Source: a virus
Lineage: Duplodnaviria; Heunggongvirae; Uroviricota; Caudoviricetes
Length of the DNA: 64,000 bases
Reading direction: 5' to 3' (one strand)
IMG/VR virus record: IMGVR_UViG_3300006919_000037
Shown here: piece by piece, positions 1 to 64,000 of the stretch
Layout: every line of letters begins with the position of its first letter
Position numbering within the stretch: the first letter of the stretch is position 1
The notes under the pieces: model-generated
Told to the model about the DNA's origin: nothing
Database searches by the model: none
What the model saw: the letters and a program-made list of their open reading frames with translations, nothing else
Program-made: the position numbers and the translations under genes

Positions 1-29
1 CTTGGCAACATTGTTCTTTTTCTTGTCCA

Positions 30-431
30 TCAGATTATCCTCAGTCTGTCCACCACTTGTTGGTTCATCGTGATGTCTTTCAGATTCACGGTATTCCCAT
101 CAATGTACCTTACGACCTGTTCTCTTGGTAGGTATTGGAGATATAGAAGAAAAGCCTTGATGATTGGATACCGTTCCTGATCCAACTTGAATAACAGGAG
201 TCTCGTAGTGAAGTCGGCCCCGAAAACGTTTGAAAGAACAGTGATATGATTAAGTATCATCCGTTCTTTCAACTCCCCTGTTGTTTCATACCTGCCAATA
301 AGCCTTTTGATCCACTTGACCCTCTTCAGGTCTTCATCAAACTCACTCAAAGTGCAATGGGGTGAATCATAATGCTTCATTGCATAAATCATAAAGTTCT
401 TCTCATTCAAATCATACACTAGACTACTCAT
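30..431 (-). CDS. hypothetical protein
   Basis: 133-aa ORF in the dominant minus-strand orientation; no recognisable motif. Confidence 0.35.
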   Translation of the reverse strand: MSSLVYDLNEKNFMIYAMKHYDSPHCTLSEFDEDLKRVKWIKRLIGRYETTGELKERMILNHITVLSNVFGADFTTRLLLFKLDQERYPIIKAFLLYLQYLPREQVVRYIDGNTVNLKDITMNQQVVDRLRII

Positions 432-437
432 TTCTTC

Positions 438-1964
438 TTATTGCTCTTTGTTTAGTCCAAGCTTCTTACGTGCTTGTTTAAGCCCACGGTCTCTTTTATT
501 TATAACACTATCAGCTTCATCTCTAAACTCTTTTTTGGTACTGTACTTCTTTAATTGCTGGTTGTGATACTTGTCATTATGAGCAGCAGCAGCATAACGT
601 TGTAGTTTGTCTGGTGACAGTTCATTGATATTTGTCTTGGACTTTGCTTGTTTTATACCACGTGTACGGTTGGCCTTTTTTCTCCGTGTGGCTTCATCCT
701 CATCATCACCAACCCAGTCGAGAGTTCTCTTCTCACCGGAAGCTCTGTCCTTGTATGATTTGTATGTGGTTGGGGAAAGTTCGTTAATCTTTGGCCCAAG
801 AGGTAGACTCTTTTGTGCCAACCCTTTAATGCCACGTGCTTTTGATTGAATAAATCGTTTACCAACAGCTTTACCAGCATCTGTGTTTGCAACAGCCCAA
901 GCCAATCGTGCAGCATTCTCATCAATAAGTTCTTCCCTGATGTTTGAAACAGCAGCCAGAACCTTCTCAGGTGTTGGGAAGGTCTTACCCTTGAGTGGAC
1001 CATCTTCGAATGTGAAGCCCTTGGAATATCTCCAGTGACCATCACCCAGTGATTTATTACCATCCTTCAAAGTGAAACCGTAACCGTAGTGTGCAATCAG
1101 GTTGGCTCTGCCCTTCTTCAGGATAGACTTGTTTTCGTTGTTGTCTAGCTCACCCCACTCAAAATTGGCTCTCCACTTTCCACCAGTAGCACCAGATGAA
1201 TTACTCTTTATTCCTCTTGTTGGCTTCTTTTCCTTGGACTTGAACCGGTCAAACAGACCTTCGTCTAGGTCTTCTTCTTTTTGAAGACGTTTTTTGAGTG
1301 ATGCAAAACCACGTTCTCTCTTGTTGAGAGTCTGTCCAGCCTTCTTCTTCAGATATCCACCGGTCTGATTACCATGATAGTCATCCTGTGCTTTCTGCCA
1401 AGACTTTCCGGCCTTCTCACCATACTCATCACGTTTCTTTTTTGAGATTTCATCAATCTGTTCTTCATCAAGAGTTTCCTCACCCATGATGTTGTCTGCC
1501 TGACGGTATGCAAGTGCATTGGCATCGTCTGCATCTTCTTCCTGACCACCCAGAATACCTTCAAGATTGTCTTCATCCATCAACTCAGCATCAATCTCAT
1601 ACATACCCTCATCGTTTACATTCCATGAGAAGTAAATGAACATGCTGGCTGGATCGGCCTCTGTCTTGACACGACCAGTGGTATCCATACCAATGGGTCC
1701 ACCGAATTGCTGGACCTCAAAGGCTGTTTCACCTGATGTTGGATTGGTGAATATGAATTTTGGGAGATGGATTGAGTAATATGCAAGCTGTTGTCTCAGA
1801 CGTTGAAGAGCCTCATACGGGTTCTTGTATATGTCGTTTGAAACTCTCTTGAGCATGATGTTTATGTTAGCAATCTGCCCAACATTATCCGGTTGCAGGT
1901 CATCCGTGGTGGATGCTGGCATAAGATCAACATCTTCTTTTATGTACTGTCTGAATGATTTCAT
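438..1964 (-). CDS. hypothetical large charged protein (acidic centre, Lys-rich C-terminus)
   Basis: 508 aa; C-terminal INELSPDKLQRY and INELSPTTYKSY motifs shared with 2734..4851 (VNELSSAKLRAY), suggesting a paralogous family. Confidence 0.45.
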   Translation of the reverse strand: MKSFRQYIKEDVDLMPASTTDDLQPDNVGQIANINIMLKRVSNDIYKNPYEALQRLRQQLAYYSIHLPKFIFTNPTSGETAFEVQQFGGPIGMDTTGRVKTEADPASMFIYFSWNVNDEGMYEIDAELMDEDNLEGILGGQEEDADDANALAYRQADNIMGEETLDEEQIDEISKKKRDEYGEKAGKSWQKAQDDYHGNQTGGYLKKKAGQTLNKRERGFASLKKRLQKEEDLDEGLFDRFKSKEKKPTRGIKSNSSGATGGKWRANFEWGELDNNENKSILKKGRANLIAHYGYGFTLKDGNKSLGDGHWRYSKGFTFEDGPLKGKTFPTPEKVLAAVSNIREELIDENAARLAWAVANTDAGKAVGKRFIQSKARGIKGLAQKSLPLGPKINELSPTTYKSYKDRASGEKRTLDWVGDDEDEATRRKKANRTRGIKQAKSKTNINELSPDKLQRYAAAAHNDKYHNQQLKKYSTKKEFRDEADSVINKRDRGLKQARKKLGLNKEQ

Positions 1965-2392
1965 TATTGAAGTTCCTTATAATGTTTTGCACCGGAGATA
2001 GCTCCCTTTGCACGGAATTCTGTCTTCGGAAACTTTTTCAAAGCATCAAGTGCCTTCAAAACAGGCAGGTTGATCCGGATAAACTTCACCTTCCGGTTTA
2101 GTTCAATGGCAGCAGCATACCGGTGATGTCCATCCAACAGATGATTATCACCGGAAATCAACAATGGTTTGTTCATTGCAGCCGGTGCTTTAGATTTGAC
2201 GATTGCCTTAACAGCTTTTTTGTGGATATCCTGAATTGGAATCAGCTTTTTGGGATCGATACTCCCTTTGGAAATAACGATCCCTTTAGCTGCAACCCAT
2301 TTCAGCATATCTTCTATATCACCGGTATTAACCTGTGGCATATTGTGTCGGGCAATCTTGATTTCAGCAAGATATTGCTTAAACGTATTCAT
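1964..2392 (-). CDS. ParB-like nuclease domain protein
   Basis: LLDGHHRYAAA segment matches the ParB/sulfiredoxin DGHHR signature; start overlaps stop of upstream gene. Confidence 0.5.
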   Translation of the reverse strand: MNTFKQYLAEIKIARHNMPQVNTGDIEDMLKWVAAKGIVISKGSIDPKKLIPIQDIHKKAVKAIVKSKAPAAMNKPLLISGDNHLLDGHHRYAAAIELNRKVKFIRINLPVLKALDALKKFPKTEFRAKGAISGAKHYKELQ

Positions 2393-2395
2393 GGA

Positions 2396-2734
2396 TTAGA
2401 CTCCGGGGAATACTGTATTATCCGTATTGCCTGCTGCATCACCAGTCATGGATGACATAGCTACCAGAACTTCATGATGAACACGACCGGCACGACCACC
2501 AGTTCCTTCTGTTCTCAAAGTCCAGCCTGCATGTGCAACCGATTCTGAAGATGTGTTGGCAACTTCTGTTGCTGACACACCAAACACACCAACATTAGCA
2601 CCAGCTATACTGGCACCAGTTGTGACGTTGTTGTAAAGTCCAGCATAATTATTGGCCGTATATGCTTGATTTACTTGCATAACTACCTGTTTAGGACTAT
2701 TATTAGCCCTGTCTATGTTACCCCAGAGTGGCAT
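2396..2734 (-). CDS. hypothetical Gly/Ala/Thr-rich protein
   Basis: 112-aa ORF tightly packed between flanking genes. Confidence 0.3.
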   Translation of the reverse strand: MPLWGNIDRANNSPKQVVMQVNQAYTANNYAGLYNNVTTGASIAGANVGVFGVSATEVANTSSESVAHAGWTLRTEGTGGRAGRVHHEVLVAMSSMTGDAAGNTDNTVFPGV

Positions 2735-4851
2735 TATTCTTCTCCCTTTACGGTTCTATTATAGTATTTAGCAGTAAAACGATCTGCAAAACTTTCATTT
2801 TCTTCTTTAGCATATACTCTGACTTTTTCTGGCTCAATTGCTTTTTTACCCTTACCAAGCTTCTTACGGGCTAATTCAGAACCTTTATATCTCTTATGAT
2901 CACTGCTTTTATCAGCTTCGTCTTTATATGCTCTAAGTTTAGCTGATGACAGTTCGTTGACTTCACTCTTCTTCTTGGTCTTGTCGTCTTTGTCCACTGG
3001 TGATGTATCAACAACATCATCATCGGAAACGTCCACGACATCCTTGTCGGACTTTGACTTCTTAACCTTTTCGTCATCATCTTCCTCAGACTGCATCTTG
3101 GACTTGATCTTCTCAGCACCCTTTTCAACAGCCTTTGTGACTGCATAACGTGTCAGTGCACGGGCACCAGCAGCAACCAGTGGTGCAATCTCAGCAATCT
3201 GCTCTTCGTTCACTTTTTTAGGTGGATGGTTTTGTACAATAGTTTTAATTGCCTCATCCTTACTCTTAATATTCATACGATAATCTGAATAATCCAAAAC
3301 AACAGATGTGGCTACATTTTGAGGAATTCTTTGTTGTTGTAGGTACTTAGAAATTTTTTGATGATGTTGCATTTTTTTACCATCAAAGGTCTTAAATTTT
3401 GAGTCTAAATCATCAAAAACTTTATTCCAAAGCACTGTTGCTCTGTCATCACTTTCATCAATCTGGCCAGCTTCCTCAACATACATATTGAGTTCATACT
3501 TTCTGCCAGTGTTGAATACCTGCATGTTCAGAGTCTTGTTGACTGGCTTACCATTCTTGGTCACCTTGATGTGGAAAGAGTTTGTCTTCCCCTCAGATGG
3601 CTTACGTGGTCCGGATGCAATCTTGTCTGAAACATCTTCCATATCAACTTCATAACCCTGCTTCTCAGCCTGTTTGATAGCATGTTGGACGGCAGTGGAA
3701 TAATCTTTGTGGTAGATTTCATAGCCGGATGCAGACTTGGATTCATTCAGACTACCCATCCACTTCAACCATTTTTCTTTGGTCATGTTCTTATCAAGAC
3801 CTTCATCTTCTTGGGCCTTTTTCCAAGCAGCATCAATTTTACCCTGTTTATAGAGTTTTTTAGCATCATTATGGGTCATCTTCATTTCATAAAGATCAGA
3901 CTCTGACATCAGAATCTTTTTGACTTCTTGTGTTGACATACCAGCCATTCTGGCAAGCTGTGCAACAGTCAGATTCATGTTACTGTCGAATTCATCACGG
4001 ACACGATCAGCATCCCATTTTTCATCAATCTGCTCTTCTTCATCCTGCTGGTCACGTCTCTTCAGACGTTGTTCTGCTCTCCAACGGGCACTGTTGCTCT
4101 GTTTGTCATCAGAACCGGACTTGTAATCTGAACGTGGCTCATCACCCTTACCTTCATCAACAGATTTCTTGGAACCTCTCCAACCCTTCAAAAGACCATG
4201 AATTTTCTTGGCTTCTTTACCTTTGATACGTGTATCTTTCTTGATTTCTTTATCAACAGCATCCTTATTATATGCTTCATCCTGCTGATCACGTTTAAGT
4301 CCCTTTTTCTCAGTTTTAGCCCAAGCTTTCTTACCAGCTTTAGGTGACATGTGTGACATATCCATGTTTTTCCACGAATCTTTCTTACCTTCACTGATCA
4401 TTCCAAACGGCCCTGATGGGGACATTCCGGATACTTTAGGTGCAGTGCTCCCGAATCCAACCTTGGTCATTGAAGTCATGGCAGCAGATGCTCTGGACAC
4501 GAGACTGTCTGCATTTTCATTCAAACGAGCACCGGCAATATCAGACACCCACTTGATTTCAGCATCAGCCAGTGCAGCCATCTGCTTCTTGTCAAGTGTG
4601 TTCAGCATCCCTACAAGCTTCTTGTGGTGCTCTGTACCCGGCTTCAGGCTCTTGATAGCTGCAAAGCCACTCTTAAGCTGTTTTAGCATAGCCGGTGTGA
4701 AATCACCCTTGACCTTACCGGACATCTCTGTGAGAGCTTCCTCAGTCATGGTAAACTGATCTGTCTGATCATCACGTGTTCCATTATAGATTTTACGTGT
4801 TGCCTCAGTCAGTTTGTCATCTGTTCTGAATTGGTTGTAATGATTTCTCAT
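2734..4851 (-). CDS. hypothetical large Lys-rich protein
   Basis: 705 aa, highly charged; shares NELS-x-KL-x-Y C-terminal motif with 438..1964. Confidence 0.45.
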   Translation of the reverse strand: MRNHYNQFRTDDKLTEATRKIYNGTRDDQTDQFTMTEEALTEMSGKVKGDFTPAMLKQLKSGFAAIKSLKPGTEHHKKLVGMLNTLDKKQMAALADAEIKWVSDIAGARLNENADSLVSRASAAMTSMTKVGFGSTAPKVSGMSPSGPFGMISEGKKDSWKNMDMSHMSPKAGKKAWAKTEKKGLKRDQQDEAYNKDAVDKEIKKDTRIKGKEAKKIHGLLKGWRGSKKSVDEGKGDEPRSDYKSGSDDKQSNSARWRAEQRLKRRDQQDEEEQIDEKWDADRVRDEFDSNMNLTVAQLARMAGMSTQEVKKILMSESDLYEMKMTHNDAKKLYKQGKIDAAWKKAQEDEGLDKNMTKEKWLKWMGSLNESKSASGYEIYHKDYSTAVQHAIKQAEKQGYEVDMEDVSDKIASGPRKPSEGKTNSFHIKVTKNGKPVNKTLNMQVFNTGRKYELNMYVEEAGQIDESDDRATVLWNKVFDDLDSKFKTFDGKKMQHHQKISKYLQQQRIPQNVATSVVLDYSDYRMNIKSKDEAIKTIVQNHPPKKVNEEQIAEIAPLVAAGARALTRYAVTKAVEKGAEKIKSKMQSEEDDDEKVKKSKSDKDVVDVSDDDVVDTSPVDKDDKTKKKSEVNELSSAKLRAYKDEADKSSDHKRYKGSELARKKLGKGKKAIEPEKVRVYAKEENESFADRFTAKYYNRTVKGEE

Positions 4852-7319
4852 CGTACTCTGTCCTTTGGTGCTCTGGTTCTTGTGTTTTGGTTAATTCGAC
4901 TCAGTGAAACAGCCTTTTGGCCTTGTCCACCTTTGTAATTGGCTTTGTATGTGGTCTGCCCACCAGACTTAGGCTTCTGCTTGGAGATGGTTGTTGTTCT
5001 CTTTGCCACTGCTGGCTTCGGCACTGCTGGCTTGCTTCTTGGCTTTGGTGCATTAGCAATGCTTGGCTTGTTGACTGGATGTTGATCACCCGGCTTTTTA
5101 GCCACCCCAACAGACGGTGGATGTTGATCCCCAGCCTTCCTAGCTCTATTTACCTGATTTCCCTGCCCTTGGGCACCTGTTCTTCTTGAATTTGAGCCAA
5201 CCATGGTTGCTTGAGCCAATTTTGTTGTAGTTTTAGCTGTAGCACCGGGTCTAGCACGATCCGGTCTCTTCGAATTTGATCCCACACTTGTTGCTTGAGC
5301 CAATTTTGTTGTGGTTTTAGCTGTAGCACCATTTCTCTTCTGGGCCTGCTGTCTTGAGACTTTAGGTTTAGTTGCAGTGTTATTGGTCTCAGGACTGTCT
5401 CTGCCAGTTGTTGGCTTACCAACAGCACGAGCCGGGTCAGTCTTCCGACCTATATTGCCACGTGTTCTAACAGTGCTTGGTGCTGTAGCAGCCCGTGGAT
5501 TGGTTTTCTGGCCAACCTGTCTGAACCTTGGATTCCTTGCCGGTCCTGCCTGTGGTTTAGTTGCAGTATTGTTGGTTTCCGGACTGTCTCTACCACCTGT
5601 TGTTGGTTTTAGCTTAACACCAGCAGAACGAGCTTTTGAAGCAGCCTGTCTCTCCTGCCGTCTTGCAATTCTCTCACGGGCCTTGGCTACGGTTGTGTTG
5701 TTTGATCTTGATGTACGAGACTGGACACTATCAGTTGGCTGGCCACCTTTTGCAGTCGAGTTCACCCGTGGTTGCCTTGGATTGGATTTTGCAGCCCTAT
5801 TAACCTGTGTTCTTGTGGAGCCATCATCAACCTTCTTTGAACGTGCAGGATCATTCTTCCGACCCATGTTGCCACGGGTTCTGGTCTTACTCACAGGTCT
5901 GACTGTTCCACCATCTAACACTCCATCAGCACCAACCTTCAAACCAACACTACGTGGTGATCTACCCCTGACGTTAGCTTCGGTGATCTTCTGCTTGAGT
6001 GTCTTCATGGTCATCTTCTTCTTTTCTTTGTTGTCTGTGTGAACACCCGGATTACCATCAAACTCAGCCCATTCTTCCTCATAATCATTATAGGCAATCT
6101 TCCATTCCCCGTTCTCATCCTGTCCCGGTGTGGCATTCATGTATTTCTTGGTCAGGTCAGATGTCCCCATGAACCCGGCACCATGGTCTTCTGTGATCTT
6201 GTCGGTGTTGCCAAGCTGCATTGTGATACCGTTGTCGAAATCTTCCACGACAAAGTGCTTTCCACCCATTCTACCAAGTGCAAACTTCTTCTTCCGGATG
6301 ATAGACTGGGCAAGCAGTACAAGACCCTTACCGTTGTCTTTCTCATAACGGATAACAAATGGAACATGGAGACTCTTGGCACGGAAACTGAACACACCTT
6401 CCATGTCTTCACCGGGTCTCATACGGATTTTACCGATCTTCGTACCCATCTTTTCATAAATCTTGTCGAAAAATGTCTTCAGATCATCCACTGAGATAGG
6501 CTGGTTTGAATTTCTTGCATCATTCACACGTTCCTTGAAGTGTTTGGAGAAGTCGAAATTGACACCTTTAGCAGCCCATTTTCTGGACAGGTCTGTCAGG
6601 ACTTCTCTCATATCACTGTCTGAAACAGTCGGCATTTCGTAAAGGATTTCTTCAGCCAGACCACAATTTATCAGTGGTTCATTGCTTCTGAACATCAGGT
6701 TATATGCAACCTTGTTCAGGGTCTCAGGGTCTGCCATATTCTCCACATGGGCCTTGAGAGAGCCTTTCATATGCTCTTCGGCATACTCATCGACCATGGT
6801 GGAGACAAGTGCCTGCTTCTCTTTGATGTTGGTTGTGCAGAAAACTCTCTTGGCATCGTTGACCATTGGAGCTACAGCTTCGTTCATCATGAAGATATCT
6901 TCATCAAGAGATTCCACGATGTAATCTGTAAACCCCTGCTGTTTCAGGGATTTGTTGAGGAATTCTATGAATTTACGTGGGGGAAGGTGATAAAGGTTGG
7001 CTATGGAAACGGCATGTCTGCTCTTGGTGTTAACCTTGATAGAACCGTTTGATGTTCTGCTTGTTGCTGGACCTTTTGATGTCTTGTCGATCAGCTTGAC
7101 ATAATCAAACAGGGCCTTTGACATAACCTCTGGGCCTCTACGACCCATAACCTTATCCTTTATATCCCTGATCATATTTGGGAACATTGACTTTTCATAC
7201 AACAGGAAATCATCCATATCGAAGGTTTCTTCAATACGGACTTCTTCCACCAATGGTGGTTTTGTAAAATATGAAAGTTTTTTAGCCATTTTGACCTCTT
7301 CCCTACTGGATATTATCAC
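4848..7319 (-). CDS. hypothetical 823-aa protein with globular N-terminal half and highly basic Arg/Pro/Thr-rich repetitive C-terminal tail
   Basis: long ORF; C-terminal about 370 aa is low-complexity with repeated GRK-DPAR and KPTTGRDSPETNNTATKP units encoded by DNA tandem repeats. Confidence 0.45.
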   Translation of the reverse strand: MIISSREEVKMAKKLSYFTKPPLVEEVRIEETFDMDDFLLYEKSMFPNMIRDIKDKVMGRRGPEVMSKALFDYVKLIDKTSKGPATSRTSNGSIKVNTKSRHAVSIANLYHLPPRKFIEFLNKSLKQQGFTDYIVESLDEDIFMMNEAVAPMVNDAKRVFCTTNIKEKQALVSTMVDEYAEEHMKGSLKAHVENMADPETLNKVAYNLMFRSNEPLINCGLAEEILYEMPTVSDSDMREVLTDLSRKWAAKGVNFDFSKHFKERVNDARNSNQPISVDDLKTFFDKIYEKMGTKIGKIRMRPGEDMEGVFSFRAKSLHVPFVIRYEKDNGKGLVLLAQSIIRKKKFALGRMGGKHFVVEDFDNGITMQLGNTDKITEDHGAGFMGTSDLTKKYMNATPGQDENGEWKIAYNDYEEEWAEFDGNPGVHTDNKEKKKMTMKTLKQKITEANVRGRSPRSVGLKVGADGVLDGGTVRPVSKTRTRGNMGRKNDPARSKKVDDGSTRTQVNRAAKSNPRQPRVNSTAKGGQPTDSVQSRTSRSNNTTVAKARERIARRQERQAASKARSAGVKLKPTTGGRDSPETNNTATKPQAGPARNPRFRQVGQKTNPRAATAPSTVRTRGNIGRKTDPARAVGKPTTGRDSPETNNTATKPKVSRQQAQKRNGATAKTTTKLAQATSVGSNSKRPDRARPGATAKTTTKLAQATMVGSNSRRTGAQGQGNQVNRARKAGDQHPPSVGVAKKPGDQHPVNKPSIANAPKPRSKPAVPKPAVAKRTTTISKQKPKSGGQTTYKANYKGGQGQKAVSLSRINQNTRTRAPKDRVR
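5189..5610. repeat. in-frame direct DNA repeats inside 4848..7319 (about 83-bp unit x2 at 5189-5330; about 55-bp unit at 5364-5417 and 5554-5610)
   Basis: near-identical strings gaatttga...ttgcttgagccaattttgttgt.gttttagctgtagcacc and ggtttagttgcagt.tt.ttggt.tc.ggactgtctct seen twice each. Confidence 0.6.
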
Positions 7320-7358
7320 TATATCCAGTATTTAGAAGTCTTTGGCTTTTAGGGTGTA

Positions 7359-7556
7359 TTATCTAAACTCTTCAACGAGTTCGACATAACTCAGGAGAAT
7401 TTTCTTGGTTTCTGATCCCCCCAGTTGGTCAAGAGCCATACCAACGGCCTCTTCCAAGAAAATCTGTGATCTTCTGTCGAGCATCTTTTTTATAGCTTCT
7501 TCAGCAGCTTTATCATAGTCTCTAGGATTTTGCTTCCGTGGAGTCTTCTTGTTCAA
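7359..7556 (-). CDS. small hypothetical protein
   Basis: 65-aa ORF, minus strand. Confidence 0.3.
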   Translation of the reverse strand: MNKKTPRKQNPRDYDKAAEEAIKKMLDRRSQIFLEEAVGMALDQLGGSETKKILLSYVELVEEFR

Positions 7557-7746
7557 GTGCTTCCCTAACTTTTTGCAAGTGTTTAATCACTTCTTCTCGT
7601 TCAACGATACCATCATCGATCATACCATCCAGAAATTTTTCCATATCATCGGTTCTTGTTTGAATTGCTCTATTATAACCCAACCAGTAAAGTAGTGCAC
7701 CACCAGATATTATGATAGCAATTATTACAAAATTATCCATATTCAT
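7522..7746 (-). CDS. small hypothetical membrane-anchored protein
   Basis: 74 aa with N-terminal hydrophobic helix (IIAIIISGGALLYWLGY). Confidence 0.3.
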   Translation of the reverse strand: MNMDNFVIIAIIISGGALLYWLGYNRAIQTRTDDMEKFLDGMIDDGIVEREEVIKHLQKVREALEQEDSTEAKS

Positions 7747-8329
7747 TATCTTTCGTTATATGTTTATAGATGCTCTTCCAGTTCTTGAATACTGGAATGT
7801 CTGTGATATGCATGTTGTGTCCATGCTCCACCAGAACACCCTTCAGACCATAGTCGTATGCAAGCAATGCATTTTCCGGCTTATCTTCAATGAAATAATA
7901 GTCCTTGTCTTGGTATTTAGCTAATGCCTCATGTTTATCGGCTCCAGTGTCCAGAAAGATGTAATCATCGAACACTGTATCACCAAATAACTTACACAGG
8001 TTCCTCTTACGAAGCTCACCAGCAGCTTTATCTGTTGAGAGGGATGTTATCACATGAAACACGTAACCATGCTCTCTATGGAGCTTTTTGACGTACTCCA
8101 TGGCATCCCTGAATGGTGGAAGAAACCCTATTGCAGCAGACTCGTTAAACTGTCTGATGTACTTGATCAGATCAGGCTTTTCGATACCAAGCACATGACC
8201 GGCATCATAGAACATTCCCGGATCATCAACCACCGGTTTGAATCCAAAACGTTCCATCCAGATATAGAAGGAATACTCCCAGTTCAGGAGTACCCCGTCA
8301 CAGTCTGTTAAAATGACTCTGTTATCCAT
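7733..8329 (-). CDS. HAD-superfamily hydrolase (nucleotidase/phosphatase-like)
   Basis: N-terminal LTDCDGVLLNW (HAD motif I DxDGV); verified ATG start at 8329. Confidence 0.7.
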   Translation of the reverse strand: MDNRVILTDCDGVLLNWEYSFYIWMERFGFKPVVDDPGMFYDAGHVLGIEKPDLIKYIRQFNESAAIGFLPPFRDAMEYVKKLHREHGYVFHVITSLSTDKAAGELRKRNLCKLFGDTVFDDYIFLDTGADKHEALAKYQDKDYYFIEDKPENALLAYDYGLKGVLVEHGHNMHITDIPVFKNWKSIYKHITKDNEYG

Positions 8330-8355
8330 CTATGTTTCTCTTTCTTAAAAGCCAT

Positions 8356-8371
8356 GGGGACCGGAGTCCCC
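8356..8371 (-). terminator. GGGGAC-cgga-GTCCCC stem-loop directly after stop of 8379..8660 (terminator-like or RNA-processing hairpin)
   Basis: perfect 6-bp GC-rich inverted repeat with 4-nt loop; identical 23-nt element gccatggggaccggagtccccac recurs at 39741-39763. Confidence 0.4.
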
Positions 8372-8378
8372 ACCCCTG

Positions 8379-8660
8379 TTACGAGCAGTGGTAATGTTCT
8401 GACGATGGTGAGCAGTAGTATGGGGTGTTTACCGTCTCTTCGAAGGGAGCACCGGTCAGGGCATTGTAACGGGTCACGGTCAGTTCAATGTTGTTGTAGA
8501 AGTTCTTCACATCAGTAATACCAAACCCATACTCAGGCTCTTTCCGTTCTGCTTCGTTCTTGGCACGGGTAGCAGCACCCTTACTTTCAAAGTGTGTTCT
8601 TCCGGACTTGGCTTTGACCAAGTAGGTTGTTTCCAAGTTGTAAACCACATAAGCTGTCAT
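8379..8660 (-). CDS. hypothetical protein
   Basis: 93-aa ORF preceded by a sigma70-like promoter element. Confidence 0.4.
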   Translation of the reverse strand: MTAYVVYNLETTYLVKAKSGRTHFESKGAATRAKNEAERKEPEYGFGITDVKNFYNNIELTVTRYNALTGAPFEETVNTPYYCSPSSEHYHCS

Positions 8661-8694
8661 GTCTTATTTCCTTTTCTCTCTAATCACTCTATGA

Positions 8695-8730
8695 CCTAAA
8701 TATACCTGCACCCATCAGTAGAGTCAAGAG
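8695..8730 (-). promoter_or_regulatory. sigma70-like early promoter (TTGACT-N17-TATATT) for 8379..8660
   Basis: minus-strand reading ctcTTGACTctactgatgggtgcaggTATATTtagg, 39 nt upstream of the ATG at 8660; same layout as nine other copies. Confidence 0.5.
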
Positions 8731-8739
8731 ACAAATCAC

Positions 8740-9048
8740 ATGGCATCCCCAAAACTTACAGAAAAACAGTATGACACTGTAAGACGACTTGCCAATTCAC
8801 TCGATAGTGATGAAAAGTTGTTAAAATTCATCACATTGATAGAGTATGAGGATGAAATCTTCAAATTGTTGAATGATTTGGACCTTATCAGTGAAATGGC
8901 CCAAAAAGAACGTAATTACATATGGTTGAAAAAAAGTGCACGAGACACAGCAACATTATTCCTTGCCGTGTCTGCTACACTGTATGGAATATATGAATTG
9001 TGGGTGAGGGTCATATCTGAAACTGTCAAAAAGGTAACGGGAAATTGA
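8740..9048 (+). CDS. hypothetical protein (plus-strand island)
   Basis: 102-aa ORF with normal amino-acid composition; one of only two credible plus-strand genes. Confidence 0.35.
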   Translation: MASPKLTEKQYDTVRRLANSLDSDEKLLKFITLIEYEDEIFKLLNDLDLISEMAQKERNYIWLKKSARDTATLFLAVSATLYGIYELWVRVISETVKKVTGN

Positions 9049-9668
9049 AATACATATGCACCGAAGGTCATGGAAAACTAAGAGAAAATCATATATGCCT
9101 AGTATGTGTGCTTAAAGATATTCAGGCAACAGTTAGAACTGTCCCATATCTCGAATCTATTATAAAATGGAGTATTATAGGAATTGCTGCATTGTGGTTT
9201 CATGTTGTTGCTGTTGCAGACCCTCTCATAATACGTTCTCTGACCGTTCCCAGAGATATTGTTCCCATAAACTCACCATTCGTGCTTGAAAGCAGATCAA
9301 TTAAACCATGGACCTCTCTTCTCTTCTGTAAGGCAACCGGTGCAAGAATGGAAGGTAGGGTAAGAACCACTGACGGTTTGGTTATTCAGATCATTCCTCA
9401 ACCCGAACCATTTGGGTATAACAAATCGGCAGACCCAAAAAGATTTCAGATCATTCATACAATACCAACTGAAGCATCCGTGGGTGATACCATATATGTC
9501 TGGAAGGTGGTAAAATACAGTTGCCTTGGTGTGCCACGTGAAGTTCAGAGTCCTGAAACAAAATTCAAAGTTGGACAGTTTTCTGATAATGTTCCAGACA
9601 TGAACAGAATACCAAATCGTGGTATACTCAAAAAAGAGTATGATAAAAGAACCTTCTTTAAAACATGA
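9045..9668 (+). CDS. hypothetical protein (plus-strand island), Cys-rich N-terminus and one hydrophobic helix
   Basis: 207-aa ORF, start overlaps stop of 8740..9048 (ATGA-type coupling); the antisense ORF 9297..9710 has aberrant W/C/F-rich composition. Confidence 0.35.
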   Translation: MKYICTEGHGKLRENHICLVCVLKDIQATVRTVPYLESIIKWSIIGIAALWFHVVAVADPLIIRSLTVPRDIVPINSPFVLESRSIKPWTSLLFCKATGARMEGRVRTTDGLVIQIIPQPEPFGYNKSADPKRFQIIHTIPTEASVGDTIYVWKVVKYSCLGVPREVQSPETKFKVGQFSDNVPDMNRIPNRGILKKEYDKRTFFKT

Positions 9669-11073
9669 AGTCCCCAAACCTGTCATCCATGATGGGTTTA
9701 TCATCATCACGTAATGCTTTTACCGGTCTGTTTGCTGGACCCCTTGTTATTTCACCAGTTTCATTATCAATGATATCTTCCTGTGCTGAATCTTCCAGAT
9801 CATAAAACCTCATCTTGGCCTTGTCAAGCCCAATACAGAATCGTCTGGGGTTGTCAACGGCATTATATCGGTTCTTGATCTGTTTGACCATGATCTGCCC
9901 AAGCTCTTCAAGCTCTTCAGTGGGCACCAGTGCAATGAAGAAATCCGTTGTGTACATCAAGCCAAATGATTCAGCCACGTTCTCAGCACCCGGATCAGTA
10001 GACTTATACCCCTCACGGTTTGTCTGTGTTCCTGTCCACATGATAACATCTTCTTTTTGTGCCAGTGATCGTACCTCTTCGGCAATCTTCAACACATAGG
10101 TATATGAATTGATCGAACCACCCATCTTGATACGGGCAGATGAACAGATGTTGAGATAGTCAATGATCACCACATCAGGCACGAACCCACGTTTCAGTTT
10201 GAGGTCCTTCATCAGAGCCTTGAAGTGATTCACATTGGCTTCAGATGTTGGAAACTGTTCGACGATCAGCTTTCCCTTGATCTTGCTCTTGAGTGTGTCC
10301 ACCTTCTTGGCAAACACCTCTTTGGATATATTCTCAACCTTGCCTATATCCACATTGAACAGATTGGCATCGATACGTCTCTGGATTTCCTCACCAGACA
10401 TTTCCATGGATATGTACAGGACATTGTGACCCATGTTCATGTATGCAGCAGCCAGATGACAGAACAGGATAGACTTACCACCACCGGACGGACCCATGAC
10501 CAGATTCATAGTTTTCTTGATCACACCATTCTTTGTGATCTTGTTGAACATCTCAAGGTCGAATGGAATCTTGTTGAATGTCTGGTGGTAATAGTCAAAC
10601 CGGTCTTCCCAGTCTTCCAGATAGTCCAAACCGATACGATCATCAAACGTGATGGCCAGAGCCTCAGAGAGGATATCTGGGATGGAACCGGTCCCCACAT
10701 CCTTCTCATCCCCGTTCATGACGGAGATTGATTTGGTCATGGCCAGATATAGTGCCCGTTCCTTACAGAAAGACTCAGTGGAATCGATCAACCAATCCCT
10801 GTTGAAATCGGTTGAAAGCTTTTCTATTTCGTCTATGGTCTGCTGGATTTCATGCTCATCGTCATTACTTATTCCAGCCAACTGACCTAGCTCGACTCTC
10901 AGACTGTCTATCTTAGGTAATTCATCGTATTTGTCGATGAATCCGGATACTAGAGTGAAGAGAAGCTGGTCTGTATTTTCGGAAAAGTATTCTGGTTTCA
11001 GATGGGGGATAGCCTTGGTGGTGAAATCATTATCATGTATCAGACCTTGGAGTATTTTCTGCTCGATTCTCAT
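9658..11073 (-). CDS. 41: replicative DNA helicase, DnaB family (T4 gp41-like)
   Basis: 471 aa; Walker A GPSGGGKS, DnaB-like N-terminal domain, size close to T4 gp41 (475 aa). Confidence 0.85.
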   Translation of the reverse strand: MRIEQKILQGLIHDNDFTTKAIPHLKPEYFSENTDQLLFTLVSGFIDKYDELPKIDSLRVELGQLAGISNDDEHEIQQTIDEIEKLSTDFNRDWLIDSTESFCKERALYLAMTKSISVMNGDEKDVGTGSIPDILSEALAITFDDRIGLDYLEDWEDRFDYYHQTFNKIPFDLEMFNKITKNGVIKKTMNLVMGPSGGGKSILFCHLAAAYMNMGHNVLYISMEMSGEEIQRRIDANLFNVDIGKVENISKEVFAKKVDTLKSKIKGKLIVEQFPTSEANVNHFKALMKDLKLKRGFVPDVVIIDYLNICSSARIKMGGSINSYTYVLKIAEEVRSLAQKEDVIMWTGTQTNREGYKSTDPGAENVAESFGLMYTTDFFIALVPTEELEELGQIMVKQIKNRYNAVDNPRRFCIGLDKAKMRFYDLEDSAQEDIIDNETGEITRGPANRPVKALRDDDKPIMDDRFGDFMF

Positions 11074-11341
11074 ACTTCTCTTTCCGGATGTAAAATACTA
11101 TGAGTGACACATATATGAAGTTTGTGATGAATAACAATATCCCAGCATAGAATGACCATATTGCACCCACATGTGGATAGAAATACAGGTTCCACCCACC
11201 CCATGTGGTGAAGAATGCCAGCATGACCCATGAAACACCACGGACCATCTTATCCCTATACACTTGTAGGATTGACATAACTATGACGATGGACCCACCA
11301 AATTCAAAGAAGGCATTGATAAGGTCTGGGTCAATCTTCAT
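11033..11341 (-). CDS. small membrane protein
   Basis: 102 aa with 2-3 hydrophobic helices; 3-prime end overlaps gp41 start. Confidence 0.35.
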   Translation of the reverse strand: MKIDPDLINAFFEFGGSIVIVMSILQVYRDKMVRGVSWVMLAFFTTWGGWNLYFYPHVGAIWSFYAGILLFITNFIYVSLIVFYIRKEKYENRAENTPRSDT

Positions 11342-11606
11342 CTATAGTCATCAAATCTTGCAGAACAACACCAACCTGTCTGTCCAGTTCTTCATTGTTT
11401 TCCAGATCACCCCTACCCTGATCATCCAGAACGACATATGAGAATTTCAACTTGACACTACCTTTCAGATTTTTCATATCGTCAGGGTTTTCAGGTTTAA
11501 TGTTGGTGAAATAAAACTTGATTCCATACCATGGACTCTCTTTGAATTCATAAAATGTGGCAACCTCACCAACAATTGGCACTTCAAAACATGTATATTT
11601 AATCAT
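11331..11606 (-). CDS. hypothetical protein (start trimmed to internal Met to avoid 128-nt overlap with cd)
   Basis: ORF-track ORF 11331..11726 overlaps the dCMP deaminase 3-prime end; internal Met (MIKYTCFEV) at 11606 gives a normal 8-nt overlap. Confidence 0.3.
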   Translation of the reverse strand: MIKYTCFEVPIVGEVATFYEFKESPWYGIKFYFTNIKPENPDDMKNLKGSVKLKFSYVVLDDQGRGDLENNEELDRQVGVVLQDLMTIDED

Positions 11607-12318
11607 TACCGTGATACTCTCCACTGACTTTTGACACAATTTTCTTACCGGATGGGTTGTAATCCATTTCCCTGAACACAATTCCAGCTTCATCAAGCAT
11701 AGCCTTTCTTCCGGCTTCACTCTCACTATATGATTCTACAAGGCCGTGTTTGGTGCCAACAACCTGCTTTATGCCTGATTGAATAACTGCTCTAGCACAA
11801 TCAAAACAAGGAAGGCCATGTGTGTATAGAGTACAACCATTCGTTGAGACACCAGCCCGTGCTGCATTATAGATAGCATTTCTTTCTCCATGTTCTGTGA
11901 AGTCATACTTCACTGGTCTTTGAAGACGTTCTTCCGTGTATTTAACCCCTCTAGGAAAGCCATTGTAGCCCGTGGAACGGATTTCTCCATCAGGACCCAC
12001 TATCACGGCTCCAATCCATGTTGAGTTGTCCTTGGACCTCATAGCCGTCATATAGGCCATGGCCATGTAATACTCATCCCACTCTTGAAAATGCTCAGAC
12101 TGGATTGGGTCTGGAAAATACATTTTCTTTAATGCTTTCTCCAGATATGGGGAAGGTGGTCTTTGAATCTTGGTATCAGAATCCAGATATGTTCTAAGCT
12201 CTTCAACCTCTTCTTCTACACTTGCTTTTGCAAAACCAAATGCTTCTAGCCGTGCCTTCCGACATTCTACACAATAACATTTCATCTTATGACTCCGATT
12301 TATCCATATGTTTTTCAA
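11599..12318 (-). CDS. cd: deoxycytidylate (dCMP) deaminase
   Basis: zinc-binding motifs HGERNAI and PCFDCA (HAE-x-NAI / PC-x2-CA); 239 aa with an extra Cys-containing N-terminal segment. Confidence 0.85.
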   Translation of the reverse strand: MKNIWINRSHKMKCYCVECRKARLEAFGFAKASVEEEVEELRTYLDSDTKIQRPPSPYLEKALKKMYFPDPIQSEHFQEWDEYYMAMAYMTAMRSKDNSTWIGAVIVGPDGEIRSTGYNGFPRGVKYTEERLQRPVKYDFTEHGERNAIYNAARAGVSTNGCTLYTHGLPCFDCARAVIQSGIKQVVGTKHGLVESYSESEAGRKAMLDEAGIVFREMDYNPSGKKIVSKVSGEYHGND

Positions 12319-12571
12319 GAACGTTTTTTGCTATATTACCACGATCCACTTGGGCTGGTGATATTGCATCACTCACCTTGTCATAAACTTCCGGATCAGC
12401 ATAGAAGTTTGCCAGTGCATCCTTGTAATCACCAAGCTCATCACTTAGCTCATACTCCCCAATATCAACACCTATGGCAGCACATATGTTGTAACAACGT
12501 TGCTTCCATGAGTGTGCTGTTTCAGAGATGGCTATTGAGAGGGTTTCCTCATCATATGTCTTCATTTTCAA
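12287..12571 (-). CDS. hypothetical protein
   Basis: 94-aa acidic ORF between uvsX and cd. Confidence 0.4.
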   Translation of the reverse strand: MKMKTYDEETLSIAISETAHSWKQRCYNICAAIGVDIGEYELSDELGDYKDALANFYADPEVYDKVSDAISPAQVDRGNIAKNVLEKHMDKSES

Positions 12572-13661
12572 TCACCTCATTTGACAAATCAACATCCTCA
12601 TCAAGAAACAGTATCTGTTCCTTCGATCCAATAGAATACATCTCTTCGACAAGGCTTTTGAAATTTTTATCTGCCAGAAGCTTTTCCCATACATCAGATT
12701 CACGAGCTTCAATCATATTCATGGGTTCAGATATCACAACCCCATCTGAATCGATAAACTCAAAAGCATCCTGTTTGTTGATTCGTTTCTCAGCTTTCTG
12801 AACAACCCCCATTTCCAGACCAAGATCGAACAACCCTGAGTATTTGTTGATACCCCGTTCAAACGTCACGGTGATGGGAATTTTGGCCTTCTCACGAACA
12901 TAACGAGACTTATCCACAACGATCACGAAATCCCAACCGGCAATTTCTTTATCGGATGCTTTATTCTTGTTCTGTCTACGACCAATGATCCATACATTAT
13001 CAGCAGAATAGTATGCACCAGTACCACCAGCTACAACATCCTTGGAGAACATTTCCATGGTTTTGTATGAGTGGTTGACTGTGATCAGAGGAATGTCTTT
13101 GATGGTCAGGTGTGGTGTTACGATCCGGAACAATGACTTCATCACCTTGGCCCGTGTCATATCGGCTTTATCAGAACCCGACAAAGCATCAGCAACTTCC
13201 TTGCCAGAAGCAAGATTGCCGATTGAGTCAATGACAATAACCACTTTATCACCACGTTCAAGTGTGTGAAGCTGATTGGCCATATCGGTTCTCAGCATTT
13301 CAATGTCAGTAATTGGTGTGTGGATGACACGAGATGTGTCAATGTTGAATATCTTGAAATACTCTTCCGGTGTTCCAAATTCTGAGTCGTAAAATAGCAG
13401 GATGGCATCTTCATACTTATCCAGATATGCACCAGCCATCATAAGAGCAAACATGCTCTTGAAGTGTTTGGAAGGACCGGCAATCATTGTGTGGCCGGGT
13501 GTCAAACCCCCGTCAAGCCGTGCAGACAATGCCAGATTGATCATAGGACACATTGTGGCAATCATATCTTTCTTGCCATAGATTTTTGAATCTGAAAGAA
13601 TAGCCGTATCCTTGATGGTGCTGTTCTTCTTGAGTTTTGCCAAAAGGTCTTTATTTTTCAT
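12552..13661 (-). CDS. uvsX: UvsX recombinase (RecA family)
   Basis: 369 aa; alignable along its length to T4 UvsX, including IAGPSKHFKS Walker A, FYDSEFG, VIHTP, DSIGNLAS and DMTRAKVMKSLFRIVTP. Confidence 0.9.
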   Translation of the reverse strand: MKNKDLLAKLKKNSTIKDTAILSDSKIYGKKDMIATMCPMINLALSARLDGGLTPGHTMIAGPSKHFKSMFALMMAGAYLDKYEDAILLFYDSEFGTPEEYFKIFNIDTSRVIHTPITDIEMLRTDMANQLHTLERGDKVVIVIDSIGNLASGKEVADALSGSDKADMTRAKVMKSLFRIVTPHLTIKDIPLITVNHSYKTMEMFSKDVVAGGTGAYYSADNVWIIGRRQNKNKASDKEIAGWDFVIVVDKSRYVREKAKIPITVTFERGINKYSGLFDLGLEMGVVQKAEKRINKQDAFEFIDSDGVVISEPMNMIEARESDVWEKLLADKNFKSLVEEMYSIGSKEQILFLDEDVDLSNEVIENEDI

Positions 13662-13726
13662 GTTACCTGTCTCTATTCAAGTGTTGTATCTATCTACAAT
13701 CTCACAATTTATGTGTCTTGTCAAGC

Positions 13727-14074
13727 TTATTCTTCAATTGATTCAAGCCTGACAATATCCTCTTCTGTACATATATGTCCGACCTGTGTTTCAATAATTA
13801 CTAGAGGTTCCTCAGACACACATGTGACTTTGTGAATACACCCACGGTGGATCGTCACAACGTCCAGTTCTGTGACGAACATCATATATTCAGCACCATC
13901 CTCAATTATCTTTAGTTCACCAGAGCCTGATATAATGGACCAGCACTCTGCCCGGTGGTTGTGGTACTGGAGAGATATGTGCTTCTCTGAATTGATAACC
14001 AGCTTCTTGACCCTGAAGCCTTCTTCAACAAGAAGCTCCTGCCAGTAACCCCACCGTGTTTTTGTCGGTTCCAT
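13727..14074 (-). CDS. cupin-fold protein (mannose-6-phosphate isomerase-like)
   Basis: conserved cupin core LQYHNHRAECWSIISGSGE...IHRGCIHK; ORF-track N-terminal extension (to 14260) overlaps the upstream gene, so trimmed to Met MEPTK at 14074. Confidence 0.55.
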   Translation of the reverse strand: MEPTKTRWGYWQELLVEEGFRVKKLVINSEKHISLQYHNHRAECWSIISGSGELKIIEDGAEYMMFVTELDVVTIHRGCIHKVTCVSEEPLVIIETQVGHICTEEDIVRLESIEE

Positions 14075-14078
14075 TGTA

Positions 14079-14609
14079 TCAAGTCCTTCCAAAGAATTTT
14101 GTTGGGCCTGATGTGTTCTTCTGGAAAAGATACCAAGCCACATTGTCTTTACCAGTCTGTTTCGTTTCCGGCATCCAACACACCCGGCCAACCGACACGA
14201 TCTTCTCACAATACTCCAAGTATGGAATAGCCTGCTTGGTGTGCATCCAGTCTGTATCAAACAACAACCATGTGGGTTTGATTTCTGAAAGAGCCAAGAT
14301 CATTGGATGAAGAATCTTCCGGTCCCATGGTGGGTTGGTGATGAAACAGTCGGCCCCATATGAATGGGAAGCACATAATGTATATGCCAGATAATCAGCC
14401 TCATAAATGTCATCACGTTCCGGCTCAATATCACTGGCCATCACACAGTTCATACCATGCTTTTCAAGATGGTCCATAAGCCAACCCTTACCGGCACACG
14501 GCTCAATATAGTTGGTATATTTCAGATGTGGTATGAGTGGCACAACACATGAATATGGTGTGTCATACTTGTCCCGTGCATTCCTCTTGAAATCAGATCG
14601 TTTACCCAT
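14079..14609 (-). CDS. DNA N6-adenine methyltransferase (small, Dam-like)
   Basis: motif I EPCAGKG and motif IV NPPW in the order typical of N6-adenine MTases. Confidence 0.6.
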   Translation of the reverse strand: MGKRSDFKRNARDKYDTPYSCVVPLIPHLKYTNYIEPCAGKGWLMDHLEKHGMNCVMASDIEPERDDIYEADYLAYTLCASHSYGADCFITNPPWDRKILHPMILALSEIKPTWLLFDTDWMHTKQAIPYLEYCEKIVSVGRVCWMPETKQTGKDNVAWYLFQKNTSGPTKFFGRT

Positions 14610-14611
14610 AA

Positions 14612-15712
14612 TTACTCCAATAAGCTTTTAATATCAGACGATTTTTCATGTTGCCACCCTATTGCATCCGTGATGATCTTGAGTTTTTTCAAGAATGTTT
14701 TGTGAAATTGGAGAGTGTAATCCACATATTCTTCCAACCCAAACTCTTCAGGTATCCGGTCATGGAATGAAATAATCTCAAATCCATATGGATTCGGTTC
14801 CTTCAAGTGGATGTACTTGATCTTCTCACCATCCTTTATGGCTTCATATGTGTTCTCAAGGCCATGCTTTTTCAATAGGTGGTTATAGATCAGTGCACCC
14901 TTTGTGTGTTTCGGACACTTCTTACCCCATATGGTCCTATTATCATGGTATTTCTCAAGGCCGTTCACTGATGATATGTCTGCCAGTTCATCATAGGGTC
15001 TCTGATCATACTCTTTTTTGAATTTCTTGATGAACCGTATCATGGCATCATTATCAGCCGTCATCATCAACCTGATGGCTTCCTTGATGCTATCCTTACA
15101 GGCTGGAGCCGTTGACGATTTGATAACAGCCAAACCCTTGATCTTGATCTTTGGTTCGTTAAGTCTGACACCCTCATCATCCATGACGTTCAGAACATAG
15201 TTCTTCTTGGCTGTCCATATCCCACGATCAGCCAGAACCTCACGTTTCATCACCATCTTCTGTTCGAATGAATTCATATATTTCGACAGGTTTTCAAACG
15301 ACTTGTTGATAACCGGTTGAATCGTTTCGTCACAGAATTTGTTCATATGGTCCAGAAGAACATTTTTGTCTGTTATATCCTGTAGGTCCTTCTTCAACAC
15401 TTTTTCCAGATGGATATACATGGAGTCCGTGTCTGCTGCAATAATGTAATCCTCATCCTTTGTGCCCACATAATCATTCATGAACTTGTTCATATCCTTG
15501 ATGATCCACTTGATGGCCAGTTCACCAGCACCAGTAATAGCAGAAGCCAGACGTACATCAAACCACCTATAGAACCGGTTACCCAGAGCACCGTATGCAC
15601 TATTCAATGTAACCTTCTTGGCTAATTGGAGATTGTTGTATGTGGTTGCCAGATTGTTTGTGGTCTCTTCAAGCTTCAACAACTCAGCATCACTAAGGGA
15701 TTCGAGATTCAT
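14612..15712 (-). CDS. 43: DNA polymerase family B, C-terminal part (T4 gp43-like palm/thumb; 43B)
   Basis: motif B KK-x3-NSAYGALGN and motif C IAADTDS; start ATG overlaps stop of the N-terminal part (ATGA). Confidence 0.85.
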   Translation of the reverse strand: MNLESLSDAELLKLEETTNNLATTYNNLQLAKKVTLNSAYGALGNRFYRWFDVRLASAITGAGELAIKWIIKDMNKFMNDYVGTKDEDYIIAADTDSMYIHLEKVLKKDLQDITDKNVLLDHMNKFCDETIQPVINKSFENLSKYMNSFEQKMVMKREVLADRGIWTAKKNYVLNVMDDEGVRLNEPKIKIKGLAVIKSSTAPACKDSIKEAIRLMMTADNDAMIRFIKKFKKEYDQRPYDELADISSVNGLEKYHDNRTIWGKKCPKHTKGALIYNHLLKKHGLENTYEAIKDGEKIKYIHLKEPNPYGFEIISFHDRIPEEFGLEEYVDYTLQFHKTFLKKLKIITDAIGWQHEKSSDIKSLLE

Positions 15713-17262
15713 TCCAACCCTCTTCTGACCTTCTCAGCCTTGATACTCTCAAGCATCTTCAATTCTTCGATCATCATACTCTTATATTTCTTCCGATCAT
15801 CATAGAGAATTCTCATCACCTCACCAAGAAAGCTTTCATTGTTGGTGCTGAAAAACTCACCATTTGGGGTCAGGTTAACCTTCCATGGATATAGTGTTGA
15901 CAGATCGAATTCCCTATTCACTAATTTGTCTGGTGTTATGATCGGGTTCTCACGTGAAAACTCTTTCATCTGGTCATTATAATTTTCAACAGGAATGAAC
16001 GTCTCAGGTGAAATATTATAACCCATCATCAAATGGGGATACAGGCCGTCCAAGTCAAATGATGCAACATAATCATGCATACCAACCAGAACCGGCTTCA
16101 CATAGGCACCCTTGTAACGTGAATCCTTTGAACTATCTTTCATGGGATTAACCACAACACCCTTTGACATAAGGTGATTGGTCATAATGGCATCCCACAT
16201 CCTAACCTGTGCAAACACATCTTCATAGTTTACCTTGGCCGTATATGCCAGTGCAAACATCAGGTCAAACAGACTCAGCTTCCGGTCAAGACCAGATACG
16301 ATATCAATATCTCTTACGTTGTAGTCAAGATATTTCTGGTAATCTATCTTGTACAATGAGTGGAGATTCTTGACTTCTGAATAGTCCAGCTTCGACATCC
16401 CCAACTCATTGAACCCAACCGTGTCCAGCTTTAGATTTTCCTGCTGTTTGGAGCTTGGTGCAAACTTCTTATATGCCAGCATGTAATCGATCTGGTCAAC
16501 CCCATAAATGCTATAGAACTTATCACGGGTATTCCATTCCACGTTCACACGTTCCTGATACTCCACAACACCCCAAGGTGACAACATGTCTATGTAGGAC
16601 TCACCAAGAATCTTACCGATCCGGTTGACGATATATGGCATATCGAACATCAGTGAATTCCAGCCGGTGATAACATCTGGCCAGTTCTTGATCCAGATTT
16701 CAAGGAACATCCTCAACAGATGCTCTTCAGATTCACATTCTATGTATTTGAGATTTTTACGGTCTGTCTTGTAACCATCCGGCATCAGTCCAAACTTGTC
16801 ATGACCTAACACGATGATCTTGTCATCATTAAACGTCATGGAGATTGCCGTCATTTCTTCCGTGCACTCCCATGGGTCTGGAAATCCATTTTCAGACATG
16901 ACCTCAATGTCAAGGTTTACAACAAGAATGAACTTCTTGTCATATGGCACCATGTCAGGGTAATTCTCATAGATATAAGAATATTCATGTTTCAGGTTTC
17001 CATATACGTCAAAACCCTCAACGTCCTTGTACTGTTTGATGTATTTCCAAACGTCCCATATATCACCGGGCTTGACAGGTATAACCGGCTTGCCATCAAT
17101 ATTGGTCAAGCCGGTCACTTCTTTACTCTTCAAATATATGGTAGGCTCATATTTGATCTTTTCACGGACCCGTTTTGGCTTACCATTCTCATCAAAGTGG
17201 ACACCCCTATAAAGAATGTGTCCCTTGTACTGACGTACATTGGTGTAAAAGTTTTTGGTCAT
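15709..17262 (-). CDS. 43: DNA polymerase family B, N-terminal part (exonuclease plus N-terminal polymerase region; 43A)
   Basis: N-terminus alignable to T4 gp43; Exo I LVVNLDIEV, Exo II YNVRDI, motif A DLDGLYP; ends just before motif B. Confidence 0.85.
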   Translation of the reverse strand: MTKNFYTNVRQYKGHILYRGVHFDENGKPKRVREKIKYEPTIYLKSKEVTGLTNIDGKPVIPVKPGDIWDVWKYIKQYKDVEGFDVYGNLKHEYSYIYENYPDMVPYDKKFILVVNLDIEVMSENGFPDPWECTEEMTAISMTFNDDKIIVLGHDKFGLMPDGYKTDRKNLKYIECESEEHLLRMFLEIWIKNWPDVITGWNSLMFDMPYIVNRIGKILGESYIDMLSPWGVVEYQERVNVEWNTRDKFYSIYGVDQIDYMLAYKKFAPSSKQQENLKLDTVGFNELGMSKLDYSEVKNLHSLYKIDYQKYLDYNVRDIDIVSGLDRKLSLFDLMFALAYTAKVNYEDVFAQVRMWDAIMTNHLMSKGVVVNPMKDSSKDSRYKGAYVKPVLVGMHDYVASFDLDGLYPHLMMGYNISPETFIPVENYNDQMKEFSRENPIITPDKLVNREFDLSTLYPWKVNLTPNGEFFSTNNESFLGEVMRILYDDRKKYKSMMIEELKMLESIKAEKVRRGLE

Positions 17263-17276
17263 GTGTGGTATATAGG

Positions 17277-17627
17277 CTAGGAGCCAAGACCGGGCAACTT
17301 AATTGTTTGGGAATCTGGTGTGATAATACCAGAGAACATAGCCTTGTATTCCTTCACAATCTCATCCTTCGGAGTGAGCAGAAGCATGATATCTTTTTCC
17401 TTGAAGGTCATACGTTCTTCCTTCACCCATGGAACAAAGTCTGCAAAGCCAATAGAAGGCTGTGCACCAGTTGCACGGTTACCGGGCATGACTACCACCC
17501 TGATGATCTTCTCAAGGGTTATAGAGCCATCCTCTGCCACCCCATCCGTGAAGCCAATCACTTCCTCACCATAATTAAGCTTAACGAGCTTGACGTTCTT
17601 ATTTGTAAATGATTTACTCAGTTCCAT
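17277..17627 (-). CDS. hypothetical protein
   Basis: 116-aa ORF immediately upstream of g43. Confidence 0.4.
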   Translation of the reverse strand: MELSKSFTNKNVKLVKLNYGEEVIGFTDGVAEDGSITLEKIIRVVVMPGNRATGAQPSIGFADFVPWVKEERMTFKEKDIMLLLTPKDEIVKEYKAMFSGIITPDSQTIKLPGLGS

Positions 17628-17663
17628 TTTTCATTATCCTTCATGGTTTTGATTTTCTTAATT

Positions 17664-17855
17664 TCAGTAACCTTTGGCTTCACAAAGGAAATCGAATACC
17701 CCAGTAGTGACCCACTTCTCAGGGATCAGAGTGATTTTCTGTCCTGAGTCGGTCTCATACGAATATGAGTTGTCATGGTCCATGATCTTGCTGATCCGTT
17801 CCCATTTGCCATCATAAGCCCTCTGCTTAAATTCAGTCTCAAGTATTTTTGTCAT
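17664..17855 (-). CDS. small hypothetical protein
   Basis: 63-aa ORF. Confidence 0.3.
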   Translation of the reverse strand: MTKILETEFKQRAYDGKWERISKIMDHDNSYSYETDSGQKITLIPEKWVTTGVFDFLCEAKGY

Positions 17856-18271
17856 TTCAGTTTCTTCTCCACAAAACCATTTTCCCTGTCTAGGAATTTA
17901 AACTCAATATCAACAATATCAAACAATGCAAGATGTTCAATAACCAGTGATGGGTCAAGCTCATCACATGAATAAACATCAAGCTGTATCAGAGCCGGTT
18001 CAGGCTCATCCCATATATGTATTGCTATGTGTGATGTTTCAATGATTGTAACTGCCGTGAGACCACGGTTCCCGGCTTTGTCAACATATGCTACAATTGG
18101 TCCAGCCAGAATGTTCATGCCTATAAGATTAACAAGACCGATAATCCAGTTTTTCAATTCTTCCTGTTGGCCATCAACCGGTGGTCGATTAACATGAGCA
18201 GATATCAAAAGATGCTCATGTTTTAAAAGCTTAGTCATAGACTTCTCCATCAAATTCACGGTCCATTTCAA
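17852..18271 (-). CDS. speD: S-adenosylmethionine decarboxylase proenzyme (bacterial class 1, SpeD/SpeH-like)
   Basis: IIETSHIAIHIWDEPEPALIQLDVYSC matches the SESH.SIHTWPE processing/active-site motif; size 139 aa. Confidence 0.75.
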   Translation of the reverse strand: MKWTVNLMEKSMTKLLKHEHLLISAHVNRPPVDGQQEELKNWIIGLVNLIGMNILAGPIVAYVDKAGNRGLTAVTIIETSHIAIHIWDEPEPALIQLDVYSCDELDPSLVIEHLALFDIVDIEFKFLDRENGFVEKKLK

Positions 18272-18440
18272 TATAGTATTTTATGATCAGTTTACGAGCC
18301 TTGTCATCATCTTTTTCATCAAATAGTTTTTGCTGTGTTGGATGGAGTGGCCCATGCCAGTGATAGTTACAGAAAGCTTCACCCAAGGTCTGGTTATGGT
18401 ACATTTTTCTATGCTTGTGAAAATTTCTGATGAAGGACAT
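18231..18440 (-). CDS. small hypothetical protein
   Basis: 69-aa ORF. Confidence 0.3.
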   Translation of the reverse strand: MSFIRNFHKHRKMYHNQTLGEAFCNYHWHGPLHPTQQKLFDEKDDDKARKLIIKYYIEMDREFDGEVYD

Positions 18441-18441
18441 G

Positions 18442-18711
18442 TCAATTGAACCTGTTATTCATATATTCCTGTGAGGTCACAATAACAGAAGAAGTCTTCT
18501 CCTGATACAAAACAACTGGAATCAGATGCTCATCATTGAAGACTTTCATCTCCATCACGATCTTTCCATAGGCAGAATTTGGACCTTGCACGGTGAACCC
18601 ATCATAAACCTTTGAGTTGTTTATGATGATTAATTCTTTCATATCGTTCACTGGAAACGGTTTTTCAAGTGTGAGCATATTATTAGTGTTACTGTTAGGC
18701 ATTATGGTCAT
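18442..18711 (-). CDS. hypothetical protein
   Basis: 89-aa ORF. Confidence 0.35.
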   Translation of the reverse strand: MTIMPNSNTNNMLTLEKPFPVNDMKELIIINNSKVYDGFTVQGPNSAYGKIVMEMKVFNDEHLIPVVLYQEKTSSVIVTSQEYMNNRFN

Positions 18712-19036
18712 CTTCCTCTATGCTATCTTCCATGACGGTCTTCACATCGTTTTGCAGCACCACAACAACCATCCTGTTTACGTTCTTCTTTGAGCCATCA
18801 CCAGCCCACTTTTGAAACACATAATAACCATGCTTGGCAAATTCACGAACAATGGAGAAGTCTGGATCGTCAATCTCTTTTGAGGTTCCAAGCTGTTCCA
18901 TGGACGGACTGTCGAGAACATCCGTCTCATCCAGAACCTGCTCATTATTGAACTCACAGGTATTTATCAACACTCTCTCACCATTATGTGTCAACAATAT
19001 ACCAGTGGTCCCCTTTTTCACTACATATAATCTCAT
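18695..19036 (-). CDS. hypothetical protein
   Basis: 113-aa ORF. Confidence 0.35.
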   Translation of the reverse strand: MRLYVVKKGTTGILLTHNGERVLINTCEFNNEQVLDETDVLDSPSMEQLGTSKEIDDPDFSIVREFAKHGYYVFQKWAGDGSKKNVNRMVVVVLQNDVKTVMEDSIEEDDHNA

Positions 19037-19569
19037 TTCATAATCCTAACTGAATGTGCAACATCAACAACGTGATCAAAACCCTCTTCGACAACCGGCT
19101 CCACATACATAGATTGCAGTTCACCCAGAGTCTTTTGACTAAGAGGTTTAAACTTATGATTCACCACTCTGTGTGCCCACTGATCGGTTTGATCAAATGG
19201 AACATCGAACAGTAGTGCAATTTTATGATAACCTGCCGGAATGGCATCAAGAATATCTCTTCTTCGTTCTACCGTGATATTCAAACCATCATGGATGATT
19301 GGAATACCACCTATAACGGCACACCTGATATCCCCCATCATGAAATTCTCTGCATCCTTTATGAATTTTGGATACACGTCCACATAGGGTTGGTTAAACC
19401 TCTTGGTGAACTTTTCGATATAATGATCTGATGATGCATAGACACACGGCTGCATGTCTATTTTGAACTTTTCCACCATATTCATACAGAATGTGGTCTT
19501 ACCAGTACCGGGTAATCCAACACACATGATGAAAGCTTTACTCTGATCCGGACTTGTTTGATTTGTCAT
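19033..19569 (-). CDS. P-loop NTPase / kinase-like protein
   Basis: Walker A CVGLPGTGKTTF near N-terminus; 178 aa, similar size to small nucleotide/polynucleotide kinases. Confidence 0.5.
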   Translation of the reverse strand: MTNQTSPDQSKAFIMCVGLPGTGKTTFCMNMVEKFKIDMQPCVYASSDHYIEKFTKRFNQPYVDVYPKFIKDAENFMMGDIRCAVIGGIPIIHDGLNITVERRRDILDAIPAGYHKIALLFDVPFDQTDQWAHRVVNHKFKPLSQKTLGELQSMYVEPVVEEGFDHVVDVAHSVRIMK

Positions 19570-19958
19570 CAGTCATTTATCCTGTAAAACCTGAACGTAC
19601 CGACTGGATGCTCTACCATGTTGTAGTTTGGCAGCTTCTTCCCCAGCTTCTTAGCAAAATAACCGTAAACCTTATTCTTCCTATTCGTTGAACTGTTGAA
19701 GGCAAAGGTATATGGCTTGTTGATCTTAACCCAATCCAGAATGATATCACCAACCTTGAGAAATATCTTTATTGGATTCCTGAACAGATTTATGTCTGAG
19801 AAGATTGGATCATCCTCAAACAGGAAATGGAAAGGCAAGCTTCCCTTCTCCGTCATACCAGAGATTGGATGGAAATTTACATCTCCAGTGTTTGAGATAT
19901 TAACCTCAAAACCAACACCTTCTATGTCAAACTCTTTTCTCATCTCTACATATTTCAT
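19569..19958 (-). CDS. hypothetical protein
   Basis: 129-aa ORF. Confidence 0.35.
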   Translation of the reverse strand: MKYVEMRKEFDIEGVGFEVNISNTGDVNFHPISGMTEKGSLPFHFLFEDDPIFSDINLFRNPIKIFLKVGDIILDWVKINKPYTFAFNSSTNRKNKVYGYFAKKLGKKLPNYNMVEHPVGTFRFYRIND

Positions 19959-19997
19959 AGCATACTAACAAACCTCTGTCAATGACAATATGGTATT

Positions 19998-20777
19998 TTA
20001 AGCAAATATATCAACCTCTTTCCAGTTTCCAAAATCTTCAAGCTCTTCTATGGCAAACGAAATACCCTCTACGATGACACAACCGTCAGTCAGGCTGTTA
20101 TCTTCGACAATATACCCTTCATACTGTCTGCTTCTATGGCCACCTTTATAGCTTGGCTTGTTGCCATGTTTGAATACGTTTTGTGATTGCATTTGAGTTG
20201 AAACATCAGGACCACCCTTATTACTACGAGTAGCTGTGTAAATTTTATGAGCCACGGCCTTGAATTTCCACAGACGTTTGGTCATGACCTGAAGCTCTGT
20301 TGTGAGACCATCAAACTGCATGTCTATATGTATTCCACCATAATAACCATACACAGGGTCCTTACCGGCTTTTGTTTTCCTGTCAACTTCAACCACCTTC
20401 GAACCTTCTCGACGGGTCAGACGTTTAACAAACTCTTCAGCATCAGATTGATCATCAAACAGCACGGCACCACGGACCAAATCACCAATCTCAGCAGGAT
20501 TTTTACCACGGTTCAGAACTTTATCTTTGAATGATTCCAATGGCTTGATGTTGGTATACACTCTTATGTTGCCAAGTTTTCTTTTTGGGACAGACCCTTT
20601 GATTGCCTTTTTCAGCAAACCTTCAATCTTTTTGAAGAACGGAATCATATCATTGTATGCTTTTTCCAGTTTTGATGGGTCTTTACTACCCTTCAAACTC
20701 TTTAATGCTGGAGATTCAACGGCCTCTTCAAGTTTTCTGAGGAAATTATATGTCTTGAAACTGTGTAGCATTTTCAA
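19998..20777 (-). CDS. RelA/SpoT-like nucleotidyltransferase (small alarmone synthetase-like)
   Basis: segments RVYTNIKPLESFKDK, DLVRGAVLF, YGGIHIDMQF and ELQVMTKRLWKFKAVAHKIY follow the order and character of the RelA/SpoT synthetase motifs (RVK..S...K; DL.G.R.i; GY.S.H; EIQIRT....WAE..H..Y). Confidence 0.5.
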   Translation of the reverse strand: MKMLHSFKTYNFLRKLEEAVESPALKSLKGSKDPSKLEKAYNDMIPFFKKIEGLLKKAIKGSVPKRKLGNIRVYTNIKPLESFKDKVLNRGKNPAEIGDLVRGAVLFDDQSDAEEFVKRLTRREGSKVVEVDRKTKAGKDPVYGYYGGIHIDMQFDGLTTELQVMTKRLWKFKAVAHKIYTATRSNKGGPDVSTQMQSQNVFKHGNKPSYKGGHRSRQYEGYIVEDNSLTDGCVIVEGISFAIEELEDFGNWKEVDIFA

Positions 20778-20814
20778 TTACCCTGAAATATATACGTTTT
20801 ATATATTTAGGGCA

Positions 20815-21240
20815 TCACAACTTCACACCAGTGTTTATGGAAACATCAAACACATTATCCGGCTTTGTGGGTGGTGGATCAAAAACACTATCAGGTGTTG
20901 CTTGCTCTTCGGCAAGTGTACGAAGTTTTTCTGAACTTCTATATAGGTTATCATCCGGTAAATATACCCTGTTAGAATTGATTTCAACTCTCATAGTTAA
21001 TTGCCAAAAAACATCATCACTCTTCTTATTCAACCCAACCTTAAAACTATCACGTTCCGGGAGATTATTGTAACCTGCCCATACTGACACAGCTTCCTTC
21101 AAAAAGGGTTCAAGTGTTTTATGTTTGAACATTTCTTTACTTGAACACATCTTCAGATACTCATACTCTGGTTCAGGTATGATAACATGTGGACCCATCC
21201 CCCTATGGTTGTGTATTTTATCATGCATCAACAACCACAC
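20815..21240 (-). CDS. hypothetical protein
   Basis: 141-aa ORF. Confidence 0.35.
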   Translation of the reverse strand: MWLLMHDKIHNHRGMGPHVIIPEPEYEYLKMCSSKEMFKHKTLEPFLKEAVSVWAGYNNLPERDSFKVGLNKKSDDVFWQLTMRVEINSNRVYLPDDNLYRSSEKLRTLAEEQATPDSVFDPPPTKPDNVFDVSINTGVKL

Positions 21241-21607
21241 TTACCCGTTTTATGATACATGGCTTCTTCAGGCTTAACATGTACGTATGCATATGCTGTG
21301 AGCCTCTGGACACACCATCCCAGAACACCACACCATGGGTTGCATAATCACCCATCAGCTTGTTACGTAATGGTCCAGCCTTGTTGCCGTGCTTATCCCA
21401 ATCCGGGATGAACTCAACTATCTGGATGCTGTGTTTTCTTGCCCATATCTCACCAATCCTGTCGGGACCTTTGGCATGGCCAGACACCAGACACTCAACA
21501 GTATCCGGTTTGATGTTGTTATCAAGCCATTCAACTATTGGATCACTGAATATGGGTAGCATATCATCCAACACTCTGGAACCTGCCACTATCAGTTTCA
21601 TCTTCAT
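21221..21607 (-). CDS. SLOG / DUF2493-like Rossmann-fold protein
   Basis: LIVAGSR ... SGHAKGPDRIGEIWA ... VVFWDGVSRGS pattern resembles YspA/DUF2493 (LOG-like) family. Confidence 0.35.
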   Translation of the reverse strand: MKMKLIVAGSRVLDDMLPIFSDPIVEWLDNNIKPDTVECLVSGHAKGPDRIGEIWARKHSIQIVEFIPDWDKHGNKAGPLRNKLMGDYATHGVVFWDGVSRGSQHMHTYMLSLKKPCIIKRVSVVVDA

Positions 21608-22027
21608 TCAGTTATCCAATCTTGGCATAATGTTCATACCCCTGAATGTGTGAATATTACGAGTCCCATCATCCTCTACCGTACCGATAGCAGACACGAG
21701 ATAGTCAAATTTCAACACCGAATGAAATTTCAGCATGTGTGTCAATATATTACCCTCTGCTGTATCCAGAATCCTAACATCAAAATACACCACATCATCC
21801 TTGAAGGTGACATTCGAATATGCAACAGCAATCCTCTCAAGAGAAAGTGATCCGGAAGCATCATGGACTCCCACCATTCCATATGGATGACTGGAGTCTG
21901 CCCACTGCTTGAGATGCTTAAACACCTGTTCAGGTTTGAATTCCGTATAACCGGGTTTCGGGCACCACTCACCTTTGAGGTATCCATGGGTTACCATATC
22001 TGTTTCACTTTGTCCGTCCACGTCCAT
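21608..22027 (-). CDS. hypothetical protein
   Basis: 139-aa ORF. Confidence 0.35.
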   Translation of the reverse strand: MDVDGQSETDMVTHGYLKGEWCPKPGYTEFKPEQVFKHLKQWADSSHPYGMVGVHDASGSLSLERIAVAYSNVTFKDDVVYFDVRILDTAEGNILTHMLKFHSVLKFDYLVSAIGTVEDDGTRNIHTFRGMNIMPRLDN

Positions 22028-22212
22028 TTTAGCTTCTCCATTTCCAATGATTCATCTTGGGTTAACATACCCAGTGCAAGCATACAATCCTTTATGGCAG
22101 CTTCCCGGCAAGCACAGTAGGCTGTTTCAATATCTGTCTTACGAGACTGTCTATAATGAAGTCTCCACTCTCTGGTCTTTATAAACAGGTCCAGAAGAGT
22201 TTGCTTGTCCAT
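21991..22212 (-). CDS. small hypothetical protein
   Basis: 73-aa ORF. Confidence 0.3.
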   Translation of the reverse strand: MDKQTLLDLFIKTREWRLHYRQSRKTDIETAYCACREAAIKDCMLALGMLTQDESLEMEKLKWTWTDKVKQIW

Positions 22213-22733
22213 CAGAATTTTCCCTTCATAACCTCTTCAATCGGCACCGGCATGTAGTTTGTCCTCTCCACACACACGTTGATATGAAACGGACTTGGAG
22301 ATTCCTTCTCATGGATGTGACCATGGACATTATATTCCACCTTCCGGAACGATTCCTCACGAAGTGGGATGTGTGAGCACACACAGTTGAACTCTTTGAA
22401 AATTCTCCAGAGCATGATCTTCCCAAAAATATCATGGAGATTAGGATCAAGGGCATCATCATGGTTACCCAGAATGAGTCTCTTCTTGAATGGGAGTGCT
22501 TTGAAGTGACCCAGAGCTTTCTGGGCACGAATCTTGGAGAAGTACACATCCCCAAGGTGATAGAGGATATCACCGGTTTTCACATTGTCATTGAGATTGT
22601 CCATGATCTTTTCGTTCATGTGATCCAGATGATCGAACCCTGTACGGATTTTCACACCGGATTCATCTTCGAAGTTCAGGACATTTTCATGACCAAGATG
22701 TGTGTCACTTATCAACCATATCTGACGTGTCAT
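22212..22733 (-). CDS. calcineurin-like metallophosphoesterase
   Basis: ISDTHLGH, GDVYF, GNHDD and VHGHIH motifs. Confidence 0.7.
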   Translation of the reverse strand: MTRQIWLISDTHLGHENVLNFEDESGVKIRTGFDHLDHMNEKIMDNLNDNVKTGDILYHLGDVYFSKIRAQKALGHFKALPFKKRLILGNHDDALDPNLHDIFGKIMLWRIFKEFNCVCSHIPLREESFRKVEYNVHGHIHEKESPSPFHINVCVERTNYMPVPIEEVMKGKF

Positions 22734-22771
22734 TATATTTCATTTCCATCTTAGAGTTTCGATCAACATCT

Positions 22772-23050
22772 TTATACACAAATAAACCAAGCAAACAGCA
22801 GAAGAAAAGCAACAGTAGTAATGATTGGACTTATATGGTGTGAATGATTTTGGTAAAAAGTCTTCGGCTCCCAATGCCAGTGATCACACAACTTAACAGC
22901 TTCACCCACTGTTCGTTCTATATGTTTGGTTCCATACACCTTATCATAGGTTATTCTCTTGGTTCGGTAATTAGTACATATTGGGTCATAATAAGTGGGT
23001 TTGAAATATTTACAAGTCACACATACTTTTTCAATTTCATCCGTCATCAC
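22772..23050 (-). CDS. small Cys-rich protein with C-terminal membrane anchor
   Basis: CVTCKYF ... PICTNY ... CDHWHW then hydrophobic tail. Confidence 0.35.
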   Translation of the reverse strand: MMTDEIEKVCVTCKYFKPTYYDPICTNYRTKRITYDKVYGTKHIERTVGEAVKLCDHWHWEPKTFYQNHSHHISPIITTVAFLLLFAWFICV

Positions 23051-23068
23051 TTAATCATCCTATAAAAA

Positions 23069-23145
23069 TGGTGCCCGTGGTTGGACTTGAACCAACACTG
23101 AACAGGGTTTGAATCTGTTGCCTCTGCCAATTGGGCTACACGGGC
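23069..23145 (-). tRNA. tRNA, class I scaffold with Leu-type anticodon CAA (A-C mismatch closing the anticodon loop)
   Basis: hand-folded: 7-bp acceptor GCCCGTG/CACGGGC, D-arm, T-arm GTTGG-TTCAAGT-CCAAC, discriminator A, encoded CCA; paralog of 33541..33616 and 45233..45308. Confidence 0.7.
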
Positions 23146-23151
23146 ATTTCA

Positions 23152-23739
23152 CTATTTTATGCTCTTGCCAACTTCACCTAACAATGCTTTCGTATGCCAA
23201 GCACCACCAATTTCTCTCTGATATAGACGGCCTCTCAACTCAGGGTGCCGTTTATACTCTTCATCATCCTTTGGTGCTGGCCGGATAGGATCATCAAGTA
23301 TTTTTTGTGCATCCTTATATGACATGACAGTAGCATCAAATACGTCCGGACTGAGGTTTTTCTTAATAAAACCTAATGCTGCACCAGATTTTTCTGAATA
23401 TGATCTACCTTGCATCACATCATCTCTCATCATACGAGCCAAACTGACCTTGCCTGCTGGTGTGCCGTTGGTAGCTACTGCAACACTTTTACGGCCACCT
23501 TTATCCTTGTACATAATAACGGCTAGAATTTTGTTGTCTTTGACTTCAAATTTCCAGAAAGGAATATTTTTAATCATATCTTCACGACTTTTGAAGCCGT
23601 TGCCGTGTATACCACCAATCTTGGCATATGCCTTTTGTAACAGATCATAAATCTGATCGGCATATTCCTCTTTTCTCTTATCTTTGGCTATCAGATTAAC
23701 ATAACGTTCTGTTATAAGATGTTCTTTGAATGTTTTCAT
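23152..23739 (-). CDS. hypothetical protein
   Basis: 195-aa ORF. Confidence 0.4.
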   Translation of the reverse strand: MKTFKEHLITERYVNLIAKDKRKEEYADQIYDLLQKAYAKIGGIHGNGFKSREDMIKNIPFWKFEVKDNKILAVIMYKDKGGRKSVAVATNGTPAGKVSLARMMRDDVMQGRSYSEKSGAALGFIKKNLSPDVFDATVMSYKDAQKILDDPIRPAPKDDEEYKRHPELRGRLYQREIGGAWHTKALLGEVGKSIK

Positions 23740-24305
23740 AGCACTATCGTGTTCTCTATTTCTTTGATTTTATTGATTACTGCTTCAACATCATTAAAAC
23801 GGTGTGAACCACCTTCCAACACAACAACTTCACATGCATCCTTATATTTAGCAACTGCAAGACTGTAATCCAATTCCTCATCACCCTTCTCGACCATCAC
23901 ACAGCTTGGATACTCGACTGGTTTAGATAGTGCATCGGATAGCTGATCTTCCAACGGTTTCCACTTCATTGCTTTTTCATCCGTCCAACCGGGAACAAAC
24001 GTCTTGAACACAGGACGTTGCAATGTGATGCTAGGTTGTGTCGAAGGATTTAATGCAACAAAACTCAGTCCATGTCTACGACCCATAATAGTGGCAAGAG
24101 TACCACCCATACTTGTTCCAACGAGTATGGGTTCAACTTCATATGTATAGATATAATCCAGTATGAAAGTCTCTAAGGCTCTCATTACCTTATCGTATTC
24201 AACACCCAGAGTAGGGGTTGCTACATTGAAATGATCCTTCAATATGGCAACTTTCTTTGACTTTGGGCTGGAACCGAATCCATGTATGTAAATAATATCT
24301 GTCAT
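23736..24305 (-). CDS. alpha/beta-hydrolase esterase (YqiA/UPF0227-like)
   Basis: IYIHGFGSS and nucleophile elbow GTSMGG (G-x-S-x-G). Confidence 0.6.
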   Translation of the reverse strand: MTDIIYIHGFGSSPKSKKVAILKDHFNVATPTLGVEYDKVMRALETFILDYIYTYEVEPILVGTSMGGTLATIMGRRHGLSFVALNPSTQPSITLQRPVFKTFVPGWTDEKAMKWKPLEDQLSDALSKPVEYPSCVMVEKGDEELDYSLAVAKYKDACEVVVLEGGSHRFNDVEAVINKIKEIENTIVL

Positions 24306-24546
24306 CTACTCACCTGTATCACAAAAAATGGTTGGAGTCAAATGATTTTCACTCAACTCCAAACTGTGCATAATCATCCGTCAACAAGGGACTTAGGGCT
24401 TTCCATATATTATTACTCACATCTCTTGTTGCTTCATCACTCGTATCTCCAATCAATGTCTTGAGAGCCAGACACACAGTTGCAAGCTCATGTGGTTCGA
24501 AACACACCCACTCATTTTTCTTCAATAGCAACATCTCACATATCCT

Positions 24547-25065
24547 CTAGTAAGGCCCTTGAGGGGCCATTTCTTCTCTGATGGTAAAGACTACCGTCGA
24601 GTTGTCTTTGAACGTCACAGCAGCCCTACAGCCCGATACAGCACCCTTTGGTATAGAAAGTCTCTGTACAGTTTCATCAATACCCACATAAAAAAATTCT
24701 GTGAATGTATGCATGATGACTCCACCTTCTTCAAGAAACACACCCGGCACATATAGTGTCACATCACCATCTGGTTTACCTTCTGTGACCCTGTAAATTT
24801 TATTGTCTGTTCCCGGCTGGGTACGTTCACCAGCCTTGGCTTTTGGTTTCAATCTTTGATATTCTTCCTGCACCAGTCTGAAATTCTCAGAAGTTCCACC
24901 CTGATCCGGATGATGAACCTTACAAAGTCTCCTGTACTCTGTTTTCAATTCCGTCTTGGTGAAGTTTGATTGGAGATTCCATTTCATCTTCTTGTCATCC
25001 TTAACCAAGCACAAACCTCTGACTTCGATCCACTGAATATGGGGTCCTTGCTTGTGTGCAACCAT
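24547..25065 (-). CDS. J-domain (DnaJ-like) protein
   Basis: EYRRLCKVHHPDQGGTSENFRLVQEEYQRL contains the HPD tripeptide in J-domain context; true start may be an internal Met. Confidence 0.45.
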   Translation of the reverse strand: MVAHKQGPHIQWIEVRGLCLVKDDKKMKWNLQSNFTKTELKTEYRRLCKVHHPDQGGTSENFRLVQEEYQRLKPKAKAGERTQPGTDNKIYRVTEGKPDGDVTLYVPGVFLEEGGVIMHTFTEFFYVGIDETVQRLSIPKGAVSGCRAAVTFKDNSTVVFTIREEMAPQGPY

Positions 25066-25235
25066 TCCACAATAAACATATCAACATCCGGATCAAGCTG
25101 AACGATCCTTAAGGGTCCTATGCAATCATTGTGTGAAAAACACATAATAACCGTACAGACCACCGATAACAACCAAGAGTTGAAATGGTGTGAATGGTAT
25201 ATATTTTTTATAGAATTTCATCATATTATCCAGAA

Positions 25236-25309
25236 TGGCTCCCCCGGCTGGATTCGAACCAACATCTATAGAGTCAAAGGCTATTATCCTACCATTAGAC
25301 GACAAGGGA
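25236..25309 (-). tRNA. tRNA-Gln (anticodon UUG), C-T mismatch at loop-closing pair
   Basis: hand-folded cloverleaf, T-loop TTCGAAT, CCA encoded; close paralog of 25580..25653. Confidence 0.65.
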
Positions 25310-25576
25310 ATTGTTCAGTTCTTCCATTATATCAAACTCAACCATGTAATAATCAAGACCATAAACCTCACCAACCATATCAAGCTCTTTGTCTTCTGAC
25401 AATTCTTCAATCAGTGCAGCCCGATCTATCTCAGACGGTTTGGTGGAATATCCACAAATATGCATGACCTGTATTTGCTCATTGTTCAGTTTTCTCACAC
25501 ATACAAGTGCATGGAAAAAGCCACGGTCTTTCAGGCTGTGAAAACTCTCTGTTAGATAGTCCATAATCAATTCCAT
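25295..25576 (-). CDS. hypothetical acidic protein between the two tRNA-Gln genes
   Basis: 93-aa ORF; 3-prime end overlaps tRNA by 15 nt. Confidence 0.3.
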   Translation of the reverse strand: MELIMDYLTESFHSLKDRGFFHALVCVRKLNNEQIQVMHICGYSTKPSEIDRAALIEELSEDKELDMVGEVYGLDYYMVEFDIMEELNNSLVV

Positions 25577-25579
25577 GTT

Positions 25580-25653
25580 TGGATCACCCGATAGGATTCG
25601 AACCTATATCTTTTGATTCAGAGTCAAAGATGCTACCGTTGCACCACAGGTGA
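25580..25653 (-). tRNA. tRNA-Gln (anticodon CUG)
   Basis: clean cloverleaf: acceptor TCACCTG/CGGGTGA, anticodon stem TTTGA/TCAAA, loop CTCTGAA, T-arm ATAGG-TTCGAAT-CCTAT, CCA encoded. Confidence 0.8.
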
Positions 25654-25724
25654 ATAATATAATTGGTGCAATCTGTTTAGGACTGCACCAACATTATTTA
25701 GTGTCACCTCTAGGGTTTATCAAC

Positions 25725-26216
25725 CTATGCAACAACTTTCTCAGAAAACCGGGCTTCAAGGTCCAGCAACCGTTCACTCTTGGCTTCCGGCTCACCGGTC
25801 AGGATGTATGGCTTTTCCCAATTTCCCACATTTATGTAGGCATACCAACCCACATCAAAATAATCGGTCATGCTGTCTGAGTTGTCGTGGTTACCTTCCA
25901 TCATGGCTGCAAGCAGTTCTTCCATGAAGTTCAGGACCTCACCCGAATAGTTCTCATTGAGGTGGTAATGAACCCCCTGATGATAAGTATCGGGGTTGGT
26001 GATCCACCGGTTCCGGTGATGATCATCCCAAGAATGTCCCCGGTTAGCAAGGGTGTTCCGGTAGTTACCGATAACATCCAGATCACCGGACTTGATATTC
26101 ACATGCAAGACGGAATGATGTTCAATCCGAATTGAACCCTTCATGTTGTACTTCTTGAGTACGGCTTTGATATTGGGGGCAAGCTCTTTCTTTTTGTCTT
26201 GGCTAATATAGGCCAT
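25725..26216 (-). CDS. hypothetical protein (start trimmed to MAYISQ, downstream of promoter)
   Basis: ORF-track start (26252) lies inside the promoter element. Confidence 0.4.
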   Translation of the reverse strand: MAYISQDKKKELAPNIKAVLKKYNMKGSIRIEHHSVLHVNIKSGDLDVIGNYRNTLANRGHSWDDHHRNRWITNPDTYHQGVHYHLNENYSGEVLNFMEELLAAMMEGNHDNSDSMTDYFDVGWYAYINVGNWEKPYILTGEPEAKSERLLDLEARFSEKVVA

Positions 26217-26249
26217 GTCTGATTTCCTTTTCTCTGTTTTCTCTCTACA

Positions 26250-26290
26250 CATACATAATGCCAGAAGGGCTGACCGGAGTCAACCCTTTT
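26250..26290 (-). promoter_or_regulatory. sigma70-like early promoter with -35 TTGACT inside hairpin GGGTTGAC-uccg-GUCAGCCC
   Basis: minus strand gggTTGACTccggtcagcccttctggcATTATGtatg, 38 nt upstream of ATG 26216. Confidence 0.55.
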
Positions 26291-26291
26291 T

Positions 26292-26456
26292 TTACCGACT
26301 GTCGAAGGTAAAATAACGATTATATATGAACCGGGCTTCACGTTCAAATGCTTCCTGACTTGCTTCGGAGAAATCAAGGACCATCCTCTCGAAAACCTTA
26401 CGGGCAACCATTTCATTGACGTTGAGAATTTTTGCAATTTGCTTGATGTAGTACAT
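26292..26456 (-). CDS. small hypothetical protein (start trimmed to MYYIKQ)
   Basis: ORF-track start 26510 lies within the promoter. Confidence 0.3.
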   Translation of the reverse strand: MYYIKQIAKILNVNEMVARKVFERMVLDFSEASQEAFEREARFIYNRYFTFDSR

Positions 26457-26477
26457 GGAGTTCCTTTCTCTATACAC

Positions 26478-26516
26478 ATACATAATGCCAGAAGGGCTGA
26501 CCGGAGTCAACCCTTT
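26478..26516 (-). promoter_or_regulatory. sigma70-like early promoter, hairpin-embedded -35 (copy 2 of family a)
   Basis: near-identical to 26250-26290: cataatgccagaagggctgaccggagtcaaccc. Confidence 0.55.
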
Positions 26517-26520
26517 TCTT

Positions 26521-27201
26521 TCATGCTACCTTACGGGCATTTTGCTTTTCAGTGTATGAGACATGATCAGCATACCGTTCCCGGATGTTCTCTTCCATGT
26601 AGTCTGCATGGTCCTTGACCGTCTGCTCAACCGTGGAGTAATCGATTTCACTCTCCCAGTCCAGCTTGTCAACATTCCGACCCCACACCCAAGCTACGTC
26701 TGCATAGGTCTCGAAAGTCCGACCATTCTTTTCAATGGTCTTTTTCTCAGGAGAGAGGGCAATCCCGTACTTTGGTTCAGTTCTTGAGTTGTAGTACCCT
26801 GAACCGTAGGTCCCATCACCAATCCAGAAGACCACACCAATTGCACCCTTGGAAGTCCGACCCCGTGCAACCTCAACCCGGTCACCCTTCCGGATTTCCT
26901 TGGCAGAGGTTTCGATCTTCCACCGGACATCAGCAGTCTTGTCTTCCGTGATCTTGTTCCGGTAGATGGTGATTGCATCCTCATCCAGATCAGCAACACA
27001 GGCTTTATAGTCGTAGTCGGCATACTCAGAACCCATGTCCCAAGTCACCAACTGGACCTTGTTGATGTGTCCAGAGTCTGTTACAACTTCGGCAACCATT
27101 CCACTACCCCAAATGTCTGACATAATCTGAGGGGAATTACCATAAATGGTCACTACCCGACCAACGAACTCCAAAGTTCCGTCTTTTTTCACGAGAGCCA
27201 T
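26521..27201 (-). CDS. hypothetical protein
   Basis: 226-aa ORF with promoter 34-38 nt upstream. Confidence 0.45.
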   Translation of the reverse strand: MALVKKDGTLEFVGRVVTIYGNSPQIMSDIWGSGMVAEVVTDSGHINKVQLVTWDMGSEYADYDYKACVADLDEDAITIYRNKITEDKTADVRWKIETSAKEIRKGDRVEVARGRTSKGAIGVVFWIGDGTYGSGYYNSRTEPKYGIALSPEKKTIEKNGRTFETYADVAWVWGRNVDKLDWESEIDYSTVEQTVKDHADYMEENIRERYADHVSYTEKQNARKVA

Positions 27202-27234
27202 ATCAAATTTTCCTTTCTTTCTCAGTTCCTATGG

Positions 27235-27270
27235 CTAGATAATAGCACACAGGAGACTGGAGTCAAGGAC
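27235..27270 (-). promoter_or_regulatory. sigma70-like early promoter (TTGACT-N16-TATTAT)
   Basis: minus strand ccTTGACTccagtctcctgtgtgcTATTATctagcc. Confidence 0.55.
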
Positions 27271-27628
27271 TATTTTTGGCTTCTTGGAATGTCATCTCAT
27301 CTATCAGAGTTAATGAACCAGAGGTTTCGATCCATGCACGGGCACCACATTTCAACTGGGTCCCATCATATACCAACCTTGTGAAACCATCTATCTCAAT
27401 CTCACGGGCATACCTGACCTTGATATTGGATGGGGAGATGTGCTCCTTGATGGTGTACACTGGACGGTTTCCACCATCCTTGGCATTCTTGGCAATGTGT
27501 TGCCGGTTCACGTGGATGATGTATCTGTGTTTAATGGGTTTGGTGGGGTCTGCTGTTTTCTTGAACTTATCCCAATATGTTGTGTTACCATCGAAACTCA
27601 TTGGGTGCTCTGGTCTATTGTGAGACAT
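27263..27628 (-). CDS. hypothetical protein
   Basis: 121-aa ORF. Confidence 0.4.
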   Translation of the reverse strand: MSHNRPEHPMSFDGNTTYWDKFKKTADPTKPIKHRYIIHVNRQHIAKNAKDGGNRPVYTIKEHISPSNIKVRYAREIEIDGFTRLVYDGTQLKCGARAWIETSGSLTLIDEMTFQEAKNSP

Positions 27629-27648
27629 CTTTCAACTCCACTGTAAAA

Positions 27649-27804
27649 TCAAACTTCATAAGACAGTCTTTCATAATCAAGGACATAATCCGTGAGAACG
27701 GCTCTGGCAAGCTCTTCTGGTGAGACACCCTGATGTTTTGCAATCACCAACAGCTTGATGTATATATCCTGACCCAATGGTACTGGTAGGTCACTGTTAA
27801 TCAC
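27649..27804 (-). CDS. small ribbon-helix-helix-like protein (GTG start; below ORF-track size cut-off)
   Basis: manual translation VINSDLPVPLGQDIYIKLLVIAKHQGVSPEELARAVLTDYVLDYERLSYEV; beta-strand plus HQGVSPEELARAVL helix pattern typical of CopG/Arc-type RHH. Confidence 0.3.
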   Translation of the reverse strand: MINSDLPVPLGQDIYIKLLVIAKHQGVSPEELARAVLTDYVLDYERLSYEV

Positions 27805-27809
27805 CTTTT

Positions 27810-28055
27810 TCACAGCTTATACCCCTCACCAAGATATTCCTTCACCTTGTTTTCCTCAACGAACTCATTCCATTCTGATTCGGTTGTGAAAAACTCAAGT
27901 GTTTTGATGAAATAATAGACAAATTCACGGGACTCTGCATCATCTTCATCACTAAAATGACCAAGAAGAGATATGGATGATGTTATAGTTGACATGAGAT
28001 TATCACGTGTCACCTCATCGGCTTGGTCTGGTGTTAGGAAAACTTCAAATTTCAT
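27810..28055 (-). CDS. hypothetical acidic protein (start trimmed to MKFEVFLTP)
   Basis: ORF-track N-terminal extension to 28172 reads through two tRNA genes and is rejected. Confidence 0.35.
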   Translation of the reverse strand: MKFEVFLTPDQADEVTRDNLMSTITSSISLLGHFSDEDDAESREFVYYFIKTLEFFTTESEWNEFVEENKVKEYLGEGYKL

Positions 28056-28081
28056 TGATTTCACCTGATCATTATAATGAT

Positions 28082-28157
28082 TGGAGTTGCCGGTCGGAAT
28101 CGAACCGACATATCCCTGCTTTGCAGACAGGCCCGTAACCATTCCGGGCACGGCAAC
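28082..28157 (-). tRNA. tRNA-Cys (anticodon GCA)
   Basis: acceptor GTTGCCG/CGGCAAC, anticodon stem CCTGT/GCAGG, loop CTGCAAA, T-arm GTCGG-TTCGATT-CCGAC, CCA encoded. Confidence 0.75.
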
Positions 28158-28162
28158 GTTAT

Positions 28163-28239
28163 TGGTGATCACGGAAGGATTCGAACCCTCAACCTAAAAG
28201 GTAGAAGCTTTTTGCTCTGTCCAGTTGAGCTACGTGACC
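28163..28239 (-). tRNA. tRNA-Arg (anticodon UCU)
   Basis: perfect anticodon stem AAAAG/CTTTT, loop CTTCTAC, T-loop TTCGAAT, CCA encoded. Confidence 0.8.
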
Positions 28240-28416
28240 GTTATTGTTTTACCGTGGGCACACACAGAGGTGTGGACCACACTTATCCGTATGATAAGAA
28301 ACAGCAGAGAATGACCGAAACGTCCCATCCTTGGACTTGGTTGCATTCTTCTTGGCTTCCAGCTTCTGCTTCTTGGTCCGGTACGGCTTCATATTCTTCA
28401 TTGATACTTGTTCACC

Positions 28417-28440
28417 CATAACTCATACTTTCATGTTTGT
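28417..28440 (-). promoter_or_regulatory. conserved 24-nt motif ACAAACATGA(R)AGTATGAGTTATG between a tRNA 3-prime end and the next ATG (copy 1)
   Basis: identical except one base to 33518-33541; both abut a tRNA CCA end and finish at a start codon. Confidence 0.4.
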
Positions 28441-28514
28441 GGTGCCAGTGAGAGGAATCGAACCCCTAATCTTCACGTTACAAAGGTGTTGCCTTACCAT
28501 TCGGCCACACTGGC
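28440..28514 (-). tRNA. tRNA, probable anticodon UGU (Thr), with only a 3-bp anticodon stem core
   Basis: perfect 7-bp acceptor GCCAGTG/CACTGGC, T-arm, CCA; anticodon arm ACACC-TTTGTAA-CGTGA has A-A and C-C mismatches. Confidence 0.6.
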
Positions 28515-28559
28515 ATTGTTTCTATTTATTTAGTGACACAACATATATACCACTATTGC

Positions 28560-28775
28560 TTATGTGTCAAGCTTTTTTCGTGCTAATACGTAAATATCTG
28601 GTACAATGACAACCCAAAGAACACTGTAAATTATGGTCAGAATACTCATCACACCAGAAGTTTCACCCCAGATCACGGAAAACAGGATTGCAAGAAACCA
28701 ACCCAGCCCGAAACCAAGGTCCAGAACAAATTCCAGAAACATTTTTACCTGCTTATTCATCCTCATAATCTCCAT
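28560..28775 (-). CDS. small membrane protein
   Basis: 71 aa, two hydrophobic helices. Confidence 0.35.
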   Translation of the reverse strand: MEIMRMNKQVKMFLEFVLDLGFGLGWFLAILFSVIWGETSGVMSILTIIYSVLWVVIVPDIYVLARKKLDT

Positions 28776-29052
28776 CTATATTATCTTCATACCAGTTCTG
28801 GAGTGATTCTTTGATCTTTTTGGTATCCCAGTTGAGAATCTTACCAGTCTCCACATCAACCAAAAAAATCATATCATCACCATACTCAGACACACCACAG
28901 ATATCCGGTGCATACCCTGAATGATCAAAATTCTGCATTTGATCATTGAACTCAAACCCGACATCATGGCAATCACGTGAGTGTGTACCAATAGAAATTT
29001 TCACAAGTCCATCCATAATTTTACTCAAGGTATTCTCTCCATTCTTCTGCAA
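28753..29052 (-). CDS. hypothetical acidic protein
   Basis: 99-aa ORF. Confidence 0.35.
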   Translation of the reverse strand: MQKNGENTLSKIMDGLVKISIGTHSRDCHDVGFEFNDQMQNFDHSGYAPDICGVSEYGDDMIFLVDVETGKILNWDTKKIKESLQNWYEDNIDGDYEDE

Positions 29053-29437
29053 ATGAACAATTCATTGCTTCTTTAAACATAGGGGCAATAACATAATCCG
29101 GCAACCCTGCAAGACCACAACCCACACGGGTTACGAAAAAACGTTCGAACCCCCGAACCAATGTAACATCAGAAACCAATTGTGTGAATTGGCAGAACTG
29201 ATTGACATAACCCTCAATAACATTCGATGGCAACGTATGCATCACCGTCTGATCTTTGGTGGGGATTGCATATGAATGGCCTGTCAGACCCACACCCATG
29301 TGCATCTTGGCATCGAATTTGAACCGGGCTACTTTAGCAGCACCAGCACCGTGAATACCAGCAAGATTAGACCCAAAGACCCAAATCTCACCACTCTCTG
29401 GTAATGATCCATCTTTATGATATTTCCTCATTATCAA
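29021..29437 (-). CDS. hypothetical protein with GSN-x2-G-x-HGAGAA motif (possible macro/SLOG-like nucleotide-binding fold)
   Basis: IWVFGSNLAGIHGAGAAKVA and later VGCGLAGLP; family not confidently assignable by eye. Confidence 0.3.
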   Translation of the reverse strand: MIMRKYHKDGSLPESGEIWVFGSNLAGIHGAGAAKVARFKFDAKMHMGVGLTGHSYAIPTKDQTVMHTLPSNVIEGYVNQFCQFTQLVSDVTLVRGFERFFVTRVGCGLAGLPDYVIAPMFKEAMNCSFAEEWREYLE

Positions 29438-30078
29438 AAATCACCTTTACTATCGTCATACATCTTTTCATCCATGTATCTCAAATCTGAGATGAATTGC
29501 AGTGTCTTATTACCTGCTACCACCTCATCAAAAATATCCGGCCTTCTGGCCCTGATACAATAATAGCAATTGATAATACTATAGGCTGAGTGATTGTCAA
29601 AATTCAGAAATGGGATATTTTTAACATTTTTAGTCAGAATTTCAATCATCTTCGTGATCTTCATTCTTTCAAACTTCTCTGAGGATTCCAATATTTTTTG
29701 TCTATTGTAATGGTCTTTCACAGAAGATGAGAATGATTTCATAGAGTCCATATCACTATCTTTGTACTTGTCAAATGTTTTCTCATATAATCCGGGGTTT
29801 TGTGCAATCACTATCTTCTCTGCTTGATCATGTATGTAACTATCATCAAATTCATACCCACTATTCTGTTCCTTGCTGTTTCTGATGAGATTCCGGAGAT
29901 TGAATCTGTTTTTTTCTTGGCTACTCATAGATCGAATAAGACCAGAAGCACCACCAGCAACTGTGTTGCCAAAGGTCTTGACACTATTCTCTGCAACAAT
30001 ATTTTTCAGGGCTTCCGGTGCAAGACCAACAGCACTCAGCAAACCAAGGAAACCTCTACGATCAACCTCTGACATCAT
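29434..30078 (-). CDS. putative Tat-signal secreted protein (start trimmed to MMSEVDRRGFLGLL)
   Basis: twin-arginine motif DRRGFLGLLSAVGLAPEA; ORF-track start 30141 would overlap the HNH gene. Confidence 0.4.
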   Translation of the reverse strand: MMSEVDRRGFLGLLSAVGLAPEALKNIVAENSVKTFGNTVAGGASGLIRSMSSQEKNRFNLRNLIRNSKEQNSGYEFDDSYIHDQAEKIVIAQNPGLYEKTFDKYKDSDMDSMKSFSSSVKDHYNRQKILESSEKFERMKITKMIEILTKNVKNIPFLNFDNHSAYSIINCYYCIRARRPDIFDEVVAGNKTLQFISDLRYMDEKMYDDSKGDF

Positions 30079-30661
30079 AATTCTCCCATAATCTAATTTC
30101 ACCTTCCCAATCCGGAAGATAATCCATCCACCTAATGTCATAAACCGTTAGTGGAAACTTCTTACAATGTCTCACCAAGTCCCAGTATGTGGGCACCCAC
30201 AACCTGTTTCGTGGTGTCCACTCACCCTTTGGAAGATGGTTATCTTTCTTGGCATTACAAGTCCCACACGACCAGACAACGTTTGTCCAGACGTTCTTAC
30301 CACCCTTTGAGATAGGCTGAACGTGATCAATCGTACCCTTCCGGATGGGAACATGGTTTGAACAATATGCACATAACCCCATGTCCCTGTAGAACAGAGT
30401 CGTGTGGTTCATATGAACGTGATCTTTATGATAGATGTTGGTATTAAATCGGACAATGATGGACGGCCACTTAAGGCTCCACCGTGCATTCCGGTTGGCA
30501 ATCTCTATTGGATACTCAACCTCAACCCGGCATGTCGGCTCACCGGAGTAGCATCTACCCACGGCATCCTGTACTGGTATCACCATCAGTGGAAACAAGT
30601 CTACCGGCTGGTAGTTTGCATTCAACACCAATGTTTTCAAATCAAAAGGGTTCACATTCAT
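30062..30661 (-). CDS. HNH endonuclease
   Basis: CAYCSNHVPIRKGTIDHVQPISKGGKNVWTNVVWSCGTCNAKK (HNH beta-beta-alpha-metal motif with Cys pairs). Confidence 0.7.
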   Translation of the reverse strand: MNVNPFDLKTLVLNANYQPVDLFPLMVIPVQDAVGRCYSGEPTCRVEVEYPIEIANRNARWSLKWPSIIVRFNTNIYHKDHVHMNHTTLFYRDMGLCAYCSNHVPIRKGTIDHVQPISKGGKNVWTNVVWSCGTCNAKKDNHLPKGEWTPRNRLWVPTYWDLVRHCKKFPLTVYDIRWMDYLPDWEGEIRLWENYDVRG

Positions 30662-30668
30662 TCCTCAC

Positions 30669-30956
30669 TCACCAGACAGACCAGATATGTTTCTTCTCAA
30701 GCTTCTTTGTTTCGATCCAGTCATGGTCCACATCTTTCATGATCATGGCTGCATCATATCTCCACCGGCTACGACGAGTCTTTTTGCAAAGAGCTTTGTA
30801 AGTCTTGTTCCCACTGGAATGAGTCAACTTGTCGTTATGGAATTCCCGTTTCTGCTTTTCATCAAATTCCGGGTCTTCTCTGACAAGACCACCATAAGTA
30901 AACGGACGGTTATACCACCTGTCACAGTTACCCATTCGACGATATGTTTTAGACAT
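30669..30956 (-). CDS. hypothetical basic protein
   Basis: 95-aa ORF. Confidence 0.35.
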   Translation of the reverse strand: MSKTYRRMGNCDRWYNRPFTYGGLVREDPEFDEKQKREFHNDKLTHSSGNKTYKALCKKTRRSRWRYDAAMIMKDVDHDWIETKKLEKKHIWSVW

Positions 30957-31022
30957 TTCTGTCTCCTATAAGTACGGAATTGTACTTACAGGTTGTCAAG
31001 CTCGTGGTAATGATTCATTGGT

Positions 31023-31451
31023 TCATGGTCCTGTGTTTTTCTTGGCAGTCTCAATCACTGCAAGAATCTTCTCTTTGTAATCTGTATCTGTTGCATACCA
31101 GTTTTCCAGAAGTATGTCAATAGCTTCTTCAACACTTTCTGCACGGCTATATAAAACTATCCACCTATTGTACCGGTCAAGCATGGCATCATACAAAGAT
31201 GGGTAGTTCATGAACGGCTCTTCCCGTTCAACCCGTTCACCGTCGATAATCTCCCATGTCATCCTGAACGTGACATCATCCTCACCAACCCGGCCCTTCT
31301 GGCCAAACGGGTTGTTATTCCCTGACATTCTCTTACCCCAAGAACTCTCTAAGGCCCACTGTGCAGCCGTTAACTGGGGATATGGGTCTCCCAGTGTCTC
31401 AGAAGCCTCAAACACGTCCCAGTACCCCTTAAAACCCTCTATGTCCGACAT
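31023..31451 (-). CDS. peptidoglycan hydrolase, glucosaminidase/muramidase family (FlgJ-like)
   Basis: LTAAQWALESSWGK...NNPFGQKG matches the AQAALESGWG...NN.FG.K glucosaminidase signature. Confidence 0.65.
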   Translation of the reverse strand: MSDIEGFKGYWDVFEASETLGDPYPQLTAAQWALESSWGKRMSGNNNPFGQKGRVGEDDVTFRMTWEIIDGERVEREEPFMNYPSLYDAMLDRYNRWIVLYSRAESVEEAIDILLENWYATDTDYKEKILAVIETAKKNTGP

Positions 31452-31531
31452 CTAACCACTCCCTTCCTGTATTTATAGGCAATAAAAAAAGGTGGGACCG
31501 AAATCCCACCCTTTGTTGACATGTAGATATT

Positions 31532-32443
31532 TTACTGCTTCAGCAAACGGTCCAGTGTCATAACATCAGCACGTGGCTTGGCAACATCCAAGAATGGGAT
31601 TGTACCATTCGGAAGGACTGTTGTTGGTGTAACACCATTCCACTTTTCAGCTTTTGTCAGTTCCACGATTTGTGGGTTCTGTTGGATAGCTTTACCTTTT
31701 GCATCAATGGCAGATGCTTCGGCAACACCACGGAGTCTGATAGCATCGGCTTCAGCAGTGGCACGGGCAATAACAGCTTTGGCTTCAGCATCAGCTTTGA
31801 TCACCGTGATTTCGGCTTCAATCTTCTGACGTTCTGCTGTTTGACGAACCCGTTCAACCTCAACCTCTTCCTTCATACGTGACTCGATGGATTCTTCGTA
31901 TGCATCAGAGAAATCAATATTCTCAATCTGGATTGACACAATTTCAATCGGACCCTTAATACGTGCATTTGCTTGCTCCGTAATACGGGCACCCATGGCT
32001 TCACGGTTCTGGACGGCTGATACTGCTGTGTACTGACCAAACACGGTCTTCACAACTTCCGGTATCTTACGATCCAGCAAACGTGATGTCATCCCATCAA
32101 TGCTGATGAACTGACGATACAACTCTTCGACATCACCGGGTGGAACCCTGTATGTGACGGATACAACAAGATCAGCAGGCTGTTGATCCCGGCTGTATGC
32201 TTGCATCTTCTCCCACTCTCGTGAAAGTGTCTGGAGTGAAATAACGTTCACATCCTCAATCCACGGAGTCTTGAAACCTAGACCCGGTTCTGCAATTGTC
32301 TGGAATGCTCCATTTCGGAGAACGACTCCCCGTTCAGTTTCATCAATCGTATACCACGATCCAAAGACCACGGTAATGACGGCAAGGAATGCAAACATCC
32401 CCACAATACCACCTAGTGCTGTTTTAATCGGATTCATTATCAT
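31532..32443 (-). CDS. SPFH/band-7 (prohibitin/HflC-like) membrane protein
   Basis: N-terminal TM helix, band-7 core and long Ala/Glu-rich coiled-coil tail. Confidence 0.75.
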   Translation of the reverse strand: MIMNPIKTALGGIVGMFAFLAVITVVFGSWYTIDETERGVVLRNGAFQTIAEPGLGFKTPWIEDVNVISLQTLSREWEKMQAYSRDQQPADLVVSVTYRVPPGDVEELYRQFISIDGMTSRLLDRKIPEVVKTVFGQYTAVSAVQNREAMGARITEQANARIKGPIEIVSIQIENIDFSDAYEESIESRMKEEVEVERVRQTAERQKIEAEITVIKADAEAKAVIARATAEADAIRLRGVAEASAIDAKGKAIQQNPQIVELTKAEKWNGVTPTTVLPNGTIPFLDVAKPRADVMTLDRLLKQ

Positions 32444-32672
32444 ATTCCTTCTTTTCCAGTTTCCAAATTATTTGCCGAATTGCTATATATGCACCGTAAA
32501 TACCCACGGTAACAAATATCCATTGAAGATATGTGAAATCAGCTATCACGATCTTCCTTTCCAATTGGTGGTTTGGGGTCATCACCCTTCACTTCGATAT
32601 TATCCCATAACCACTTCAAACCAAGATATAGTATCAAGGATACAGTAAGCAACCCAACCAACATAAATGTTT

Positions 32673-33329
32673 TCATATCTCTATCACTTTCGGTTTGTAG
32701 TTTCTGTGATTGACCTCATGGGGATATCCCCTTGGGTGACACACGACTCTTGTCTTACCAATCATGTAATCAGAAGAATCATGTGTATGTCCGTGGACCC
32801 ATAACACGGGTGGTTTCTCCATGTCAAGAATAAAATCATCCAGAGAGGAATAAAATCCACAATTCAAAGGTGATCCCTGATATTTTATGCTACATGATTT
32901 GAATGAAGGGCCGTGGTGAGTGACAATAACATCAGCATTGGATTTCAATATGTCATCCAACCCTCTGGTGAATAGTTCACCCATCTTCTCATATGTGTAG
33001 TTCACAATCTGTCTGCTATCTGCCAGAGAATTTTTAACCAGTTCAAACTGGGCAAGGTCCAAATCTGTCCAGAGGGTTGTTCCGAAAAACTTGGTATCAT
33101 CAACCCGGTATGCAGAAGAACAATAGGCCAGTTCCTGTTGCCCATAATAGTCATGGTTTCCCAAAACCTCAATGTAAGGTTTGTCTGGAAAAGACTTCCG
33201 TTTCAGGTCTCTCTGGAGTGGCCATGGATGGGTATCACCGGCATTAATGATCACATCACACTCAGTTTCATCTGGCCAGACCCACTCACTGAATTCACAG
33301 TGAAGGTCTGCTATGATAGCTATCTTCAT
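32673..33329 (-). CDS. calcineurin-like metallophosphoesterase
   Basis: MKIAIIADLH, NAGDTH, GNHDY, THHGP and VHGHTH motifs. Confidence 0.65.
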   Translation of the reverse strand: MKIAIIADLHCEFSEWVWPDETECDVIINAGDTHPWPLQRDLKRKSFPDKPYIEVLGNHDYYGQQELAYCSSAYRVDDTKFFGTTLWTDLDLAQFELVKNSLADSRQIVNYTYEKMGELFTRGLDDILKSNADVIVTHHGPSFKSCSIKYQGSPLNCGFYSSLDDFILDMEKPPVLWVHGHTHDSSDYMIGKTRVVCHPRGYPHEVNHRNYKPKVIEI

Positions 33330-33520
33330 TACATCTCTTTCAATTCAACAAAGCTGATCAGATTTTTGGCCATAATTTCATCAACAGACATCTGATAATC
33401 ATCACACAATTCCTTGAGATTTTCATCCTGTTTCATATGTTCCAAGGCAGCTTCCTTGCTATCAAAGATCATATCTTCCCAACCAAAATCCCATTCAGAC
33501 TTAATTCGAAATTTGCTCAT
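33329..33520 (-). CDS. small hypothetical protein
   Basis: 63-aa ORF whose ATG is preceded by the conserved 24-nt motif. Confidence 0.3.
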   Translation of the reverse strand: MSKFRIKSEWDFGWEDMIFDSKEAALEHMKQDENLKELCDDYQMSVDEIMAKNLISFVELKEM

Positions 33521-33541
33521 AACTCATACTCTCATGTTTGT
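33518..33541 (-). promoter_or_regulatory. conserved 24-nt motif ACAAACATGA(R)AGTATGAGTTATG (copy 2)
   Basis: see 28417-28440. Confidence 0.4.
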
Positions 33542-33616
33542 GGTGTCCCTAGTCGGATTCGAACCGACACTGAACAGGGTTTAAAGCTGTGGCCTCTGCC
33601 ATTGGGCTATAGGGAC
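33541..33616 (-). tRNA. tRNA, class I scaffold with Leu-type anticodon UAA (C-C mismatch closing the loop)
   Basis: acceptor GTCCCTA/TAGGGAC, T-arm GTCGG-TTCGAAT-CCGAC, CCA; scaffold near-identical to 23069..23145. Confidence 0.7.
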
Positions 33617-33628
33617 TTTGTTGTTTAT

Positions 33629-34120
33629 TTACTTACGACCGTTACCGTTTCCACCACCGTTTCCAGAACCACCGTTACCGTTTCCGGCTCCGGCACCCTG
33701 TCCATTGTTTCCACCACCGTTTCCAGTACCGGGACCTGAACCACCGTTATTTCCACCACCGTTTCCAGAATTTCCGGCATTACCGTTTCCGTTACCGGGA
33801 CCTGAACCACCGGAATTACCGGAATTACCATTCCCACCGGAATTACCGTTTCCGTTACCGTTTCCGTTACCGTTTCCGTTACCATTCCCACCGGAATTAC
33901 CATTCCCACCGGAATTACCATTCCCACCGGAATTACCATTCCCACCGGAATTACCACCACCAAGATCGTAATTGGCTCCTGTTCTTGGATTACAATAACG
34001 ATCTTCTACAGATTGGCTGAGATTGCAATCAACACCATCACTGAAATTACCAGCAATAGCAGTCATTGAAAAAATTGATACAGATGTAGCAATAACGGAG
34101 CATAGCAAAATTTTCTTCAT
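33629..34120 (-). CDS. secreted glycine/asparagine-rich repeat protein
   Basis: signal peptide MKKILLCSVIATSVSIFSMTAIA, then GGNGNS and GNGN repeats, C-terminal Gly-rich. Confidence 0.5.
   Translation of the reverse strand: MKKILLCSVIATSVSIFSMTAIAGNFSDGVDCNLSQSVEDRYCNPRTGANYDLGGGNSGGNGNSGGNGNSGGNGNSGGNGNGNGNGNGNGNGNSGGNGNSGNSGGSGPGNGNGNAGNSGNGGGNNGGSGPGTGNGGGNNGQGAGAGNGNGGSGNGGGNGNGRK
33650..33960. repeat. tandem 18-bp (cattcccaccggaattac x4) and 12-bp (ccgtttccgtta x3) coding repeats
   Basis: visible perfect tandem units at 33840-33960 and degenerate copies upstream. Confidence 0.7.
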
Positions 34121-34163
34121 TTTTTAATTCCTGTTCACTTTTTCATTGTTGATAGGTTATATA

Positions 34164-34619
34164 CTATTTCACACTCATGGTTTCAATATCAAGAGTATCG
34201 AGTCGTTCAAAATACCCCCACCATGGTGGATAAAACTTGTATGTCTCACCCGATTCGGTGGTCAGATTTATCATCTGATCATTACCGGATTTATCAAACC
34301 CCTCAAGAACCTTCTTGGCAGCTTGGGCTTTTTCAAGGGTCTTGAACACCAGAATGTCTTCAAAATGCTCTCCATCGTTCCGGGAGAAGCTATCACCTTC
34401 GGAATTGATTGAATATAGCAGGTAAACCGTGTCACCCACACTGACATCAAAATCATATGGTATCTGTCTTCCAGATGTACCCAGTGGTTTACCCAAGTAG
34501 ATACCCTGAATTGTCCAATCTGTGTATGTATCTTCACCGGAATAATCATCAGAGTAATCACGTTCCCGTGTTACCTCAGTGTATGAATCCAGTTCAAGGT
34601 AAAGGTGTGTCATAATCAA
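34164..34619 (-). CDS. hypothetical acidic protein
   Basis: 151-aa ORF. Confidence 0.4.
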   Translation of the reverse strand: MIMTHLYLELDSYTEVTRERDYSDDYSGEDTYTDWTIQGIYLGKPLGTSGRQIPYDFDVSVGDTVYLLYSINSEGDSFSRNDGEHFEDILVFKTLEKAQAAKKVLEGFDKSGNDQMINLTTESGETYKFYPPWWGYFERLDTLDIETMSVK

Positions 34620-34822
34620 CTTCCCTTCTCAATAGCAGTAAATACATTCTTCTTCTGATCCATGGCAAGATCGTAATATTCCAGAACTCGTTTTGTACGA
34701 CTCTCACCCACGGTACGAACCCAGCCGTTTTTTTCATAGACTTTTGCTAACAAGTCTCCCATACACTTTGCTGTTATTTTTCTCACGATCAAAACTCCAT
34801 AATTGGTTTTGGGTGGCTGCAC
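34616..34822 (-). CDS. small hypothetical protein
   Basis: 68-aa ORF. Confidence 0.3.
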   Translation of the reverse strand: MQPPKTNYGVLIVRKITAKCMGDLLAKVYEKNGWVRTVGESRTKRVLEYYDLAMDQKKNVFTAIEKGS

Positions 34823-35181
34823 AAGGCTAACCTTTCGAATTATCTAGAAATTCTAATCGGTACTACCATCTCCGGAAAACTACCGGTATCCTATTCTAGG
34901 TGATCATTCCCAGAATTCATTAGACGAACCCAAACTTTTAAAACTCCATATACGGCTCTATCCGGATAAACTCAGGTGCAGGCTCTGGCAGGGCATTGTA
35001 GATCATGGTTCCCATCATCATGACAATAAAGGTCACACCCCAGTACATCATCGTCTCTGGGAAATACTGGCTGATGGGCATACCACTCAACAGAAATCCA
35101 TGCAGAATATTGTTCATCATTTTTTCTCTCCTTTGCCAACCCCCATGAACATATTATCACATTCATGGGGAGAGTCAAGGG

Positions 35182-35646
35182 TTAAGCAGTTTCCTTCTCA
35201 ACATATTCAAGGGCTTTATCCAGAGTTGTCTGGAAGAAGTAAGCACCCAGTTCCGACTGTTCCTTCAGCATCTTTTTGAAGTCACCTTCGTACTTCTCAA
35301 ACCCGAATCTGGCAACAACCTCAGTAGTTCCGTCTTCCCAGACGATCACGTCACCAACCATCATCGACCGTGGCTTGTCTGTGAGAACTTCAACGTGCTC
35401 TGAAGCAGTCCATGGAGTTTGATGGTTCTGGATCATGTGAAACACATTTTCTGCATCGTATGCTTCCAGCTTGGCTGCTGGCTGGATCATCCCCAGAAGG
35501 GCTGCATTCTTATACTCACCCTTGTTCTGGGCTTTCCAATATGTCCGACCAACTGCACCACCCCAACCACCACCACAACCAACTGGACCGTTGATCTTGG
35601 CAACCTGTGCATCCGACAACTGGATGAAATAAACTGTGGCTTTCAT
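35182..35646 (-). CDS. hypothetical protein
   Basis: 154-aa ORF with promoter about 29 nt upstream. Confidence 0.45.
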   Translation of the reverse strand: MKATVYFIQLSDAQVAKINGPVGCGGGWGGAVGRTYWKAQNKGEYKNAALLGMIQPAAKLEAYDAENVFHMIQNHQTPWTASEHVEVLTDKPRSMMVGDVIVWEDGTTEVVARFGFEKYEGDFKKMLKEQSELGAYFFQTTLDKALEYVEKETA

Positions 35647-35669
35647 GACTGATTTCCTTTCTCTGTTTT

Positions 35670-35706
35670 CTCTCTATATACAGATAATAGCAGATTAGGG
35701 GATGGA
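35670..35706 (-). promoter_or_regulatory. sigma70-like early promoter (TTGACT-N16-TATTAT)
   Basis: minus strand gcTTGACTccatcccctaatctgcTATTATctgtat. Confidence 0.55.
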
Positions 35707-35712
35707 GTCAAG

Positions 35713-35801
35713 CATTATTTTTGGTGGAAGGCAGTGGTCCCGATCCACATACGGTTACCCGTACCAACTGCTTTCCAAGCAGTGCCAGCACCCCGGCTGG
35801 T
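35713..35801 (-). tRNA. tRNA-Ser (anticodon GGA), type II with long variable arm
   Basis: acceptor GGAAGGT/GCCTTCC, anticodon stem ACTGC/GCAGT, loop TTGGAAA, variable-arm hairpin TACGG-GTAA-CCGTA, non-canonical T-loop ATCGGGA, CCA encoded; located in an otherwise unannotated gap. Confidence 0.6.
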
Positions 35802-35815
35802 TTACCTTCCTTATT

Positions 35816-36688
35816 TTACGTCCACTTTTTTTTCAGATAATCTTGTAGGTCTTTTTGGGAATACAGCTTCTTTTTGTGCATTACCTGAATGAGTCTTTTC
35901 AGTTCATCAGACGTTTTTGCATTATGAAAATCGGCAGACATCTGAGTCTCGTAATCATGTGCATAATATTTCATTCTATCCAACCATTTTTTAGCATAGT
36001 CAGAAAAGTTCTTAGTGGTCTTAGGTGCAACTAACAATTCCATCAAGCCACCAATACCCTTATCTTTTCTTCCAAGTCTAGTAGAGGTATTAATCGATTT
36101 ATCTTGCTTTTTCAAATCGTTCATATCCAACTTAATTGGATTTTTTTGTACCAACCAATTTTCTCTGTCGTCATAATGAAAAAGAGGAATACCTTTTTTC
36201 TTTGCTAACATCATAATGTCACGGAGTCTCTGCTTCTCATGATCATCAGAAACCCAGTTCGATTTAGGCAAGACATGTATAGACCTGATGAATTTTGTTG
36301 CCGGTTTTAATTCTGGTTTGGCTGAAAGCACTCTATCTTCTGCTTCCATTTTTGACCTGTCCACGGCTGCAAAACTGGCCCCCCAATAATCAACAGCCAC
36401 AATCTTGTTGTTATGTGATATTCTGTTGCCATCAAGATTCAGCATGACCCCCCATGTATTATCTTTGTGGTAACCCCCAAGCTTATGACGTGTTGTGCTT
36501 AGATACCAGATTTTACGTTTGGAGCTATTACCAAGCCCAGCATCTGCACCAACTGCAATGTCTGGAACTAGCTTGAACGAATTCGATTTTAGTATCTGGA
36601 TTACAACATACTCACTGGTAGCATGATATAGAACATCATCAGAGGCACGGGCCTCTTGTAGAGAATTCCATTTTTTGAAAGGGAGCAT
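35816..36688 (-). CDS. hypothetical protein
   Basis: 290-aa ORF, no motif recognised. Confidence 0.45.
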   Translation of the reverse strand: MLPFKKWNSLQEARASDDVLYHATSEYVVIQILKSNSFKLVPDIAVGADAGLGNSSKRKIWYLSTTRHKLGGYHKDNTWGVMLNLDGNRISHNNKIVAVDYWGASFAAVDRSKMEAEDRVLSAKPELKPATKFIRSIHVLPKSNWVSDDHEKQRLRDIMMLAKKKGIPLFHYDDRENWLVQKNPIKLDMNDLKKQDKSINTSTRLGRKDKGIGGLMELLVAPKTTKNFSDYAKKWLDRMKYYAHDYETQMSADFHNAKTSDELKRLIQVMHKKKLYSQKDLQDYLKKKWT

Positions 36689-36700
36689 TTTTCCTTGACC

Positions 36701-36982
36701 TTATTCTTTATCGAATCGTGAGTTGTATTCTTTACCTTTGAATAGGCAAATTGGTGATCTGAAAACCTTACCCGGCTCAGACGTGGCTAACTCAATTTCA
36801 GCATCATTACCAGTTTCACTGGCATAGTTCCGAAACTCATGCATCGTTATCCCGAAGGATTCGGCAGCACTCTTCTTTGTAGTGGCTGCAACTATCCACT
36901 CTTTCCGACCATCACCCCACCCAAATGTCTTAAGCTTCTTGGTCATTAGCAAAACTCCCAACACGAAGCAAATGAATACCAC
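36701..36982 (-). CDS. hypothetical protein
   Basis: 93-aa ORF. Confidence 0.35.
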   Translation of the reverse strand: MVFICFVLGVLLMTKKLKTFGWGDGRKEWIVAATTKKSAAESFGITMHEFRNYASETGNDAEIELATSEPGKVFRSPICLFKGKEYNSRFDKE

Positions 36983-37193
36983 TCACACCTGATGTATCAC
37001 ATGATATCTCACCAAACACTGTATGAAATTTATTTCTACCATCATCAGAAAATGTGAAAGTACCTTCAGCAATATGCTTCAAACTTCCACCACCGTGATA
37101 AAAAACTTCAATATGGCAGAGTCCAGTAACCACTGTTTCTTCCCACCAATGTTCCCATACCATGTGTTCAACTGTGTAGTGTTTTGCTATCAT
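36930..37193 (-). CDS. hypothetical protein
   Basis: 87-aa ORF. Confidence 0.3.
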   Translation of the reverse strand: MIAKHYTVEHMVWEHWWEETVVTGLCHIEVFYHGGGSLKHIAEGTFTFSDDGRNKFHTVFGEISCDTSGVSGIHLLRVGSFANDQEA

Positions 37194-37211
37194 AATCTAA
37201 TCCTCATGATA

Positions 37212-37299
37212 ATGGTGGAGAGCAGAGCAATCGAAGCCCACACCTTTCGGTGCACTTGACTTAGCAGGTCAGCCTACCAACCTTGGTAGTTTACTCTCC
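37212..37299 (-). tRNA. tRNA-Ser (anticodon GCU), type II, with 8-nt anticodon loop CTGCTAAA
   Basis: acceptor GGAGAGT/GCTCTCC, variable-arm hairpin CACC-GAAA-GGTG, T-loop TTCGATT, CCA; anticodon stem only TGAC/GTCA. Confidence 0.6.
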
Positions 37300-37305
37300 A
37301 AAACT

Positions 37306-37395
37306 TGGTGGAAGACTGAGGTGTCGAACCCCACACCCTACAAAGGTGCCATCTGTTTTCAAGGCAGTGCCCGGAGCCGTCCGGATTAATCTTCC
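37306..37395 (-). tRNA. tRNA-Ser (anticodon UGA), type II, with weakened anticodon stem
   Basis: acceptor GGAAGAT/GTCTTCC, anticodon arm ACTGC-CTTGAAA-ACAGA (3-bp core), variable-arm hairpin CACC-TTTGTAG-GGTG, T-arm TGGGG-TTCGACA-CCTCA, CCA. Confidence 0.55.
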
Positions 37396-37414
37396 ATGTC
37401 TATATTTAGTGACT

Positions 37415-38011
37415 TTACATATTCCCAGTCTGGTATGGGAAAATAATATCTGTTGATTTTTTCAAACAATCCCACAAGCTGGATGCAGCTTTTCGAGAAC
37501 CTTTCAAGTTCATACCCTTCATAAAGACATTCTCACCATCCCGGAAATTCAGGTAAAATGATGACTGGAACAAGTTTACGAAAGTGTCCTGTGCTTTTTC
37601 GTTCCAATCATTCATCTTCCGGAGTTGCACAGTATCTTTTGTGGCTATGATAGACGGAGCACTCTGGATTGTGTGAACCAACGTCTTGTCATAGTTGTAG
37701 AATTCAACATCGGTTGTAAACTCAAACCCAATACCACCACCAGTGAAATCCCATTCCTTGTTATTGATTTCAATCCAGAACTCAGCATCAATAACGTTCT
37801 TGACGAAACTCACATAGCTCTTATCAGCATAGTGTGTATTGATCTGGCATGTTGGCTGTTTGGTTGTAGTACCCCAGTAACCAACAACATCAAAAGCACC
37901 ATGGCTCTCGTTGTGAAATGTTGGCACACCTTCTGCACCGACACTGGCAAAAGTGGTCATCAACAAACCCAGACCAATGGCAAAGCTTTTCAGAAATCGT
38001 GATTTAACCAT
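37415..38011 (-). CDS. secreted hypothetical protein
   Basis: signal peptide MVKSRFLKSFAIGLGLLMTTFASVGAEG. Confidence 0.45.
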   Translation of the reverse strand: MVKSRFLKSFAIGLGLLMTTFASVGAEGVPTFHNESHGAFDVVGYWGTTTKQPTCQINTHYADKSYVSFVKNVIDAEFWIEINNKEWDFTGGGIGFEFTTDVEFYNYDKTLVHTIQSAPSIIATKDTVQLRKMNDWNEKAQDTFVNLFQSSFYLNFRDGENVFMKGMNLKGSRKAASSLWDCLKKSTDIIFPYQTGNM

Positions 38012-38182
38012 TATATGAACTCCATTCTATTTTCATTGGGCTTACCGGAAGCACACCACTCTGTCACATGACCGGAGCCATATTCAAACCGTTGCTTCCA
38101 AACACCCGGTTGCTTTTCCAAGAGGTGGATTTTGTATTTTCCACCCCTGAAACTCTTTGCTGGATAATACATCCAATCTGTC

Positions 38183-38494
38183 TTAAGCAGCTTCATTCTT
38201 TTCCCGTTGAGCTACATGGGTTGAAACTTCAATCCTCATGGCTTCATCCTCACCCAAACGAAGCTGGACCTTGTTCAGGTCATCAGCAATCTCAGAGACC
38301 TCTACATAATCCTCTGAGTTACACCAACTTATCGGAACCGGGGAATATCCCGGCTCATTTGCAATGGCAATTCCAAGATGACATATTGCATATTTTGAAC
38401 TGATTACCGGAACAAAGCACCAGACCTTCCCGGCAAATTTCTCTCTCAGTTCCAGCATATGATAGGTGTCGAATTTAGCTTCATTCATTTTCAA
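38183..38494 (-). CDS. hypothetical protein
   Basis: 103-aa ORF. Confidence 0.35.
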   Translation of the reverse strand: MKMNEAKFDTYHMLELREKFAGKVWCFVPVISSKYAICHLGIAIANEPGYSPVPISWCNSEDYVEVSEIADDLNKVQLRLGEDEAMRIEVSTHVAQREKNEAA

Positions 38495-38672
38495 TAATCT
38501 CCATGATCTTCAATTCACATGAAACCTTTTTGGACATGTTCTTGTGGATGTTTTCGGCAATCCATTTGAACCTTGTCAAAAACAACCCATCGGTTTTTCG
38601 ACTCCAACCTCTGTTAGTCAACATCAGATGGTGATTACCCACATTGGTTTCAATCCCATACTTGATCCTCAT
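38481..38672 (-). CDS. small hypothetical protein
   Basis: 63-aa ORF. Confidence 0.3.
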   Translation of the reverse strand: MRIKYGIETNVGNHHLMLTNRGWSRKTDGLFLTRFKWIAENIHKNMSKKVSCELKIMEIIENE

Positions 38673-38826
38673 CAGTCATCTCCCGGATAATTCAGGATAC
38701 CGTATGTCTCATACATATCATCCAGATATGAACATGCAGCATCGGTTACTTCGTCTTTGGTGTGTCCATCTGGATTTCTGATCACCCAGATGGCATACCT
38801 TAACAATTCCTTGGCTGTGTTTTTCA

Positions 38827-39327
38827 TCAGGCTCCCATCGGCTGGGCAGTGAACTCAACCCCGGTCCAATCAACACCATCCATCAACTCACGTGAGAGGT
38901 ACTTCTTGACTTCAGAGCAGGCTTCATCAGCATTCCGACCCAGCATCTGTTCGTAGAAAGTTTTACCTTCGTGCTCGACCTTAACGTCGAACCAAGTAAA
39001 TTCCCTCTTTTTCCCGGCAACTGTCACACCCTTGACCATCCGGTCTTCATTGTTGAGCATACCTTCGTGGAAGGACCCCTCAGACCACTCAAACACTGCA
39101 TCACCGGCATCCGTACCAACTGTGACCAAACCGGTCATGTGACCTTCCTTGGCACGTTTATCGGCATAGTAGCACCCGGTCTTGTAGTACATTTTCGTGT
39201 TCTTCTTTTCAGAATCATCACTGTAGCTGTAGAAGAATGGTTTGTAAGCAGCTTTGGCAACATGGGCATAACGACCATCGGAGAGCAGGACTTTCTTACC
39301 AGTCACTTTGTACATATACATTCCCAT
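38827..39327 (-). CDS. hypothetical protein
   Basis: 166-aa ORF; ATG 39327 about 35 nt downstream of promoter. Confidence 0.45.
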   Translation of the reverse strand: MGMYMYKVTGKKVLLSDGRYAHVAKAAYKPFFYSYSDDSEKKNTKMYYKTGCYYADKRAKEGHMTGLVTVGTDAGDAVFEWSEGSFHEGMLNNEDRMVKGVTVAGKKREFTWFDVKVEHEGKTFYEQMLGRNADEACSEVKKYLSRELMDGVDWTGVEFTAQPMGA

Positions 39328-39359
39328 AACTCGTTTCCTTTCTCTGTTTTCTCTTTATG

Positions 39360-39397
39360 TCCTTATAATGCCAGAAGGGCTGACCGAAGTCAACCCC
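39360..39397 (-). promoter_or_regulatory. sigma70-like early promoter with hairpin-embedded -35 (family a)
   Basis: plus strand ccttataatgccagaagggctgaccgaagtcaacccc. Confidence 0.55.
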
Positions 39398-39529
39398 TTA
39401 TTTCATGTTGGAAAGAAATCTTTCAGACCTTCAAAAAAGAACTCCACATCCTTTTCAATGGTTTTATCATCCCACTCACCCATAGACTGTTCAGTGATCA
39501 GGGTTTTGAGACGTTCCTTCACGGCAATT

Positions 39530-39763
39530 TCAAGAATCTTCTGCATCACTATACCTTCTCTTATCTTGATATTTCACGAAAGCTTCAGCAGACTTGTAGC
39601 ACATTTCAGCACAAGCATTCAAAAGCTCTTGAAGCTCATCATCAGAAACGTCTGCAAGTCCAGTTCCCAGTGAAATGGCAGCAACATAAATGTCTTGGGC
39701 TATTTGATCAACTTTGCTCATATTCAAATTCCTTTCTATGGCCATGGGGACCGGAGTCCCCAC
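39530..39763 (-). CDS. small hypothetical acidic protein
   Basis: ORF-track start is a GTG inside the hairpin; an ATG at 39745 is an alternative start. Confidence 0.3.
   Translation of the reverse strand: MGTPVPMAIERNLNMSKVDQIAQDIYVAAISLGTGLADVSDDELQELLNACAEMCYKSAEAFVKYQDKRRYSDAEDS
39746..39761 (-). terminator. GGGGAC-cgga-GTCCCC stem-loop (copy 2)
   Basis: identical 23-nt element to 8351-8373, directly after stop of 39769..40230. Confidence 0.4.
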
Positions 39764-39768
39764 ACTTG

Positions 39769-40230
39769 TTAGTCCATCCGGCTGGATGCATATGCTTGCT
39801 TCACAACCCCGGCTTCGTCAACAACCTTGGCAAAGGCATATGCATAAGCTTCCTTCTTCTGCATGGACTGATTGAACTCACTCACCCAGATCGTGACACC
39901 ACCGTAGTAACTGTCTGAACGGGCAAGACCCTTCTTCTTCAACCAGTTGGCAAACTTGGAGTTACCGGGCTTGATGTTCACCCATGCAAACCCACACACC
40001 CCATCAGCAACATAGTAGACCGGCTTGGTCTGATCGATCTTGGAGTCGAAGACCCCAGCATGACCAACCACCATCGGACGGACATCCAGTTTGCTCACGG
40101 CTTCCCGACCGGCTGTATCAGCAGCTTCAAAAATGTTTTCAAACTCTTTCATAGCAATTCCTTTCTCAAAGGGTTGATTTAATAGTGTGGCAGAGGCTTT
40201 CTTGTAACCTTGTTCAAACTGAGTGACCAC
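39769..40230 (-). CDS. hypothetical protein
   Basis: 153-aa ORF; probable true start MKEFENIF at 40152. Confidence 0.4.
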   Translation of the reverse strand: MVTQFEQGYKKASATLLNQPFEKGIAMKEFENIFEAADTAGREAVSKLDVRPMVVGHAGVFDSKIDQTKPVYYVADGVCGFAWVNIKPGNSKFANWLKKKGLARSDSYYGGVTIWVSEFNQSMQKKEAYAYAFAKVVDEAGVVKQAYASSRMD

Positions 40231-40388
40231 TCATAGAACGACCGGATACGTCCCCCAAATTCCTTGGAGTCAACAGAAACCCTACGAGTCTCTTCGTTGA
40301 TCTTGGTTACAATACCATAACCAGACCTTTTGTAGTAACCATTCTCATACACGGTCACCCGAATTTTTTCTCCAACTTCGAACTTCAT
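40179..40388 (-). CDS. small hypothetical protein
   Basis: 69 aa; ATG 24 nt downstream of promoter -10. Confidence 0.4.
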   Translation of the reverse strand: MKFEVGEKIRVTVYENGYYKRSGYGIVTKINEETRRVSVDSKEFGGRIRSFYEWSLSLNKVTRKPLPHY

Positions 40389-40407
40389 GTCTTTCCTCTC
40401 TCTCTAT

Positions 40408-40443
40408 GTCTACATAATAGCAGATCATGGGTGAGAGTCAACT
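40408..40443 (-). promoter_or_regulatory. sigma70-like early promoter (TTGACT-N16-TATTAT, family b)
   Basis: minus strand gTTGACTctcacccatgatctgcTATTATgtagac. Confidence 0.55.
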
Positions 40444-40451
40444 CCTTATTT

Positions 40452-40727
40452 TCAATTTTGGGCAAAACCCAGATACCGGACCCGTGTCCCATCTGTGTTC
40501 ACGAAATCTGGATTGTTACCATCCCAGTGAATACCCGGTAGGTCAATCTCACTCAGTTCTTCCTGAACCAGATACCGGAACCCACCATAATTACCAGTGG
40601 ACCGAAGAACATCTTCCAACATCCCCATCAGGGCTTGACGAGCATCCTGTGATCCACCTTTGGCAGCACAGAACCCATTGACATAACTAACCAGCTTCTC
40701 AACTTCATAAGTCTTACGTGGCATCAA
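40452..40727 (-). CDS. hypothetical protein
   Basis: 91-aa ORF. Confidence 0.35.
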   Translation of the reverse strand: MMPRKTYEVEKLVSYVNGFCAAKGGSQDARQALMGMLEDVLRSTGNYGGFRYLVQEELSEIDLPGIHWDGNNPDFVNTDGTRVRYLGFAQN

Positions 40728-40741
40728 AAATCCTTTCTCTC

Positions 40742-40963
40742 TTAGAGGTTACATCCGGAAACCGGGTAGATGACCCCATGTTTCGTCACCCATGCTGAGT
40801 GGTCCACAAGAACCCTGTCACCGTAATTCTGCTGGAGCTTGTGACCGGCATCCGTCAACATGGTAACAAGCTGTTCCATATTATCAATGAAAATACCCTT
40901 CTGTGCAGCAAACCGGGTTGTGTGGGTTGCTACGGCAATGTTGATCAGTGTTGTGATGTTCAT
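40742..40963 (-). CDS. small hypothetical protein (start trimmed to MNITTLIN)
   Basis: ORF-track start 41017 lies within the promoter; ATG 40963 is preceded by AGGAAAAAAAC. Confidence 0.35.
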   Translation of the reverse strand: MNITTLINIAVATHTTRFAAQKGIFIDNMEQLVTMLTDAGHKLQQNYGDRVLVDHSAWVTKHGVIYPVSGCNL

Positions 40964-40985
40964 GTTTTTTTCCTTCTCTCTATAT

Positions 40986-41021
40986 CTACATAATAGCAGA
41001 TCATGGGTGAGAGTCAACAGG
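40986..41021 (-). promoter_or_regulatory. sigma70-like early promoter (family b, near-identical to 40408-40443)
   Basis: plus strand ctacataatagcagatcatgggtgagagtcaac. Confidence 0.55.
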
Positions 41022-41026
41022 TATTT

Positions 41027-41263
41027 TTACAACCCCTCAATTGTCAGGAACCGTTCACCCTTGGCAGCATCCAGACCAGAGACCAGTTCAATATCACCAT
41101 CATCCTTCTCAACCTGAATCTGAAGATCAATACCGTACATGGTCCGGACATTTGTAACTGTACCGGTAAACCACTCACCCCCAATAGTCTGTCCGGTAAT
41201 CTTTTTACCAGCAGCTTTACTCCAAAGTTTATTCATGAAAGTCTTTACACCATAGTCATTCAT
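41027..41263 (-). CDS. small hypothetical protein
   Basis: 78-aa ORF. Confidence 0.35.
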   Translation of the reverse strand: MNDYGVKTFMNKLWSKAAGKKITGQTIGGEWFTGTVTNVRTMYGIDLQIQVEKDDGDIELVSGLDAAKGERFLTIEGL

Positions 41264-41293
41264 TTCTCGTTCCTTTTCTGCTTTTCTCTATAT

Positions 41294-41330
41294 CCACATA
41301 ATGCAAAAAGGGCTGACCGAAGTCAACCCC
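41294..41330 (-). promoter_or_regulatory. sigma70-like early promoter with hairpin-embedded -35 (family a)
   Basis: plus strand cacataatgcaaaaagggctgaccgaagtcaacccc. Confidence 0.55.
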
Positions 41331-41335
41331 TAATT

Positions 41336-42241
41336 TTAGAAAATCTTAGTTTCGTAAGTCTGCTCTTTCCGGATGGAGAGCTTGTACCGGATATCCTCTT
41401 CAAGGATCAACCGTGCACCACTGATGGTATCCTGATTTTCAATGAATTCACCATCCCGTGAGTATACACTGTAACCGGTCCTGTGTGTCCGGATATGACC
41501 GGCATGGATCACTGAACCATCTTTCATATTCAGGTAATACCGGGCAAGAGCACCACGTCTGTTGACTGTCCACTTTGACTTCCGGACCTTCACCTCTTCA
41601 AGGGCAGGCATCTGGAATGATTCGTGTCCGTTGACGAACTCTTCACGGAGAATTGCATAGATCGTCTGGAAGGCAATTCCATGACCCTTAATGGTTTTCT
41701 TACCAACCTTCGGATTATGGTTTTTGATATGCTCTTCGGGGACCCAGTTGAAATTCTCAGTGAATGAGTTTTCGGAAACACCCTTTTTGTACCACTCACC
41801 CCATGGCACGATCCCGTGCTCAACCATGTGGGCAACCTCATGTGCTAGGGTTCCCATCAGGTCCTTGGTCCAGTGACCATTGAAGTGACCGATTACCGGA
41901 TCAGTTCTGATGTGCTCATATTCCGTGAAAAAGGTTTCCACATACTCACCGGTATCAAACTCTTTCTTCATGTTCCTCAAGAACTGGTTCAGGTTCATCC
42001 GAATCCAGAGATGCTTTCCCTTGGTTTTGGAAAAGTGGACACCGGCACGTGAAGGTGACCGGCTATATCCCTTGGGATAGGACTCAACAAGGTGGTAGGT
42101 GATCTTCTCACCATCATCACTACGATAGACCGGCAGAAAACCACCAGCACCCATCTTGTCATTCATGAATTGCAGCATATTGTCAATCTGTTCATTACAG
42201 AAGATTGACAATGCTTTCTTGAATTTCTTGTCGTTTTGCAT
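41336..42241 (-). CDS. putative zinc metallopeptidase (HExxH)
   Basis: LAHEVAHMVEH motif in a 301-aa protein; family unassigned. Confidence 0.45.
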   Translation of the reverse strand: MQNDKKFKKALSIFCNEQIDNMLQFMNDKMGAGGFLPVYRSDDGEKITYHLVESYPKGYSRSPSRAGVHFSKTKGKHLWIRMNLNQFLRNMKKEFDTGEYVETFFTEYEHIRTDPVIGHFNGHWTKDLMGTLAHEVAHMVEHGIVPWGEWYKKGVSENSFTENFNWVPEEHIKNHNPKVGKKTIKGHGIAFQTIYAILREEFVNGHESFQMPALEEVKVRKSKWTVNRRGALARYYLNMKDGSVIHAGHIRTHRTGYSVYSRDGEFIENQDTISGARLILEEDIRYKLSIRKEQTYETKIF

Positions 42242-42262
42242 GACTTTCCTTTCTCTCTATGT

Positions 42263-42298
42263 CTACATAATAGCATAGAGAGAATCTGTGTCAACCAG
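42263..42298 (-). promoter_or_regulatory. sigma70-like early promoter (TTGACA-N16-TATTAT)
   Basis: minus strand gGTTGACAcagattctctctatgcTATTATgtagac. Confidence 0.55.
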
Positions 42299-42881
42299 TT
42301 TTTATTCTGTCTGGATTAAAAATCTTGTTTGGTAAGGGTACATTCAACAACCGTTCCAATTCTATGATATCAGAATCCTTACCGAATTTCCAAATAGGCC
42401 AGTTGTATTTTTCGTGCAATTTCAGAATTTCGATCTGACCACGGGCTGCATGTTTTTCAGCATCCCTCACATAATGGAAATGTGGAGCATTCTTTATGGA
42501 TTCGGCATTCTCTCGTGGCTCCCTGAATACCAGCAGGGGTTCAATCTTAATGCCAAGAGGATTCGGACCAAACATCTCAGGCATCCATATTGGTGGACCC
42601 GGCATTTTTTGGACGGCTTTATCAAACCCACGTTCAAGAGCCTCTAGTTTGTGATCCAATGCCCATTGGCCAACCACTACCATATCATCCTCATCCAGAG
42701 CTTTTGATGGGAGACCCCAAAGACCCTGACAGTATGATAATGGCAGTGGTGACTGATAGGACCCCCGTGGACCCGTATCCCTGTTATAGAACCCATTGTG
42801 TGTGAGAGTCCCGGCAACACAGCTAGTACCACCGGACGGCATCCCAACAACCACAATGAGTCTGCATGGTGGATCAATCAT
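42291..42881 (-). CDS. sulfotransferase-like protein
   Basis: N-terminal VVVGMPSGGTSCVAG resembles the PAPS 5-prime-phosphosulfate-binding loop (G-x-P-[KR]-[SA]-GTT); FREPRE resembles the 3-prime-phosphate-binding RDP motif. Confidence 0.4.
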   Translation of the reverse strand: MIDPPCRLIVVVGMPSGGTSCVAGTLTHNGFYNRDTGPRGSYQSPLPLSYCQGLWGLPSKALDEDDMVVVGQWALDHKLEALERGFDKAVQKMPGPPIWMPEMFGPNPLGIKIEPLLVFREPRENAESIKNAPHFHYVRDAEKHAARGQIEILKLHEKYNWPIWKFGKDSDIIELERLLNVPLPNKIFNPDRIKTG

Positions 42882-43135
42882 CTCTCAACAAGACGGATAT
42901 ATTTTGGGGTTTTCCGGTTATGTGACCGGTAGGATTTCATTGGAACCCACTCGTTCAGAGGTTGGATCAGACCATCATTCTTGGCTAGGCTGATCATCGT
43001 ACCCCAGTTGTTTGGGTGATCTGCATCACCAACAAGGGCTTTGATCAAAAACCGTAGGTCCTCACCAGTGAATTCCACCGGCAAGTTCAATTCAGGAATG
43101 ATTTTGAGGGATTTCTTCAACCACTTCTTGTCCAT
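42878..43135 (-). CDS. hypothetical protein
   Basis: 85-aa ORF. Confidence 0.35.
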   Translation of the reverse strand: MDKKWLKKSLKIIPELNLPVEFTGEDLRFLIKALVGDADHPNNWGTMISLAKNDGLIQPLNEWVPMKSYRSHNRKTPKYIRLVER

Positions 43136-43340
43136 AATCTTTCACCTTTTCATAATACACGTTTTCAGCTTCAATAAGATTTTTGACATCAGATTGAAGA
43201 TTGAAGTTTTCAAGAGCTATCTTCTTGAGATAGGTTGCACGACCCATAATATCTGGATTTGGAACATAAGTCAACCGACGAATTCTATCATGTATACGTT
43301 TTATGATATTTTCTTTGATGTCCCAGTAACTGACGGGCAT
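43092..43340 (-). CDS. hypothetical protein
   Basis: 82-aa ORF. Confidence 0.35.
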   Translation of the reverse strand: MPVSYWDIKENIIKRIHDRIRRLTYVPNPDIMGRATYLKKIALENFNLQSDVKNLIEAENVYYEKVKDYGQEVVEEIPQNHS

Positions 43341-43368
43341 TTGAATATCTCACATGTTCATAATAAAT

Positions 43369-43443
43369 TGGTACAAGCAACAGGGTTTGAACCTGTGATA
43401 TCAGTTCCACAAACTGATGTGTTACCCACTACACTATGCTTGC
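43369..43443 (-). tRNA. tRNA-His (anticodon GUG)
   Basis: anticodon stem TCAGT/ACTGA, loop TTGTGGA, D-stem GTGT/ACAC, T-arm ACAGG-TTCAAAC-CCTGT, CCA; base -1 (T) can pair with discriminator A. Confidence 0.75.
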
Positions 43444-43449
43444 ATGAAT

Positions 43450-43524
43450 TGGCTGGACTGATAGGATTCGAACCTACATATAACAAGTTAACAGCTTGCT
43501 CTCTTACCAGTTGAGTACAGTCCA
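43450..43524 (-). tRNA. tRNA-Asn (anticodon GUU)
   Basis: acceptor TGGACTG/CAGTCCA, anticodon stem GCAAG/CTTGT, loop CTGTTAA, T-loop TTCGAAT, CCA. Confidence 0.75.
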
Positions 43525-43539
43525 ATAATTCTTCTACAT

Positions 43540-43767
43540 CTATTTAGTCTTTTTTGTACACTTCAACGAGATTCTGATAACCCCGTAATTCTCTTTCAGA
43601 TATTCTTTGTGCTCACGATACAAGGCACGGGCTTTACGTCTTTCGAGTCTACACTCCTGATACGAGTTAAAAACCACTGGTGTAAGCTTTGGGTGAATTT
43701 TCTCACCCCTTACCCAACCTGAATTTGATACCAGCACGATTGCCGATAGAACGAATATGTTAAGCAT
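43540..43767 (-). CDS. small secreted basic protein
   Basis: signal peptide MLNIFVLSAIVLVSNSGWVRG. Confidence 0.4.
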   Translation of the reverse strand: MLNIFVLSAIVLVSNSGWVRGEKIHPKLTPVVFNSYQECRLERRKARALYREHKEYLKENYGVIRISLKCTKKTK

Positions 43768-43816
43768 CTTGTAATCCCGTATATAGGTTTAATGTGAGTG
43801 AGTGTCAAGCACTAAA

Positions 43817-44092
43817 TCACTGCAAATTATCCCGAAACATATCCGAAATCAGTCTTGAATTCTTCTCCAACAGGTCCACAACTTCCTGTTTCAATGCATT
43901 AACCCGTTTATTCAGTTCAGTATCATCAATATCAGTATTGGATTTCCACTCAGCAATTTGCTGCAAGGCCACGTCCTTGTCATCACACCTCTCCATCATC
44001 TGTTTCACAACCATACTGGAGAACAAATCCACGAGAGTCTGTTCAATAATATCATCCAACTGTTCTATAAGCACTTCGTTATCCATTACCAT
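43817..44092 (-). CDS. hypothetical acidic protein (start trimmed to avoid tRNA overlap)
   Basis: ORF-track start 44158 reads through tRNA-Thr. Confidence 0.35.
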   Translation of the reverse strand: MVMDNEVLIEQLDDIIEQTLVDLFSSMVVKQMMERCDDKDVALQQIAEWKSNTDIDDTELNKRVNALKQEVVDLLEKNSRLISDMFRDNLQ

Positions 44093-44105
44093 TTTTCCTT
44101 TTTTC

Positions 44106-44179
44106 ATGGTGCCGACACAGGGAATTGAACCCAGATTTCTGCAATACCACAGCAGCACTCTACCATTGAGCTATATCGG
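44106..44179 (-). tRNA. tRNA-Thr (anticodon GGU), U-U mismatch closing the anticodon loop
   Basis: acceptor GCCGATA/TGTCGGC, anticodon arm CTGCT-GTGGTAT-TGCAG, CCA encoded. Confidence 0.65.
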
Positions 44180-44294
44180 CCTAATTAAATTAGACGGGCC
44201 TCTCTCTGTCTTTCCTGTATGATCACTATTACACAGAGGGTTGCACTTTGTTCGAATTTGCCATGCAACTAGCCCCTCAAGACCCATCTAAACT

Positions 44295-44369
44295 TGGTAT
44301 CCCCAAGGGGATTTGAACCCCTGTCACCGGCTTGAGAAGCCGACATCCTGACCACTAGACGATGGGGAC
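44295..44369 (-). tRNA. tRNA-Glu (anticodon CUC)
   Basis: anticodon stem TCGGC/GCCGG, loop TTCTCAA, T-arm AGGGG-TTCAAAT-CCCCT, CCA. Confidence 0.7.
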
Positions 44370-44375
44370 AGAATT

Positions 44376-44464
44376 TGGTGGGAACTGGACGGAATCGAAC
44401 CTCTTGCCTTAAGGAACCGGTTTACAGCCGGTCAGTGGACCATCCACTCTTACTTGCAGTTCCC
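44376..44464 (-). tRNA. tRNA-Tyr-like (anticodon GUA), type II, possibly degenerate (T-stem does not pair)
   Basis: acceptor GGGAACT/AGTTCCC, perfect anticodon arm ACCGG-CTGTAAA-CCGGT, variable hairpin CCTTAAGG, T-loop TTCGATT but no complementary T-stem; CCA. Confidence 0.45.
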
Positions 44465-44848
44465 AATGTTGTATTTTTCATATTTCTTACCAACAACAAT
44501 ACTGCTTTTAACATTTGGTTTTGGTAAGAAATACATCGTTCCTTCTTCAGTTAAAACGAATAAATCATCATATTGTACAAGATCAGCAGTTTTATGTACA
44601 TAGTTTTTTTTACTATTTCCACCTAAAACTCTTAAACCAACTTCATAACCACCGGTTGATTTTCTCTGACTTGTTGTTTTTATAGACACTCTTCTCAACC
44701 CCCTATCAGGATCATCTACAACCAAGTCATAATCTTGACTATCTGTTAATGGTATGGAAACAGCCCAACCAAGTCTACTGAAATATGATATTGCATAACC
44801 CAGACCAACATCACCTTGTTTTTTTGTGTTTACACTACTTTCAAACAT
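44450..44848 (-). CDS. putative PD-(D/E)XK-type nuclease (Hjc/VRR-NUC-like)
   Basis: N-terminal GDVGLGYAISYFSRLGWAVSIPLTDSQDYDLVVDD pattern typical of restriction-endonuclease-fold proteins; embedded in tRNA cluster. Confidence 0.35.
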   Translation of the reverse strand: MFESSVNTKKQGDVGLGYAISYFSRLGWAVSIPLTDSQDYDLVVDDPDRGLRRVSIKTTSQRKSTGGYEVGLRVLGGNSKKNYVHKTADLVQYDDLFVLTEEGTMYFLPKPNVKSSIVVGKKYEKYNIGNCK

Positions 44849-45062
44849 ATTTAACCCTAACTGTCTGTTATACAGTTATTTAGGGAACTTTACCTTTCCA
44901 GTGACTTGAGCAAGACCTTTCTTGGCTTCTTCTGGAAATTCTTTCCATAAAGCTTGAAGCTCAGAAGCATAAGGCACTGTGCCATGAAATCCAGAAGTAA
45001 AACTATCTTCTATGATAGCTAATTTTTTTTCATATTCTGTTTTCATAATATATCCTATAAAT

Positions 45063-45140
45063 TGGTACTACCGACCGGATTCGAACCGGCATTCCCCTGC
45101 TTGAAAGGCAAGTATCCTATTCCAGTTAGACGACAGTAGC
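45063..45140 (-). tRNA. tRNA-Glu (anticodon UUC)
   Basis: anticodon stem CTTGC/GCAGG, loop CTTTCAA, T-arm GCCGG-TTCGAAT-CCGGT, CCA. Confidence 0.7.
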
Positions 45141-45232
45141 ATAATTTGGTCAACACCAACTCAGTTAAAACAGATCAACCCTCTAGGGATATCTTTCAGT
45201 AATACCGGTTAACTAGATGCAAACCAAATAAT

Positions 45233-45308
45233 TGGTGCTCGTGGAGAGAGTCGAACTCACACTGACTGGTTCCTAAAACCAGTGCCTCTGCCATTGGGCT
45301 ACACGAGC
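45233..45308 (-). tRNA. tRNA, class I scaffold with Leu-type anticodon UAG
   Basis: perfect 7-bp acceptor GCTCGTG/CACGAGC, clean 6-bp anticodon stem ACTGGT/ACCAGT, loop TTTAGGA, short variable region, CCA; paralog of 23069..23145 and 33541..33616. Confidence 0.7.
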
Positions 45309-45353
45309 ATTGTTATTCATCTATATATAGAGACACAACATGTTTGTCAAGAA

Positions 45354-45854
45354 CTATTTAGGCAAAATTTCATAGGGATCGATAGTCTGTATCTTCAGCT
45401 TCGGTATTTTATCACCCGTCCCATCCAGTTCCAAACCCAACAGGACACCAAAACCCTTCATCTTCTTCTTCATGGCTTCCCTAAGTTCCTTGGCACTTTC
45501 TTTCGTATATGGGATTTCATAAGCCCGTGGCTTACTGTTGAAATTCAGGTGCAACAGTTCTTCTACACGTGTGGTTTCACGATCTGGATCATAGACCCAC
45601 ACATAAATCAACCCATCCGGGTTTTTGGGTGTAGGGTCCTTGATAGAAGCCCATATCATTGAATTGTCTTTACCCATCACGGCTGTTGTGGGGAAACCCC
45701 TGTATGTCATCAGTGACCAGTAATTCCCCGTAGCAGCCACAATAAGCAGCACACCCAGCATGATAACATGGGTTGACATCCTACCCACCATGATCATCCA
45801 AAGAATGAACAAGGCTATGAACGAGAAGAATATCACCATCAAAAAATCGATCAT
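45354..45854 (-). CDS. membrane protein (two N-terminal TM helices plus soluble domain), third gene of the TolQ/TolR-like module
   Basis: MIDFLMVIFFSFIALFILWMIMV and VIMLGVLLIVAATG hydrophobic helices. Confidence 0.4.
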   Translation of the reverse strand: MIDFLMVIFFSFIALFILWMIMVGRMSTHVIMLGVLLIVAATGNYWSLMTYRGFPTTAVMGKDNSMIWASIKDPTPKNPDGLIYVWVYDPDRETTRVEELLHLNFNSKPRAYEIPYTKESAKELREAMKKKMKGFGVLLGLELDGTGDKIPKLKIQTIDPYEILPK

Positions 45855-46498
45855 CGTAATGTCTCCCCGGCTCCAAGCTTCACTATTGGTATGAAATCAT
45901 CACCCTGATTGACAAAGAATCCGTCATTATCCAACCTGAACCTGACAAAGGTTTTTTCCTGCCATGTCATCTCGAAAACCTTTTTAACCATATGGACAAT
46001 CCTATACCGGTTTATTTTAACCACTCTCAGTTTAACCGGCACGGTAATCGGTACACCAGTTTGATAGGCATTTGATCCGTTACATTTATACAGATGTCCA
46101 TTAACAATGTATTCACCGGGGACCATCCCTCTCAGTGTCCACACCTCACGATTTTCTTCACCTTGAATTTTTCTTTTACTTCCAGATGGACTAAACGTAT
46201 CAGTTCTGATTCCCTGATCATCCCGTTCCAGATGCATGTATTTGTTGTTGAGGTACAGGAAATGGATCGGCTTCCCTTTGTCGGGACCCTGCACCCATAA
46301 GTCAACATCACAATCGATATCATCCGGCCATTCCATCTCAATGAAATACTCAGCACGTTTGATGATGTTGCCCTCATCTTTGGATATTGGATTGATCAAC
46401 AGAATAGCCAGAACGAACGATACAATGACCATGAACAGGACAGTGAACAACATGTCTGAAAATATGTTGCTGGCCCCAGTCTCTTTACTCAACTTCAT
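45851..46498 (-). CDS. ExbD/TolR-like protein (N-terminal single TM) with C-terminal extension
   Basis: N-terminal NIFSDMLFTVLFMVIVSFVLAILL resembles ExbD/TolR N-I-x-P-x-I/V-D-V-x-L-V-L-L-I-I-F-M; start overlaps stop of TolQ-like gene. Confidence 0.4.
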   Translation of the reverse strand: MKLSKETGASNIFSDMLFTVLFMVIVSFVLAILLINPISKDEGNIIKRAEYFIEMEWPDDIDCDVDLWVQGPDKGKPIHFLYLNNKYMHLERDDQGIRTDTFSPSGSKRKIQGEENREVWTLRGMVPGEYIVNGHLYKCNGSNAYQTGVPITVPVKLRVVKINRYRIVHMVKKVFEMTWQEKTFVRFRLDNDGFFVNQGDDFIPIVKLGAGETLR

Positions 46499-46949
46499 GG
46501 GAATGCACCATGTTCATTACTACCAATTGCCCCTTGAGTAACAGACTGGTTATCAACCCAACAATAGTTGTCAGAAGAGCCGTTGATAGTGCTAGGAAGA
46601 TATTCTGCATCATCTCAATAATCTCTGTCTGCTCATTTGGATCGATCTTGATTGTGGATATGGACTCCACTGATATCATCAACCCAATCACCGTCCCCAA
46701 CAACCCAAGTGCTGGTAGATGGTTTGCAATGAACATCTGCAACTCAAAGACATCATCACTATTTTTCCCTGATCTAATCTCAAAAAAGAAAGATAGAAGG
46801 GTTGCCATATAGACAACCCCGATAAGGAATGAAATATAAGTGATGTCTTTGGAAGCTATCCATGAGTATATGTCAAAATAACCTAACCAGAAGATTGCTA
46901 GAAGATTGGAAATACTGAACAATACAAAGAATATTGTAGATTTTGTCAT
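46485..46949 (-). CDS. MotA/TolQ/ExbB-family proton-channel protein (minimal, 154 aa)
   Basis: LPALGLLGTVIGLM matches the conserved P-x-x-GLLGTV-x-G-M motif of TolQ/ExbB/MotA; followed by ALSTALLTTIVGLITSLL helix; two N-terminal TM helices. Confidence 0.6.
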   Translation of the reverse strand: MTKSTIFFVLFSISNLLAIFWLGYFDIYSWIASKDITYISFLIGVVYMATLLSFFFEIRSGKNSDDVFELQMFIANHLPALGLLGTVIGLMISVESISTIKIDPNEQTEIIEMMQNIFLALSTALLTTIVGLITSLLLKGQLVVMNMVHSHEVE

Positions 46950-46954
46950 CTTTA

Positions 46955-48040
46955 TTATTCCACTTCTCTTATTCCTATACCCAGTGAGTTATCTTCATAT
47001 AAGGGTAATGTACTTATCAAATAGTCGGCACATCTACTTATAGATTCCCGAACCTTCACCTTGGCTTTCCAACCAAGCTTATGTTTGATATTCTCAACAG
47101 CCGGTACTCTGTATTTAACATCATCCGGATAGGACTTTGAAGTATTGAATTCTAGTGGTGGAAAACTAGGTGGTAGATAACCCTTCTCCATTCCAACCTC
47201 ACGAATAATCATAGCCAATTCTCTCATGGTGATTGGCTCTTGGTTACCAATATTCATGGCCGTGTTTGTAGGATGCTCCAGAGTATCGATAATTGGTTCA
47301 ATCACATCATCAATCCATGTGAAGCACCGGACTTGATTTCCATCACCTATAATGTCAAGACGGTGCTCTCTATTCATCAAGATCGTGTTAAAGAAATCAG
47401 CAAACACGTGGGAATCACCCAATGATTCCCCAGCAGTTTCATATGGTGTTATGATATTGAATGGTCTCCAGATAGAATACGGTAAAGCATATTGCTTATT
47501 GTATGCCCTGACCATTCTTTCGTTCACCACCTTACTCAAACCATAATCAGTCTTTGGAATGGGTGGATGTATGTTACTGCCCTTGTAATCATACATGTGG
47601 GATTCATGTGAAGGAATGAGTCCAATAGATACACTCTCATAAACCATAGACGATGAGATGAAAACGAAGTTCTCAACATCTGTGCATGTGGCAGCAGCTT
47701 CCAAACAGTTTGCATTGATAGCTGTGTCACGACCCAAAATATCAGCAGCAAATCTATTGAAGCCCCCAACACCGTAAATGGTTGCAGCACCCTGAATGAT
47801 AACATCCGGCTGGTATGCTGTGAACAGGTCCATAACGACTCTACGATTTGTCAGGTCTGCTTCCATGAACAAACAGTCATCATCTGTCAGGTTCTGATTA
47901 CGTCTACCGTGCCGGGACAGATTGTCGATCCCCATGATATGGTAGTCTGTCTTGAACCATCCAAGGGTTTTGATGATGTGACTCATCAAACTGCCATCAG
48001 AGCCACACACTATAATTTTTTTCATGTCTATTCTTTCCAT
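46955..48040 (-). CDS. NAD-dependent sugar epimerase/dehydratase (SDR family)
   Basis: Rossmann IIVCGSDGSLMSHI and catalytic YGLSK (YxxxK); start set at MERIDM (48040; an alternative ATG lies at 48025); ORF-track start 48094 overlaps the upstream gene. Confidence 0.7.
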   Translation of the reverse strand: MERIDMKKIIVCGSDGSLMSHIIKTLGWFKTDYHIMGIDNLSRHGRRNQNLTDDDCLFMEADLTNRRVVMDLFTAYQPDVIIQGAATIYGVGGFNRFAADILGRDTAINANCLEAAATCTDVENFVFISSSMVYESVSIGLIPSHESHMYDYKGSNIHPPIPKTDYGLSKVVNERMVRAYNKQYALPYSIWRPFNIITPYETAGESLGDSHVFADFFNTILMNREHRLDIIGDGNQVRCFTWIDDVIEPIIDTLEHPTNTAMNIGNQEPITMRELAMIIREVGMEKGYLPPSFPPLEFNTSKSYPDDVKYRVPAVENIKHKLGWKAKVKVRESISRCADYLISTLPLYEDNSLGIGIREVE

Positions 48041-49299
48041 GGATTGTATGTAATCACACCGGGTGACATCATCGGCAAGTGCCACTGGAACCATTCTTTA
48101 TCGAATACCTTGTGTGGTGTCATAACCACAACAGCATCCACACCACTCACCAGAAGATGTGTACGAGCTTGGATCATTCCTTCAACATATGGGTCATACA
48201 TGGTCACTTTCAAGCCGTGCCTCTTACAAATCTTCTTGAATTTGTATGATAGTGAGTTTCGAATATCATCAGACTCAGCCTTGAAAGCAGCACCAAGAAT
48301 CAAAACCCGGTCAATAGTTTTTCCAACACGTGCAGCCTTGATCATCATCTGATCATAAACAAATTCCGGCATACTCTCATTGATATGGAAAGCTGTGCTT
48401 ATCAGTTCAGGGAAAGCAAATTTTGTAGTAAGGAATTTACCATCCTTGAATAGGCACGGCCCACCCACGTTTGGTCCCGGCTTGGGAACATCAAGTCTTT
48501 CATACCCCTCATTGAAGTCCTCAATCATCTCAAATGCATCAACGTCATATTGCTTACACACCATGTACATTTCGTTGGCAAATGCAAAATTCACATAACG
48601 GTACATATTGGTCATCAGCTTGCCGATTTCAGCAGCTTCATATGGCATGAATTTATACACAACCCCAAGAGTTTTGATGAACTCCCAAAGTTTGGCATGA
48701 ACACCCACACCCTCTTCATCAGGATCGACCCCAATCATCCAATGGTGTTTGGTAGTCTCCACCAACCCCTTACCCTGTGCAACACGTTCTGGGATGAAGT
48801 AAACGTCTACCCGGTTTTTGATCTGTAACATTGGCACACCACCATAGTAGTTGATCTTATTGAACAGCCGTTTTTTGAAAAGACGTGTAGTGCCGGGTGC
48901 AACTGTCGATCTTAGTATTATGGCCTTGGTCCCACCAGACTTGATGTTTTCGGCAATGGCTGTTCCAATTGTGTCGGCCAACTCCATGATGTCATCAATA
49001 CGTGGGTTACCTTCATCATCAACCGGTGTACCGATCATGATAGCAATAATATCAGACTTTTTGAGAGAGTCGTATTCGGTTGTGAAGAACAGGTTGCTTC
49101 CAACATACTTTTTAAGCTGTTCCTGACCACCTTCTTCAATGAAAGGCATCTCACCCCGGTTCAACTGACTGACCCGTTCCTGAGACAGGTCTATTCCATA
49201 CACAATGTTATCTGGACGTGAGCACACCAGTGAGAACGGAATCCCCACATGACCACCAGCCCCAATTATAGATACAATCATAATCTTTTTTCTCTCCAA
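48028..49299 (-). CDS. UDP-glucose/GDP-mannose dehydrogenase family protein
   Basis: N-terminal Rossmann SIIGAGGHVG and GGPCLFKDG (family GG-x-C-x-x-KD motif); likely true start MIVSIIG at 49281. Confidence 0.75.
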   Translation of the reverse strand: MERKKIMIVSIIGAGGHVGIPFSLVCSRPDNIVYGIDLSQERVSQLNRGEMPFIEEGGQEQLKKYVGSNLFFTTEYDSLKKSDIIAIMIGTPVDDEGNPRIDDIMELADTIGTAIAENIKSGGTKAIILRSTVAPGTTRLFKKRLFNKINYYGGVPMLQIKNRVDVYFIPERVAQGKGLVETTKHHWMIGVDPDEEGVGVHAKLWEFIKTLGVVYKFMPYEAAEIGKLMTNMYRYVNFAFANEMYMVCKQYDVDAFEMIEDFNEGYERLDVPKPGPNVGGPCLFKDGKFLTTKFAFPELISTAFHINESMPEFVYDQMMIKAARVGKTIDRVLILGAAFKAESDDIRNSLSYKFKKICKRHGLKVTMYDPYVEGMIQARTHLLVSGVDAVVVMTPHKVFDKEWFQWHLPMMSPGVITYNPWKE

Positions 49300-49751
49300 C
49301 GTTCAGGGTAATCTGTGCACACACCACCAATATTTGTGTAAAAATCCTGATCAAAGTCAGAAGCTGAGTTTTCAGGCAGTGCTAATATCGTCATATTTGT
49401 GTAACCCTTCCCCGTAGAATGGGCAAGTGGATGCATCCATACCCAACCCCATGATGTTAGGGTGTAATCATCAGTATCATGCCAAAAATAGTGGGCATCT
49501 TTGTTTGAGAGGAAACCCAATGCTTCAACATTCTTGGCATGTAGAATCACCTGATACTTGATCTGGGCAAGGAAATCCCAAGAAACCTTATGTTCCGGAA
49601 AGTCATGGCCAAGCCAACATTCACCCTCTACATACCAAAAATCAATCTCTACATTAAATTGAGCAGATATTGCTTTGTTGATTTGGCTTGGATGATTTTC
49701 CCATTGTCTGTTTGACCCATCCAGATTTCCACGATGGCTGTATATCTTCAT
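49278..49751 (-). CDS. glycerophosphodiester phosphodiesterase-like (GDPD family) protein
   Basis: IYSHRGN at N-terminus and EIDFWYVEGECWLGHD (GDPD HR-x-E-x-D-H pattern). Confidence 0.5.
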   Translation of the reverse strand: MKIYSHRGNLDGSNRQWENHPSQINKAISAQFNVEIDFWYVEGECWLGHDFPEHKVSWDFLAQIKYQVILHAKNVEALGFLSNKDAHYFWHDTDDYTLTSWGWVWMHPLAHSTGKGYTNMTILALPENSASDFDQDFYTNIGGVCTDYPERWREKRL

Positions 49752-50350
49752 CTATAAAACTCCACATTACATTCCTTACCCACGTCATCCGGTTTTACAT
49801 CATACTTGAACCCACAGAAGTCCAAGTATTTCGTAACATTAGACAGATTGTTGCCCGTACCCTGATACAGTTCAACCGTGTAAGCACATTCCAGCCGACC
49901 GGCTTTTAGATCGTTTATGTAATGGCCCATAGATAGCAGCACATTGTAATCATTACCTTGTGCATCAATCCACATGTAGTCAATATCACCCTCTATTTTG
50001 AACACTTCAATGAACGTCTCCAATCTCATACACGGTACAGGATAGGAATGAGTCATCTTGAAGTCTGACCGGTTTTCCCACTTCTCGTGGATTTTCTCAT
50101 CAAACTCATAAAGACTAGAACAGCCCCAGTCACCCTGACCGGCAATATTGAACGTCTTGAAACCATCCTCAATATCAACAGCCATTGGGATGATATTGAC
50201 TCGTGGGTCATTGAATTTGGGCCACAATGCTTGGGATACCAATTCCCGTGTGGGTTCAAATCCGTAATATGTGTGTGTCGGGTATTTGTCCAGTAACGGC
50301 TGTGTGTCTGAGCCGGTGTTAACACCAATCTCGAATATGTTTTTAGTCAT
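49748..50350 (-). CDS. FkbM-family SAM-dependent methyltransferase
   Basis: IFEIGVNTG at trimmed N-terminus, GFEPT and MWIDAQGNDYNVL; start moved to ATG 50350 (8-nt overlap with MazG-like gene). Confidence 0.5.
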   Translation of the reverse strand: MTKNIFEIGVNTGSDTQPLLDKYPTHTYYGFEPTRELVSQALWPKFNDPRVNIIPMAVDIEDGFKTFNIAGQGDWGCSSLYEFDEKIHEKWENRSDFKMTHSYPVPCMRLETFIEVFKIEGDIDYMWIDAQGNDYNVLLSMGHYINDLKAGRLECAYTVELYQGTGNNLSNVTKYLDFCGFKYDVKPDDVGKECNVEFYR

Positions 50351-50681
50351 CCACGACATCCTCTGGCTTACTTGATTGCATAAACTTCTCAAGCTTTATA
50401 ATTTTCTTTTCAATCTGATTTTCTACTATTGCTGCATTTATCAAATCCACATCCGGTTCCAGAGACATTGTGATAACAGCCATCAAATCACCCAATTCAA
50501 TAGACAGACGTTCCCGGTTCGTATGTGGTTGGCCGGGTTGAACTTCGTGTATACCAAATCTCAACATCTTGGTAGCACGTTGCTGCACTTCAGCAGCTTC
50601 TTCAATAAGGATGGTTAGAAGCTCACGTTCATATGGTGTTGGTAGTGGTTCTGGTGTTACAAATTTTTCAGTCATGTTCAA
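50343..50681 (-). CDS. MazG-like nucleotide pyrophosphohydrolase (small all-alpha NTP-PPase)
   Basis: LIEEAAEVQQ and ELGDLMAVI helices carrying the E-x-x-E / D metal-binding pattern. Confidence 0.55.
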   Translation of the reverse strand: MNMTEKFVTPEPLPTPYERELLTILIEEAAEVQQRATKMLRFGIHEVQPGQPHTNRERLSIELGDLMAVITMSLEPDVDLINAAIVENQIEKKIIKLEKFMQSSKPEDVVDD

Positions 50682-50730
50682 TCCTATACATAAAGGTGGG
50701 CCGGGTTTTCGTCAATCATAGCTTCATCAT

Positions 50731-52116
50731 CTAATTATCCCTCAAGAACGTGTTTAGGTCTTCCGGAGTACCAATCCCCCACATACGGTCTATCTGCTTG
50801 ACACGGACCTTCTTACCGGCTTCTATGGCTTGATTAAAGACAGGGCACACATAGAACTCACCATTGGTCCGGATATCCTTCTCAATCATCTGTTCAGCAA
50901 ACTTCACATAGTCCTTACCATGTGACCAATAATACAAACCAACTGTTGCATTGTCAGATATTGGTTGCTTCTCAGCCACCTCTGATACGAATCCATCATC
51001 ACCCACCTTGGCATATGACCATTTTGGATGTGTTGATTTGAATGTCAGTATCCCGGCATCAATCCCATCAGCCTTGAATGCATACATACATTCATTGGAA
51101 TCCCACTCTATATACTGGTCTGAGTTACAGATCAATAGTGGATTTGAGTTGTTGATCAGGTTCTTGGCCAACAGAGTCGTGCAGGCAGCACCCTCAGTCA
51201 CCCCATCAACCTGAATTATCTCACAACCCGGTGTGATCAATTCCAACATGTATTTGAGATTGTATTTCTTGTAGTGTTCCTTCTGGACAATGTAGATAAA
51301 ATTGGCCTCAATGTTAAGGTTCTCCACAACCAACTGGATCATTGGTTTACCTTTGACCTCAATCAATGGCTTTGGAAACGTGTAACCGGCATCAGCAAAT
51401 CTGGAACCGGCTCCGGCCATGGGGATCAACACGTTCAGCTTATTGTCATTCCATTTCATTTTGATCTGTCCACTCTGCTTCATGTCGAGCCATTCCATCT
51501 GACTCATGATTTTCTCACGTGTCAAATCACGTGGGTCCTCAACTTCCAGAAGATGTGCACCGGAAGCCACTGCACCTTCACGACCGATATGAGAATCCTC
51601 AACGATAATTGTAGATGCTGGAATTGCATTACATTCTATCATACACTTCCAGTACATGTCAGGATATGGCTTCGATCTTTCCACATCCTGATTAGATACC
51701 ATATAGTCAAAGTATTCCAGAATTCCAAGAGACTTCAGGGAAGTTTCAACCGTTTCACGGATTGCATTTGAAGCACATGCCAGTTTGTAGCCGTTCAGCT
51801 TTATCCAGCTACACAACCCGATCAGATACAGGTTCTTCTTGGTCTTGTTCAGTAGAAATTCCTTGGTGTAATGTTGTTTACTTCTCCATATATGACCATG
51901 ATAATGTTCTGGCAGATTCTTCTCATCTGTCAACATCTTCAGTTTTCTGGATGTGGATAAACCGTCATAACGTGATAGATGCTCTTCACGAGTAATAACA
52001 AAGTCATCAGCTATCTCAGCTAGAGCCATGTTCAGGGTTTCGTAGTGGATTTCACGTGAGTCTATCAACACCCCATCAAGATCGAATATGATAAGCTTGT
52101 TGTATGTGTTAATCAA
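50731..52116 (-). CDS. bifunctional HAD phosphatase/phosphomutase - sugar-1-phosphate nucleotidyltransferase
   Basis: N-terminal HAD motifs IIFDLDGVLIDS, CASNA, SKPYPDMY, EDSHIG; C-terminal LIPMAGAGSRF and PKPLIEVKGKPMI (G-x-G-x-R and KPM NTP-transferase signature). Confidence 0.7.
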   Translation of the reverse strand: MINTYNKLIIFDLDGVLIDSREIHYETLNMALAEIADDFVITREEHLSRYDGLSTSRKLKMLTDEKNLPEHYHGHIWRSKQHYTKEFLLNKTKKNLYLIGLCSWIKLNGYKLACASNAIRETVETSLKSLGILEYFDYMVSNQDVERSKPYPDMYWKCMIECNAIPASTIIVEDSHIGREGAVASGAHLLEVEDPRDLTREKIMSQMEWLDMKQSGQIKMKWNDNKLNVLIPMAGAGSRFADAGYTFPKPLIEVKGKPMIQLVVENLNIEANFIYIVQKEHYKKYNLKYMLELITPGCEIIQVDGVTEGAACTTLLAKNLINNSNPLLICNSDQYIEWDSNECMYAFKADGIDAGILTFKSTHPKWSYAKVGDDGFVSEVAEKQPISDNATVGLYYWSHGKDYVKFAEQMIEKDIRTNGEFYVCPVFNQAIEAGKKVRVKQIDRMWGIGTPEDLNTFLRDN

Positions 52117-52810
52117 ATGTTTTCACCTCTACACATCTCAGATCATCAAAAACTGCAACACAAAGCTTACCACCAAACACAGCACCCCCATCAATATTAA
52201 GACGACCCTCATCAACCCTCAACTCACCATCCTTTGATAAAAACGTTTGTATAATCACACGATGATACGGCTCCTTGCTGATCGGTGTGTGACCATGGAC
52301 AACAACAGCACCCGGAACCGGCACATTCATGTAGTTTCTGGACCACAGCATTGTATCCTTCTGTTCTGGTGTATTTTCACCCTCAAGATACACTGGCAGG
52401 AAATTGGAATGAACACAGATCACTTCATGGTTGTCACCAAACGTGACATAGTATGGAAGGTTTTTCATCCATACAACATCCGATAGGAAAGCTTCCCTCT
52501 CAGCTTTAGAATCTGTATACAATTGCTGATATGAGAATAGAGTTTCCCTACCCCCATTCATCATCCATGAGTCTTCCAACCCACTATCCCACATGAACAT
52601 TTCATGATTACCCATCACGACATGCTTGGTTCCCACCGGCTCCCACTCACGTACCGACTTTACAACCAATGCAGATTCCGGACCACGATCAATCAGATCA
52701 CCCAGAAACACCACATGGTCTTCAGGCTCCATCTGTGTCTCTATCCATTCACGTGCTTTCATATACACGTTAAACATTCCGTGTATGTCACCTATAGCAA
52801 ATATTTTCAT
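52109..52810 (-). CDS. Ser/Thr-phosphatase-type metallophosphoesterase (lambda-PPase/ApaH-like)
   Basis: IFAIGDIHG, VFLGDLIDRG, GNHE and VHGH motifs. Confidence 0.7.
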   Translation of the reverse strand: MKIFAIGDIHGMFNVYMKAREWIETQMEPEDHVVFLGDLIDRGPESALVVKSVREWEPVGTKHVVMGNHEMFMWDSGLEDSWMMNGGRETLFSYQQLYTDSKAEREAFLSDVVWMKNLPYYVTFGDNHEVICVHSNFLPVYLEGENTPEQKDTMLWSRNYMNVPVPGAVVVHGHTPISKEPYHRVIIQTFLSKDGELRVDEGRLNIDGGAVFGGKLCVAVFDDLRCVEVKTFD

Positions 52811-53628
52811 GAGTATTTTTTACCTTCTGGAACTGGTATGCATATAAACATATCCCTCATTGCATTCAACCCTTCTTGTGGCATTTCATACAAGTGCCAC
52901 TTATTGGGTTTCAACAACTTCGTGTATGTGTCCATACACAACCCTATCTTGATCCGGGCACCACGAAGTCTCTGGGACCACTCGATATCCTCTTCATCAC
53001 CCCAACATCTGGATTCATCCAATGGAATTGCTTGAAGAACTTCTATGTTTGCAGTGATCATCCCACCGGAGATGTATTGCATGTTTGTCATGTCTTGAAC
53101 TTCATACGGCACACCACAGACATACTTTGGATCATTTTCATTGGGTGCAACCTGCATGAAAAGGTTTCTCAGTTGTGGTTGACGTTCCAACATAGCCGTA
53201 ACGAATCTCTGATCCAACAACCAGTCTGAATGTCTCTCACCTTCCATGGTGTATATTGGATTGACCACGACTTGGATGTGATCGTTATCATCCCACCATT
53301 TTAATATCTTATCAACCCAATCCGGTTGAAATTCATAATAGTCATGGACCAGACACACTTTGTCAAATCCATACTCATGGGCCACGTTGACCAGAAGATT
53401 CTTCTTCTGTGTGATCCAACCCTTTCGTGGTTCATCATAATAATATGGATAGAACGAACCCATATGCTTCGATTGATCGATCAGTTCCCTATAACCAATC
53501 ACAGCCACCATACCATGAGGCATATCAAATTGACTAATAGCCGACCCGATACATTTATCAAGTGTCTCTATGTCCGTTGTCGGACCTGCACAAATTCCAA
53601 TAAACATATCACCACTTCCTCTTGTCAA
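52807..53628 (-). CDS. hypothetical protein in glycan island
   Basis: 273-aa ORF, no motif recognised. Confidence 0.4.
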   Translation of the reverse strand: MTRGSGDMFIGICAGPTTDIETLDKCIGSAISQFDMPHGMVAVIGYRELIDQSKHMGSFYPYYYDEPRKGWITQKKNLLVNVAHEYGFDKVCLVHDYYEFQPDWVDKILKWWDDNDHIQVVVNPIYTMEGERHSDWLLDQRFVTAMLERQPQLRNLFMQVAPNENDPKYVCGVPYEVQDMTNMQYISGGMITANIEVLQAIPLDESRCWGDEEDIEWSQRLRGARIKIGLCMDTYTKLLKPNKWHLYEMPQEGLNAMRDMFICIPVPEGKKYS

Positions 53629-54646
53629 GTTCGATCAGGACATCTTCGATATCATCAACCGTGCAACCTATCGAATGGTTCTGAACCACATACCGATAAC
53701 CTTCATATTCGTTGAAATAATTATCCATACCCACACAGTTCCACCAGTCTCTGTCATCATCCTGATATACATACTCAATAAATTCCATCAACTCAGGTTC
53801 TGAGTCATACACGAATCCATGCTTCTGAAGTTTGAGAGCACCCGGTGTTTTACGAGCAAACCATGGCACACTATGATACATAGCCTCAAGCAGAACCAAC
53901 CCAAACCCTTCTTCATAGGAATTTAGTATATAACCATTGGATTTGTGGATGGCCCACTGAACTTCATCAAATTCTGCATCCGTGATCACCCGTACTTGAT
54001 CAGTTTGTTGTGGTGCATTCTCAGGCATACCATATCCATAGAGTACCAGTTTAGCATCAATAGGAGAAAAGTTCCAAGCATCAGCTAATTCCGTCATAGC
54101 CTTGTGTGGATAAAAACCACCAGCCGAAACGAAGTATGGCACATCCTCTTTCACAAAATCACGATTCATATAAGCTTCAGGTGCTGATATAGCATCACCC
54201 ATTTTGATACCATGTCTGACTCTTCTTGCCTTGTCGAGATACCCGGCATTGGCAATATGATTCAGATCAGCCACGGTGGAGTATCCAAGGAAATCTGAAA
54301 ACCTCATCCCATGCATACATATATCAGAGTTTGACGGCTTGATGATCATGTACAGGATTGGTGACCGGATGTTGAATGAGTGTTGGTGGACAATGTTCTG
54401 CATATGGACATCACCACCATGGACCACAATAAGGTCCCACTGACGGTTTAACGTCTCAGTAGGGTTATCCACCACCCACACACCATTATGCTTACCCTGA
54501 ACGGCCCTATGCTCTCCTGTGAGCACTGTAACCGTGTGGCCACGTGCCAGAGCTTCTTCAGCCATTTGTTGTGTGTAATATTCAGAACCACCCGGAAATG
54601 GAGCATACCGGTGGACTACAAACAGGATATTTTTTGGAGTGTTCAT
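53609..54646 (-). CDS. glycosyltransferase family 1 (GT4-like, GT-B fold)
   Basis: C-terminal E-x7-E region GFGLVLLEAMYHSVPWFARK; N-terminal ILFVVHRYAPFPGGSE. Confidence 0.7.
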   Translation of the reverse strand: MNTPKNILFVVHRYAPFPGGSEYYTQQMAEEALARGHTVTVLTGEHRAVQGKHNGVWVVDNPTETLNRQWDLIVVHGGDVHMQNIVHQHSFNIRSPILYMIIKPSNSDICMHGMRFSDFLGYSTVADLNHIANAGYLDKARRVRHGIKMGDAISAPEAYMNRDFVKEDVPYFVSAGGFYPHKAMTELADAWNFSPIDAKLVLYGYGMPENAPQQTDQVRVITDAEFDEVQWAIHKSNGYILNSYEEGFGLVLLEAMYHSVPWFARKTPGALKLQKHGFVYDSEPELMEFIEYVYQDDDRDWWNCVGMDNYFNEYEGYRYVVQNHSIGCTVDDIEDVLIELDKRKW

Positions 54647-54909
54647 TTATTGTACCACATCACATGGGTTGTACCCTCTGGAATCTGTCCAGTCAGGACC
54701 TTCGACGGCATGGCAGCACCATGGATGACATCAGACATACCTACCAATTGATCACCAATTACCCACTGTCCATGTCCATCATAATCAACGAAAGCACCTT
54801 CTTCACATGCATCTGTGAAATCTTCAATAGTCATAAACATGCTATCAAACTCATCACCCCAAAATTCACGGGCTTCTGAAACAGTTTCTCTATAGCTCAT
54901 ATCCACCAT
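54643..54909 (-). CDS. hypothetical acidic protein
   Basis: 88-aa ORF. Confidence 0.35.
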   Translation of the reverse strand: MVDMSYRETVSEAREFWGDEFDSMFMTIEDFTDACEEGAFVDYDGHGQWVIGDQLVGMSDVIHGAAMPSKVLTGQIPEGTTHVMWYNK

Positions 54910-55357
54910 CCTCTGGTTTTACACCAAAATGATACCAGTCTTTCTGTTCAGCCGGTCTCATATTGTCAAATTCTGTGTCGGCATCCACATCACCACAATA
55001 ATCGGTTGAGTAGACCATATAAAGACCTTCTATCACATAGAAGCCTTCCTTGATTCCGTCTTCTAACACACCTTCGACTGTATAGTCAAGCCCCGGCCCA
55101 TAATTATCTTCATAATCAGCACCACCACCTTCATATGCATAGATATCGACAGTTGGTCTATCCCTATGATCCTCATGAAGAACCCGGAAGAGAACAGTGG
55201 ATTTCTCAGATGGATTTGGACAATCATTATCCTCATCAGGCAGTGCTTTTATGTAATCCACAAGATCAAGCTGAAATTCAGTCATTGATAATCTCCACCA
55301 TCCTGTAATCTGTTGTTGTTTTTGTGTATGGAACAACACGGGCAAAGGTAAACTCAC
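54890..55357 (-). CDS. hypothetical acidic protein
   Basis: 155-aa ORF. Confidence 0.35.
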   Translation of the reverse strand: MSLPLPVLFHTQKQQQITGWWRLSMTEFQLDLVDYIKALPDEDNDCPNPSEKSTVLFRVLHEDHRDRPTVDIYAYEGGGADYEDNYGPGLDYTVEGVLEDGIKEGFYVIEGLYMVYSTDYCGDVDADTEFDNMRPAEQKDWYHFGVKPEDGGYEL

Positions 55358-55580
55358 CCTGATTCACAAGATCAGACATCACAGACGGCACACCACTACT
55401 GGTCCATTCCATAACATAGAACAGACCTCTAATCAGGTAAACCTCACGGATTTTCTCCCGACCATCATCTGTCATAAACCGTGACACGGATATGACCTTC
55501 TCTACTAGAAGATCATCAAGCCACATATCAACGAATTCTGCTTTGGTAACCATTTTCATATCCTCATCCATAATGCACAA
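55278..55580 (-). CDS. hypothetical protein
   Basis: 100-aa ORF. Confidence 0.35.
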   Translation of the reverse strand: MCIMDEDMKMVTKAEFVDMWLDDLLVEKVISVSRFMTDDGREKIREVYLIRGLFYVMEWTSSGVPSVMSDLVNQGEFTFARVVPYTKTTTDYRMVEIIND

Positions 55581-56484
55581 ACGTCTCCCACCAATCTAGG
55601 AAGTTATCGGTATTCACACAAGCTGGTGGGACGTTATTTTTCCACACGGGTTGATTTACCATCTTCAACCACTTGCTTCTATCGGAATCAATTTCCTTGA
55701 CCACCTCAACAACCTCATTGAAATTGGTGTAGTCATGGACATTGATAAATCTGTCTGGATTGAAGTCACGGTGGACAAACGAGCTACCGAAATAAATTGG
55801 AATCACCCCTGCATATAGAGCATCCAGAATCTTCTCAGTGACATAACCGGGATATGTACCATTCTCAAATGCTATATTGAATTTACGTTGCTTTACGAAA
55901 TCCATCTTGTGACGTGGGTCATCACGTGGCAGGACATATCCAATATTATTGAACAAGGGTCCACCACAATCAACCTGTTTGTATTTACTCAATGTCTCAA
56001 CAAAATGATTCCGGATAGGCTGGTTTGGGTTGGACTGGACAAACGTACAGAACCCGGACGGCACATCAGCATCAGTTTTGCTCAACAAACTATTCAGGTG
56101 TAGAACATCACTCGTAACACCCTCTGCCTTGTACATATGCATCTCTGGTACGTATAGAGGCAGTCTGTAATGCTTTGGTGAGTTCTCATGGTCAAACGTT
56201 ATGGCCCTGTCATAGGTCCAGTAATTTGGACGGAAATTCTCACCCGTGTACAGGATACGGACACAGTTCTGATACTTGTAGTGTTCTTCACCAAAATTCG
56301 GATCACCGAAAATCAGATAGTCACACTCTTCGGGTTTGACTACTTCAACATGATATCTCTCACCCAACACACCAGTGAAGAATTTTTCAGCCGTGCCGAA
56401 TGTTGACGAAAATCCAAGTCTAAGTTTTTTCATAGTTTCATTTTCTATCCATATGTTTTGAATATTCAAGCACTCGTTTATCAT
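55564..56484 (-). CDS. alpha-1,3-fucosyltransferase-like glycosyltransferase (GT10)
   Basis: KFNIAFENGTYPGYVTEKILDALYAGVIPIYFGS...RDFNPDRFINVHDY closely matches the GT10 FucT signature (F-x-[LV]-x-FENS-x4-Y-x-TEK ... IP-[IV]-[VY]-x-G). Confidence 0.8.
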   Translation of the reverse strand: MINECLNIQNIWIENETMKKLRLGFSSTFGTAEKFFTGVLGERYHVEVVKPEECDYLIFGDPNFGEEHYKYQNCVRILYTGENFRPNYWTYDRAITFDHENSPKHYRLPLYVPEMHMYKAEGVTSDVLHLNSLLSKTDADVPSGFCTFVQSNPNQPIRNHFVETLSKYKQVDCGGPLFNNIGYVLPRDDPRHKMDFVKQRKFNIAFENGTYPGYVTEKILDALYAGVIPIYFGSSFVHRDFNPDRFINVHDYTNFNEVVEVVKEIDSDRSKWLKMVNQPVWKNNVPPACVNTDNFLDWWETFVHYG

Positions 56485-56615
56485 GTTTGTAGAAGTATTT
56501 CAACCAGATTTTCTTGGAAAACTTACTTACCTTGTAATATCCTTGATAGATAAAGCCGAAATAGTACAGTAATAGAATATAGAGGTTTATCATATAACCC
56601 CTTGGTGTTCGATCA

Positions 56616-57581
56616 TTACTTAACATAAGCCACCAGAATATCAGCACTTATTTCACCATCAACTGTCTCATAGGTGAAATTCGGATTGATTTCCTTGAGG
56701 ATGGTAAGAGCCTGTTCTTCCGTGACTCCGTTCCATTCAGCAGAACCAAACAGTCTTCTGTCATCTATTATTATTGTACTGTTTGGATCATAATGCTCTT
56801 TAATGGCACGAAGTTCTGATAGAATAGGTGTCCCACCATCCTCACCACCGGGCAGGGGTCCAGATGCATGTGCATCAAGCCAGAACGTGGCTAATGGCTT
56901 TGGATTATCTTCCGGCATAGATATAGCAATCTCTTTAATCCACTTTGGACTGTCACCACAATAGACCATAGCCTCTCTTTCGAACATGATTGCTGCACGT
57001 TCAGCCAGATCATCATCCAGTTCTATTGAGTATATTTCCTTGAACATTTCTGAAGCCACGGCAACCTTTATCCCAAGGCCGAAATACGTTCCAGTCTCAA
57101 TGAAAATATCACCCCTGCCATATTCTTTCAACATACCAACAGTGATATGACATGAATCTGGAGTAGGTTCAGGGATTTTTTCATAGGTTCTTTTCTGGGC
57201 TTCTTCCATCTGCATGGCAATATCCTCATCAACGAAATTCATATCATCGGTTGGCTTGTACCAGAACCAGATATCACCCTCAAGTGTGTGGACCAGAGGT
57301 GTGTGTGAATTCTCCATTCTCCATTGAAAAACTTTCTCATGGTTTACATCATAGAGAAACACCATCCCACCCGGTTGAAGCAGATCATACTCAACAGAGA
57401 AATCCTCATCCATCAGATCACCCTTCCAGATCAATATTGTAGGGTCTCCAACAACATCAGGCTGGACCTCAAGCTTCTTCAACTTCTTCAGCTTATACGG
57501 TTTCAGAATATCCTTATGAACCTTAAATACGGGCTTCTTCTGTCTTTCGATATACACCCATGCCTGACCCAGTTCTTTCAT
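56616..57581 (-). CDS. class I SAM-dependent methyltransferase (TylF/FkbM-like O-methyltransferase)
   Basis: IFIETGTYFGLG glycine-rich SAM motif and acidic SIELDDD motif II. Confidence 0.5.
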   Translation of the reverse strand: MKELGQAWVYIERQKKPVFKVHKDILKPYKLKKLKKLEVQPDVVGDPTILIWKGDLMDEDFSVEYDLLQPGGMVFLYDVNHEKVFQWRMENSHTPLVHTLEGDIWFWYKPTDDMNFVDEDIAMQMEEAQKRTYEKIPEPTPDSCHITVGMLKEYGRGDIFIETGTYFGLGIKVAVASEMFKEIYSIELDDDLAERAAIMFEREAMVYCGDSPKWIKEIAISMPEDNPKPLATFWLDAHASGPLPGGEDGGTPILSELRAIKEHYDPNSTIIIDDRRLFGSAEWNGVTEEQALTILKEINPNFTYETVDGEISADILVAYVK

Positions 57582-58456
57582 TACTCAGTTTCCCTGTATT
57601 TTTTATCCATGACCTTGTTCCATTCCGGCACCCGATCATATTGGTGTACGATTGCATATGGCTTGCCTTGTGTATTCATGACCTGCTCACCATCCCACAC
57701 AGGTTCAGTAGACACAAGATTATCTCTGAATTCTTCAATCTTGGATGGATCAGCCGTTGTTCCAGCCTGACATGCCCAAGCATTCTCATCAGCAACGATA
57801 TAGTTATTGAACAGTGGTGCTACAATGTTATAAGCAGCCTGATCTGGGCCACCCCCACCCGGCACATGATATGGTGCACCACGAGATGTTAGGAAGATAT
57901 GAAGGAACAAGTCCAACATTGTCCTACCGTCACCATAGATCACACCAGCATTGATAATTTCCTTGTTGGAAAATTTATCGGCAATGGGTGGACCAAATGA
58001 TTGTGTGATATTATTCCAACCCCACGGCTCATCCTTATACAACAAACCCTCACCAGATGATAGGATTTTAGTATCTTTCGGCAAACCATCCGGATCGTTA
58101 TATATTTCCTTGGCTCGTTCAAATGGATCAGACTGGAATACAACATCCTTGACATCACATGCCAGAATGTTTGCAACAGGAATATCCTTCAGGAATGCCC
58201 AATAGTGATAGAAACGGTCAACACAGATGTTAAAGGTGTCTACGTTCTGATAGGTCACCCCATCACCATCTTCAGCCTTCTGGTGACCAAACAGGGTCCA
58301 CCCCCGGTCTTCAAGCTTGTCAATCAAAGCCTGCTTGGCTGTATAGATTATCATGCACTTGTGGCCATCAAACCCTGTATTCTCCAATGATACGACAAAA
58401 GGCTCGACATCCTTCCACTCGTATCCATGTATTGCTCCAATTACTAGATTTTTCAT
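57581..58456 (-). CDS. hypothetical protein in glycan island (possible glycosyltransferase)
   Basis: 291-aa ORF, no motif recognised. Confidence 0.35.
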   Translation of the reverse strand: MKNLVIGAIHGYEWKDVEPFVVSLENTGFDGHKCMIIYTAKQALIDKLEDRGWTLFGHQKAEDGDGVTYQNVDTFNICVDRFYHYWAFLKDIPVANILACDVKDVVFQSDPFERAKEIYNDPDGLPKDTKILSSGEGLLYKDEPWGWNNITQSFGPPIADKFSNKEIINAGVIYGDGRTMLDLFLHIFLTSRGAPYHVPGGGGPDQAAYNIVAPLFNNYIVADENAWACQAGTTADPSKIEEFRDNLVSTEPVWDGEQVMNTQGKPYAIVHQYDRVPEWNKVMDKKYRETE

Positions 58457-59175
58457 GTCAAATTTTCTCCAAGATTCATAATCCTATTTCCAACTTCAAA
58501 GAATTTCTTTGTCACGGAATTTTGATTGCCAGCTAATCTATATCTTAATGTGTGTAGATTGGTTGCAACCCTCTTATGATCAAGAGTGTTCCGTAAGAAT
58601 TCCCGATCACCACCCCATTCAGCATCCCATAGATATGAGAACCTACGAATATAATCAACCCTGAAACAATATGATGATGTATCGATCAGATAACCGTTTT
58701 TCTTATCACCATAGATTGGTTCTGGATATATGGATTCACATAAGTCCAGAATAACCTCATCACCATCTTCATCAATGATCTGTCTTTTGGAGTGTGACAT
58801 CCATGCATCAGGTTCAGCCTCAAGAGCCTTGACACATTCTTCTACATGGTCCGGTGCATACTCATTATCCTCATCAAGAAAAAACACATACTTGAATCGT
58901 GATGTGGGTATCAACTTTGGAACTGCTGCATACACTCTATGACCATACCAGTTTCCATCATCTTTACCGACATTCCATGGAAGCATGAGAAGATGATCCA
59001 TATTGGTAAAACCCTGTGCCAGTGCTCGTTTGTTGTACCGGGCAACATGCTCTTGACCATCAACAACCATCAGATGGTGCACATGACCATATGACTGCTC
59101 TCTGACCGACCGTCTACAATCCTCAAAGTGATCCCCCACAACCGTAGGGGTTATCACCAATACCGGGCTACTCAT
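58453..59175 (-). CDS. glycosyltransferase family 2-like (GT-A fold)
   Basis: N-terminal VLVITPTVVGDH...DCRRSVREQSY and FLDEDNEY (D-x-D-like) motif. Confidence 0.55.
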   Translation of the reverse strand: MSSPVLVITPTVVGDHFEDCRRSVREQSYGHVHHLMVVDGQEHVARYNKRALAQGFTNMDHLLMLPWNVGKDDGNWYGHRVYAAVPKLIPTSRFKYVFFLDEDNEYAPDHVEECVKALEAEPDAWMSHSKRQIIDEDGDEVILDLCESIYPEPIYGDKKNGYLIDTSSYCFRVDYIRRFSYLWDAEWGGDREFLRNTLDHKRVATNLHTLRYRLAGNQNSVTKKFFEVGNRIMNLGENLT

Positions 59176-59771
59176 TTATTATCCAGACATACTTGGTATC
59201 TGTCCCATGCATCTGCTGATCCATCCATCCGAAGCTTCCACATGAGTTTAGTAGCACCCAGAAACGGGATGGTGGATTCCCAAGCTTCAACTTCCAGTTC
59301 ATCGGCATTTCTGAAAAGGCTGATACGTTCATCTGTAGCATCAGCTACCAAGTTTCTGAGACCTTCCTGCAAATTAAGAAAGATGACAACCTGTTTATCA
59401 CCCTTCCGGAATACCAACCAACCACTGTCAAGATCGGGGTGACCCATAATGTCAACAACAAACTTACCATTCTTGATGGTCACCTTTGTGTTGTTCTTGT
59501 GGAAGAGCACACATGTTCCATAATAGTTCTCTACCTTCCAGTCACCTTCAACAACCGGCTCTGGTGCTGGTGTAGGTTCTACTGGAACCGGCTCTGGTGT
59601 GGCTTCAGGACCGGGTACAACCGGCTCTGTTACTGGTGCTGGAATAGCTGTGCTGGAAACTTCAGTATCTGGTCCACCCCCAAGGGTTGCCAAGTAGTAT
59701 ACACTCCAAATGGCTATTAACAGACCAACTCCAATTGCAATCAATGTCTTTTTACCTGTTGTCATGATCAT
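59172..59771 (-). CDS. membrane-anchored Pro-rich protein
   Basis: N-terminal TM helix LIAIGVGLLIAIWSVYYLA then Pro/Glu/Val/Thr-rich linker and globular C-terminus. Confidence 0.4.
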   Translation of the reverse strand: MIMTTGKKTLIAIGVGLLIAIWSVYYLATLGGGPDTEVSSTAIPAPVTEPVVPGPEATPEPVPVEPTPAPEPVVEGDWKVENYYGTCVLFHKNNTKVTIKNGKFVVDIMGHPDLDSGWLVFRKGDKQVVIFLNLQEGLRNLVADATDERISLFRNADELEVEAWESTIPFLGATKLMWKLRMDGSADAWDRYQVCLDNK

Positions 59772-60310
59772 TTATCTCCTGTTGATCCTAATCCACCAGC
59801 ATCACCCAACACACGATCAGTCTTCTGACCCGGTGGTTCTTTCAAATGTTTGAGTTTATAATCTTCACTCTTGACCAGTTCTATCTGACACAACCGTTCA
59901 CCACGTTCAATGTCAACACCAGATACATCATCTGAGCTATTCATCATCAGTGGCATGTAGAGTTGGCCGGTATAGTCCCAGTCAATAATCCCCGTGCTGT
60001 GTGCTAGACACAACCCCTTCTTGATCCCCGTAGAGGACCTGACATGTACTTTGAGATGGTAACCTTCTGGGATATCAAAAATCAGACCAGTGGGCACTAG
60101 AATTCGATCACCGGGCATGAACCTCAAGGTATTACCCCTAAGTTCCCGTTCCATGGGTGAGTTATGCTTATCGTAATACTGTATTACACCATCTGTTGTC
60201 TGGAATGCCACGTCGAAACATGCAGCCCCCAGTGTAGACTTTTTAGGTCCTTCAAAAGACTGGTCAAGCTTATATATTCCCAATTTGGGGAGATTTGCAT
60301 TTTTTTCCAT
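59768..60310 (-). CDS. dut: dUTPase
   Basis: five motifs in order: AACFDVA, RSSTGIKKGL, GIIDWDYTG, GERLCQIEL, GGLGSTG (matches R-G-x-GGFGSTG). Confidence 0.8.
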   Translation of the reverse strand: MEKNANLPKLGIYKLDQSFEGPKKSTLGAACFDVAFQTTDGVIQYYDKHNSPMERELRGNTLRFMPGDRILVPTGLIFDIPEGYHLKVHVRSSTGIKKGLCLAHSTGIIDWDYTGQLYMPLMMNSSDDVSGVDIERGERLCQIELVKSEDYKLKHLKEPPGQKTDRVLGDAGGLGSTGDK

Positions 60311-60423
60311 AATATCCTCAATGTTATTTCAATAAAATTTGGCCGGGATGAAGAAGCTTCCACCCGTTTTCAATCATCCTATCAACTTCTTTCAGTGCCT
60401 CTACCGTTTCCGGTGAAAGCTCA

Positions 60424-60918
60424 CTACCTATTCCCGTCTTTATCTTCTTGGATTTGGTCTGTGAAGGTACGGAAATCTTCTGCACTTGAAACTTTTTTGC
60501 CATGGTCATTACCATTTCCTATATTGTACTTTGGAACGAGACTCCAAGTGGCTTTATCCCTATGTGGGATAATTTTCAGGTCCTTCAAGGTTACAACCGG
60601 TTCTTTCGACTTATCCGGATCAACAAGTTCGACAAGACCCCACTCTGCCAAGATGTTGGCAATGGTGTTCCTTCTAGCCACATCATCTTCAGAGAAATTG
60701 GTTGGTTTCCCATCCAACATGAAAAGTTCCTTGAAGTGAACTATGTAATATTTCGTTCTTTGATATTTACTCAGGATGTGACAAGATTGCCATAGGGTTT
60801 TTTCATCATGTGATGAGATACCGATACGTGTAAGAGTCTCTCTAACCTTCAAAAAATCATCTGGTTTCGGTAGTCTTACTTCAATGAAAGTGTTCACCAG
60901 ATCATTGTTATTATCCAT
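60424..60918 (-). CDS. regA: translational repressor RegA
   Basis: alignable to T4 RegA: PDDFLKVRETLTRIGI, WQSCHILSKY, YYIVHFKELFMLDG, WSLVPKYNIGN; extra acidic C-terminal tail. Confidence 0.9.
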   Translation of the reverse strand: MDNNNDLVNTFIEVRLPKPDDFLKVRETLTRIGISSHDEKTLWQSCHILSKYQRTKYYIVHFKELFMLDGKPTNFSEDDVARRNTIANILAEWGLVELVDPDKSKEPVVTLKDLKIIPHRDKATWSLVPKYNIGNGNDHGKKVSSAEDFRTFTDQIQEDKDGNR

Positions 60919-61306
60919 TATTCAATCCACCTTTTTGTATTGTTCTTATTATATCTTCAAGCTGGTCATCTGTTAATAGGTTGAGTATGTCTTTAGCTTG
61001 ATCTTTACCACACTCATAGTATTCAATGATGACATCAATATTATCCTTGGTGTCATTCTTTTTACGTTTAGCCCAAAAGTGTGGTCTCTTGTATTTACGA
61101 ATAGTATTTAGAAGATAATCATATTGTAGTTTATTATCAATGTGATGGTTGATATTCATCTCATTACCGAAGAGAAGGCAGTCTGGTTGCATAGACATAG
61201 CCATGTTCACTACATAGGATTTATATTCCTTCTCATTCTCTGATGTGAGAAGGTTTTCACCACTTGTGGTTATGCTATAAATTATGTCCTTGAACAGGTC
61301 CATCAC
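60911..61306 (-). CDS. 62: possible clamp-loader small subunit (gp62-like), 131 aa
   Basis: position between g44 and regA and N-terminus MMDLFKDIIY reminiscent of T4 gp62 (M-S-LFKDDI as recalled); assignment tentative. Confidence 0.35.
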   Translation of the reverse strand: MMDLFKDIIYSITTSGENLLTSENEKEYKSYVVNMAMSMQPDCLLFGNEMNINHHIDNKLQYDYLLNTIRKYKRPHFWAKRKKNDTKDNIDVIIEYYECGKDQAKDILNLLTDDQLEDIIRTIQKGGLNNG

Positions 61307-61845
61307 AGACTCCTAAAATACATGATATCCAAATCATCCCAGTTGCCAAAAATCTTAAGCTCTTTCAATGGGATTTCATAGTAGCTGTCATAAACACCAT
61401 CCCTGTTCCTCTTCTCAATAGGCCCTATATCCTCATCACAGTATTTTCTAACTACATCACCCGTATATGTAAACACTTTGTCATATGTCAAGTTAGACAC
61501 AACCTGCAAATATGGAGTATCATCCCTGAGATATTTCAGCTTACGTGGAAGGTGGTGAATATATGACTCATGTTCCGTCCACCTCTTCTTCCAGTGCCGT
61601 TTCATCTCAAGTTCAATCAACCCATACAGACTATTATTAACCGGGTCCACGACATACATATCCACATCAAACTCCACACCATCTATAATTCTTATATTCT
61701 TCCCATGAAGATTAAAAACATCAGCAAGATATTTCCTGAAGTCAGAATGCTTATGGGCAAACTTCAGGAAATTCACACGTGAATCATCATCTTTGTAGGT
61801 TGCATACTGCTGGGCCTTGAAATATTCCTTCTTAACTTTTCCCAA
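61303..61845 (-). CDS. hypothetical protein inserted between g44 and the gp62-like gene
   Basis: 180-aa ORF; in T4 g62 directly follows g44, so either this or 60911..61306 is an insertion. Confidence 0.4.
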   Translation of the reverse strand: MGKVKKEYFKAQQYATYKDDDSRVNFLKFAHKHSDFRKYLADVFNLHGKNIRIIDGVEFDVDMYVVDPVNNSLYGLIELEMKRHWKKRWTEHESYIHHLPRKLKYLRDDTPYLQVVSNLTYDKVFTYTGDVVRKYCDEDIGPIEKRNRDGVYDSYYEIPLKELKIFGNWDDLDIMYFRSL

Positions 61846-62794
61846 TTGAACAATCCATCATCAACTCAGTTAAGCAGGCTACAAGGTTCATTTCTGAATC
61901 AGCCACAAAGGCATCCTGATACTGATACCGGGCTAGGATGATAACAGCAGTGGGGATCGAATCCTCTGGCATGTTCTTTGACAATTCATCGTAAATCTTT
62001 CGATACACAACTTTGGTTTCTATGTCTGAATTGTCAACAGCCCAACTTCTGATACTCTGAAAATCCTTGTTCTTCATGGCTTCTACAAGCCCGGTGAAGT
62101 CCCTTACTTCTTTAAGGTGCTTGTATGCCTCTACATCCAAAGAACCCCCTTTGGTGATGGCCTGAAGCTCATTAAGGGTCCTTCTGAAGTCTGGGAAGTA
62201 TTTCTTTATGACCCTAGCCAGAACCTGTTTATCATACGTTATCTCATTTTTACCCAACAGCCCCCCACACAGCTTGAAAAACTGCTTGGCCATCTCTGGC
62301 TTCTCATCGTTCTGGAGACGAAAATCAACCAGTGTGCATCTGGAATGAAGAGCCTCAATAATTCTCTTTGGGTTATTACATGTGAAAATGAATCGGCAGT
62401 TATTTGGAAACTCTTCCATCACACCCCTGAGTGAATCTTGTGCCTCTGGTGTTATACCATCAGCCTCATCCATGATGATGACCTTGTAACCACCCTGTAA
62501 TGGAACAGTGGATGCATACTGGGGAATCTTGGTACGAGTCATATCAATACCCCGATCCTTTGACGAATTCAGCTTCAGGAACGGCAAATTCAATTCCTTG
62601 CACATAGCTTGTGCAACTGTTGTCTTACCAATACCGGGTGAGCCGGTCAGGATCATGTTTGGGATATTACCGGATGCTACGTGTTCTTCAAACGACTTTT
62701 TCAATCTTGCCGGTAGGATACAATCCTCTATGGTGGTTGGCCGGTTCTCTTCAGACCAGATATATTTACTCATAATCATCTCCAATATCATCAA
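61832..62794 (-). CDS. 44: clamp loader large subunit (gp44, RFC-like AAA+ ATPase)
   Basis: Walker A LTGSPGIGKTT, Walker B IIMDEAD, sensor-1 TCNN, SRC motif HSRC. Confidence 0.9.
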   Translation of the reverse strand: MMILEMIMSKYIWSEENRPTTIEDCILPARLKKSFEEHVASGNIPNMILTGSPGIGKTTVAQAMCKELNLPFLKLNSSKDRGIDMTRTKIPQYASTVPLQGGYKVIIMDEADGITPEAQDSLRGVMEEFPNNCRFIFTCNNPKRIIEALHSRCTLVDFRLQNDEKPEMAKQFFKLCGGLLGKNEITYDKQVLARVIKKYFPDFRRTLNELQAITKGGSLDVEAYKHLKEVRDFTGLVEAMKNKDFQSIRSWAVDNSDIETKVVYRKIYDELSKNMPEDSIPTAVIILARYQYQDAFVADSEMNLVACLTELMMDCSIGKS

Positions 62795-63440
62795 CAGAAA
62801 TCACGTAGTTCAATTTTTGGTCTGGTGTCTGAAACCTGACAAACTTTGATGGGATGATATCCACCTCATAAGACATAGGAAGTATTCTAACGTTCTCCCA
62901 CCTCAATGCTGTTGTAAAATCACCATCTCCAGTATATTCACCATATTCACTGGACAGTGAATTATCGGTAAACTCTGATGTTGATTCCATATAGACCTTA
63001 CCACCCTTCCCCAATATTTTCAGAAACGGCAAGCTATTTGTTGACGAAATTCTAACAGCCTGTTTCAGGTCCTCATTCGTTATGGAGAACGAATATTCAC
63101 CTTCCAGTCTCACCCGTTTATCTTTAGGTGAACTTATCAGGCTGGATGGTGTACGGTGGAATTTGAACTTCATTCTTCCTTTAGAGATTTCCACATAGTT
63201 ATCTTCAAACGTCAATTCCGGATCACCTTCAAACAATGAGATGGTGGAAATGAACGATGATAGATCATGTATCCCAAACTCTATAGGGAAGTTTTCCTCA
63301 ACTTCTGCCCAAGCAATTATATCACCAGTGTCACCCTGTACGGACTGGGTGGTTATATAGTTACCCGGCATCAGCAGGATGCTTGGTTGAATTGATTGGA
63401 AATTTTTCAGTAGGGATATTGTTCGTTTAGATAATATCAT
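62766..63440 (-). CDS. 45: sliding clamp (gp45)
   Basis: 224 aa (T4 gp45 228 aa); N-terminus MILSKRTISLLKNF vs T4 MKLSKDTTALLKNF. Confidence 0.8.
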   Translation of the reverse strand: MILSKRTISLLKNFQSIQPSILLMPGNYITTQSVQGDTGDIIAWAEVEENFPIEFGIHDLSSFISTISLFEGDPELTFEDNYVEISKGRMKFKFHRTPSSLISSPKDKRVRLEGEYSFSITNEDLKQAVRISSTNSLPFLKILGKGGKVYMESTSEFTDNSLSSEYGEYTGDGDFTTALRWENVRILPMSYEVDIIPSKFVRFQTPDQKLNYVISVDDIGDDYE

Positions 63441-64000
63441 TCACTTGTCTCACAATAATTACGAATCACACCGTCTACAACATGTTTCAGATCATCAACA
63501 GTACCATCATTATAGATGGTCCCTGTGTATTCATGACCAATCCATGCCCATTCAGATATATGGATATCCGGATAGAGATTTTCCATGGTCTTGCCAACTT
63601 TAACGTTAACATTATTCAGTGTAGATGTGTTCTGGATTTCAGCAGTTCTGTACCATTCTGGATCATCACCACGTTTCACCCTATAACACTGGCCACCCCA
63701 TTCCTTGATACAGTTTATTTCATTTGGGAATCGTACATCAGTAATTACGAAATCCTTCTGTTTTGGATTTCTCTTCATCCGTGACAATGTTGCCGAAGTC
63801 CATAATGACTGGCCGAAAATGTTTCGACCGGCTTCAGTACCCATTAGTTGTAGGGCAAGCCGTGGAGTGAAATCCGGCACATGATCTTTATAAATCGGGA
63901 GATCAAGCTCTTTTTGCCAGAACTCATCAACCTCTTCTCTCCACTCTCTGGATTGGGATGTATCCCCTTCCAGCATTTCACGTGGCCAGCCAAAGATAGC
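63437..64000 (-). CDS. dNMP-kinase-like protein, C-terminal part (5-prime end beyond window)
   Basis: FVITDVRFPNEI resembles the T4 gene 1 dNMP kinase segment YIVPDTRQDHEM; no P-loop in the visible 180 aa, so the N-terminus is presumably upstream of position 64000. Confidence 0.35.
   Translation of the reverse strand, partial: AIFGWPREMLEGDTSQSREWREEVDEFWQKELDLPIYKDHVPDFTPRLALQLMGTEAGRNIFGQSLWTSATLSRMKRNPKQKDFVITDVRFPNEINCIKEWGGQCYRVKRGDDPEWYRTAEIQNTSTLNNVNVKVGKTMENLYPDIHISEWAWIGHEYTGTIYNDGTVDDLKHVVDGVIRNYCETSE

Follow-up and report, generated by a model that had tools for sequence, protein, structure and literature searches.

Can a tRNA that lacks the long variable arm of type II tRNA-Leu serve a phage as a leucine isoacceptor? 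The question is raised by three genes in a 64,000-nucleotide stretch of a T4-like phage of the Caudoviricetes (IMG/VR record IMGVR_UViG_3300006919_000037; hereafter the window), which a preliminary description had taken for paralogous short tRNAs with the leucine anticodons CAA, UAA and UAG, and for an anomaly, bacterial tRNA-Leu being held to be always type II. From sequence comparison, we conclude that the three genes are probably functional type I tRNA-Leu, members of a conserved family of phages and mostly actinobacterial chromosomes.

Results

ARAGORN and the Rfam tRNA model RF00005 (gathering score 29) agreed with that description to the nucleotide and placed all three genes on the minus strand: tRNA-Leu(CAA) at 23069..23145 (54.4 bits; 77 nt with its encoded CCA), tRNA-Leu(UAA) at 33541..33616 (51.9 bits; 76 nt) and tRNA-Leu(UAG) at 45233..45308 (56.4 bits; 76 nt). 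Covariance scoring, which the preliminary description had allowed might expose pseudogenes or different anticodons, did neither: the same anticodons were called, the scores lay well above 29, and invariant tertiary positions were intact. Within the window, whose 13 tRNAs scored 52–68 bits in Rfam, the three lay toward the low end. Under the family model R1, whose seed included them, they scored 84.4, 85.8 and 88.5 bits, and the next-best tRNA of the window 50 bits. A hidden type II candidate at 37309-37395 (87 nt, 16 bits under R1) was dropped, with nothing in Rfam at E ≤ 1.

The 5′ end of the CAA gene lies 6 nt past the stop codon of ORF 23152-23739, and the UAA gene lies 12 nt past that of ORF 33629-34120. 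The latter has a syntenic counterpart, a type I tRNA-Leu(UAA) upstream of a Metallophos gene (L244, 9475-9551), in the nearest related phage, whose protein identity to this one is only ∼61%. Megablast of window positions 22–34 kb against GenBank phages gave no match, and in IMG/VR the exact anticodon-arm string of the CAA and UAA tRNAs occurred in two unrelated contigs only, that of the UAG tRNA in none.

All three parse as cloverleaves with a 7-bp acceptor stem, U8 A9, a 7-nt anticodon loop, A73 and encoded CCA, and share the D-arm GCCC/AAU(U)GGCAG/AGGC (in the CAA tRNA, the D-loop is 9 nt, AAUUGGCAG). The variable region, previously given as 4–5 nt, is 5 nt long in each (UCAGU), short of the stem-loop of >10 nt that defines type II. 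Each gene thus combines a short variable loop and a Leu anticodon with the conserved D-arm of the type I family, here taken as U8 A9, G10-C-C with C13·A22, and the D-loop AAU(U)GGCAG. The scaffold had been called almost identical, which is true of the D-arm, variable loop and G49 but not of the acceptor stem, alike in the CAA (GCCCGUG) and UAG (GCUCGUG) tRNAs and different in the UAA tRNA (GUCCCUA). Paralogy likewise stood in part: the CAA and UAA tRNAs are each other's joint-closest relatives (76%), whereas the nearest relative of the UAG tRNA is its counterpart with the same anticodon in a different viral contig, L053 (84% at variable positions).

Besides C13·A22, which is a trait of the family rather than a defect, one unusual stem mismatch occurs per gene. 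The pair closing the anticodon loop (31·39) is mismatched in two of them, as had been noticed: the CAA tRNA has A·C there and the UAA tRNA C·C. In the UAG tRNA the anticodon stem is fully paired, and the mismatch, U50·U64, lies in the T-stem. Position 31·39 is unpaired in 12/138 viral family members versus 2/119 bacterial copies, and A·C or C·C recurs there in independent members with related anticodon stems (L003, L010 and L029). MFE folding recovered the cloverleaf for the CAA tRNA only, and there the 5-bp stem was shifted and the anticodon loop 9 nt long, whereas the loop has 7 nt, with A31·C39, under the covariance models and in the family register; thermodynamic folding z-scores of the three were just −1.7 to −2.6.

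Over 120 viral contigs of IMG/VR contain the D-arm 18-mer shared by the three genes. Leu anticodons were found in 109/111 viral-contig tRNAs that carry it (UAA 60, UAG 20, CAA 17, GAG 5, CAG 5 and AAG 2), spanning both Leu codon boxes, which fits the tRNA body, not the anticodon, setting Leu identity. Two viral tRNAs with the same D-arm have a GUU anticodon and G73 (Asn identity), so the D-arm alone does not fix identity. The 18-mer extends to bacteria: over 120 genomes, most of them Actinomycetota to judge by record title, contain it, and there 119/119 motif-bearing tRNAs are short tRNA-Leu, nearly always the sole tRNA within an 8-kb locus; bacterial tRNA-Leu is therefore not always type II. 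Viral and bacterial members together use all six Leu anticodons. BLAST found relatives in 353 GenBank phages, and the family occurs in phages of Escherichia and Salmonella, hosts not known to have type I tRNA-Leu. Since the 18-nt string recurs in hundreds of independent tRNA genes, chance is excluded. In the family alignment, 99% of cells pair, double changes occur at all 20 pairs, and the covariation score is 0.95 versus 0.21 in shuffles. Among motif-selected viral loci, short tRNA-Leu outnumber long ones by 146 to 9, a ratio biased by that selection, and the trio UAA, CAA and UAG recurs in phage Felix O1 and three sampled viral loci. Our literature search turned up no account of type I tRNA-Leu as a family in phages, and the phage tRNA literature examined does not mention the missing arm. 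The window tRNAs are ordinary members of this under-described family, common in phages and actinobacterial chromosomes.

The scaffold carries a Leu signature (A73, A14-A15, A15:U48 and an N13·A22 mismatch on a 3-bp D-stem) found in 8/8 type II and 95% of type I tRNA-Leu, whereas in the set of 741 phage tRNAs no other isotype exceeds 6%; the D-arm part of the signature was partly selected by the search motif. Outside that motif, A73 is present in 138/138 and A15:U48 in 134/138 viral members. Some type II tRNAs share an identical D-loop, AAUGGCAG. Bacterial LeuRS does not use the anticodon or the variable stem-loop for recognition. Larkin et al. reportedly found in 2002 that the variable and anticodon stem-loops of E. 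coli tRNA-Leu are dispensable for charging. The elements that bacterial LeuRS recognizes are A73, U8:A14, A15:U48 and G18G19 with U55C56 (PMC6614811, PMC2377443), and all are present in the sequences of the three tRNAs. Removing the variable arm of Aquifex tRNA-Leu mainly reduces affinity, while deletion of U48 abolishes charging (PMC2377443). In vitro, S. coelicolor LeuRS leucylates the type I tRNA-Leu(CAA) of the same species (Fan 2019, PMC6614811), which needs U8:A14 and at least 5 nt, nucleotide 48 among them, in its variable loop (PMC6614811). This tRNA was not charged by the LeuRS of E. coli or S. purpurogeneiscleroticus (PMC6614811), so charging by an arbitrary host LeuRS is not guaranteed.

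Of the window's UUG, UUA and CUA codons, 57%, 50% and 50%, respectively, lined up with Leu in the related phage (counts are small for UUA and CUA, n = 6 and 8), compared with 47–66% for CUG, CUU and CUC, and UUG fell in Leu columns of helicase and phosphoesterase homologues in 7/10 cases. Leu makes up a normal 7.1% of residues. The anticodons CAA, UAA and UAG pair with UUG, UUA and CUA and with no stop codon, giving no indication of suppression or recoding. At 41–45% GC, and with UUA (6%) and CUA (8%) as the rarest Leu codons of its ORFs, the window does not bear out the suggested match to AT-rich codon usage, and neither the signature nor the codon alignment supports the suggested other identity or decoding-modulating role. 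The reading as Leu isoacceptors fared better, with Leu-only anticodons in the family (109/111), the signature and the codon alignment in its favor, but the tRNAs are not unique: Felix O1 has the same trio, and mostly actinobacterial chromosomes carry the scaffold.

A separate observation concerns the composition of this phage. At least 74 kb of the phage sequence contains not a single GCG or CGC, an artefactual origin was rejected, and a literature search found no description of GCG avoidance. The purge extends to tRNA genes, with a compensatory change in tRNA-Cys. The ban was considered as a cause of the type I scaffold and discarded: type II D-stems can be GUGG/ACAC, free of GCG, and type I tRNA-Leu is common in phages with normal GCG content. 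It does not account for the mismatches either, as A31·C39 and U50·U64 could be repaired without making GCG or CGC; in the UAA tRNA, repair to C31-G39 alone would make CGC, and repair to G31-C39 would not. This void implies that selection acts through an agent of 3-bp specificity; it is more striking than the tRNAs and may matter more.

Discussion

The closest characterized counterpart, the S. coelicolor type I tRNA-Leu(CAA) (PMC6614811), was compared by description: it has a similarly short variable loop, and its requirements (U8, A14, a loop of ≥5 nt and U48) are all present in the window tRNAs, although it is chromosomal and these are phage-borne. Salmonella phage Felix O1 (AF320576), unrelated to the T4-like window phage, has the same UAG, CAA and UAA trio, annotated as tRNA-Leu and all short (78–79 nt with CCA). 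Its CAA and UAA tRNAs share with the window the D-loop AAUUGGCAG closed by C13·A22, A73 and encoded CCA, but identity is only ∼77%, its variable loops are apparently 6–7 nt, and its UAG tRNA, unlike ours, has a divergent D-arm. For the same trio (Leu_TAG/CAA/TAA) in Shigella phage Sf14, a Felix O1 relative of the Ounavirinae, tRNAscan-SE isotype models rank Leu top (PMC12482277). Chromosomal type I tRNA-Leu genes (mostly UAA; in Microbacterium, Arthrobacter, Nonomuraea, Nocardioides, Ilumatobacteraceae and others) have the identical D-arm 18-mer, an NNAGU variable loop, A15:U48 and A73, but many have the acceptor stem GCCCCCG, 31·39 is intact in 117/119, and each locus has one isoacceptor, in contrast to the trio of the window phage. 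Canonical bacterial type II tRNA-Leu, exemplified by that of E. coli and phage T4, shares A73, A14-A15, A15:U48, the 3-bp D-stem closed by N13·A22, the D-loop AAU(U)GGYAG, the T-loop and Leu anticodons, and differs in its 13–17-nt variable stem-loop (5 nt here), in G rather than C at position 13 and in G rather than A at position 9. Animal mitochondrial type I tRNA-Leu has a short variable loop and Leu identity in common with the window tRNAs, but is built on an unrelated, degenerate scaffold. The failure of S. coelicolor LeuRS to leucylate human mitochondrial tRNA-Leu(UUR) (PMC6614811) indicates a different recognition set.

We read the three tRNAs as working Leu isoacceptors, predicted to be charged by host LeuRS, because the S. 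coelicolor type I tRNA-Leu is leucylated in vitro. Each would be transcribed together with the upstream minus-strand ORF and excised by host RNase P and 3′ processing, with the CCA end already encoded, and then leucylated by host LeuRS. The CAA tRNA would decode UUG, the UAA tRNA UUA and UUG, and the UAG tRNA CUA and other CUN codons, so that with the usual U34 modifications the trio may form a self-sufficient Leu-decoding set. The scaffold resembles type II tRNA-Leu with the variable stem-loop shrunk to NNAGU and U48 kept, which may reflect its origin.

Could the stem mismatches instead mark pseudogenes, or weak tRNAs kept by chance? The A31·C39, C31·C39 and U50·U64 mismatches, the cloverleaf missed by MFE folds in two of three and Rfam scores in the lower part of the window's range would fit, but we regard decay as improbable given scores far above the gathering score, intact tertiary positions, A73 and CCA, a 31·39 mismatch that recurs independently and an orthologue that persists in synteny at ∼61% protein identity; the compensatory change in tRNA-Cys under the GCG purge also indicates that selection still acts on tRNA structure here. 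Even less credible, and in our judgment very improbable, is another identity or altered decoding, in which Leu codons would be reassigned or the CAA tRNA would shift frame through the 9-nt anticodon loop favored by its MFE fold. The two Asn-like viral tRNAs with the same D-arm lend this some color, but A73 and the full Leu signature are present, G3:U70 and a long arm are lacking, family anticodons are limited to Leu, UUG, UUA and CUA match Leu as other Leu codons do, Leu content is normal, and the family alignment, with A26 and the 5-nt variable loop, favors a 7-nt register.

A different possibility, compatible with functional type I tRNA-Leu and supplying a reason for their architecture, is that the short arm was itself selected for counter-defence or host independence, evading nucleases or toxins, of host or phage origin, that target tRNA and recognize type II tRNA-Leu, so that Leu decoding continues when host tRNA-Leu is depleted. 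Published work describes phage tRNAs that neutralize tRNA-cleaving defences and that carry resistance changes in the anticodon loop. The predominance of the short form among viral tRNA-Leu points the same way, but its ratio is biased by the motif choice of loci. The reading is also consistent with the occurrence of the family in phages whose hosts are not known to carry such a tRNA (possibly also the case for this phage), with a recurrent trio that could cover all six Leu codons and with the commoner 31·39 mismatch in phage than in bacterial copies. On the other hand, the literature examined reports no bacterial defence nuclease that recognizes the long variable arm of tRNA-Leu, and tRNAs of this architecture are normal chromosomal genes in mostly Actinomycetota genomes, so that no defence rationale is needed. 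We consider this selection rather unlikely. An adaptive arm-less UAA/CAA/UAG set would be invisible to factors that recognize the type II elbow and variable arm, whether defence nucleases, toxins or a host-shutoff RNase of the phage itself, and would retain LeuRS charging, which runs counter to the single experiment with E. coli LeuRS on the Streptomyces tRNA; we give it a small chance.

For the window, the functional type I tRNA-Leu reading is mostly corrective, as annotation pipelines already call such genes tRNA-Leu. Type I tRNA-Leu has been the subject of a single biochemical study, which regards it as a rarity of Streptomyces (PMC6614811). The host range of these tRNAs may be constrained by LeuRS specificity. 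At the family level, one conserved arm-less tRNA-Leu scaffold is common to hundreds of phages of unrelated hosts and to mostly actinobacterial chromosomes.

Results

ARAGORN identified 13 tRNA genes in the window. They lie on the minus strand, in the stretch from 23 to 45 kb, and all (13/13) have an encoded 3′ CCA. Three are tRNA-Leu genes: tRNA-Leu(CAA) at 23069-23145 (minus strand, 54.4 bits to the Rfam tRNA model), tRNA-Leu(UAA) at 33541-33616 (minus strand, 51.9 bits) and tRNA-Leu(UAG) at 45233-45308 (minus strand, 56.4 bits), the gathering score of that model being 29 bits. Positions and anticodons are identical to those in the preliminary description. Cloverleaf parsing gave all three an acceptor stem of 7 bp followed by U8 A9, a D-arm GCCC / AAU(U)GGCAG / AGGC (3 bp, with C13·A22 as the closing position), an anticodon loop of 7 nt, a normal T-arm, and A73 with the encoded CCA. 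The variable loop is UCAGU (5 nt) in each, the short type I form as opposed to the long stem-loop of type II, and positions 31·39 are unpaired in two (A·C in the CAA tRNA, C·C in the UAA tRNA), which bears out the short variable region and the two mismatched loop-closing pairs reported beforehand. The UAG tRNA has U50·U64 in its T-stem. Elsewhere in the window, tRNA-Thr(UGU) at 28440-28514 (minus strand) has two non-standard anticodon-stem pairs, 27·43 and 31·39.

A covariance model of the type I tRNA-Leu family, built from 28 members, scored the window tRNA-Leu at 84–88 bits and the best other window tRNA at 50 bits; the high scores of the trio arise partly by construction because all three were in the seed. 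Among 123 distinct sequences aligned to this model, standard pairs occupied 99% of cells, both-sided changes occurred at all 20 pairs, and the covariation score was 0.95, compared with 0.21 for shuffled alignments and at most 0.17 with partners slid. This alignment gives good support to the predicted cloverleaf, in which the anticodon loop has 7 nt and the variable loop 5 nt. In 58 of the 123 sequences the 1:72 pair (alignment columns 1 and 119) is a G·U wobble; in the window trio it is G1-C72.

The three genes had been described as paralogues, which is only partly right. The CAA and UAA tRNAs have the anticodon stem ACAG/CUGU and the variable loop in common and are mutual joint-closest relatives (76% over variable positions), a likeness that would fit duplication and a C34/U34 switch. 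The UAG tRNA is instead closest to a UAG tRNA of another viral contig (84%). Its acceptor stem is that of the CAA tRNA except for one compensatory change, from C3-G70 to U3-A70. Only a minority of family members have the 31·39 mismatch (12/138 viral and 2/119 bacterial); it is seen again in independent members whose stems are related, at three sampled loci (L003, L010 and L029), and the syntenic type I tRNA-Leu(UAA) of the related phage L244 has an intact A31-U39 pair. The classic Salmonella phage Felix O1 has three short tRNA-Leu genes, for CUA, UUG and UUA, the same anticodon trio as the window, and two of these three, the CAA and UAA tRNAs, have the window's D-loop AAUUGGCAG, A73 and CCA.

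The scaffold is widespread. Exact matches to the shared D-arm string, the 18-mer TAGCCCAATGGCAGAGGC, occurred in more than 120 IMG/VR contigs among the matches listed, a lower bound. Among the viral loci listed, ARAGORN assigned a leucine anticodon to 109 of 111 tRNAs with this string (UAA 60, UAG 20, CAA 17, GAG 5, CAG 5, AAG 2), all of 73–76 nt. By BLAST, the UAA tRNA matched 353 GenBank phages, where it is usually annotated as tRNA-Leu, with hosts such as Escherichia, Salmonella, Streptomyces, Erwinia, Mycobacterium, Shigella and Rhodococcus. The 18-mer was also found in more than 120 bacterial genomes, by record title mostly Actinomycetota, and 119 of 119 bacterial tRNAs carrying it were short tRNA-Leu (UAA 95, UAG 18, CAA 3, CAG 2, AAG 1). 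Contrary to the earlier premise, bacterial tRNA-Leu is therefore not always type II, and the trio is not unique. Nearly all bacterial copies were the sole tRNA in their 8-kb locus, and many have the acceptor stem GCCCCCG, which suggests a chromosomal gene passed on by vertical descent. One viral contig (L241) encodes both a type II tRNA-Leu(UAG) of 85 nt (3587-3671) and a type I tRNA-Leu(CAA) of 77 nt (4088-4164), so the two architectures can coexist within one phage. Another (L036, IMGVR_UViG_3300014885_000114) has a type I scaffold at 4445-4551 (minus strand, 75.7 bits to the family model) with a 34-nt anticodon-loop insertion; this may be a small intervening sequence, or the gene may be disrupted.

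Four lines of evidence from sequence comparison point to leucine as the identity of these tRNAs. One conserved body carries all six leucine anticodons and almost nothing else, spanning two codon boxes linked only via the amino acid; this range is expected, since LeuRS does not read the anticodon (PMC6614811; PMC2377443). Across 741 phage tRNAs, the combination of A73, A14A15, A15:U48 and N13·A22 was present in 8 of 8 type II tRNA-Leu and 95% of type I, versus at most 6% in any other isotype. A73 (138/138 viral members) and A15:U48 (134/138) lie outside the search motif. The D-loop AAUGGCAG is identical in some type II tRNA-Leu, and the type I scaffold resembles a type II tRNA-Leu with the variable stem-loop shrunk to NNAGU and U48 retained. 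For an equivalent trio in Shigella phage Sf14, leucine ranked top in tRNAscan-SE isotype-model scores (PMC12482277).

The codons themselves were compared in 26 pairs of proteins from the window and from L244, its nearest related phage (the phosphoesterase being ∼61% identical). Leucine in L244 was aligned with 57% of UUG (n = 49), 50% of UUA (n = 6) and 50% of CUA codons (n = 8), versus 47–66% for CUG, CUU and CUC and 6% for Ile or Val codons. Leucine was also the consensus at 7 of 10 UUG columns in helicase and phosphoesterase homologue alignments, and makes up 7.1% of residues in window ORFs; neither these alignments nor the leucine content gave any sign of recoding. The suggestion of leucine isoacceptors is supported by the leucine-only anticodons, leucine signature and leucine-aligned codons. 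The proposed match to AT-rich codon usage is not: window GC is 41–45% and leucine codons are CUG 29%, CUU 23%, UUG 23%, CUC 10%, CUA 8% and UUA 6%, so the trio is not tuned to such a bias.

The window belongs to a distant T4-like myovirus, as indicated by its gp41-type helicase (45–48% identity to cyanomyovirus proteins), gp43-type DNA polymerase (∼40% identity), UvsX, gp44 clamp loader, gp45 clamp and dCMP deaminase. The polymerase is split into two adjacent minus-strand ORFs (14612-15712 and 15709-17262; 366 and 517 aa, 4-nt overlap) whose products match the two halves, N- and C-terminal, of a single PHROG profile. No near-identical relative was present among GenBank phages; the sequence recurs in JGI, Logan and ENA assemblies, on a contig of ∼162 kb. 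A run of sugar-metabolism genes (46955-59175, minus strand) encodes a nucleotide-sugar epimerase, UDP-glucose dehydrogenase, FkbM methyltransferase, HAD-family protein, phosphoesterase and GT1/GT4, GT10 (fucosyltransferase) and GT2 glycosyltransferases, and could serve DNA or surface-glycan modification. The ORFs scanned near the tRNAs included no aminoacyl-tRNA synthetase. The 5′ ends of the Leu tRNAs lie 6–45 nt past the stop codon of an upstream same-strand ORF, and the region scanned directly upstream of the CAA and UAA genes had no strong promoter-like site.

GCG and its complement CGC are absent from all 64,000 bases, where dinucleotide frequencies predict ∼270 and ∼200 occurrences (about 470 together) and CGG, CCG, ACG and TCG each occur ∼390–630 times. 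Both were also at zero in the Logan and ENA assemblies (100% identity over 7.4 and 10.4 kb common with the window, respectively) and in 10 kb further left in the same genome (L247 10403-20402). The nearest related phage is depleted 5–10-fold, not emptied, and none of ∼240 other loci came near this void; window amino-acid composition is normal. The tRNA-Cys acceptor stem, GUCGCCG/CGGCGAC in the relative, is GUUGCCG/CGGCAAC in the window phage. This replacement of C3-G70 by U3-A70 is compensatory: the pair is kept, and one CGC and one GCG are lost. With three independent assemblies in agreement and this compensatory change, a base-calling artefact was rejected, and the void is a real evolutionary purge. 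It was rejected as an explanation of the type I scaffold. We found no literature on such a void, and the ORFs scanned yielded no candidate enzyme.

Discussion

Charging of a tRNA-Leu without a variable arm has biochemical precedent. The type I tRNA-Leu(CAA) of S. coelicolor is leucylated by its own LeuRS and by human mitochondrial LeuRS, depends on U8:A14 and on a variable loop that has nucleotide 48 and no fewer than 5 nt, and is not charged by E. coli LeuRS or one other Streptomyces LeuRS (Fan et al., 2019, PMC6614811). With Aquifex LeuRS, removal of the arm mainly cuts affinity, while deletion of U48 abolishes charging (Yao et al., 2008, PMC2377443). Together, these studies establish such charging by bacterial LeuRS in principle, not for every enzyme. 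For the window phage, the analysis shows how the genes are built, that the recognition elements are conserved and the CCA encoded, that the trio belongs to the family and that its codons mean leucine. The simplest reading of their expression is that the genes would be co-transcribed with upstream ORFs and processed by host RNases. Host LeuRS would probably leucylate the products via A73 and the tertiary core. The CAA tRNA would then read UUG, the UAA tRNA UUA and UUG, and the UAG tRNA CUA and other CUN codons, so that the trio could cover all six leucine codons.

A short arm might instead, or in addition, evade defence, which would be compatible with leucine isoacceptors of this family and is made attractive by recent studies of how phage tRNAs relate to tRNA-cleaving immunity; we consider it unlikely as the cause, as we found in the literature searched no effector known to read the variable arm of tRNA-Leu, and chromosomes normally carry this architecture too. 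Pseudogenes are a still less probable account. Folding by energy alone misses the cloverleaf in two tRNAs of the trio, which is common for tRNAs but weak evidence against their robustness. Another identity, or an enlarged-loop frameshifter, is least credible of all. The remaining 2 of the 111 viral tRNAs (L057 813-886 and L064 1773-1849) pair the same D-arm with anticodon GUU and an Asn acceptor end (U1-A72, G73), and the leucine-type D-arm therefore also occurs on tRNAs of another identity; the window trio has A73.

In full-text literature, we found type I tRNA-Leu only in the S. coelicolor study and in a remark on a mycobacterial tRNA cluster, where a short-variable-loop tRNA-Leu(UAG) is given a single sentence; two papers on phage tRNAs make no mention of the variable region. 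The window trio, neither unique nor matched to codon bias, belongs to an already existing tRNA-Leu family that is annotated everywhere and hardly described, and the larger oddity of this phage is its GCG/CGC void.

Follow-up and report, generated by a model that had tools for sequence, protein, structure and literature searches.

Why would a phage carry three overlapping genes for small membrane proteins, the first of which has a motif of the MotA/TolQ/ExbB type? We addressed this question for a locus on the minus strand of a 64,000-nucleotide stretch of viral DNA (hereafter the window), in which the three open reading frames, here called P1, P2 and P3, have exactly the coordinates, lengths and strand given in a preliminary description of the sequence (Table 1). 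That description placed the window in a T4-like phage, in agreement with the UvsX, gp41-like helicase and split gp43 polymerase genes that we found in it. The phage is approximately 40% identical to its cultured relatives; when the region was compared with phage records at the DNA level, only tRNA matches emerged, and comparison with PHROGs gave only weak matches to families of unknown function.

The preliminary description also proposed that the three genes are translationally coupled, running from P1 through a single-pass P2 to a third membrane protein, and the gene junctions bear this out. The P1 stop and P2 start overlap by 14 nt, an arrangement that recurs in L004/L005, in the contigs carrying P0005, in L006 (a related marine contig) and in the bacterial locus L007, the last two of which also share the 4-nt ATGA overlap of P2 with P3.

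Table 1. Coordinates of the triad and its principal features in the window
Feature	Position	Strand	Description
P1 (A subunit)	46485..46949	minus	154 aa, four-helix MotA/ExbB/TolQ/PomA-superfamily protein
P1 residues 78-91, LPALGLLGTVIGLM	46677..46718	minus	Motif of helix 3, predicted channel-lining
P1 residues 123-132, TALLTTIVGL	46554..46583	minus	Helix-4 motif, conserved Thr-Thr and Gly
P1 stop/P2 start overlap, 14 nt	46485..46498	minus	From sequence; translational coupling
P2 (B-like subunit)	45851..46498	minus	215 aa; one N-terminal membrane helix and predicted periplasmic beta-sandwich
P2 Asp15 codon	46454..46456	minus	Putative ion-binding carboxylate, cytoplasmic end of membrane helix
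P2 periplasmic domain, ~residues 48-205	45884..46357	minus	Predicted TerD-like beta-sandwich, acidic cluster D64/D66/D93/D94/E118
P2 stop/P3 start overlap, ATGA	45851..45854	minus	From sequence
P3 (putative C subunit)	45354..45854	minus	166 aa; two N-terminal membrane helices and a domain, probably periplasmic
P3 C-terminal tail, LKIQTIDPYEILPK	45357..45398	minus	Local form of family terminal motif i.F.DLP.p.LPeK

P1 is a compact member of the MotA/ExbB/TolQ superfamily

P1 belongs to the MotA/ExbB/TolQ superfamily, and the motif that first drew attention to it is clearly not fortuitous. The Pfam model PF01618 (MotA_ExbB) matches P1 at 35.9 bits (E=7e-9; gathering cut-off 22.9) and a homologue from a Pelagibacteraceae MAG at 30.9 bits. 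Profile comparison with solved structures identified the A subunits PomA, ZorA, MotA and TolQ, with PomA the best (E=5e-7); these matches come from a broad profile of the P1 family, used in place of a narrow one whose sole match was the V-ATPase c subunit (E=0.37). The profile aligns the helix-3 motif LPALGLLGTVIGLM with GMIGTLVGL of PomA, and the helix-4 motif TALLTTIVGL with PomA ALLTTLYG. In 38 P1 sequences from phages and bacteria, conservation is 90% or higher at G82, G85 and G89 of the first motif and at A124, L125, T127 and T128 of the second, and G131 never varies. The predicted fold likewise finds ZorA as its top match, followed by MotA and TolQ.

The suggestion that P1 is reduced to two or three transmembrane helices did not survive closer inspection. 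Four hydrophobic or helical segments are present (residues about 3–24, 39–59, 69–98 and 107–153), and what has been lost instead is a cytoplasmic loop: bacterial P1 proteins carry an extra 60–90 residues that are absent from the phage copies and from some marine ones. At about 150 residues, P1 would be among the smallest A subunits known.

P2 combines a B-subunit-like membrane helix with a predicted TerD-like domain

Identification of P2 by sequence proved far less direct. No Pfam, NCBIfam or PADLOC model matches it. The ExbD model PF02472 finds neither P2 (at E<=1) nor any of 41 family members, a P2 family profile searched against the PDB recovers no ExbD, TolR, MotB or ZorB chain at E<=10, and no OmpA-family Pfam match occurs in P2 or in the family members tested. 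ExbD and TolR are also missing from the top 60 fold matches of the P2 model, and a fold search in BFVD gave weak matches only. By every sequence test applied here, P2 is not an ExbD/TolR homologue. Its own family comprises 2313 cluster representatives (clusters at 50% identity) at E<=1e-3.

The architecture of P2 is more informative. Its AlphaFold2 model (pLDDT 80.9) begins with a helix at residues 9–35, whose hydrophobic core spans residues 17–35, and continues in strands, supporting a protein with one N-in membrane helix. Of the 339 family members aligned, 95% have Asp at residue 15. Apart from this residue, no position among the first 45 is conserved above 72% in the same alignment, so that an otherwise variable membrane helix retains a single near-invariant carboxylate, which we take to be the counterpart of ExbD D25, TolR D23 and MotB D32. 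The ExbD/TolR-like N-terminus claimed in the preliminary description thus holds for the layout, one helix whose cytoplasmic end bears a near-invariant Asp; as a statement of homology it is contradicted by HMM and profile searches and by the fold. The same description had named what would speak against its reading: no MotA/ExbB/TolQ match to P1, or no ExbD/TolR match to P2, with a chance origin of the P1 motif. Of these, the missing ExbD match to P2 is what we observed; the others are not. Because P2 has no sequence-detectable homology to ExbD, TolR, MotB or ZorB, the case for a B-subunit role is drawn from its architecture, from the conserved Asp and from the order of the genes.

The periplasmic domain of P2 is, as modelled, a TerD-like beta-sandwich. 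The best fold matches of this all-beta model are TerD proteins, at 11–12% identity and without a TerD Pfam match, and P2 further differs from TerD, a Ca2+-binding protein of tellurite resistance, in being membrane-anchored and predicted to be periplasmic. The residues D64, D66, D93, D94 and E118 form an acidic cluster that is invariant across the aligned family, and the beta-sandwich probably binds Ca2+. An 11-residue insertion in P2 was considered as a phage-specific trait and rejected, as it is present in all 80 of the best bacterial loci too.

P3 is a two-helix protein with a conserved C-terminal tail

The 166-residue protein encoded after P2 was described at the outset as having two transmembrane helices, and both were found. 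Automatic gene callers begin P3 at Met26 (141 aa) and so lose the first helix, which is conserved in the family. Homologues were recognized first by their position downstream of P2 and then by an HMM, and in phages and bacteria alike the product of the triad's third gene can be aligned with P3; a tblastn search of phages with P3 gave no match, and a word-index search retrieved only P3 itself. After the two helices, the remaining domain carries the motifs G(F/W)P, IYvW and PRAY.lPY, and the family shares a conserved LP-x-K ending, with the terminal Lys invariant in 30 of 30 aligned sequences. P3 has no Pfam or PDB relative, and the 30-sequence alignment contains no conserved His. The positive charges of P3 are found in the inter-helix loop instead of at the N-terminal end; from this modest charge bias, the remaining domain is probably on the periplasmic side.

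The triad is conserved in gene order across bacteria and phages

The locus could have been a one-off in a single T4-like phage, but the same three genes, in the same order and orientation, are conserved in bacteria and phages alike. Hundreds of proteobacterial genomes carry the triad (at least 547 loci among species-representative genomes), as do at least 127 viral contigs. In proteobacterial chromosomes, P1 lies directly upstream of P2 in 79 of 80 loci and P3, detected by its HMM, directly downstream in 77 of 80; the corresponding figures for viral loci are 78 of 79 and 78 of 78. A search of other T4-like phages, as had been proposed, found the triad intact in 78 of 80 IMG/VR loci. It is also present in the cultured Rhizobium phages Y68 (EVB55_150-152), N3_19 and 16-3 (p038-p042), surrounded in these by DNA-metabolism genes, with homologues in P10VF, and its genome position differs between unrelated phage groups. 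Phage 16-3 is temperate.

The bacterial triads, whose culturable carriers include Hydrogenophaga, Paucibacter, Hydrocarboniphaga effusa and Rhodopila globiformis, have housekeeping genes on their flanks (TilS, AccA, SufBCD and ABC transporters), and for this reason we rejected a prophage origin of the bacterial copies. They extend to streamlined Pelagibacteraceae-type genomes, where they reside among core genes and not in defence islands. These flanks, together with the extra loop in bacterial P1, support a cellular origin of the module, which this phage, in common with many other T4-like phages, would have acquired from Proteobacteria. Neither the P2 nor the P3 family is covered by a Pfam or NCBIfam model. 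Our literature searches, which paired the channel family with TerD, phage AMGs or pelagimyophages, found no description of P2, P3 or the module and no phenotype for its bacterial or phage form, in keeping with the original remark that it corresponds to no described phage function.

Neighbouring genes and timing of expression

In the window, epimerase and UDP-glucose dehydrogenase genes precede the triad on the same strand, with P1 starting 5 nt past the epimerase gene, and the related contig L006 has the same arrangement and gap. This adjacency underlies the earlier suggestion that the triad energizes export or assembly of a glycan made by the neighbouring island. Of 80 viral loci, 11 have an epimerase gene no more than 6 kb away, but the association is missing from the majority of viral loci and from the bacterial ones, where the neighbours are unrelated, and the Rhizobium phage triads have their own DNA-metabolism surroundings. 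Outside the triad, gene families reach at most 30 of 80 bacterial and 17 of 80 viral loci. Since nothing other than the triad itself is conserved at these loci, the glycan island is incidental: it adjoins the triad in the window without being a conserved partner in viral or bacterial loci. This weakens the idea of glycan export, to which we attach scarcely any likelihood.

The upstream regions bear on timing. Among 61 non-identical viral loci, 35 have the T4-late-like motif [ACT]TAAATA in the 80 nt that precede P1, compared with 41 of 271 other genes (Fisher p=5e-11), suggesting that in many relatives the triad is probably expressed from late-type promoters. In the window, P1 is not directly preceded by a motif resembling a late promoter; exact TATAAATA occurs in the window at chance frequency, and a scan of positions 44800–57000 for sigma-70 promoters and terminators gave counts at or below chance. 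Late expression of three proteins that are all small and membrane-bound would also suit a device acting on membrane potential, reading or dissipating the ion gradient so as to time the holin or loosen the envelope before lysis, and one related contig does have a gene for an M15 peptidase of endolysin type two genes upstream. We nevertheless judge such a function decidedly improbable: hundreds of bacteria that have no lysis context carry the triad as a chromosomal operon, holin, endolysin and spanin genes are not conserved neighbours, and in the window the triad shares an operon with sugar-nucleotide enzymes.

Relationship to known ion-driven motors

In arrangement, the triad resembles TolQ-TolR-TolA and ExbB-ExbD-TonB, which also comprise three genes in A-B-C order. 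P1 shares the PF01618 family and conserved channel helices with TolQ and ExbB, P2, predicted to cross the membrane once with its N-terminus inside, has an Asp where the helix meets the cytoplasm, as TolR and ExbD do, and P3, like TolA and TonB, is anchored in the membrane and probably has the bulk of its mass in the periplasm. The differences are equally clear. P1 consists of four helices with scarcely any cytoplasmic domain, P2 lacks an ExbD/TolR HMM match and has a predicted TerD-like beta-sandwich in place of their alpha/beta fold, and the two-helix P3 contains neither a conserved His of the SHLS type nor a TonB_C or TolA domain. With MotAB and PomAB the triad has in common a four-helix A subunit and an A/B gene overlap, and the GxxGTxxG and LTT motifs of PomA are those of its best profile match. 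Unlike these stators, it lacks a cytoplasmic torque-generating domain, the OmpA-like peptidoglycan-binding domain of MotB and any flagellar context, and has an obligatory third subunit. In GldLM/PorLM, which serve gliding and type IX secretion, an ion-driven motor contains a single-pass B-type subunit with periplasmic beta-sandwich domains; GldM is much larger than P2, and GldL falls outside PF01618.

Zorya presents the closest structural parallel to P1 and raises the question of whether the triad takes part in phage–host or phage–phage conflict, as an inner-membrane sensor or effector, and not a housekeeping energizer of the envelope, that excludes superinfecting phages or counters host defences (Zorya or other envelope sensors). 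ZorAB is a non-flagellar 5:2 motor for which the structure of a Ca-binding-site mutant is among those solved (PDB 8qyh, by its title), ZorA is the solved structure closest to P1, and ZorA HMMs match P1 weakly. The mobility of the triad across unrelated phage groups, at varied genome positions, and its presence in a temperate phage would also fit such a role. The HMM matches, however, reach just 12–20 bits against cut-offs of 100–700, P1 has no long cytoplasmic tail of the ZorA type, the B subunits are unrelated, and neither ZorC/D/E-like partners nor a conserved nuclease or other effector gene lies nearby. PADLOC models cover neither P2 nor P3, and the bacterial copies keep company with core genes. 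We therefore regard a conflict function as unlikely.

Viral ‘motA/motB' auxiliary genes have been reported in viromes of glacier ice and in GOV 2.0, with 70 ocean viral contigs carrying motA or motB, and were described as true MotA and MotB, the latter with a peptidoglycan-binding motif, in a flagellar reading (PMC8290583). The triad resembles these genes in being phage-encoded and annotated via the MotA family; going by their description, it differs from them in its B subunit and its third gene.

A proposed inner-membrane motor for envelope work

We favour, with reasonable though far from complete confidence, the interpretation that the three genes specify a pared-down phage copy of an inner-membrane motor with three components, conserved and so far uncharacterized. 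The triad most likely converts the ion gradient of the host into envelope work during infection. In this model, P1 would be the ion-conducting outer ring, the A subunit, expected to be a pentamer, and P2 would be the axle-like B subunit, in which Asp15 of the membrane helix accepts the ion and the TerD-like beta-sandwich at the periplasmic end probably binds Ca2+. Passage of H+ or Na+ through P1/P2 would produce movement or force in the envelope. P3, by analogy with TolA for TolQR and TonB for ExbBD, would act as a force transducer, a two-pass accessory protein whose periplasmic domain and C-terminal peptide link the motor to a periplasmic or outer-membrane target. Because phage P1 has lost the bacterial cytoplasmic loop, the output of the phage motor would have to be on the periplasmic side. 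The phage most likely expresses the triad to keep or take over an envelope function of the infected cell. The family membership of P1, the conserved Asp and fold of P2 and the conservation of the triad in bacteria and phages come from the analyses above; the 5:2 stoichiometry, the P3 topology, the binding of Ca2+, the transduction of force and the benefit to the phage are what we infer.

A more specific version can be offered tentatively, with the balance somewhat against its holding in every part: the triad may be a self-contained, Tol/Ton-like 5:2 motor with a Ca2+-binding TerD-like B subunit and a new transducer, kept in streamlined marine Alphaproteobacteria, a minimal version of which was repeatedly captured by T4-like phages and is expressed late for control of the envelope.

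The 5:2 ion-driven motors MotAB, ExbBD, TolQR, GldLM and ZorAB are, to our knowledge, the sole means by which energy is delivered to the periplasm and outer membrane of Gram-negative bacteria, and every one characterized so far has uncovered a new cellular process. If the more specific version above is correct, the triad represents a new motor family and the first complete motor of the 5:2 class encoded by a phage. The phage triads would constitute a natural minimal motor, of use for structural studies, and the cultured phages RHph_Y68, P10VF and 16-3, with their hosts, make the module directly testable. The presence of a whole motor in more than 100 environmental T4-like phages, as well as in cultured Rhizobium phages, would imply that phages need to control some envelope process that has yet to be described.

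A conserved three-gene membrane operon

P1, P2 and P3 occupy exactly the coordinates that the preliminary description had assigned to them, all on the minus strand (see the table). The translational coupling also proposed there is borne out by the gene junctions: the P1 stop and the P2 start overlap by 14 nt, and the P2 stop and the P3 start have an ATGA in common. Both overlaps recur in near-identical metagenomic contigs, in the 46%-identical relative L006 and in L007, a bacterial chromosome fragment, indicating that coupling is a conserved feature of the operon. Public gene calls place the P3 start at Met26, giving a protein of 141 aa and cutting off the first membrane helix; because family alignments show that helix to be conserved, and because the ATGA start fits the overlap seen elsewhere, we prefer the 166-aa form. 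T4-like markers in the window include UvsX, a gp41-type helicase and a gp43 polymerase that is encoded in two ORFs and is only ~40% identical to that of any cultured phage. These ORFs are adjacent and overlap by 4 nt.

Positions of the triad and of other features in the window
Feature	Position	Strand	Remark
P1	46485..46949	minus	ORF, 154 aa
P2	45851..46498	minus	ORF, 215 aa
P3	45354..45854	minus	ORF, 166 aa
Split family-B DNA polymerase (T4-type)	14612-17262		
Polymerase N-terminal part	15709-17262		matches corresponding half of polymerase PHROGs
Polymerase C-terminal part	14612-15712		matches corresponding half of polymerase PHROGs
tRNA genes	23069-45308	minus	13 genes
tRNA genes just downstream of triad	43369-45308	minus	six of the 13
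PDDEXK_5-family protein	44450-44848		small ORF among tRNA genes
tRNA-Leu(tag)	45308-45233	minus	
Sigma-70-type promoter	45322-45350	minus	TTGACA (45350-45345), 17-nt spacer, TATATA (45327-45322)
Glycan island	46955 to ~56500		same genes at L004:66-9544

P1 is a MotA/ExbB/TolQ-type channel subunit

P1 had been regarded as a MotA/TolQ/ExbB relative, and its score against the Pfam MotA_ExbB model (35.9 bits, curated cut-off 22.9; E=7e-9) agrees; matches to ZorA, TolQ and ExbB models were weak and below threshold. A profile built from 38 phage and bacterial P1 homologues (A7) matched the solved A subunits PomA (E=5e-7), type I ZorA (E=1e-5), MotA (E=8e-5) and TolQ (E=4.5e-4), aligning their two channel helices with GLLGTVIG (82-89) and TALLTTIVGL (123-132) of P1. 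Bacterial homologues are ~245 aa long and carry an insert of 60-90 residues between helices 2 and 3 as well as a C-terminal tail, both of which are absent from phage P1 and from some marine bacterial P1. The reduction of P1 lies in its cytoplasmic part; P1 has four membrane helices and not the two or three originally counted.

P2 is built like a B subunit

Searches of Pfam, NCBIfam and PADLOC with P2 gave no match, and forty other members of its family likewise gave none except one weak match to DUF2135. The P2 family profile, compared with all PDB sequences, did not retrieve ExbD, TolR, MotB or ZorB even at E≤10. The absence of any ExbD/TolR profile match places P2 outside that family, contrary to the kinship first proposed; what stands of the proposal is the resemblance of the N-terminus. 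A short cytoplasmic segment is followed by one membrane helix (residues 9-35 in the AF2 model, hydrophobic core 17-35), and an Asp two residues ahead of the core recurs in 95% of the 339 sequences aligned, in which no other position among the first 45 residues is more than 72% conserved. In ExbD (D25), TolR (D23) and MotB (D32), this is where the ion-binding Asp sits.

Two forms of P2 are distinguished by the presence or absence of an ~11-residue insert between the RDDxG and N-x-E motifs (window residues 97-118). The window, the T4-like phages and each of the 80 best bacterial loci have the long form; phage 16-3 and many Alphaproteobacteria-type sequences have the short one. The P2 ORF measures 255-298 aa instead of ~200 in L013, L091-L093, L096-L098, L108 and L116; the surplus in L013 (3613-4470) is an acidic, Ser/Glu-rich C-terminal extension past the beta-sandwich.

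P3 defines a family of its own

Word-index and tblastn searches with P3 returned nothing besides P3 itself, and neither Pfam nor PDB holds a relative of its family. In every related locus, the gene that follows P2 shares the P3 build: two N-terminal helices, G(W/F/Y)P, IYvW, an invariant Pro-Arg within PRAY.lPY, a helix, a variable linker and a conserved C-terminal i.F.DLP.p.LPeK with an invariant final Lys. Positive charges lie mostly in the inter-helix loop (mean 1.9, versus 0.04 at the N-terminus), a distribution that suggests a periplasmic C-terminal domain.

The triad is a chromosomal operon in Proteobacteria

At E≤1e-3, an exhaustive profile search recovered 2313 representatives of P2 clusters, 801 of which reach E≤1e-30; of the 150 that scored best, nearly all are 180-230 aa long. 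In a pattern-limited search with each species represented by one genome, at least 547 bacterial loci were identified, nearly all in Alpha-, Beta- and Gammaproteobacteria. Among the best 80, a P1-type gene lies directly upstream of P2 in 79 and a P3-type gene, recognized by an HMM built from six P3-type sequences, directly downstream in 77; some of the exceptions are contigs that stop at the triad or close to it (for example L060, L012 and L058). Apart from the triad, none of the gene families in the neighbourhood exceeds 30 of these 80 loci. The neighbours are housekeeping genes (TilS, AccA, SufBCD, ABC transporters), also in a Pelagibacteraceae-binned contig, which identifies the bacterial copies as chromosomal operons and not as prophages or defence islands.

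One gammaproteobacterial MAG holds two copies on separate contigs (L027, L044). In an otherwise proteobacterial range, L043 belongs to an actinobacterial 'Lysinibacter sp.' MAG, a placement that may be due to misbinning or to the contig being from a phage.

Phages carry the complete triad

At least 127 IMG/VR viral contigs encode a P2 relative (pattern-limited search). The check for the triad in other viral genomes found it complete in nearly all of the 80 loci kept, wherever the contig has room (78/79 on the P1 side, 78/78 on the P3 side), and in all but one the longest P1-type ORF measures only ~144-213 aa. Conservation is limited to the triad, which is flanked by T4 hallmarks (Gp23, scaffold, UvsY, UvsW, PolB) or by lineage-specific cargo (SbmA/BacA, ClpP, epimerase). 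Among cultured phages, P1 matches 17 records, all T4-like Rhizobium phages, and P2 matches 29 Rhizobium/Sinorhizobium phage records. The complete set of three genes is recognized by HMMs in RHph_N3_19, a 68-kb phage, and in temperate phage 16-3 (L002 3196-5132), where they are p038, p040 and p042, split by the small ORFs p039 and p041. All triad genes in cultured carriers are annotated as hypothetical.

In 16-3 the triad is preceded closely by p036, which encodes a trypsin-like periplasmic protease, and a trypsin-like peptidase is also near the triad in RHph_N3_19. T4-like contigs with the triad, among them L105 (10287-11258) and L138 (8263-8871), often encode in addition an SbmA/BacA-like inner-membrane peptide transporter (17/80 loci), which seems an unusual phage cargo, or a ClpP protease (14/80), in many cases directly after P3.

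Genomic neighbourhood

Directly upstream of the window triad, and co-oriented with it, are genes for an NAD-dependent epimerase, a UDP-glucose/GDP-mannose dehydrogenase, Methyltransf_21, a HAD-nucleotidyltransferase fusion, a metallophosphatase, a GT1 glycosyltransferase and a GT10 fucosyltransferase. This adjacency, mentioned in the preliminary description, could point to glycan export; part of the island is common to the window and one related contig, L006, and not to triad loci generally, so that the island is not the triad's regular partner and glycan export is a less supported role.

The heptamer [ACT]TAAATA, which we liken to the late-promoter consensus of T4-like phages, occurs in the 80 nt that precede P1 in 35 of 61 viral loci (identical ones removed), compared with 41 of 271 other same-strand ORFs with a preceding gap (odds ratio 7.6, p=5e-11), the loci being mutually related and the motif short and AT-rich. 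P1 of the window begins 5 nt after the epimerase gene and has no such motif there, and generic promoter and terminator scans around the window triad were at chance. A near-consensus sigma-70-type promoter, passed over by the generic scan as its second hexamer ends in A, begins 4 nt past the P3 stop, with its end 14 nt short of tRNA-Leu(tag), and has the look of an early-type promoter of the tRNA cluster.

Discussion

In its logic and in the order of its genes the triad resembles TolQRA and ExbBD-TonB, and P1 resembles PomAB in A-subunit topology and motifs and ZorA most closely in structure; membership tests place the triad proteins outside ExbD/TolR, MotB/ZorB, Zorya and TonB/TolA alike. Viral motA/motB have been reported, with 70 ocean contigs cited, and were taken as true flagellar stators with the MotB peptidoglycan-binding motif (PMC8290583). 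Recent surveys of MotAB relatives and of TolA/TonB transducers emphasize that many motors with unknown accessory domains are still undescribed, and the sections consulted make no mention of a TerD-like B subunit (PMC12505986, PMC12204202). Our literature search found no paper tying this channel family to TerD or to the triad.

The reading with the best support makes the triad an ion-driven motor with three components, of the 5:2 class in which five A subunits surround two B subunits. P1 would form the channel ring, P2 the Asp-bearing axle with a predicted TerD-like periplasmic head, and P3 a periplasmic coupling subunit with a role like that of TolA/TonB and a different ancestry. Since a cytoplasmic domain is all but missing from the A subunit of the phage, work would have to be delivered periplasmically. 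The module derives from Proteobacteria, and several unrelated phage groups have acquired it. Phages keep the three genes together with every key residue, an argument that they need the motor in complete form. Our default reading is that, in the infected cell, this motor would maintain an envelope function of the host or take it over; superinfection exclusion or counter-defence, and control of lysis timing, are less supported. The triad is widespread yet unstudied, and the existence of cultured carrier phages makes it open to testing.

Follow-up and report, generated by a model that had tools for sequence, protein, structure and literature searches.

Gene blocks of this sort are already known from marine T4-like phages: equivalent clusters, GT10 genes included, occur in cyanomyoviruses and pelagimyophages, where they have been read as acting on the host envelope (PMC9602691, PMC12801897, PMC7029224). 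Sets combining glycosyltransferases with methyltransferases have also been demonstrated to make virion glycans in mycobacteriophages, according to the passage of PMC12801897 that cites Freeman 2023. The window analysed here, a stretch of 64,000 nucleotides from an uncultured T4-like phage, carries 18 genes at 46955-59175, all on the minus strand and mostly overlapping. This 12-kb block probably provides activated sugars and a methylated, probably fucose-bearing chain.

Layout and conservation of the block

The genes of the block, its borders and one distant gene are as follows.

13727..14260, minus strand: mannose-6-phosphate-isomerase-type cupin, 177 aa, a distant and possible precursor-supply gene
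43369-45308: tRNAs
45354..46949, minus strand: ExbB/TolQ/MotA-like channel protein (154 aa) and membrane proteins (215 and 166 aa), downstream edge
46955..48094, minus strand: extended SDR, 356-379 aa, probable nucleotide-sugar C4-epimerase (Pfam Epimerase, E 2.8e-34)
48028..49299, minus strand: NDP-sugar 6-dehydrogenase, 417-423 aa (all three UDPG_MGDP_dh Pfam domains)
49278..49751, minus strand: 157-aa protein with a GDPD-like HRG/EN/ExD/HD motif, partner of the HAD-nucleotidyltransferase fusion
49748..50392, minus strand: FkbM-family SAM methyltransferase (Pfam FkbM/Methyltransf_21, E 2e-15)
50343..50681, minus strand: MazG-like NTP pyrophosphatase, 112 aa (phrog_4856, E 2e-18)
50731..52116, minus strand: fusion of a beta-phosphoglucomutase-family HAD with a sugar-1-phosphate nucleotidyltransferase, 461 aa
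52109..52810, minus strand: PPP-family (lambda/NinI-like) phosphatase, 233 aa (Pfam Metallophos, E 6.8e-17)
52807..53628, minus strand: GT-A fold (GT2-like) glycosyltransferase, 266-273 aa, from predicted structure, not annotated before
53609..54646, minus strand: GT4-type (GT-B) glycosyltransferase, 345 aa, EX7E motif
54643..55580, minus strand: three small acidic ORFs (88, 155 and 100 aa)
55564..56484, minus strand: GT10 alpha-1,3/4-fucosyltransferase-type enzyme, catalytic core only, 289-306 aa
56616..57581, minus strand: 321-aa protein, probable Methyltransf_24/YrrM-like O-methyltransferase in its C-terminal half
57581..58456, minus strand: GT-A fold glycosyltransferase of retaining GT8/PLOD-like type, 291 aa, from predicted structure, not annotated before
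58453..59175, minus strand: GT2-type glycosyltransferase, 240 aa, DED motif (Pfam Glycos_transf_2, E 1.3e-5)
59172..59771, minus strand: 199-aa protein at the upstream edge; a membrane helix at its N-terminus is followed by a Pro-rich spacer and then a C-terminal domain
59768-60310: dUTPase
60424-60918: regA

Neighbouring genes overlap by 1-11 nt or abut within 1-2 nt, and the sole intergenic gaps are 182 bp before the GT10 gene and 55 bp before the MazG-like gene. The block lies between regA/dUTPase and the tRNA cluster, as the earlier note had placed it, with three membrane-protein genes intervening before the tRNAs. These three genes are packed directly onto the SDR gene (gaps of 5, -14 and -4 nt); the channel protein matches Pfam MotA_ExbB (E 7e-9), and the 215- and 166-aa proteins are called as membrane proteins from hydropathy. 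At the other edge, the 199-aa protein has a hydropathy peak at residues 8-31 and no family or PDB match, and its gene overlaps the GT2 gene by 4 nt.

The description of the block as an island hints at insertion, which is not what comparison with a related 164-kb phage (L019) reveals. Gene order is preserved in L019 for 16 block genes and for the three membrane genes downstream, the latter at 42-44% identity, and the block genes are 40-69% identical, no lower than the neighbouring replication genes. Judged from these comparisons, the block is no recent insert. A collinear core (291-aa glycosyltransferase, Methyltransf_24, GT4, 273-aa glycosyltransferase, HAD-nucleotidyltransferase and FkbM) is found in L017, and a subset of it (291-aa glycosyltransferase, GT4 and FkbM) in L014 and L018. 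The 291-aa glycosyltransferase is the block gene with the widest distribution among lineages; in L014, L015 and L018 it lies inside the virion module, directly after gp15 and near gp13 and gp18. Replication proteins of the T4-like lineages carrying the core are only about 40% identical.

Probable sugar supply and chain assembly

The Pfam Epimerase match bears out the SDR assignment, with no NCBIfam equivalog cut-off reached. In alignments, the protein has Met at the GME catalytic Cys position, retains YGLSK (YxxxK), and lacks both the Glu of the decarboxylases and the Cys of the 3,5-epimerases. The adjacent dehydrogenase carries its catalytic Cys within GGPCLFKD and scores 246 bits against NCBIfam TIGR03026 (cut-off 190). 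Its family is thus as first proposed, but its likeness to Ugd is not: among solved structures it is closest to UDP-ManNAc dehydrogenase 4r16 (E 3e-40), Cap5O and 3g79, with far lower scores for UDP-glucose dehydrogenases, and the protein groups with UDP-ManNAc/GalNAc dehydrogenases. These structural neighbours, together with the residues missing from the SDR, suggest that the pair makes a HexNAc-uronic acid and its C4 epimer.

The proposed HAD-nucleotidyltransferase fusion holds as a single protein (Pfam HAD_2, E 3.9e-28; NTP_transferase, E 3.2e-12) with PDB matches to 4evw and beta-PGM. Full-length orthologues with 59-69% identity are present in L019, L017 and the cyanomyoviruses B3, S-CAM9 and S-PRM1. 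Neither the fusion, the dehydrogenase nor the SDR reaches an NCBIfam equivalog cut-off that would fix its substrate. The cupin matches Pfam MannoseP_isomer (E 1.9e-18) and the C-terminal region of NCBIfam GMP_PMI (E 2.4e-18).

Where three glycosyltransferases had been claimed, Pfam confirms GT4, GT2 and GT10, and structure prediction raises the count to five through GT-A folds in the 291-aa and 273-aa proteins, previously taken as unknowns. The GT2 protein scores 25.6 bits with Glycos_transf_2, just above the gathering cut-off of 23.3, has weak NCBIfam matches to AglG and TuaG, and has a 44% identical orthologue at the equivalent position in L019. The GT4 protein (Pfam Glycos_transf_1, E 4e-10; Glyco_trans_1_4, E 8e-10) is 56% identical to its counterpart in L019 and 41-44% to those in L014, L017 and L018. 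Relatives of the 273-aa protein are fused to GT4, GT2, GT10, HAD plus NTP_transferase, FkbM and TylF domains. The GT10 enzyme (Pfam FucT_N, E 1.7e-18; Glyco_transf_10, E 5.3e-19; 67% identity to the L019 orthologue) matches H. pylori FucT (5zoi/2nzw) across both domains at E 1e-45, with YTGEN and FEN...YVTEK kept. The motif given earlier as FENS-x4-Y-x-TEK reads FENGTYPGYVTEK, that is FEN-G-x4-Y-x-TEK, and so stands apart from a single S to G change. Hydropathy analysis yields no membrane segment in any block enzyme.

Two SAM methyltransferases had been proposed. The FkbM assignment is firm, FkbM genes lie within the corresponding module of L012, L014, L017 and L018, and a non-orthologous class I methyltransferase replaces FkbM in L019. 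The second, the 321-aa protein, matches Pfam Methyltransf_24 weakly (E 0.13, profile positions 1-104 of 105); its C-terminal ~180 aa share 45-50% identity with proteins of a ~185-aa family, and one homologue (P0189) carries PF01596/PF13578 (Methyltransf_3/24). Its N-terminal half belongs to no assigned family. The PPP-family phosphatase is confirmed by Pfam and by phrog_246 (E 3e-46), with a 40% identical protein at the same position in L019. The MazG-like call holds by PHROG and is weak in Pfam (MazG, E 0.02), and this gene has no counterpart at the syntenic L019 position. Both genes are probably passengers of the glycan pathway. For the supposed GDPD-like phosphodiesterase, the motif HRG...EN...ExD...HD is present, but there is no Pfam match and the GDPD similarity of a three-sequence profile against PDB is not significant (E 0.13). 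Cyanophages B3 and S-CAM9, as well as L019, carry this protein (phrog_34507, E 4e-28) together with the HAD-nucleotidyltransferase fusion. None of the three small ORFs has a Pfam match; the 88-aa ORF matches phrog_14149 (E 1e-11), the 155- and 88-aa ORFs share 56% and 52% identity with L019 proteins, and the 100-aa ORF was not found in L019.

From these domains, the fusion would convert a hexose phosphate, possibly fed by the cupin, to an NDP-hexose, while the dehydrogenase and SDR would turn a UDP-HexNAc-type sugar into a uronic acid and probably its C4 epimer. Five soluble glycosyltransferases (two GT2-like, one GT8/PLOD-like GT-A, GT4 and GT10), in an order and with linkages that we infer, would extend the chain, and the FkbM-type and Methyltransf_24-type enzymes would O-methylate it. 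Within 84 kb of the 162-kb genome no route to GDP-fucose was found. The equivalog cut-offs for a 4,6-dehydratase and a GDP-fucose synthase were not reached, so the phage is not seen to make the GDP-fucose that GT10 would use, which would be supplied by the host; the deoxyhexose branch proposed earlier gains no support. The rest of that proposal fares better, since a methylated, uronic-acid-containing, possibly fucosylated glycan may fairly be inferred as the product.

Candidate acceptors of the glycan

We hypothesize, with a probability of about 0.38, that the block is a cytoplasmic glycan-building line that decorates an intermediate of a host envelope glycoconjugate. The acceptor, rightly left open by the earlier note, is the least secure step; our best guess would be a precursor of LPS, capsule or EPS on the inner side of the membrane. 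The block lacks an initiating phosphoglycosyl transferase, a flippase, a polymerase and a ligase, so it cannot produce a surface polymer by itself and must add to an acceptor that already exists. The infected-cell surface would then be altered, for example blocking adsorption by the same or competing phages.

Several observations favour an envelope target. Bacterial relatives of the 291-aa glycosyltransferase (Brevundimonas, Dyella, Desulfovibrio, Mucilaginibacter and Prosthecobacter) lie amid polysaccharide and lipid A genes (GT2, GT4, Wzy_C, Acyl_transf_3, DegT and lipid A acyltransferase), and among solved structures GT10, the dehydrogenase and GT4 have their closest relatives in enzymes of LPS, capsule and teichuronic-acid pathways. 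Such ancestry in polysaccharide loci would be expected under any acceptor. The conserved block is also bracketed by tightly packed membrane proteins, including the ExbB/TolQ-like channel, and is placed in the early/middle replication module with no T4-type late-promoter motif within it. Against this target, every phage modification of host O-antigen that to our knowledge has been demonstrated relies on membrane proteins (Gtr-type or acetyltransferases), whereas the block enzymes are all soluble. A host-specific acceptor further predicts variable genes, yet the core is kept across divergent T4-like lineages, and the closest homologues (the best 120 of at least 2826) are proteins from metagenomes, several encoded on contigs of phage size, rather than named bacterial genes.

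These last points fit a somewhat doubtful alternative in which the same enzymes glycosylate structural proteins of the phage (capsid decoration, fibres or other exposed ones) in the cytoplasm, as in mycobacteriophages and giant viruses, with altered virion surface properties or recognition as the outcome. Soluble enzymes without a lipid-carrier, flippase or polymerase step would suit it, conservation as a lineage core is consistent with an acceptor that the phage brings along, and the 291-aa gene within virion modules and the mycobacteriophage precedent point the same way. Protein-glycan enzymes are among the top glycosyltransferase fold matches (LH3, Mimivirus R699, GlyE, UGGT, Skp1 AgtA, glycogenin and PBCV-1 A64R), R699 being a collagen glucosyltransferase (PMC9546862). 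However, fold similarity says nothing of the acceptor, and the LPS enzymes LgtC and WbbM score as well in the same comparison. The early/middle setting and the polysaccharide loci of bacterial relatives also count against virion glycosylation, as does the search for an acceptor protein, which found none and no collagen-like repeats in the large proteins of the window. We know of no report of a glycosylated T4-like virion.

Other functions and origins

It is improbable that the block lacks a single product and is a plastic stretch of gathered, unrelated auxiliary genes, each acting separately on host metabolism. T4-like genomes do have hyperplastic regions between core genes (PMC7029224), a glycan role is not evident for the PPP phosphatase or MazG, no function is assigned to three small ORFs and half of the 321-aa protein, and MazG, FkbM and the 100-aa ORF differ between this phage and L019. 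Overlapping or abutting genes, the 16-gene order shared with L019, the core recurring in L017 and other lineages, the domain fusions, and the methyltransferase that takes the FkbM slot in L019 argue instead for one functional unit.

DNA glycosylation is common among T4-like phages. A very improbable reading, likened to T-even phages, RB69/DLP3 and Pootjesviridae, has the glycosyltransferases placing an oligosaccharide on a hydroxylated pyrimidine in phage DNA, with the MazG-like enzyme excluding a canonical dNTP. DNA-borne oligosaccharide chains exist, and published arabinosyl-5hoC clusters have a comparable mix of MazG-like dCTPase, GT-B glycosyltransferases, HAD phosphatase and nucleotidyltransferase fusion (PMC13326640). 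The MazG-like gene, the adjoining dUTPase/DCD-like gene, a DNMK-like kinase upstream of gp45, and a UDP-galactopyranose mutase in the related L012 module, as in RL38J1, would agree with this reading. Yet 84 kb of the 162-kb genome yielded no thymidylate-synthase homologue of the hydroxymethylase or 5hoC-synthase type; for dTMP, only the canonical route through ThyX and dCMP deaminase is present there. The slot between gene 43 and uvsX, which holds gene 42 and beta-gt in T4, is occupied here by the cupin. Orthologues of the HAD-nucleotidyltransferase fusion occur in cyanomyoviruses, not in RB69 or DLP3, and the syntenic L019 lacks MazG. We know of no case in which GT10, GT2-like or GT8-like enzymes or sugar O-methyltransferases act on DNA.

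Host contamination or an assembly chimera, which the earlier note had named as a possible refutation, has a negligible likelihood, with no supporting evidence found: a second phage genome carries the block in synteny, its composition is like that of the rest of the window (GC 0.42-0.43; tetranucleotide correlation 0.93, other 12-kb chunks 0.927-0.973), and three independent assemblies (ENA, JGI and Logan) are 99.99% identical across both block junctions.

Setting and integrity of the block

Almost all genes in the window lie on the minus strand. The T4-like backbone, together with a sugar-related gene embedded in it, was located as follows.

62766-63440, gp45 clamp, assigned by position upstream of gp44 with no family match
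61832-62794, clamp loader gp44, family match
60911-61306, gp62, family match
60424-60918, RegA, family match
15709-17262 and 14612-15712, minus strand, gp43 DNA polymerase, split, family matches
13727-14260, minus strand, mannose-6-phosphate-isomerase-type cupin, Pfam E 1.9e-18
12552-13661, UvsX, family match
9658-11073, gp41 helicase, family match

The polymerase gene is divided into two adjacent genes of 517 and 366 aa (14612-17262, minus strand), a split that is likewise known from some other T4-like phages. The cupin gene stands where T4 has gene 42 and beta-gt, between gene 43 and uvsX. The window also holds 13 tRNA genes, and other minus-strand genes (within 11599-12318, 17852-18271, 21221-21607, 30062-30661 and 31023-32443) encode a dCMP deaminase, a SpeD-like AdoMet decarboxylase, a SLOG/YAcAr protein, an HNH endonuclease, a glucosaminidase and a Band_7 protein.

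The block under study (46955-59175) comprises 18 minus-strand genes in 12.2 kb, with neighbours overlapping or abutting except in two places: the GT10 gene is preceded by a gap of 182 bp and the MazG-like gene by one of 55 bp. This layout, together with the Pfam families found, bears out the earlier note's observation of clustered, co-oriented glycan genes. Scans for promoters, terminators and late promoters gave counts at chance level; the late-promoter motif ATAAATA occurs zero times in the block, and one copy lies 19 nt upstream of the glucosaminidase gene. A search of 43000-62000 against Rfam returned nothing but tRNAs.

The window is part of ENA contig k141_939537 (161,830 bp), and the same contig came out of two further assemblies, JGI Ga0208767_1000001 (161,726 bp) and a Logan run. 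The three assemblies are 99.99% identical and base composition is even across the window, and therefore host contamination and an assembly chimera, which the earlier note had named as possible undoings of its proposal, are excluded; synteny in a second phage speaks against them as well. At the DNA level, a megablast search of the block against 50,697 phage records yielded no match to any cultured phage, and scans of IMG/VR with the GT10, ExbB-like and dUTPase proteins recovered either zero relatives or just two distant ones.

Membrane proteins are encoded at both edges of the block. On one side (45354-46949, minus strand) lie genes for an ExbB/TolQ/MotA-like channel protein (154 aa), a 215-aa single-helix protein and a 166-aa membrane protein; the helix of the 215-aa protein (SDMLFTVLFMV) resembles, as judged by eye, the Asp-containing helix of ExbD/TolR. 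On the other side (59172-59771, minus strand), the layout of a 199-aa protein is TonB/TolA-like, with a membrane helix and a Pro-rich spacer ahead of a C-terminal domain. The glycan genes may therefore be flanked by a Ton/Tol-like set that the phage encodes.

Glycosyltransferases and sugar-donor enzymes

Domain searches with Pfam confirmed an SDR protein, an NDP-sugar dehydrogenase, an FkbM methyltransferase, a fusion of HAD_2 and NTP_transferase domains, a PPP phosphatase, GT4-type and GT2-type enzymes, and a GT10 with both of its domains. The earlier note's interpretation of the block is thus supported in part. Its glycan-building enzymes stand, but its count of three glycosyltransferases does not, as structure prediction raises the number to five. 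The two enzymes that appear to complete this set, a 291-aa protein (57581-58456) and a 273-aa protein (52807-53628), are both predicted to adopt GT-A folds.

The 291-aa family has no Pfam model and comprises at least 2826 metagenomic members (loci L011-L018 and L020-L099 among them), several of which reside on phage-sized contigs; among cultured phages it is missing apart from one weak match. Mimivirus R699 and PBCV-1 A64R are among its neighbours in fold, a similarity at fold level only (10-17% identity). Searches of PDB sequences with the 291-aa, 321-aa, 215-aa and 199-aa proteins returned nothing useful. The 273-aa family (266-273 aa) has 953 representative relatives, some of which are fused to GT4, GT2, GT10, HAD plus NTP_transferase, FkbM or TylF domains. 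These domain fusions tie the enzyme families together.

By its domains and motifs, the GT10 protein is a predicted fucosyltransferase-type member of CAZy family GT10. Both Pfam domains score above gathering (FucT_N, E 1.7e-18; Glyco_transf_10, E 5.3e-19), and both align with H. pylori FucT (E 1e-45). Its motif FNIAFENGTYPGYVTEK aligns to FNLCFENTQGYGYVTEK of 5zoi and fits FxxxFEN(S)xxxxYxTEK, and its N-domain segment LYTGENFRPN aligns to FYTGENESPN of the same structure with the catalytic Glu (YTGEN) present. Although it thus shares the catalytic motifs YTGEN and FEN...YVTEK with H. pylori FucT (2nzw, 5zoi), the phage GT10 consists of the catalytic core alone (289-306 aa), without the heptad repeats at the C terminus or the helices that anchor the bacterial enzyme in the membrane. 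As a member of its family it would transfer L-fucose from GDP-fucose; no GDP-fucose pathway was found in 84 kb of the 162-kb genome.

The UDP-sugar 6-dehydrogenase proposed earlier survives as a member of the nucleotide-sugar dehydrogenase family (TIGR03026; 246 bits versus a cut-off of 189.8), with three Pfam domains and the catalytic Cys in GGPCLFKD. However, assignment as Ugd proper was rejected, as scores against the Ugd, TuaD and AglM equivalogs (125, 86 and 42 bits) fall far under their cut-offs (670, 700 and 757). The nearest structures are UDP-ManNAc/GalNAc dehydrogenases.

The SDR protein matches the Pfam Epimerase profile over its entire length (1-240 of 240, E 2.8e-34) and displays SSSMVY and YGLSK, the Ser...YxxxK catalytic set, in keeping with an extended SDR of the nucleotide-sugar epimerase/dehydratase type that has a Rossmann N-terminus. 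It reaches no equivalog cut-off (Fcl, 86.7 versus 500 bits; UDP-xylose synthase, UXS-type, 82.6 versus 294 bits). GDP-mannose 3,5-epimerase (GME) and GDP-fucose synthase were rejected as identities on the basis of these low scores and a Met at the position of the GME catalytic Cys145. The Glu of UXS and ArnA, which lies next to the catalytic Ser/Thr in the STSEVYG motif, is presumably missing as well. Because the GME Cys is replaced and this Glu is missing, we infer that the most economical reading of the SDR is a C4-epimerase with a HexNAc-uronic acid as its substrate. The gene adjoins that of the dehydrogenase, as in the TviB/TviC or WbpO/WbpP pairs, which the phage pair resembles in the UDP-ManNAc/GalNAc kinship of the dehydrogenase and in an SDR with Ser/YxxxK, without the 3,5-epimerase Cys and, presumably, without the decarboxylase Glu. 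Unlike those pairs, both phage proteins fall under the equivalog cut-offs, and their likeness in substrate and reaction is putative.

The 461-aa fusion protein (50731-52116) joins a HAD half of the beta-phosphoglucomutase family to a hexose-1-P nucleotidyltransferase half (phrog_3980, E 1e-75). Acting as mutase and then pyrophosphorylase, it would convert hexose-6-P to NDP-hexose, and the cupin encoded beside uvsX may feed its nucleotidyltransferase. Kinship with AfhE of RB69/DLP3 was considered and rejected, as tblastn places the orthologues in cyanomyoviruses and not in RB69 or DLP3. Elsewhere in the window (7733-8329, minus strand), a 198-aa protein opens with a DxDGVL HAD motif and has no Pfam match at E 1e-4; by eye, we take it to resemble 5'(3')-deoxyribonucleotidase-type phosphatases.

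The remaining assignments are of lesser strength. The second methyltransferase is called from a marginal Pfam match plus one annotated homologue, and the MazG-like protein mainly from phrog_4856 ('nucleoside triphosphate pyrophosphohydrolase', E 2e-18), its Pfam MazG score being 15.6 bits versus a gathering threshold of 22 (E 0.02). A 157-aa protein (49278-49751) is named GDPD-like solely from a motif whose H5, R6, E17, N18, E34, D36, H48 and D49 are invariant in three homologues; it has no Pfam match up to E 10, and its profile aligns to the HRG-motif region of 7wwc (E 0.13).

Hydropathy revealed no membrane segments in any enzyme of the block, and no Pfam family of an initiating phosphoglycosyl transferase, flippase/ABC transporter, polymerase or ligase was found in it. 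Such components of polysaccharide loci are polytopic membrane proteins. The block is not a complete Wzx/Wzy- or ABC-dependent surface-polysaccharide locus. Functioning as one unit, it would draw on donors that are in part self-made to build a methylated oligosaccharide, and would add this to an existing acceptor.

Conservation and published phage glycan clusters

A related phage (JGI Ga0612052_0208, 163.7 kb; loci L011 and L019) retains the order of 16 of the block's genes and of the three membrane genes downstream of it, with 40-69% identity. In L019, these values (GT10, 67%; fusion, 69%; GT4, 56%; 291-aa enzyme, 56%) are not below those of the neighbouring genes (gp45, 38%; gp44, 44%; gp62, 45%; regA, 65%; dUTPase, 52%), which shows inheritance of the block as a syntenic unit. 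The MazG-like gene is missing from L019, and a class I methyltransferase stands in place of FkbM. In a third T4-like lineage (L017), the 291-aa enzyme, Methyltransf_24, GT4, a 273-aa-like enzyme, the HAD-nucleotidyltransferase and FkbM are collinear; a GIY-YIG homing endonuclease gene (L017 11050-11643) is inserted between the 273-aa-like and HAD-nucleotidyltransferase genes of that series. In L014 and L018, the 291-aa enzyme, FkbM and GT4 reside beside other glycosyltransferases immediately after gp15, in the structural module, and in L012 the 291-aa enzyme accompanies SDR, Methyltransf_24, GT90, FkbM, dehydrogenase and UDP-galactopyranose mutase genes. These arrangements define a small collinear core (291-aa GT-A, GT4, 273-aa GT-A, HAD-nucleotidyltransferase, and FkbM or another methyltransferase) that three T4-like lineages share and two others have in part. 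On a 512-kb contig (L015 16463-19818), T4-like structural genes and a 291-aa enzyme are found beside FadB- and FadA-like beta-oxidation genes; the contig is an assembly chimera or else belongs to a phage of unusual size that has fatty-acid genes.

The earlier note had pointed to cyanomyovirus and pelagimyophage clusters for comparison, and the block falls in the same class. Its T4-like backbone, five glycosyltransferases, and a fusion ~60% identical to cyanomyovirus genes in GT-rich islands indicate a glycan or 'LPS-like' AMG cluster of the marine T4-like myovirus type. As in the 'LPS-like' or cell-wall clusters of S-SSM7, S-CAM9, B3, S-SCSM1 and S-SCSM2R, several glycosyltransferase families accompany NDP-sugar epimerases, and the block and these clusters alike are known from genes alone. 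The fusion (60-62% identity) and its 157-aa partner are common to GT-rich islands of B3, S-CAM9 and S-PRM1, and GT10-like genes were detected by tblastn in S-SKS1, S-T4 and S-SSM7. S-SCSM1 has several fucosyltransferases and S-SCSM2R has 13 glycosyltransferases, one of them GT10 (PMC9602691, PMC12801897, PMC7029224; for the GT10, PMC12801897). However, the gp43 polymerase is 40% identical at best to cyanomyovirus polymerases, a comparison with two cyanophage islands gave no counterpart of the GT4 and 273-aa enzymes, and the published clusters are called hypervariable whereas the synteny of the block is conserved within its lineage.

The pelagimyophages (Zaragoza-Solas et al. 2020, PMC7029224) are likewise uncultured marine T4-like phages with many glycosyltransferases and UDP-sugar dehydrogenase or rfaE-type genes, some of them in the structural/host-recognition region as in L014 and L018; our loci are likened to them by gene content, not assigned to them. 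In contrast, GT8 dominates there (PMC7029224), while the block is located among replication genes and its enzymes include GT10, a HexNAc-type dehydrogenase and two methyltransferases. Thus, the block is a further member of a described cluster class in a new lineage, to which it adds a core module, synteny and two structure-assigned glycosyltransferases.

Candidate acceptors of the glycan

Cyanomyovirus and pelagimyophage clusters of glycosyltransferase and NDP-sugar genes have been read, without experiments, as serving host-surface modification (PMC9602691, PMC12801897, PMC7029224), and those of pelagimyophages as modifying the O-chain (PMC7029224). A host envelope glycan is also our leading candidate for the acceptor, with a probability of roughly 0.4. 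Besides these published readings of comparable clusters, it is favoured by nearest enzymes of the LPS/capsule type, by the membrane proteins that bracket the conserved block, and by its place among early/middle genes, with the late-promoter motif lacking from the block. Furthermore, distant bacterial relatives of the 291-aa enzyme (23-29% identity) in Brevundimonas, Dyella, Desulfovibrio, Mucilaginibacter and Prosthecobacter have GT2, GT4, Wzy_C, acyltransferase and DegT genes around them, the composition of surface polysaccharide loci. However, the conservation of the core across lineages weighs against an envelope acceptor, and to our knowledge no precedent for host-envelope modification by soluble enzymes has been demonstrated.

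That same conservation argues for a virion protein as acceptor, which we consider possible but less probable. The enzymes are soluble and self-sufficient, their closest homologues include phage-sized contigs, the genes sit inside structural modules in other lineages, and the fold neighbours include protein-glycan enzymes. Mycobacteriophages and giant viruses (PBCV-1, Mimivirus) offer parallels for virion glycosylation by soluble glycosyltransferases and sugar methyltransferases with no lipid carrier, and the giant viruses also synthesize their own nucleotide sugars. However, virion glycosylation would be a putative trait in this phage, and the link to R699/A64R is at fold level. We know of no report of a glycosylated T4-like virion, and no acceptor protein was identified. 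A collagen-like acceptor, prompted by LH3/R699 fold matches, was rejected as the window's large proteins hold no Gly-X-Y runs.

DNA is a very improbable acceptor: the mixed enzyme set resembles the DNA arabinosylation clusters of the T4-like phages RB69 and DLP3 in its MazG-like protein, HAD domain, nucleotidyltransferase fusion and GT-B glycosyltransferases (PMC13326640), but MazG is not conserved, the nucleotidyltransferase is fused to HAD rather than to a kinase and has its relatives among cyanophage genes, and 84 kb of the 162-kb genome yielded neither a base hydroxylase of the ThyA type nor a sugar kinase or an arabinose-5-P isomerase. T-even/RB69-type DNA glycosylation is marked by a ThyA homologue making hm/ho-dCMP, plus a dCTPase and a dNMP kinase. 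Thymidylat_synt matches numbered zero in 55 other window ORFs (E<=1e-4) and, for the flanking loci, in their precomputed Pfam annotations, while ThyX and dCMP deaminase are present. The ThyX gene lies on the contig outside the window (L005 493-3808; L008 17292-19895), where NAMPT, an NMNAT/Nudix protein, a second GalE-like SDR and a class II ribonucleotide reductase are also encoded; NAMPT and the NMNAT/Nudix protein constitute NAD salvage.

A broader proposal, which we regard as rather unlikely, is that glycosylation is phage-autonomous and its acceptor travels with the phage, being virion proteins or, with lower probability, DNA. The 291-aa family would be the conserved founding enzyme, and lineage-specific glycosyltransferases (GT10, GT2, GT90, GT92) would diversify the outer glycan. 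If true, glycosylated particles would be widespread and unrecognised among uncultured marine T4-like phages, and the default reading of such clusters as 'host LPS modification' would be overturned. Of the gene sets in marine T4-like phages that lack an explanation, glycan clusters rank with the largest, and their functional readings are drawn from genes. The five glycosyltransferases, the inherited synteny, the core and the domain fusions together yield a short list of soluble, expressible enzymes for deciding among envelope, virion and DNA.

At one end of the window (438-7319, minus strand), three genes encode large proteins of high charge and low complexity (508, 705 and 823 aa) with no family matches. 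In the 823-aa protein, the C-terminal half contains internal repeats, is basic and rich in Ser, Thr and Pro, and lies in a locally GC-rich stretch (0.47). These three might be internal or injected proteins.
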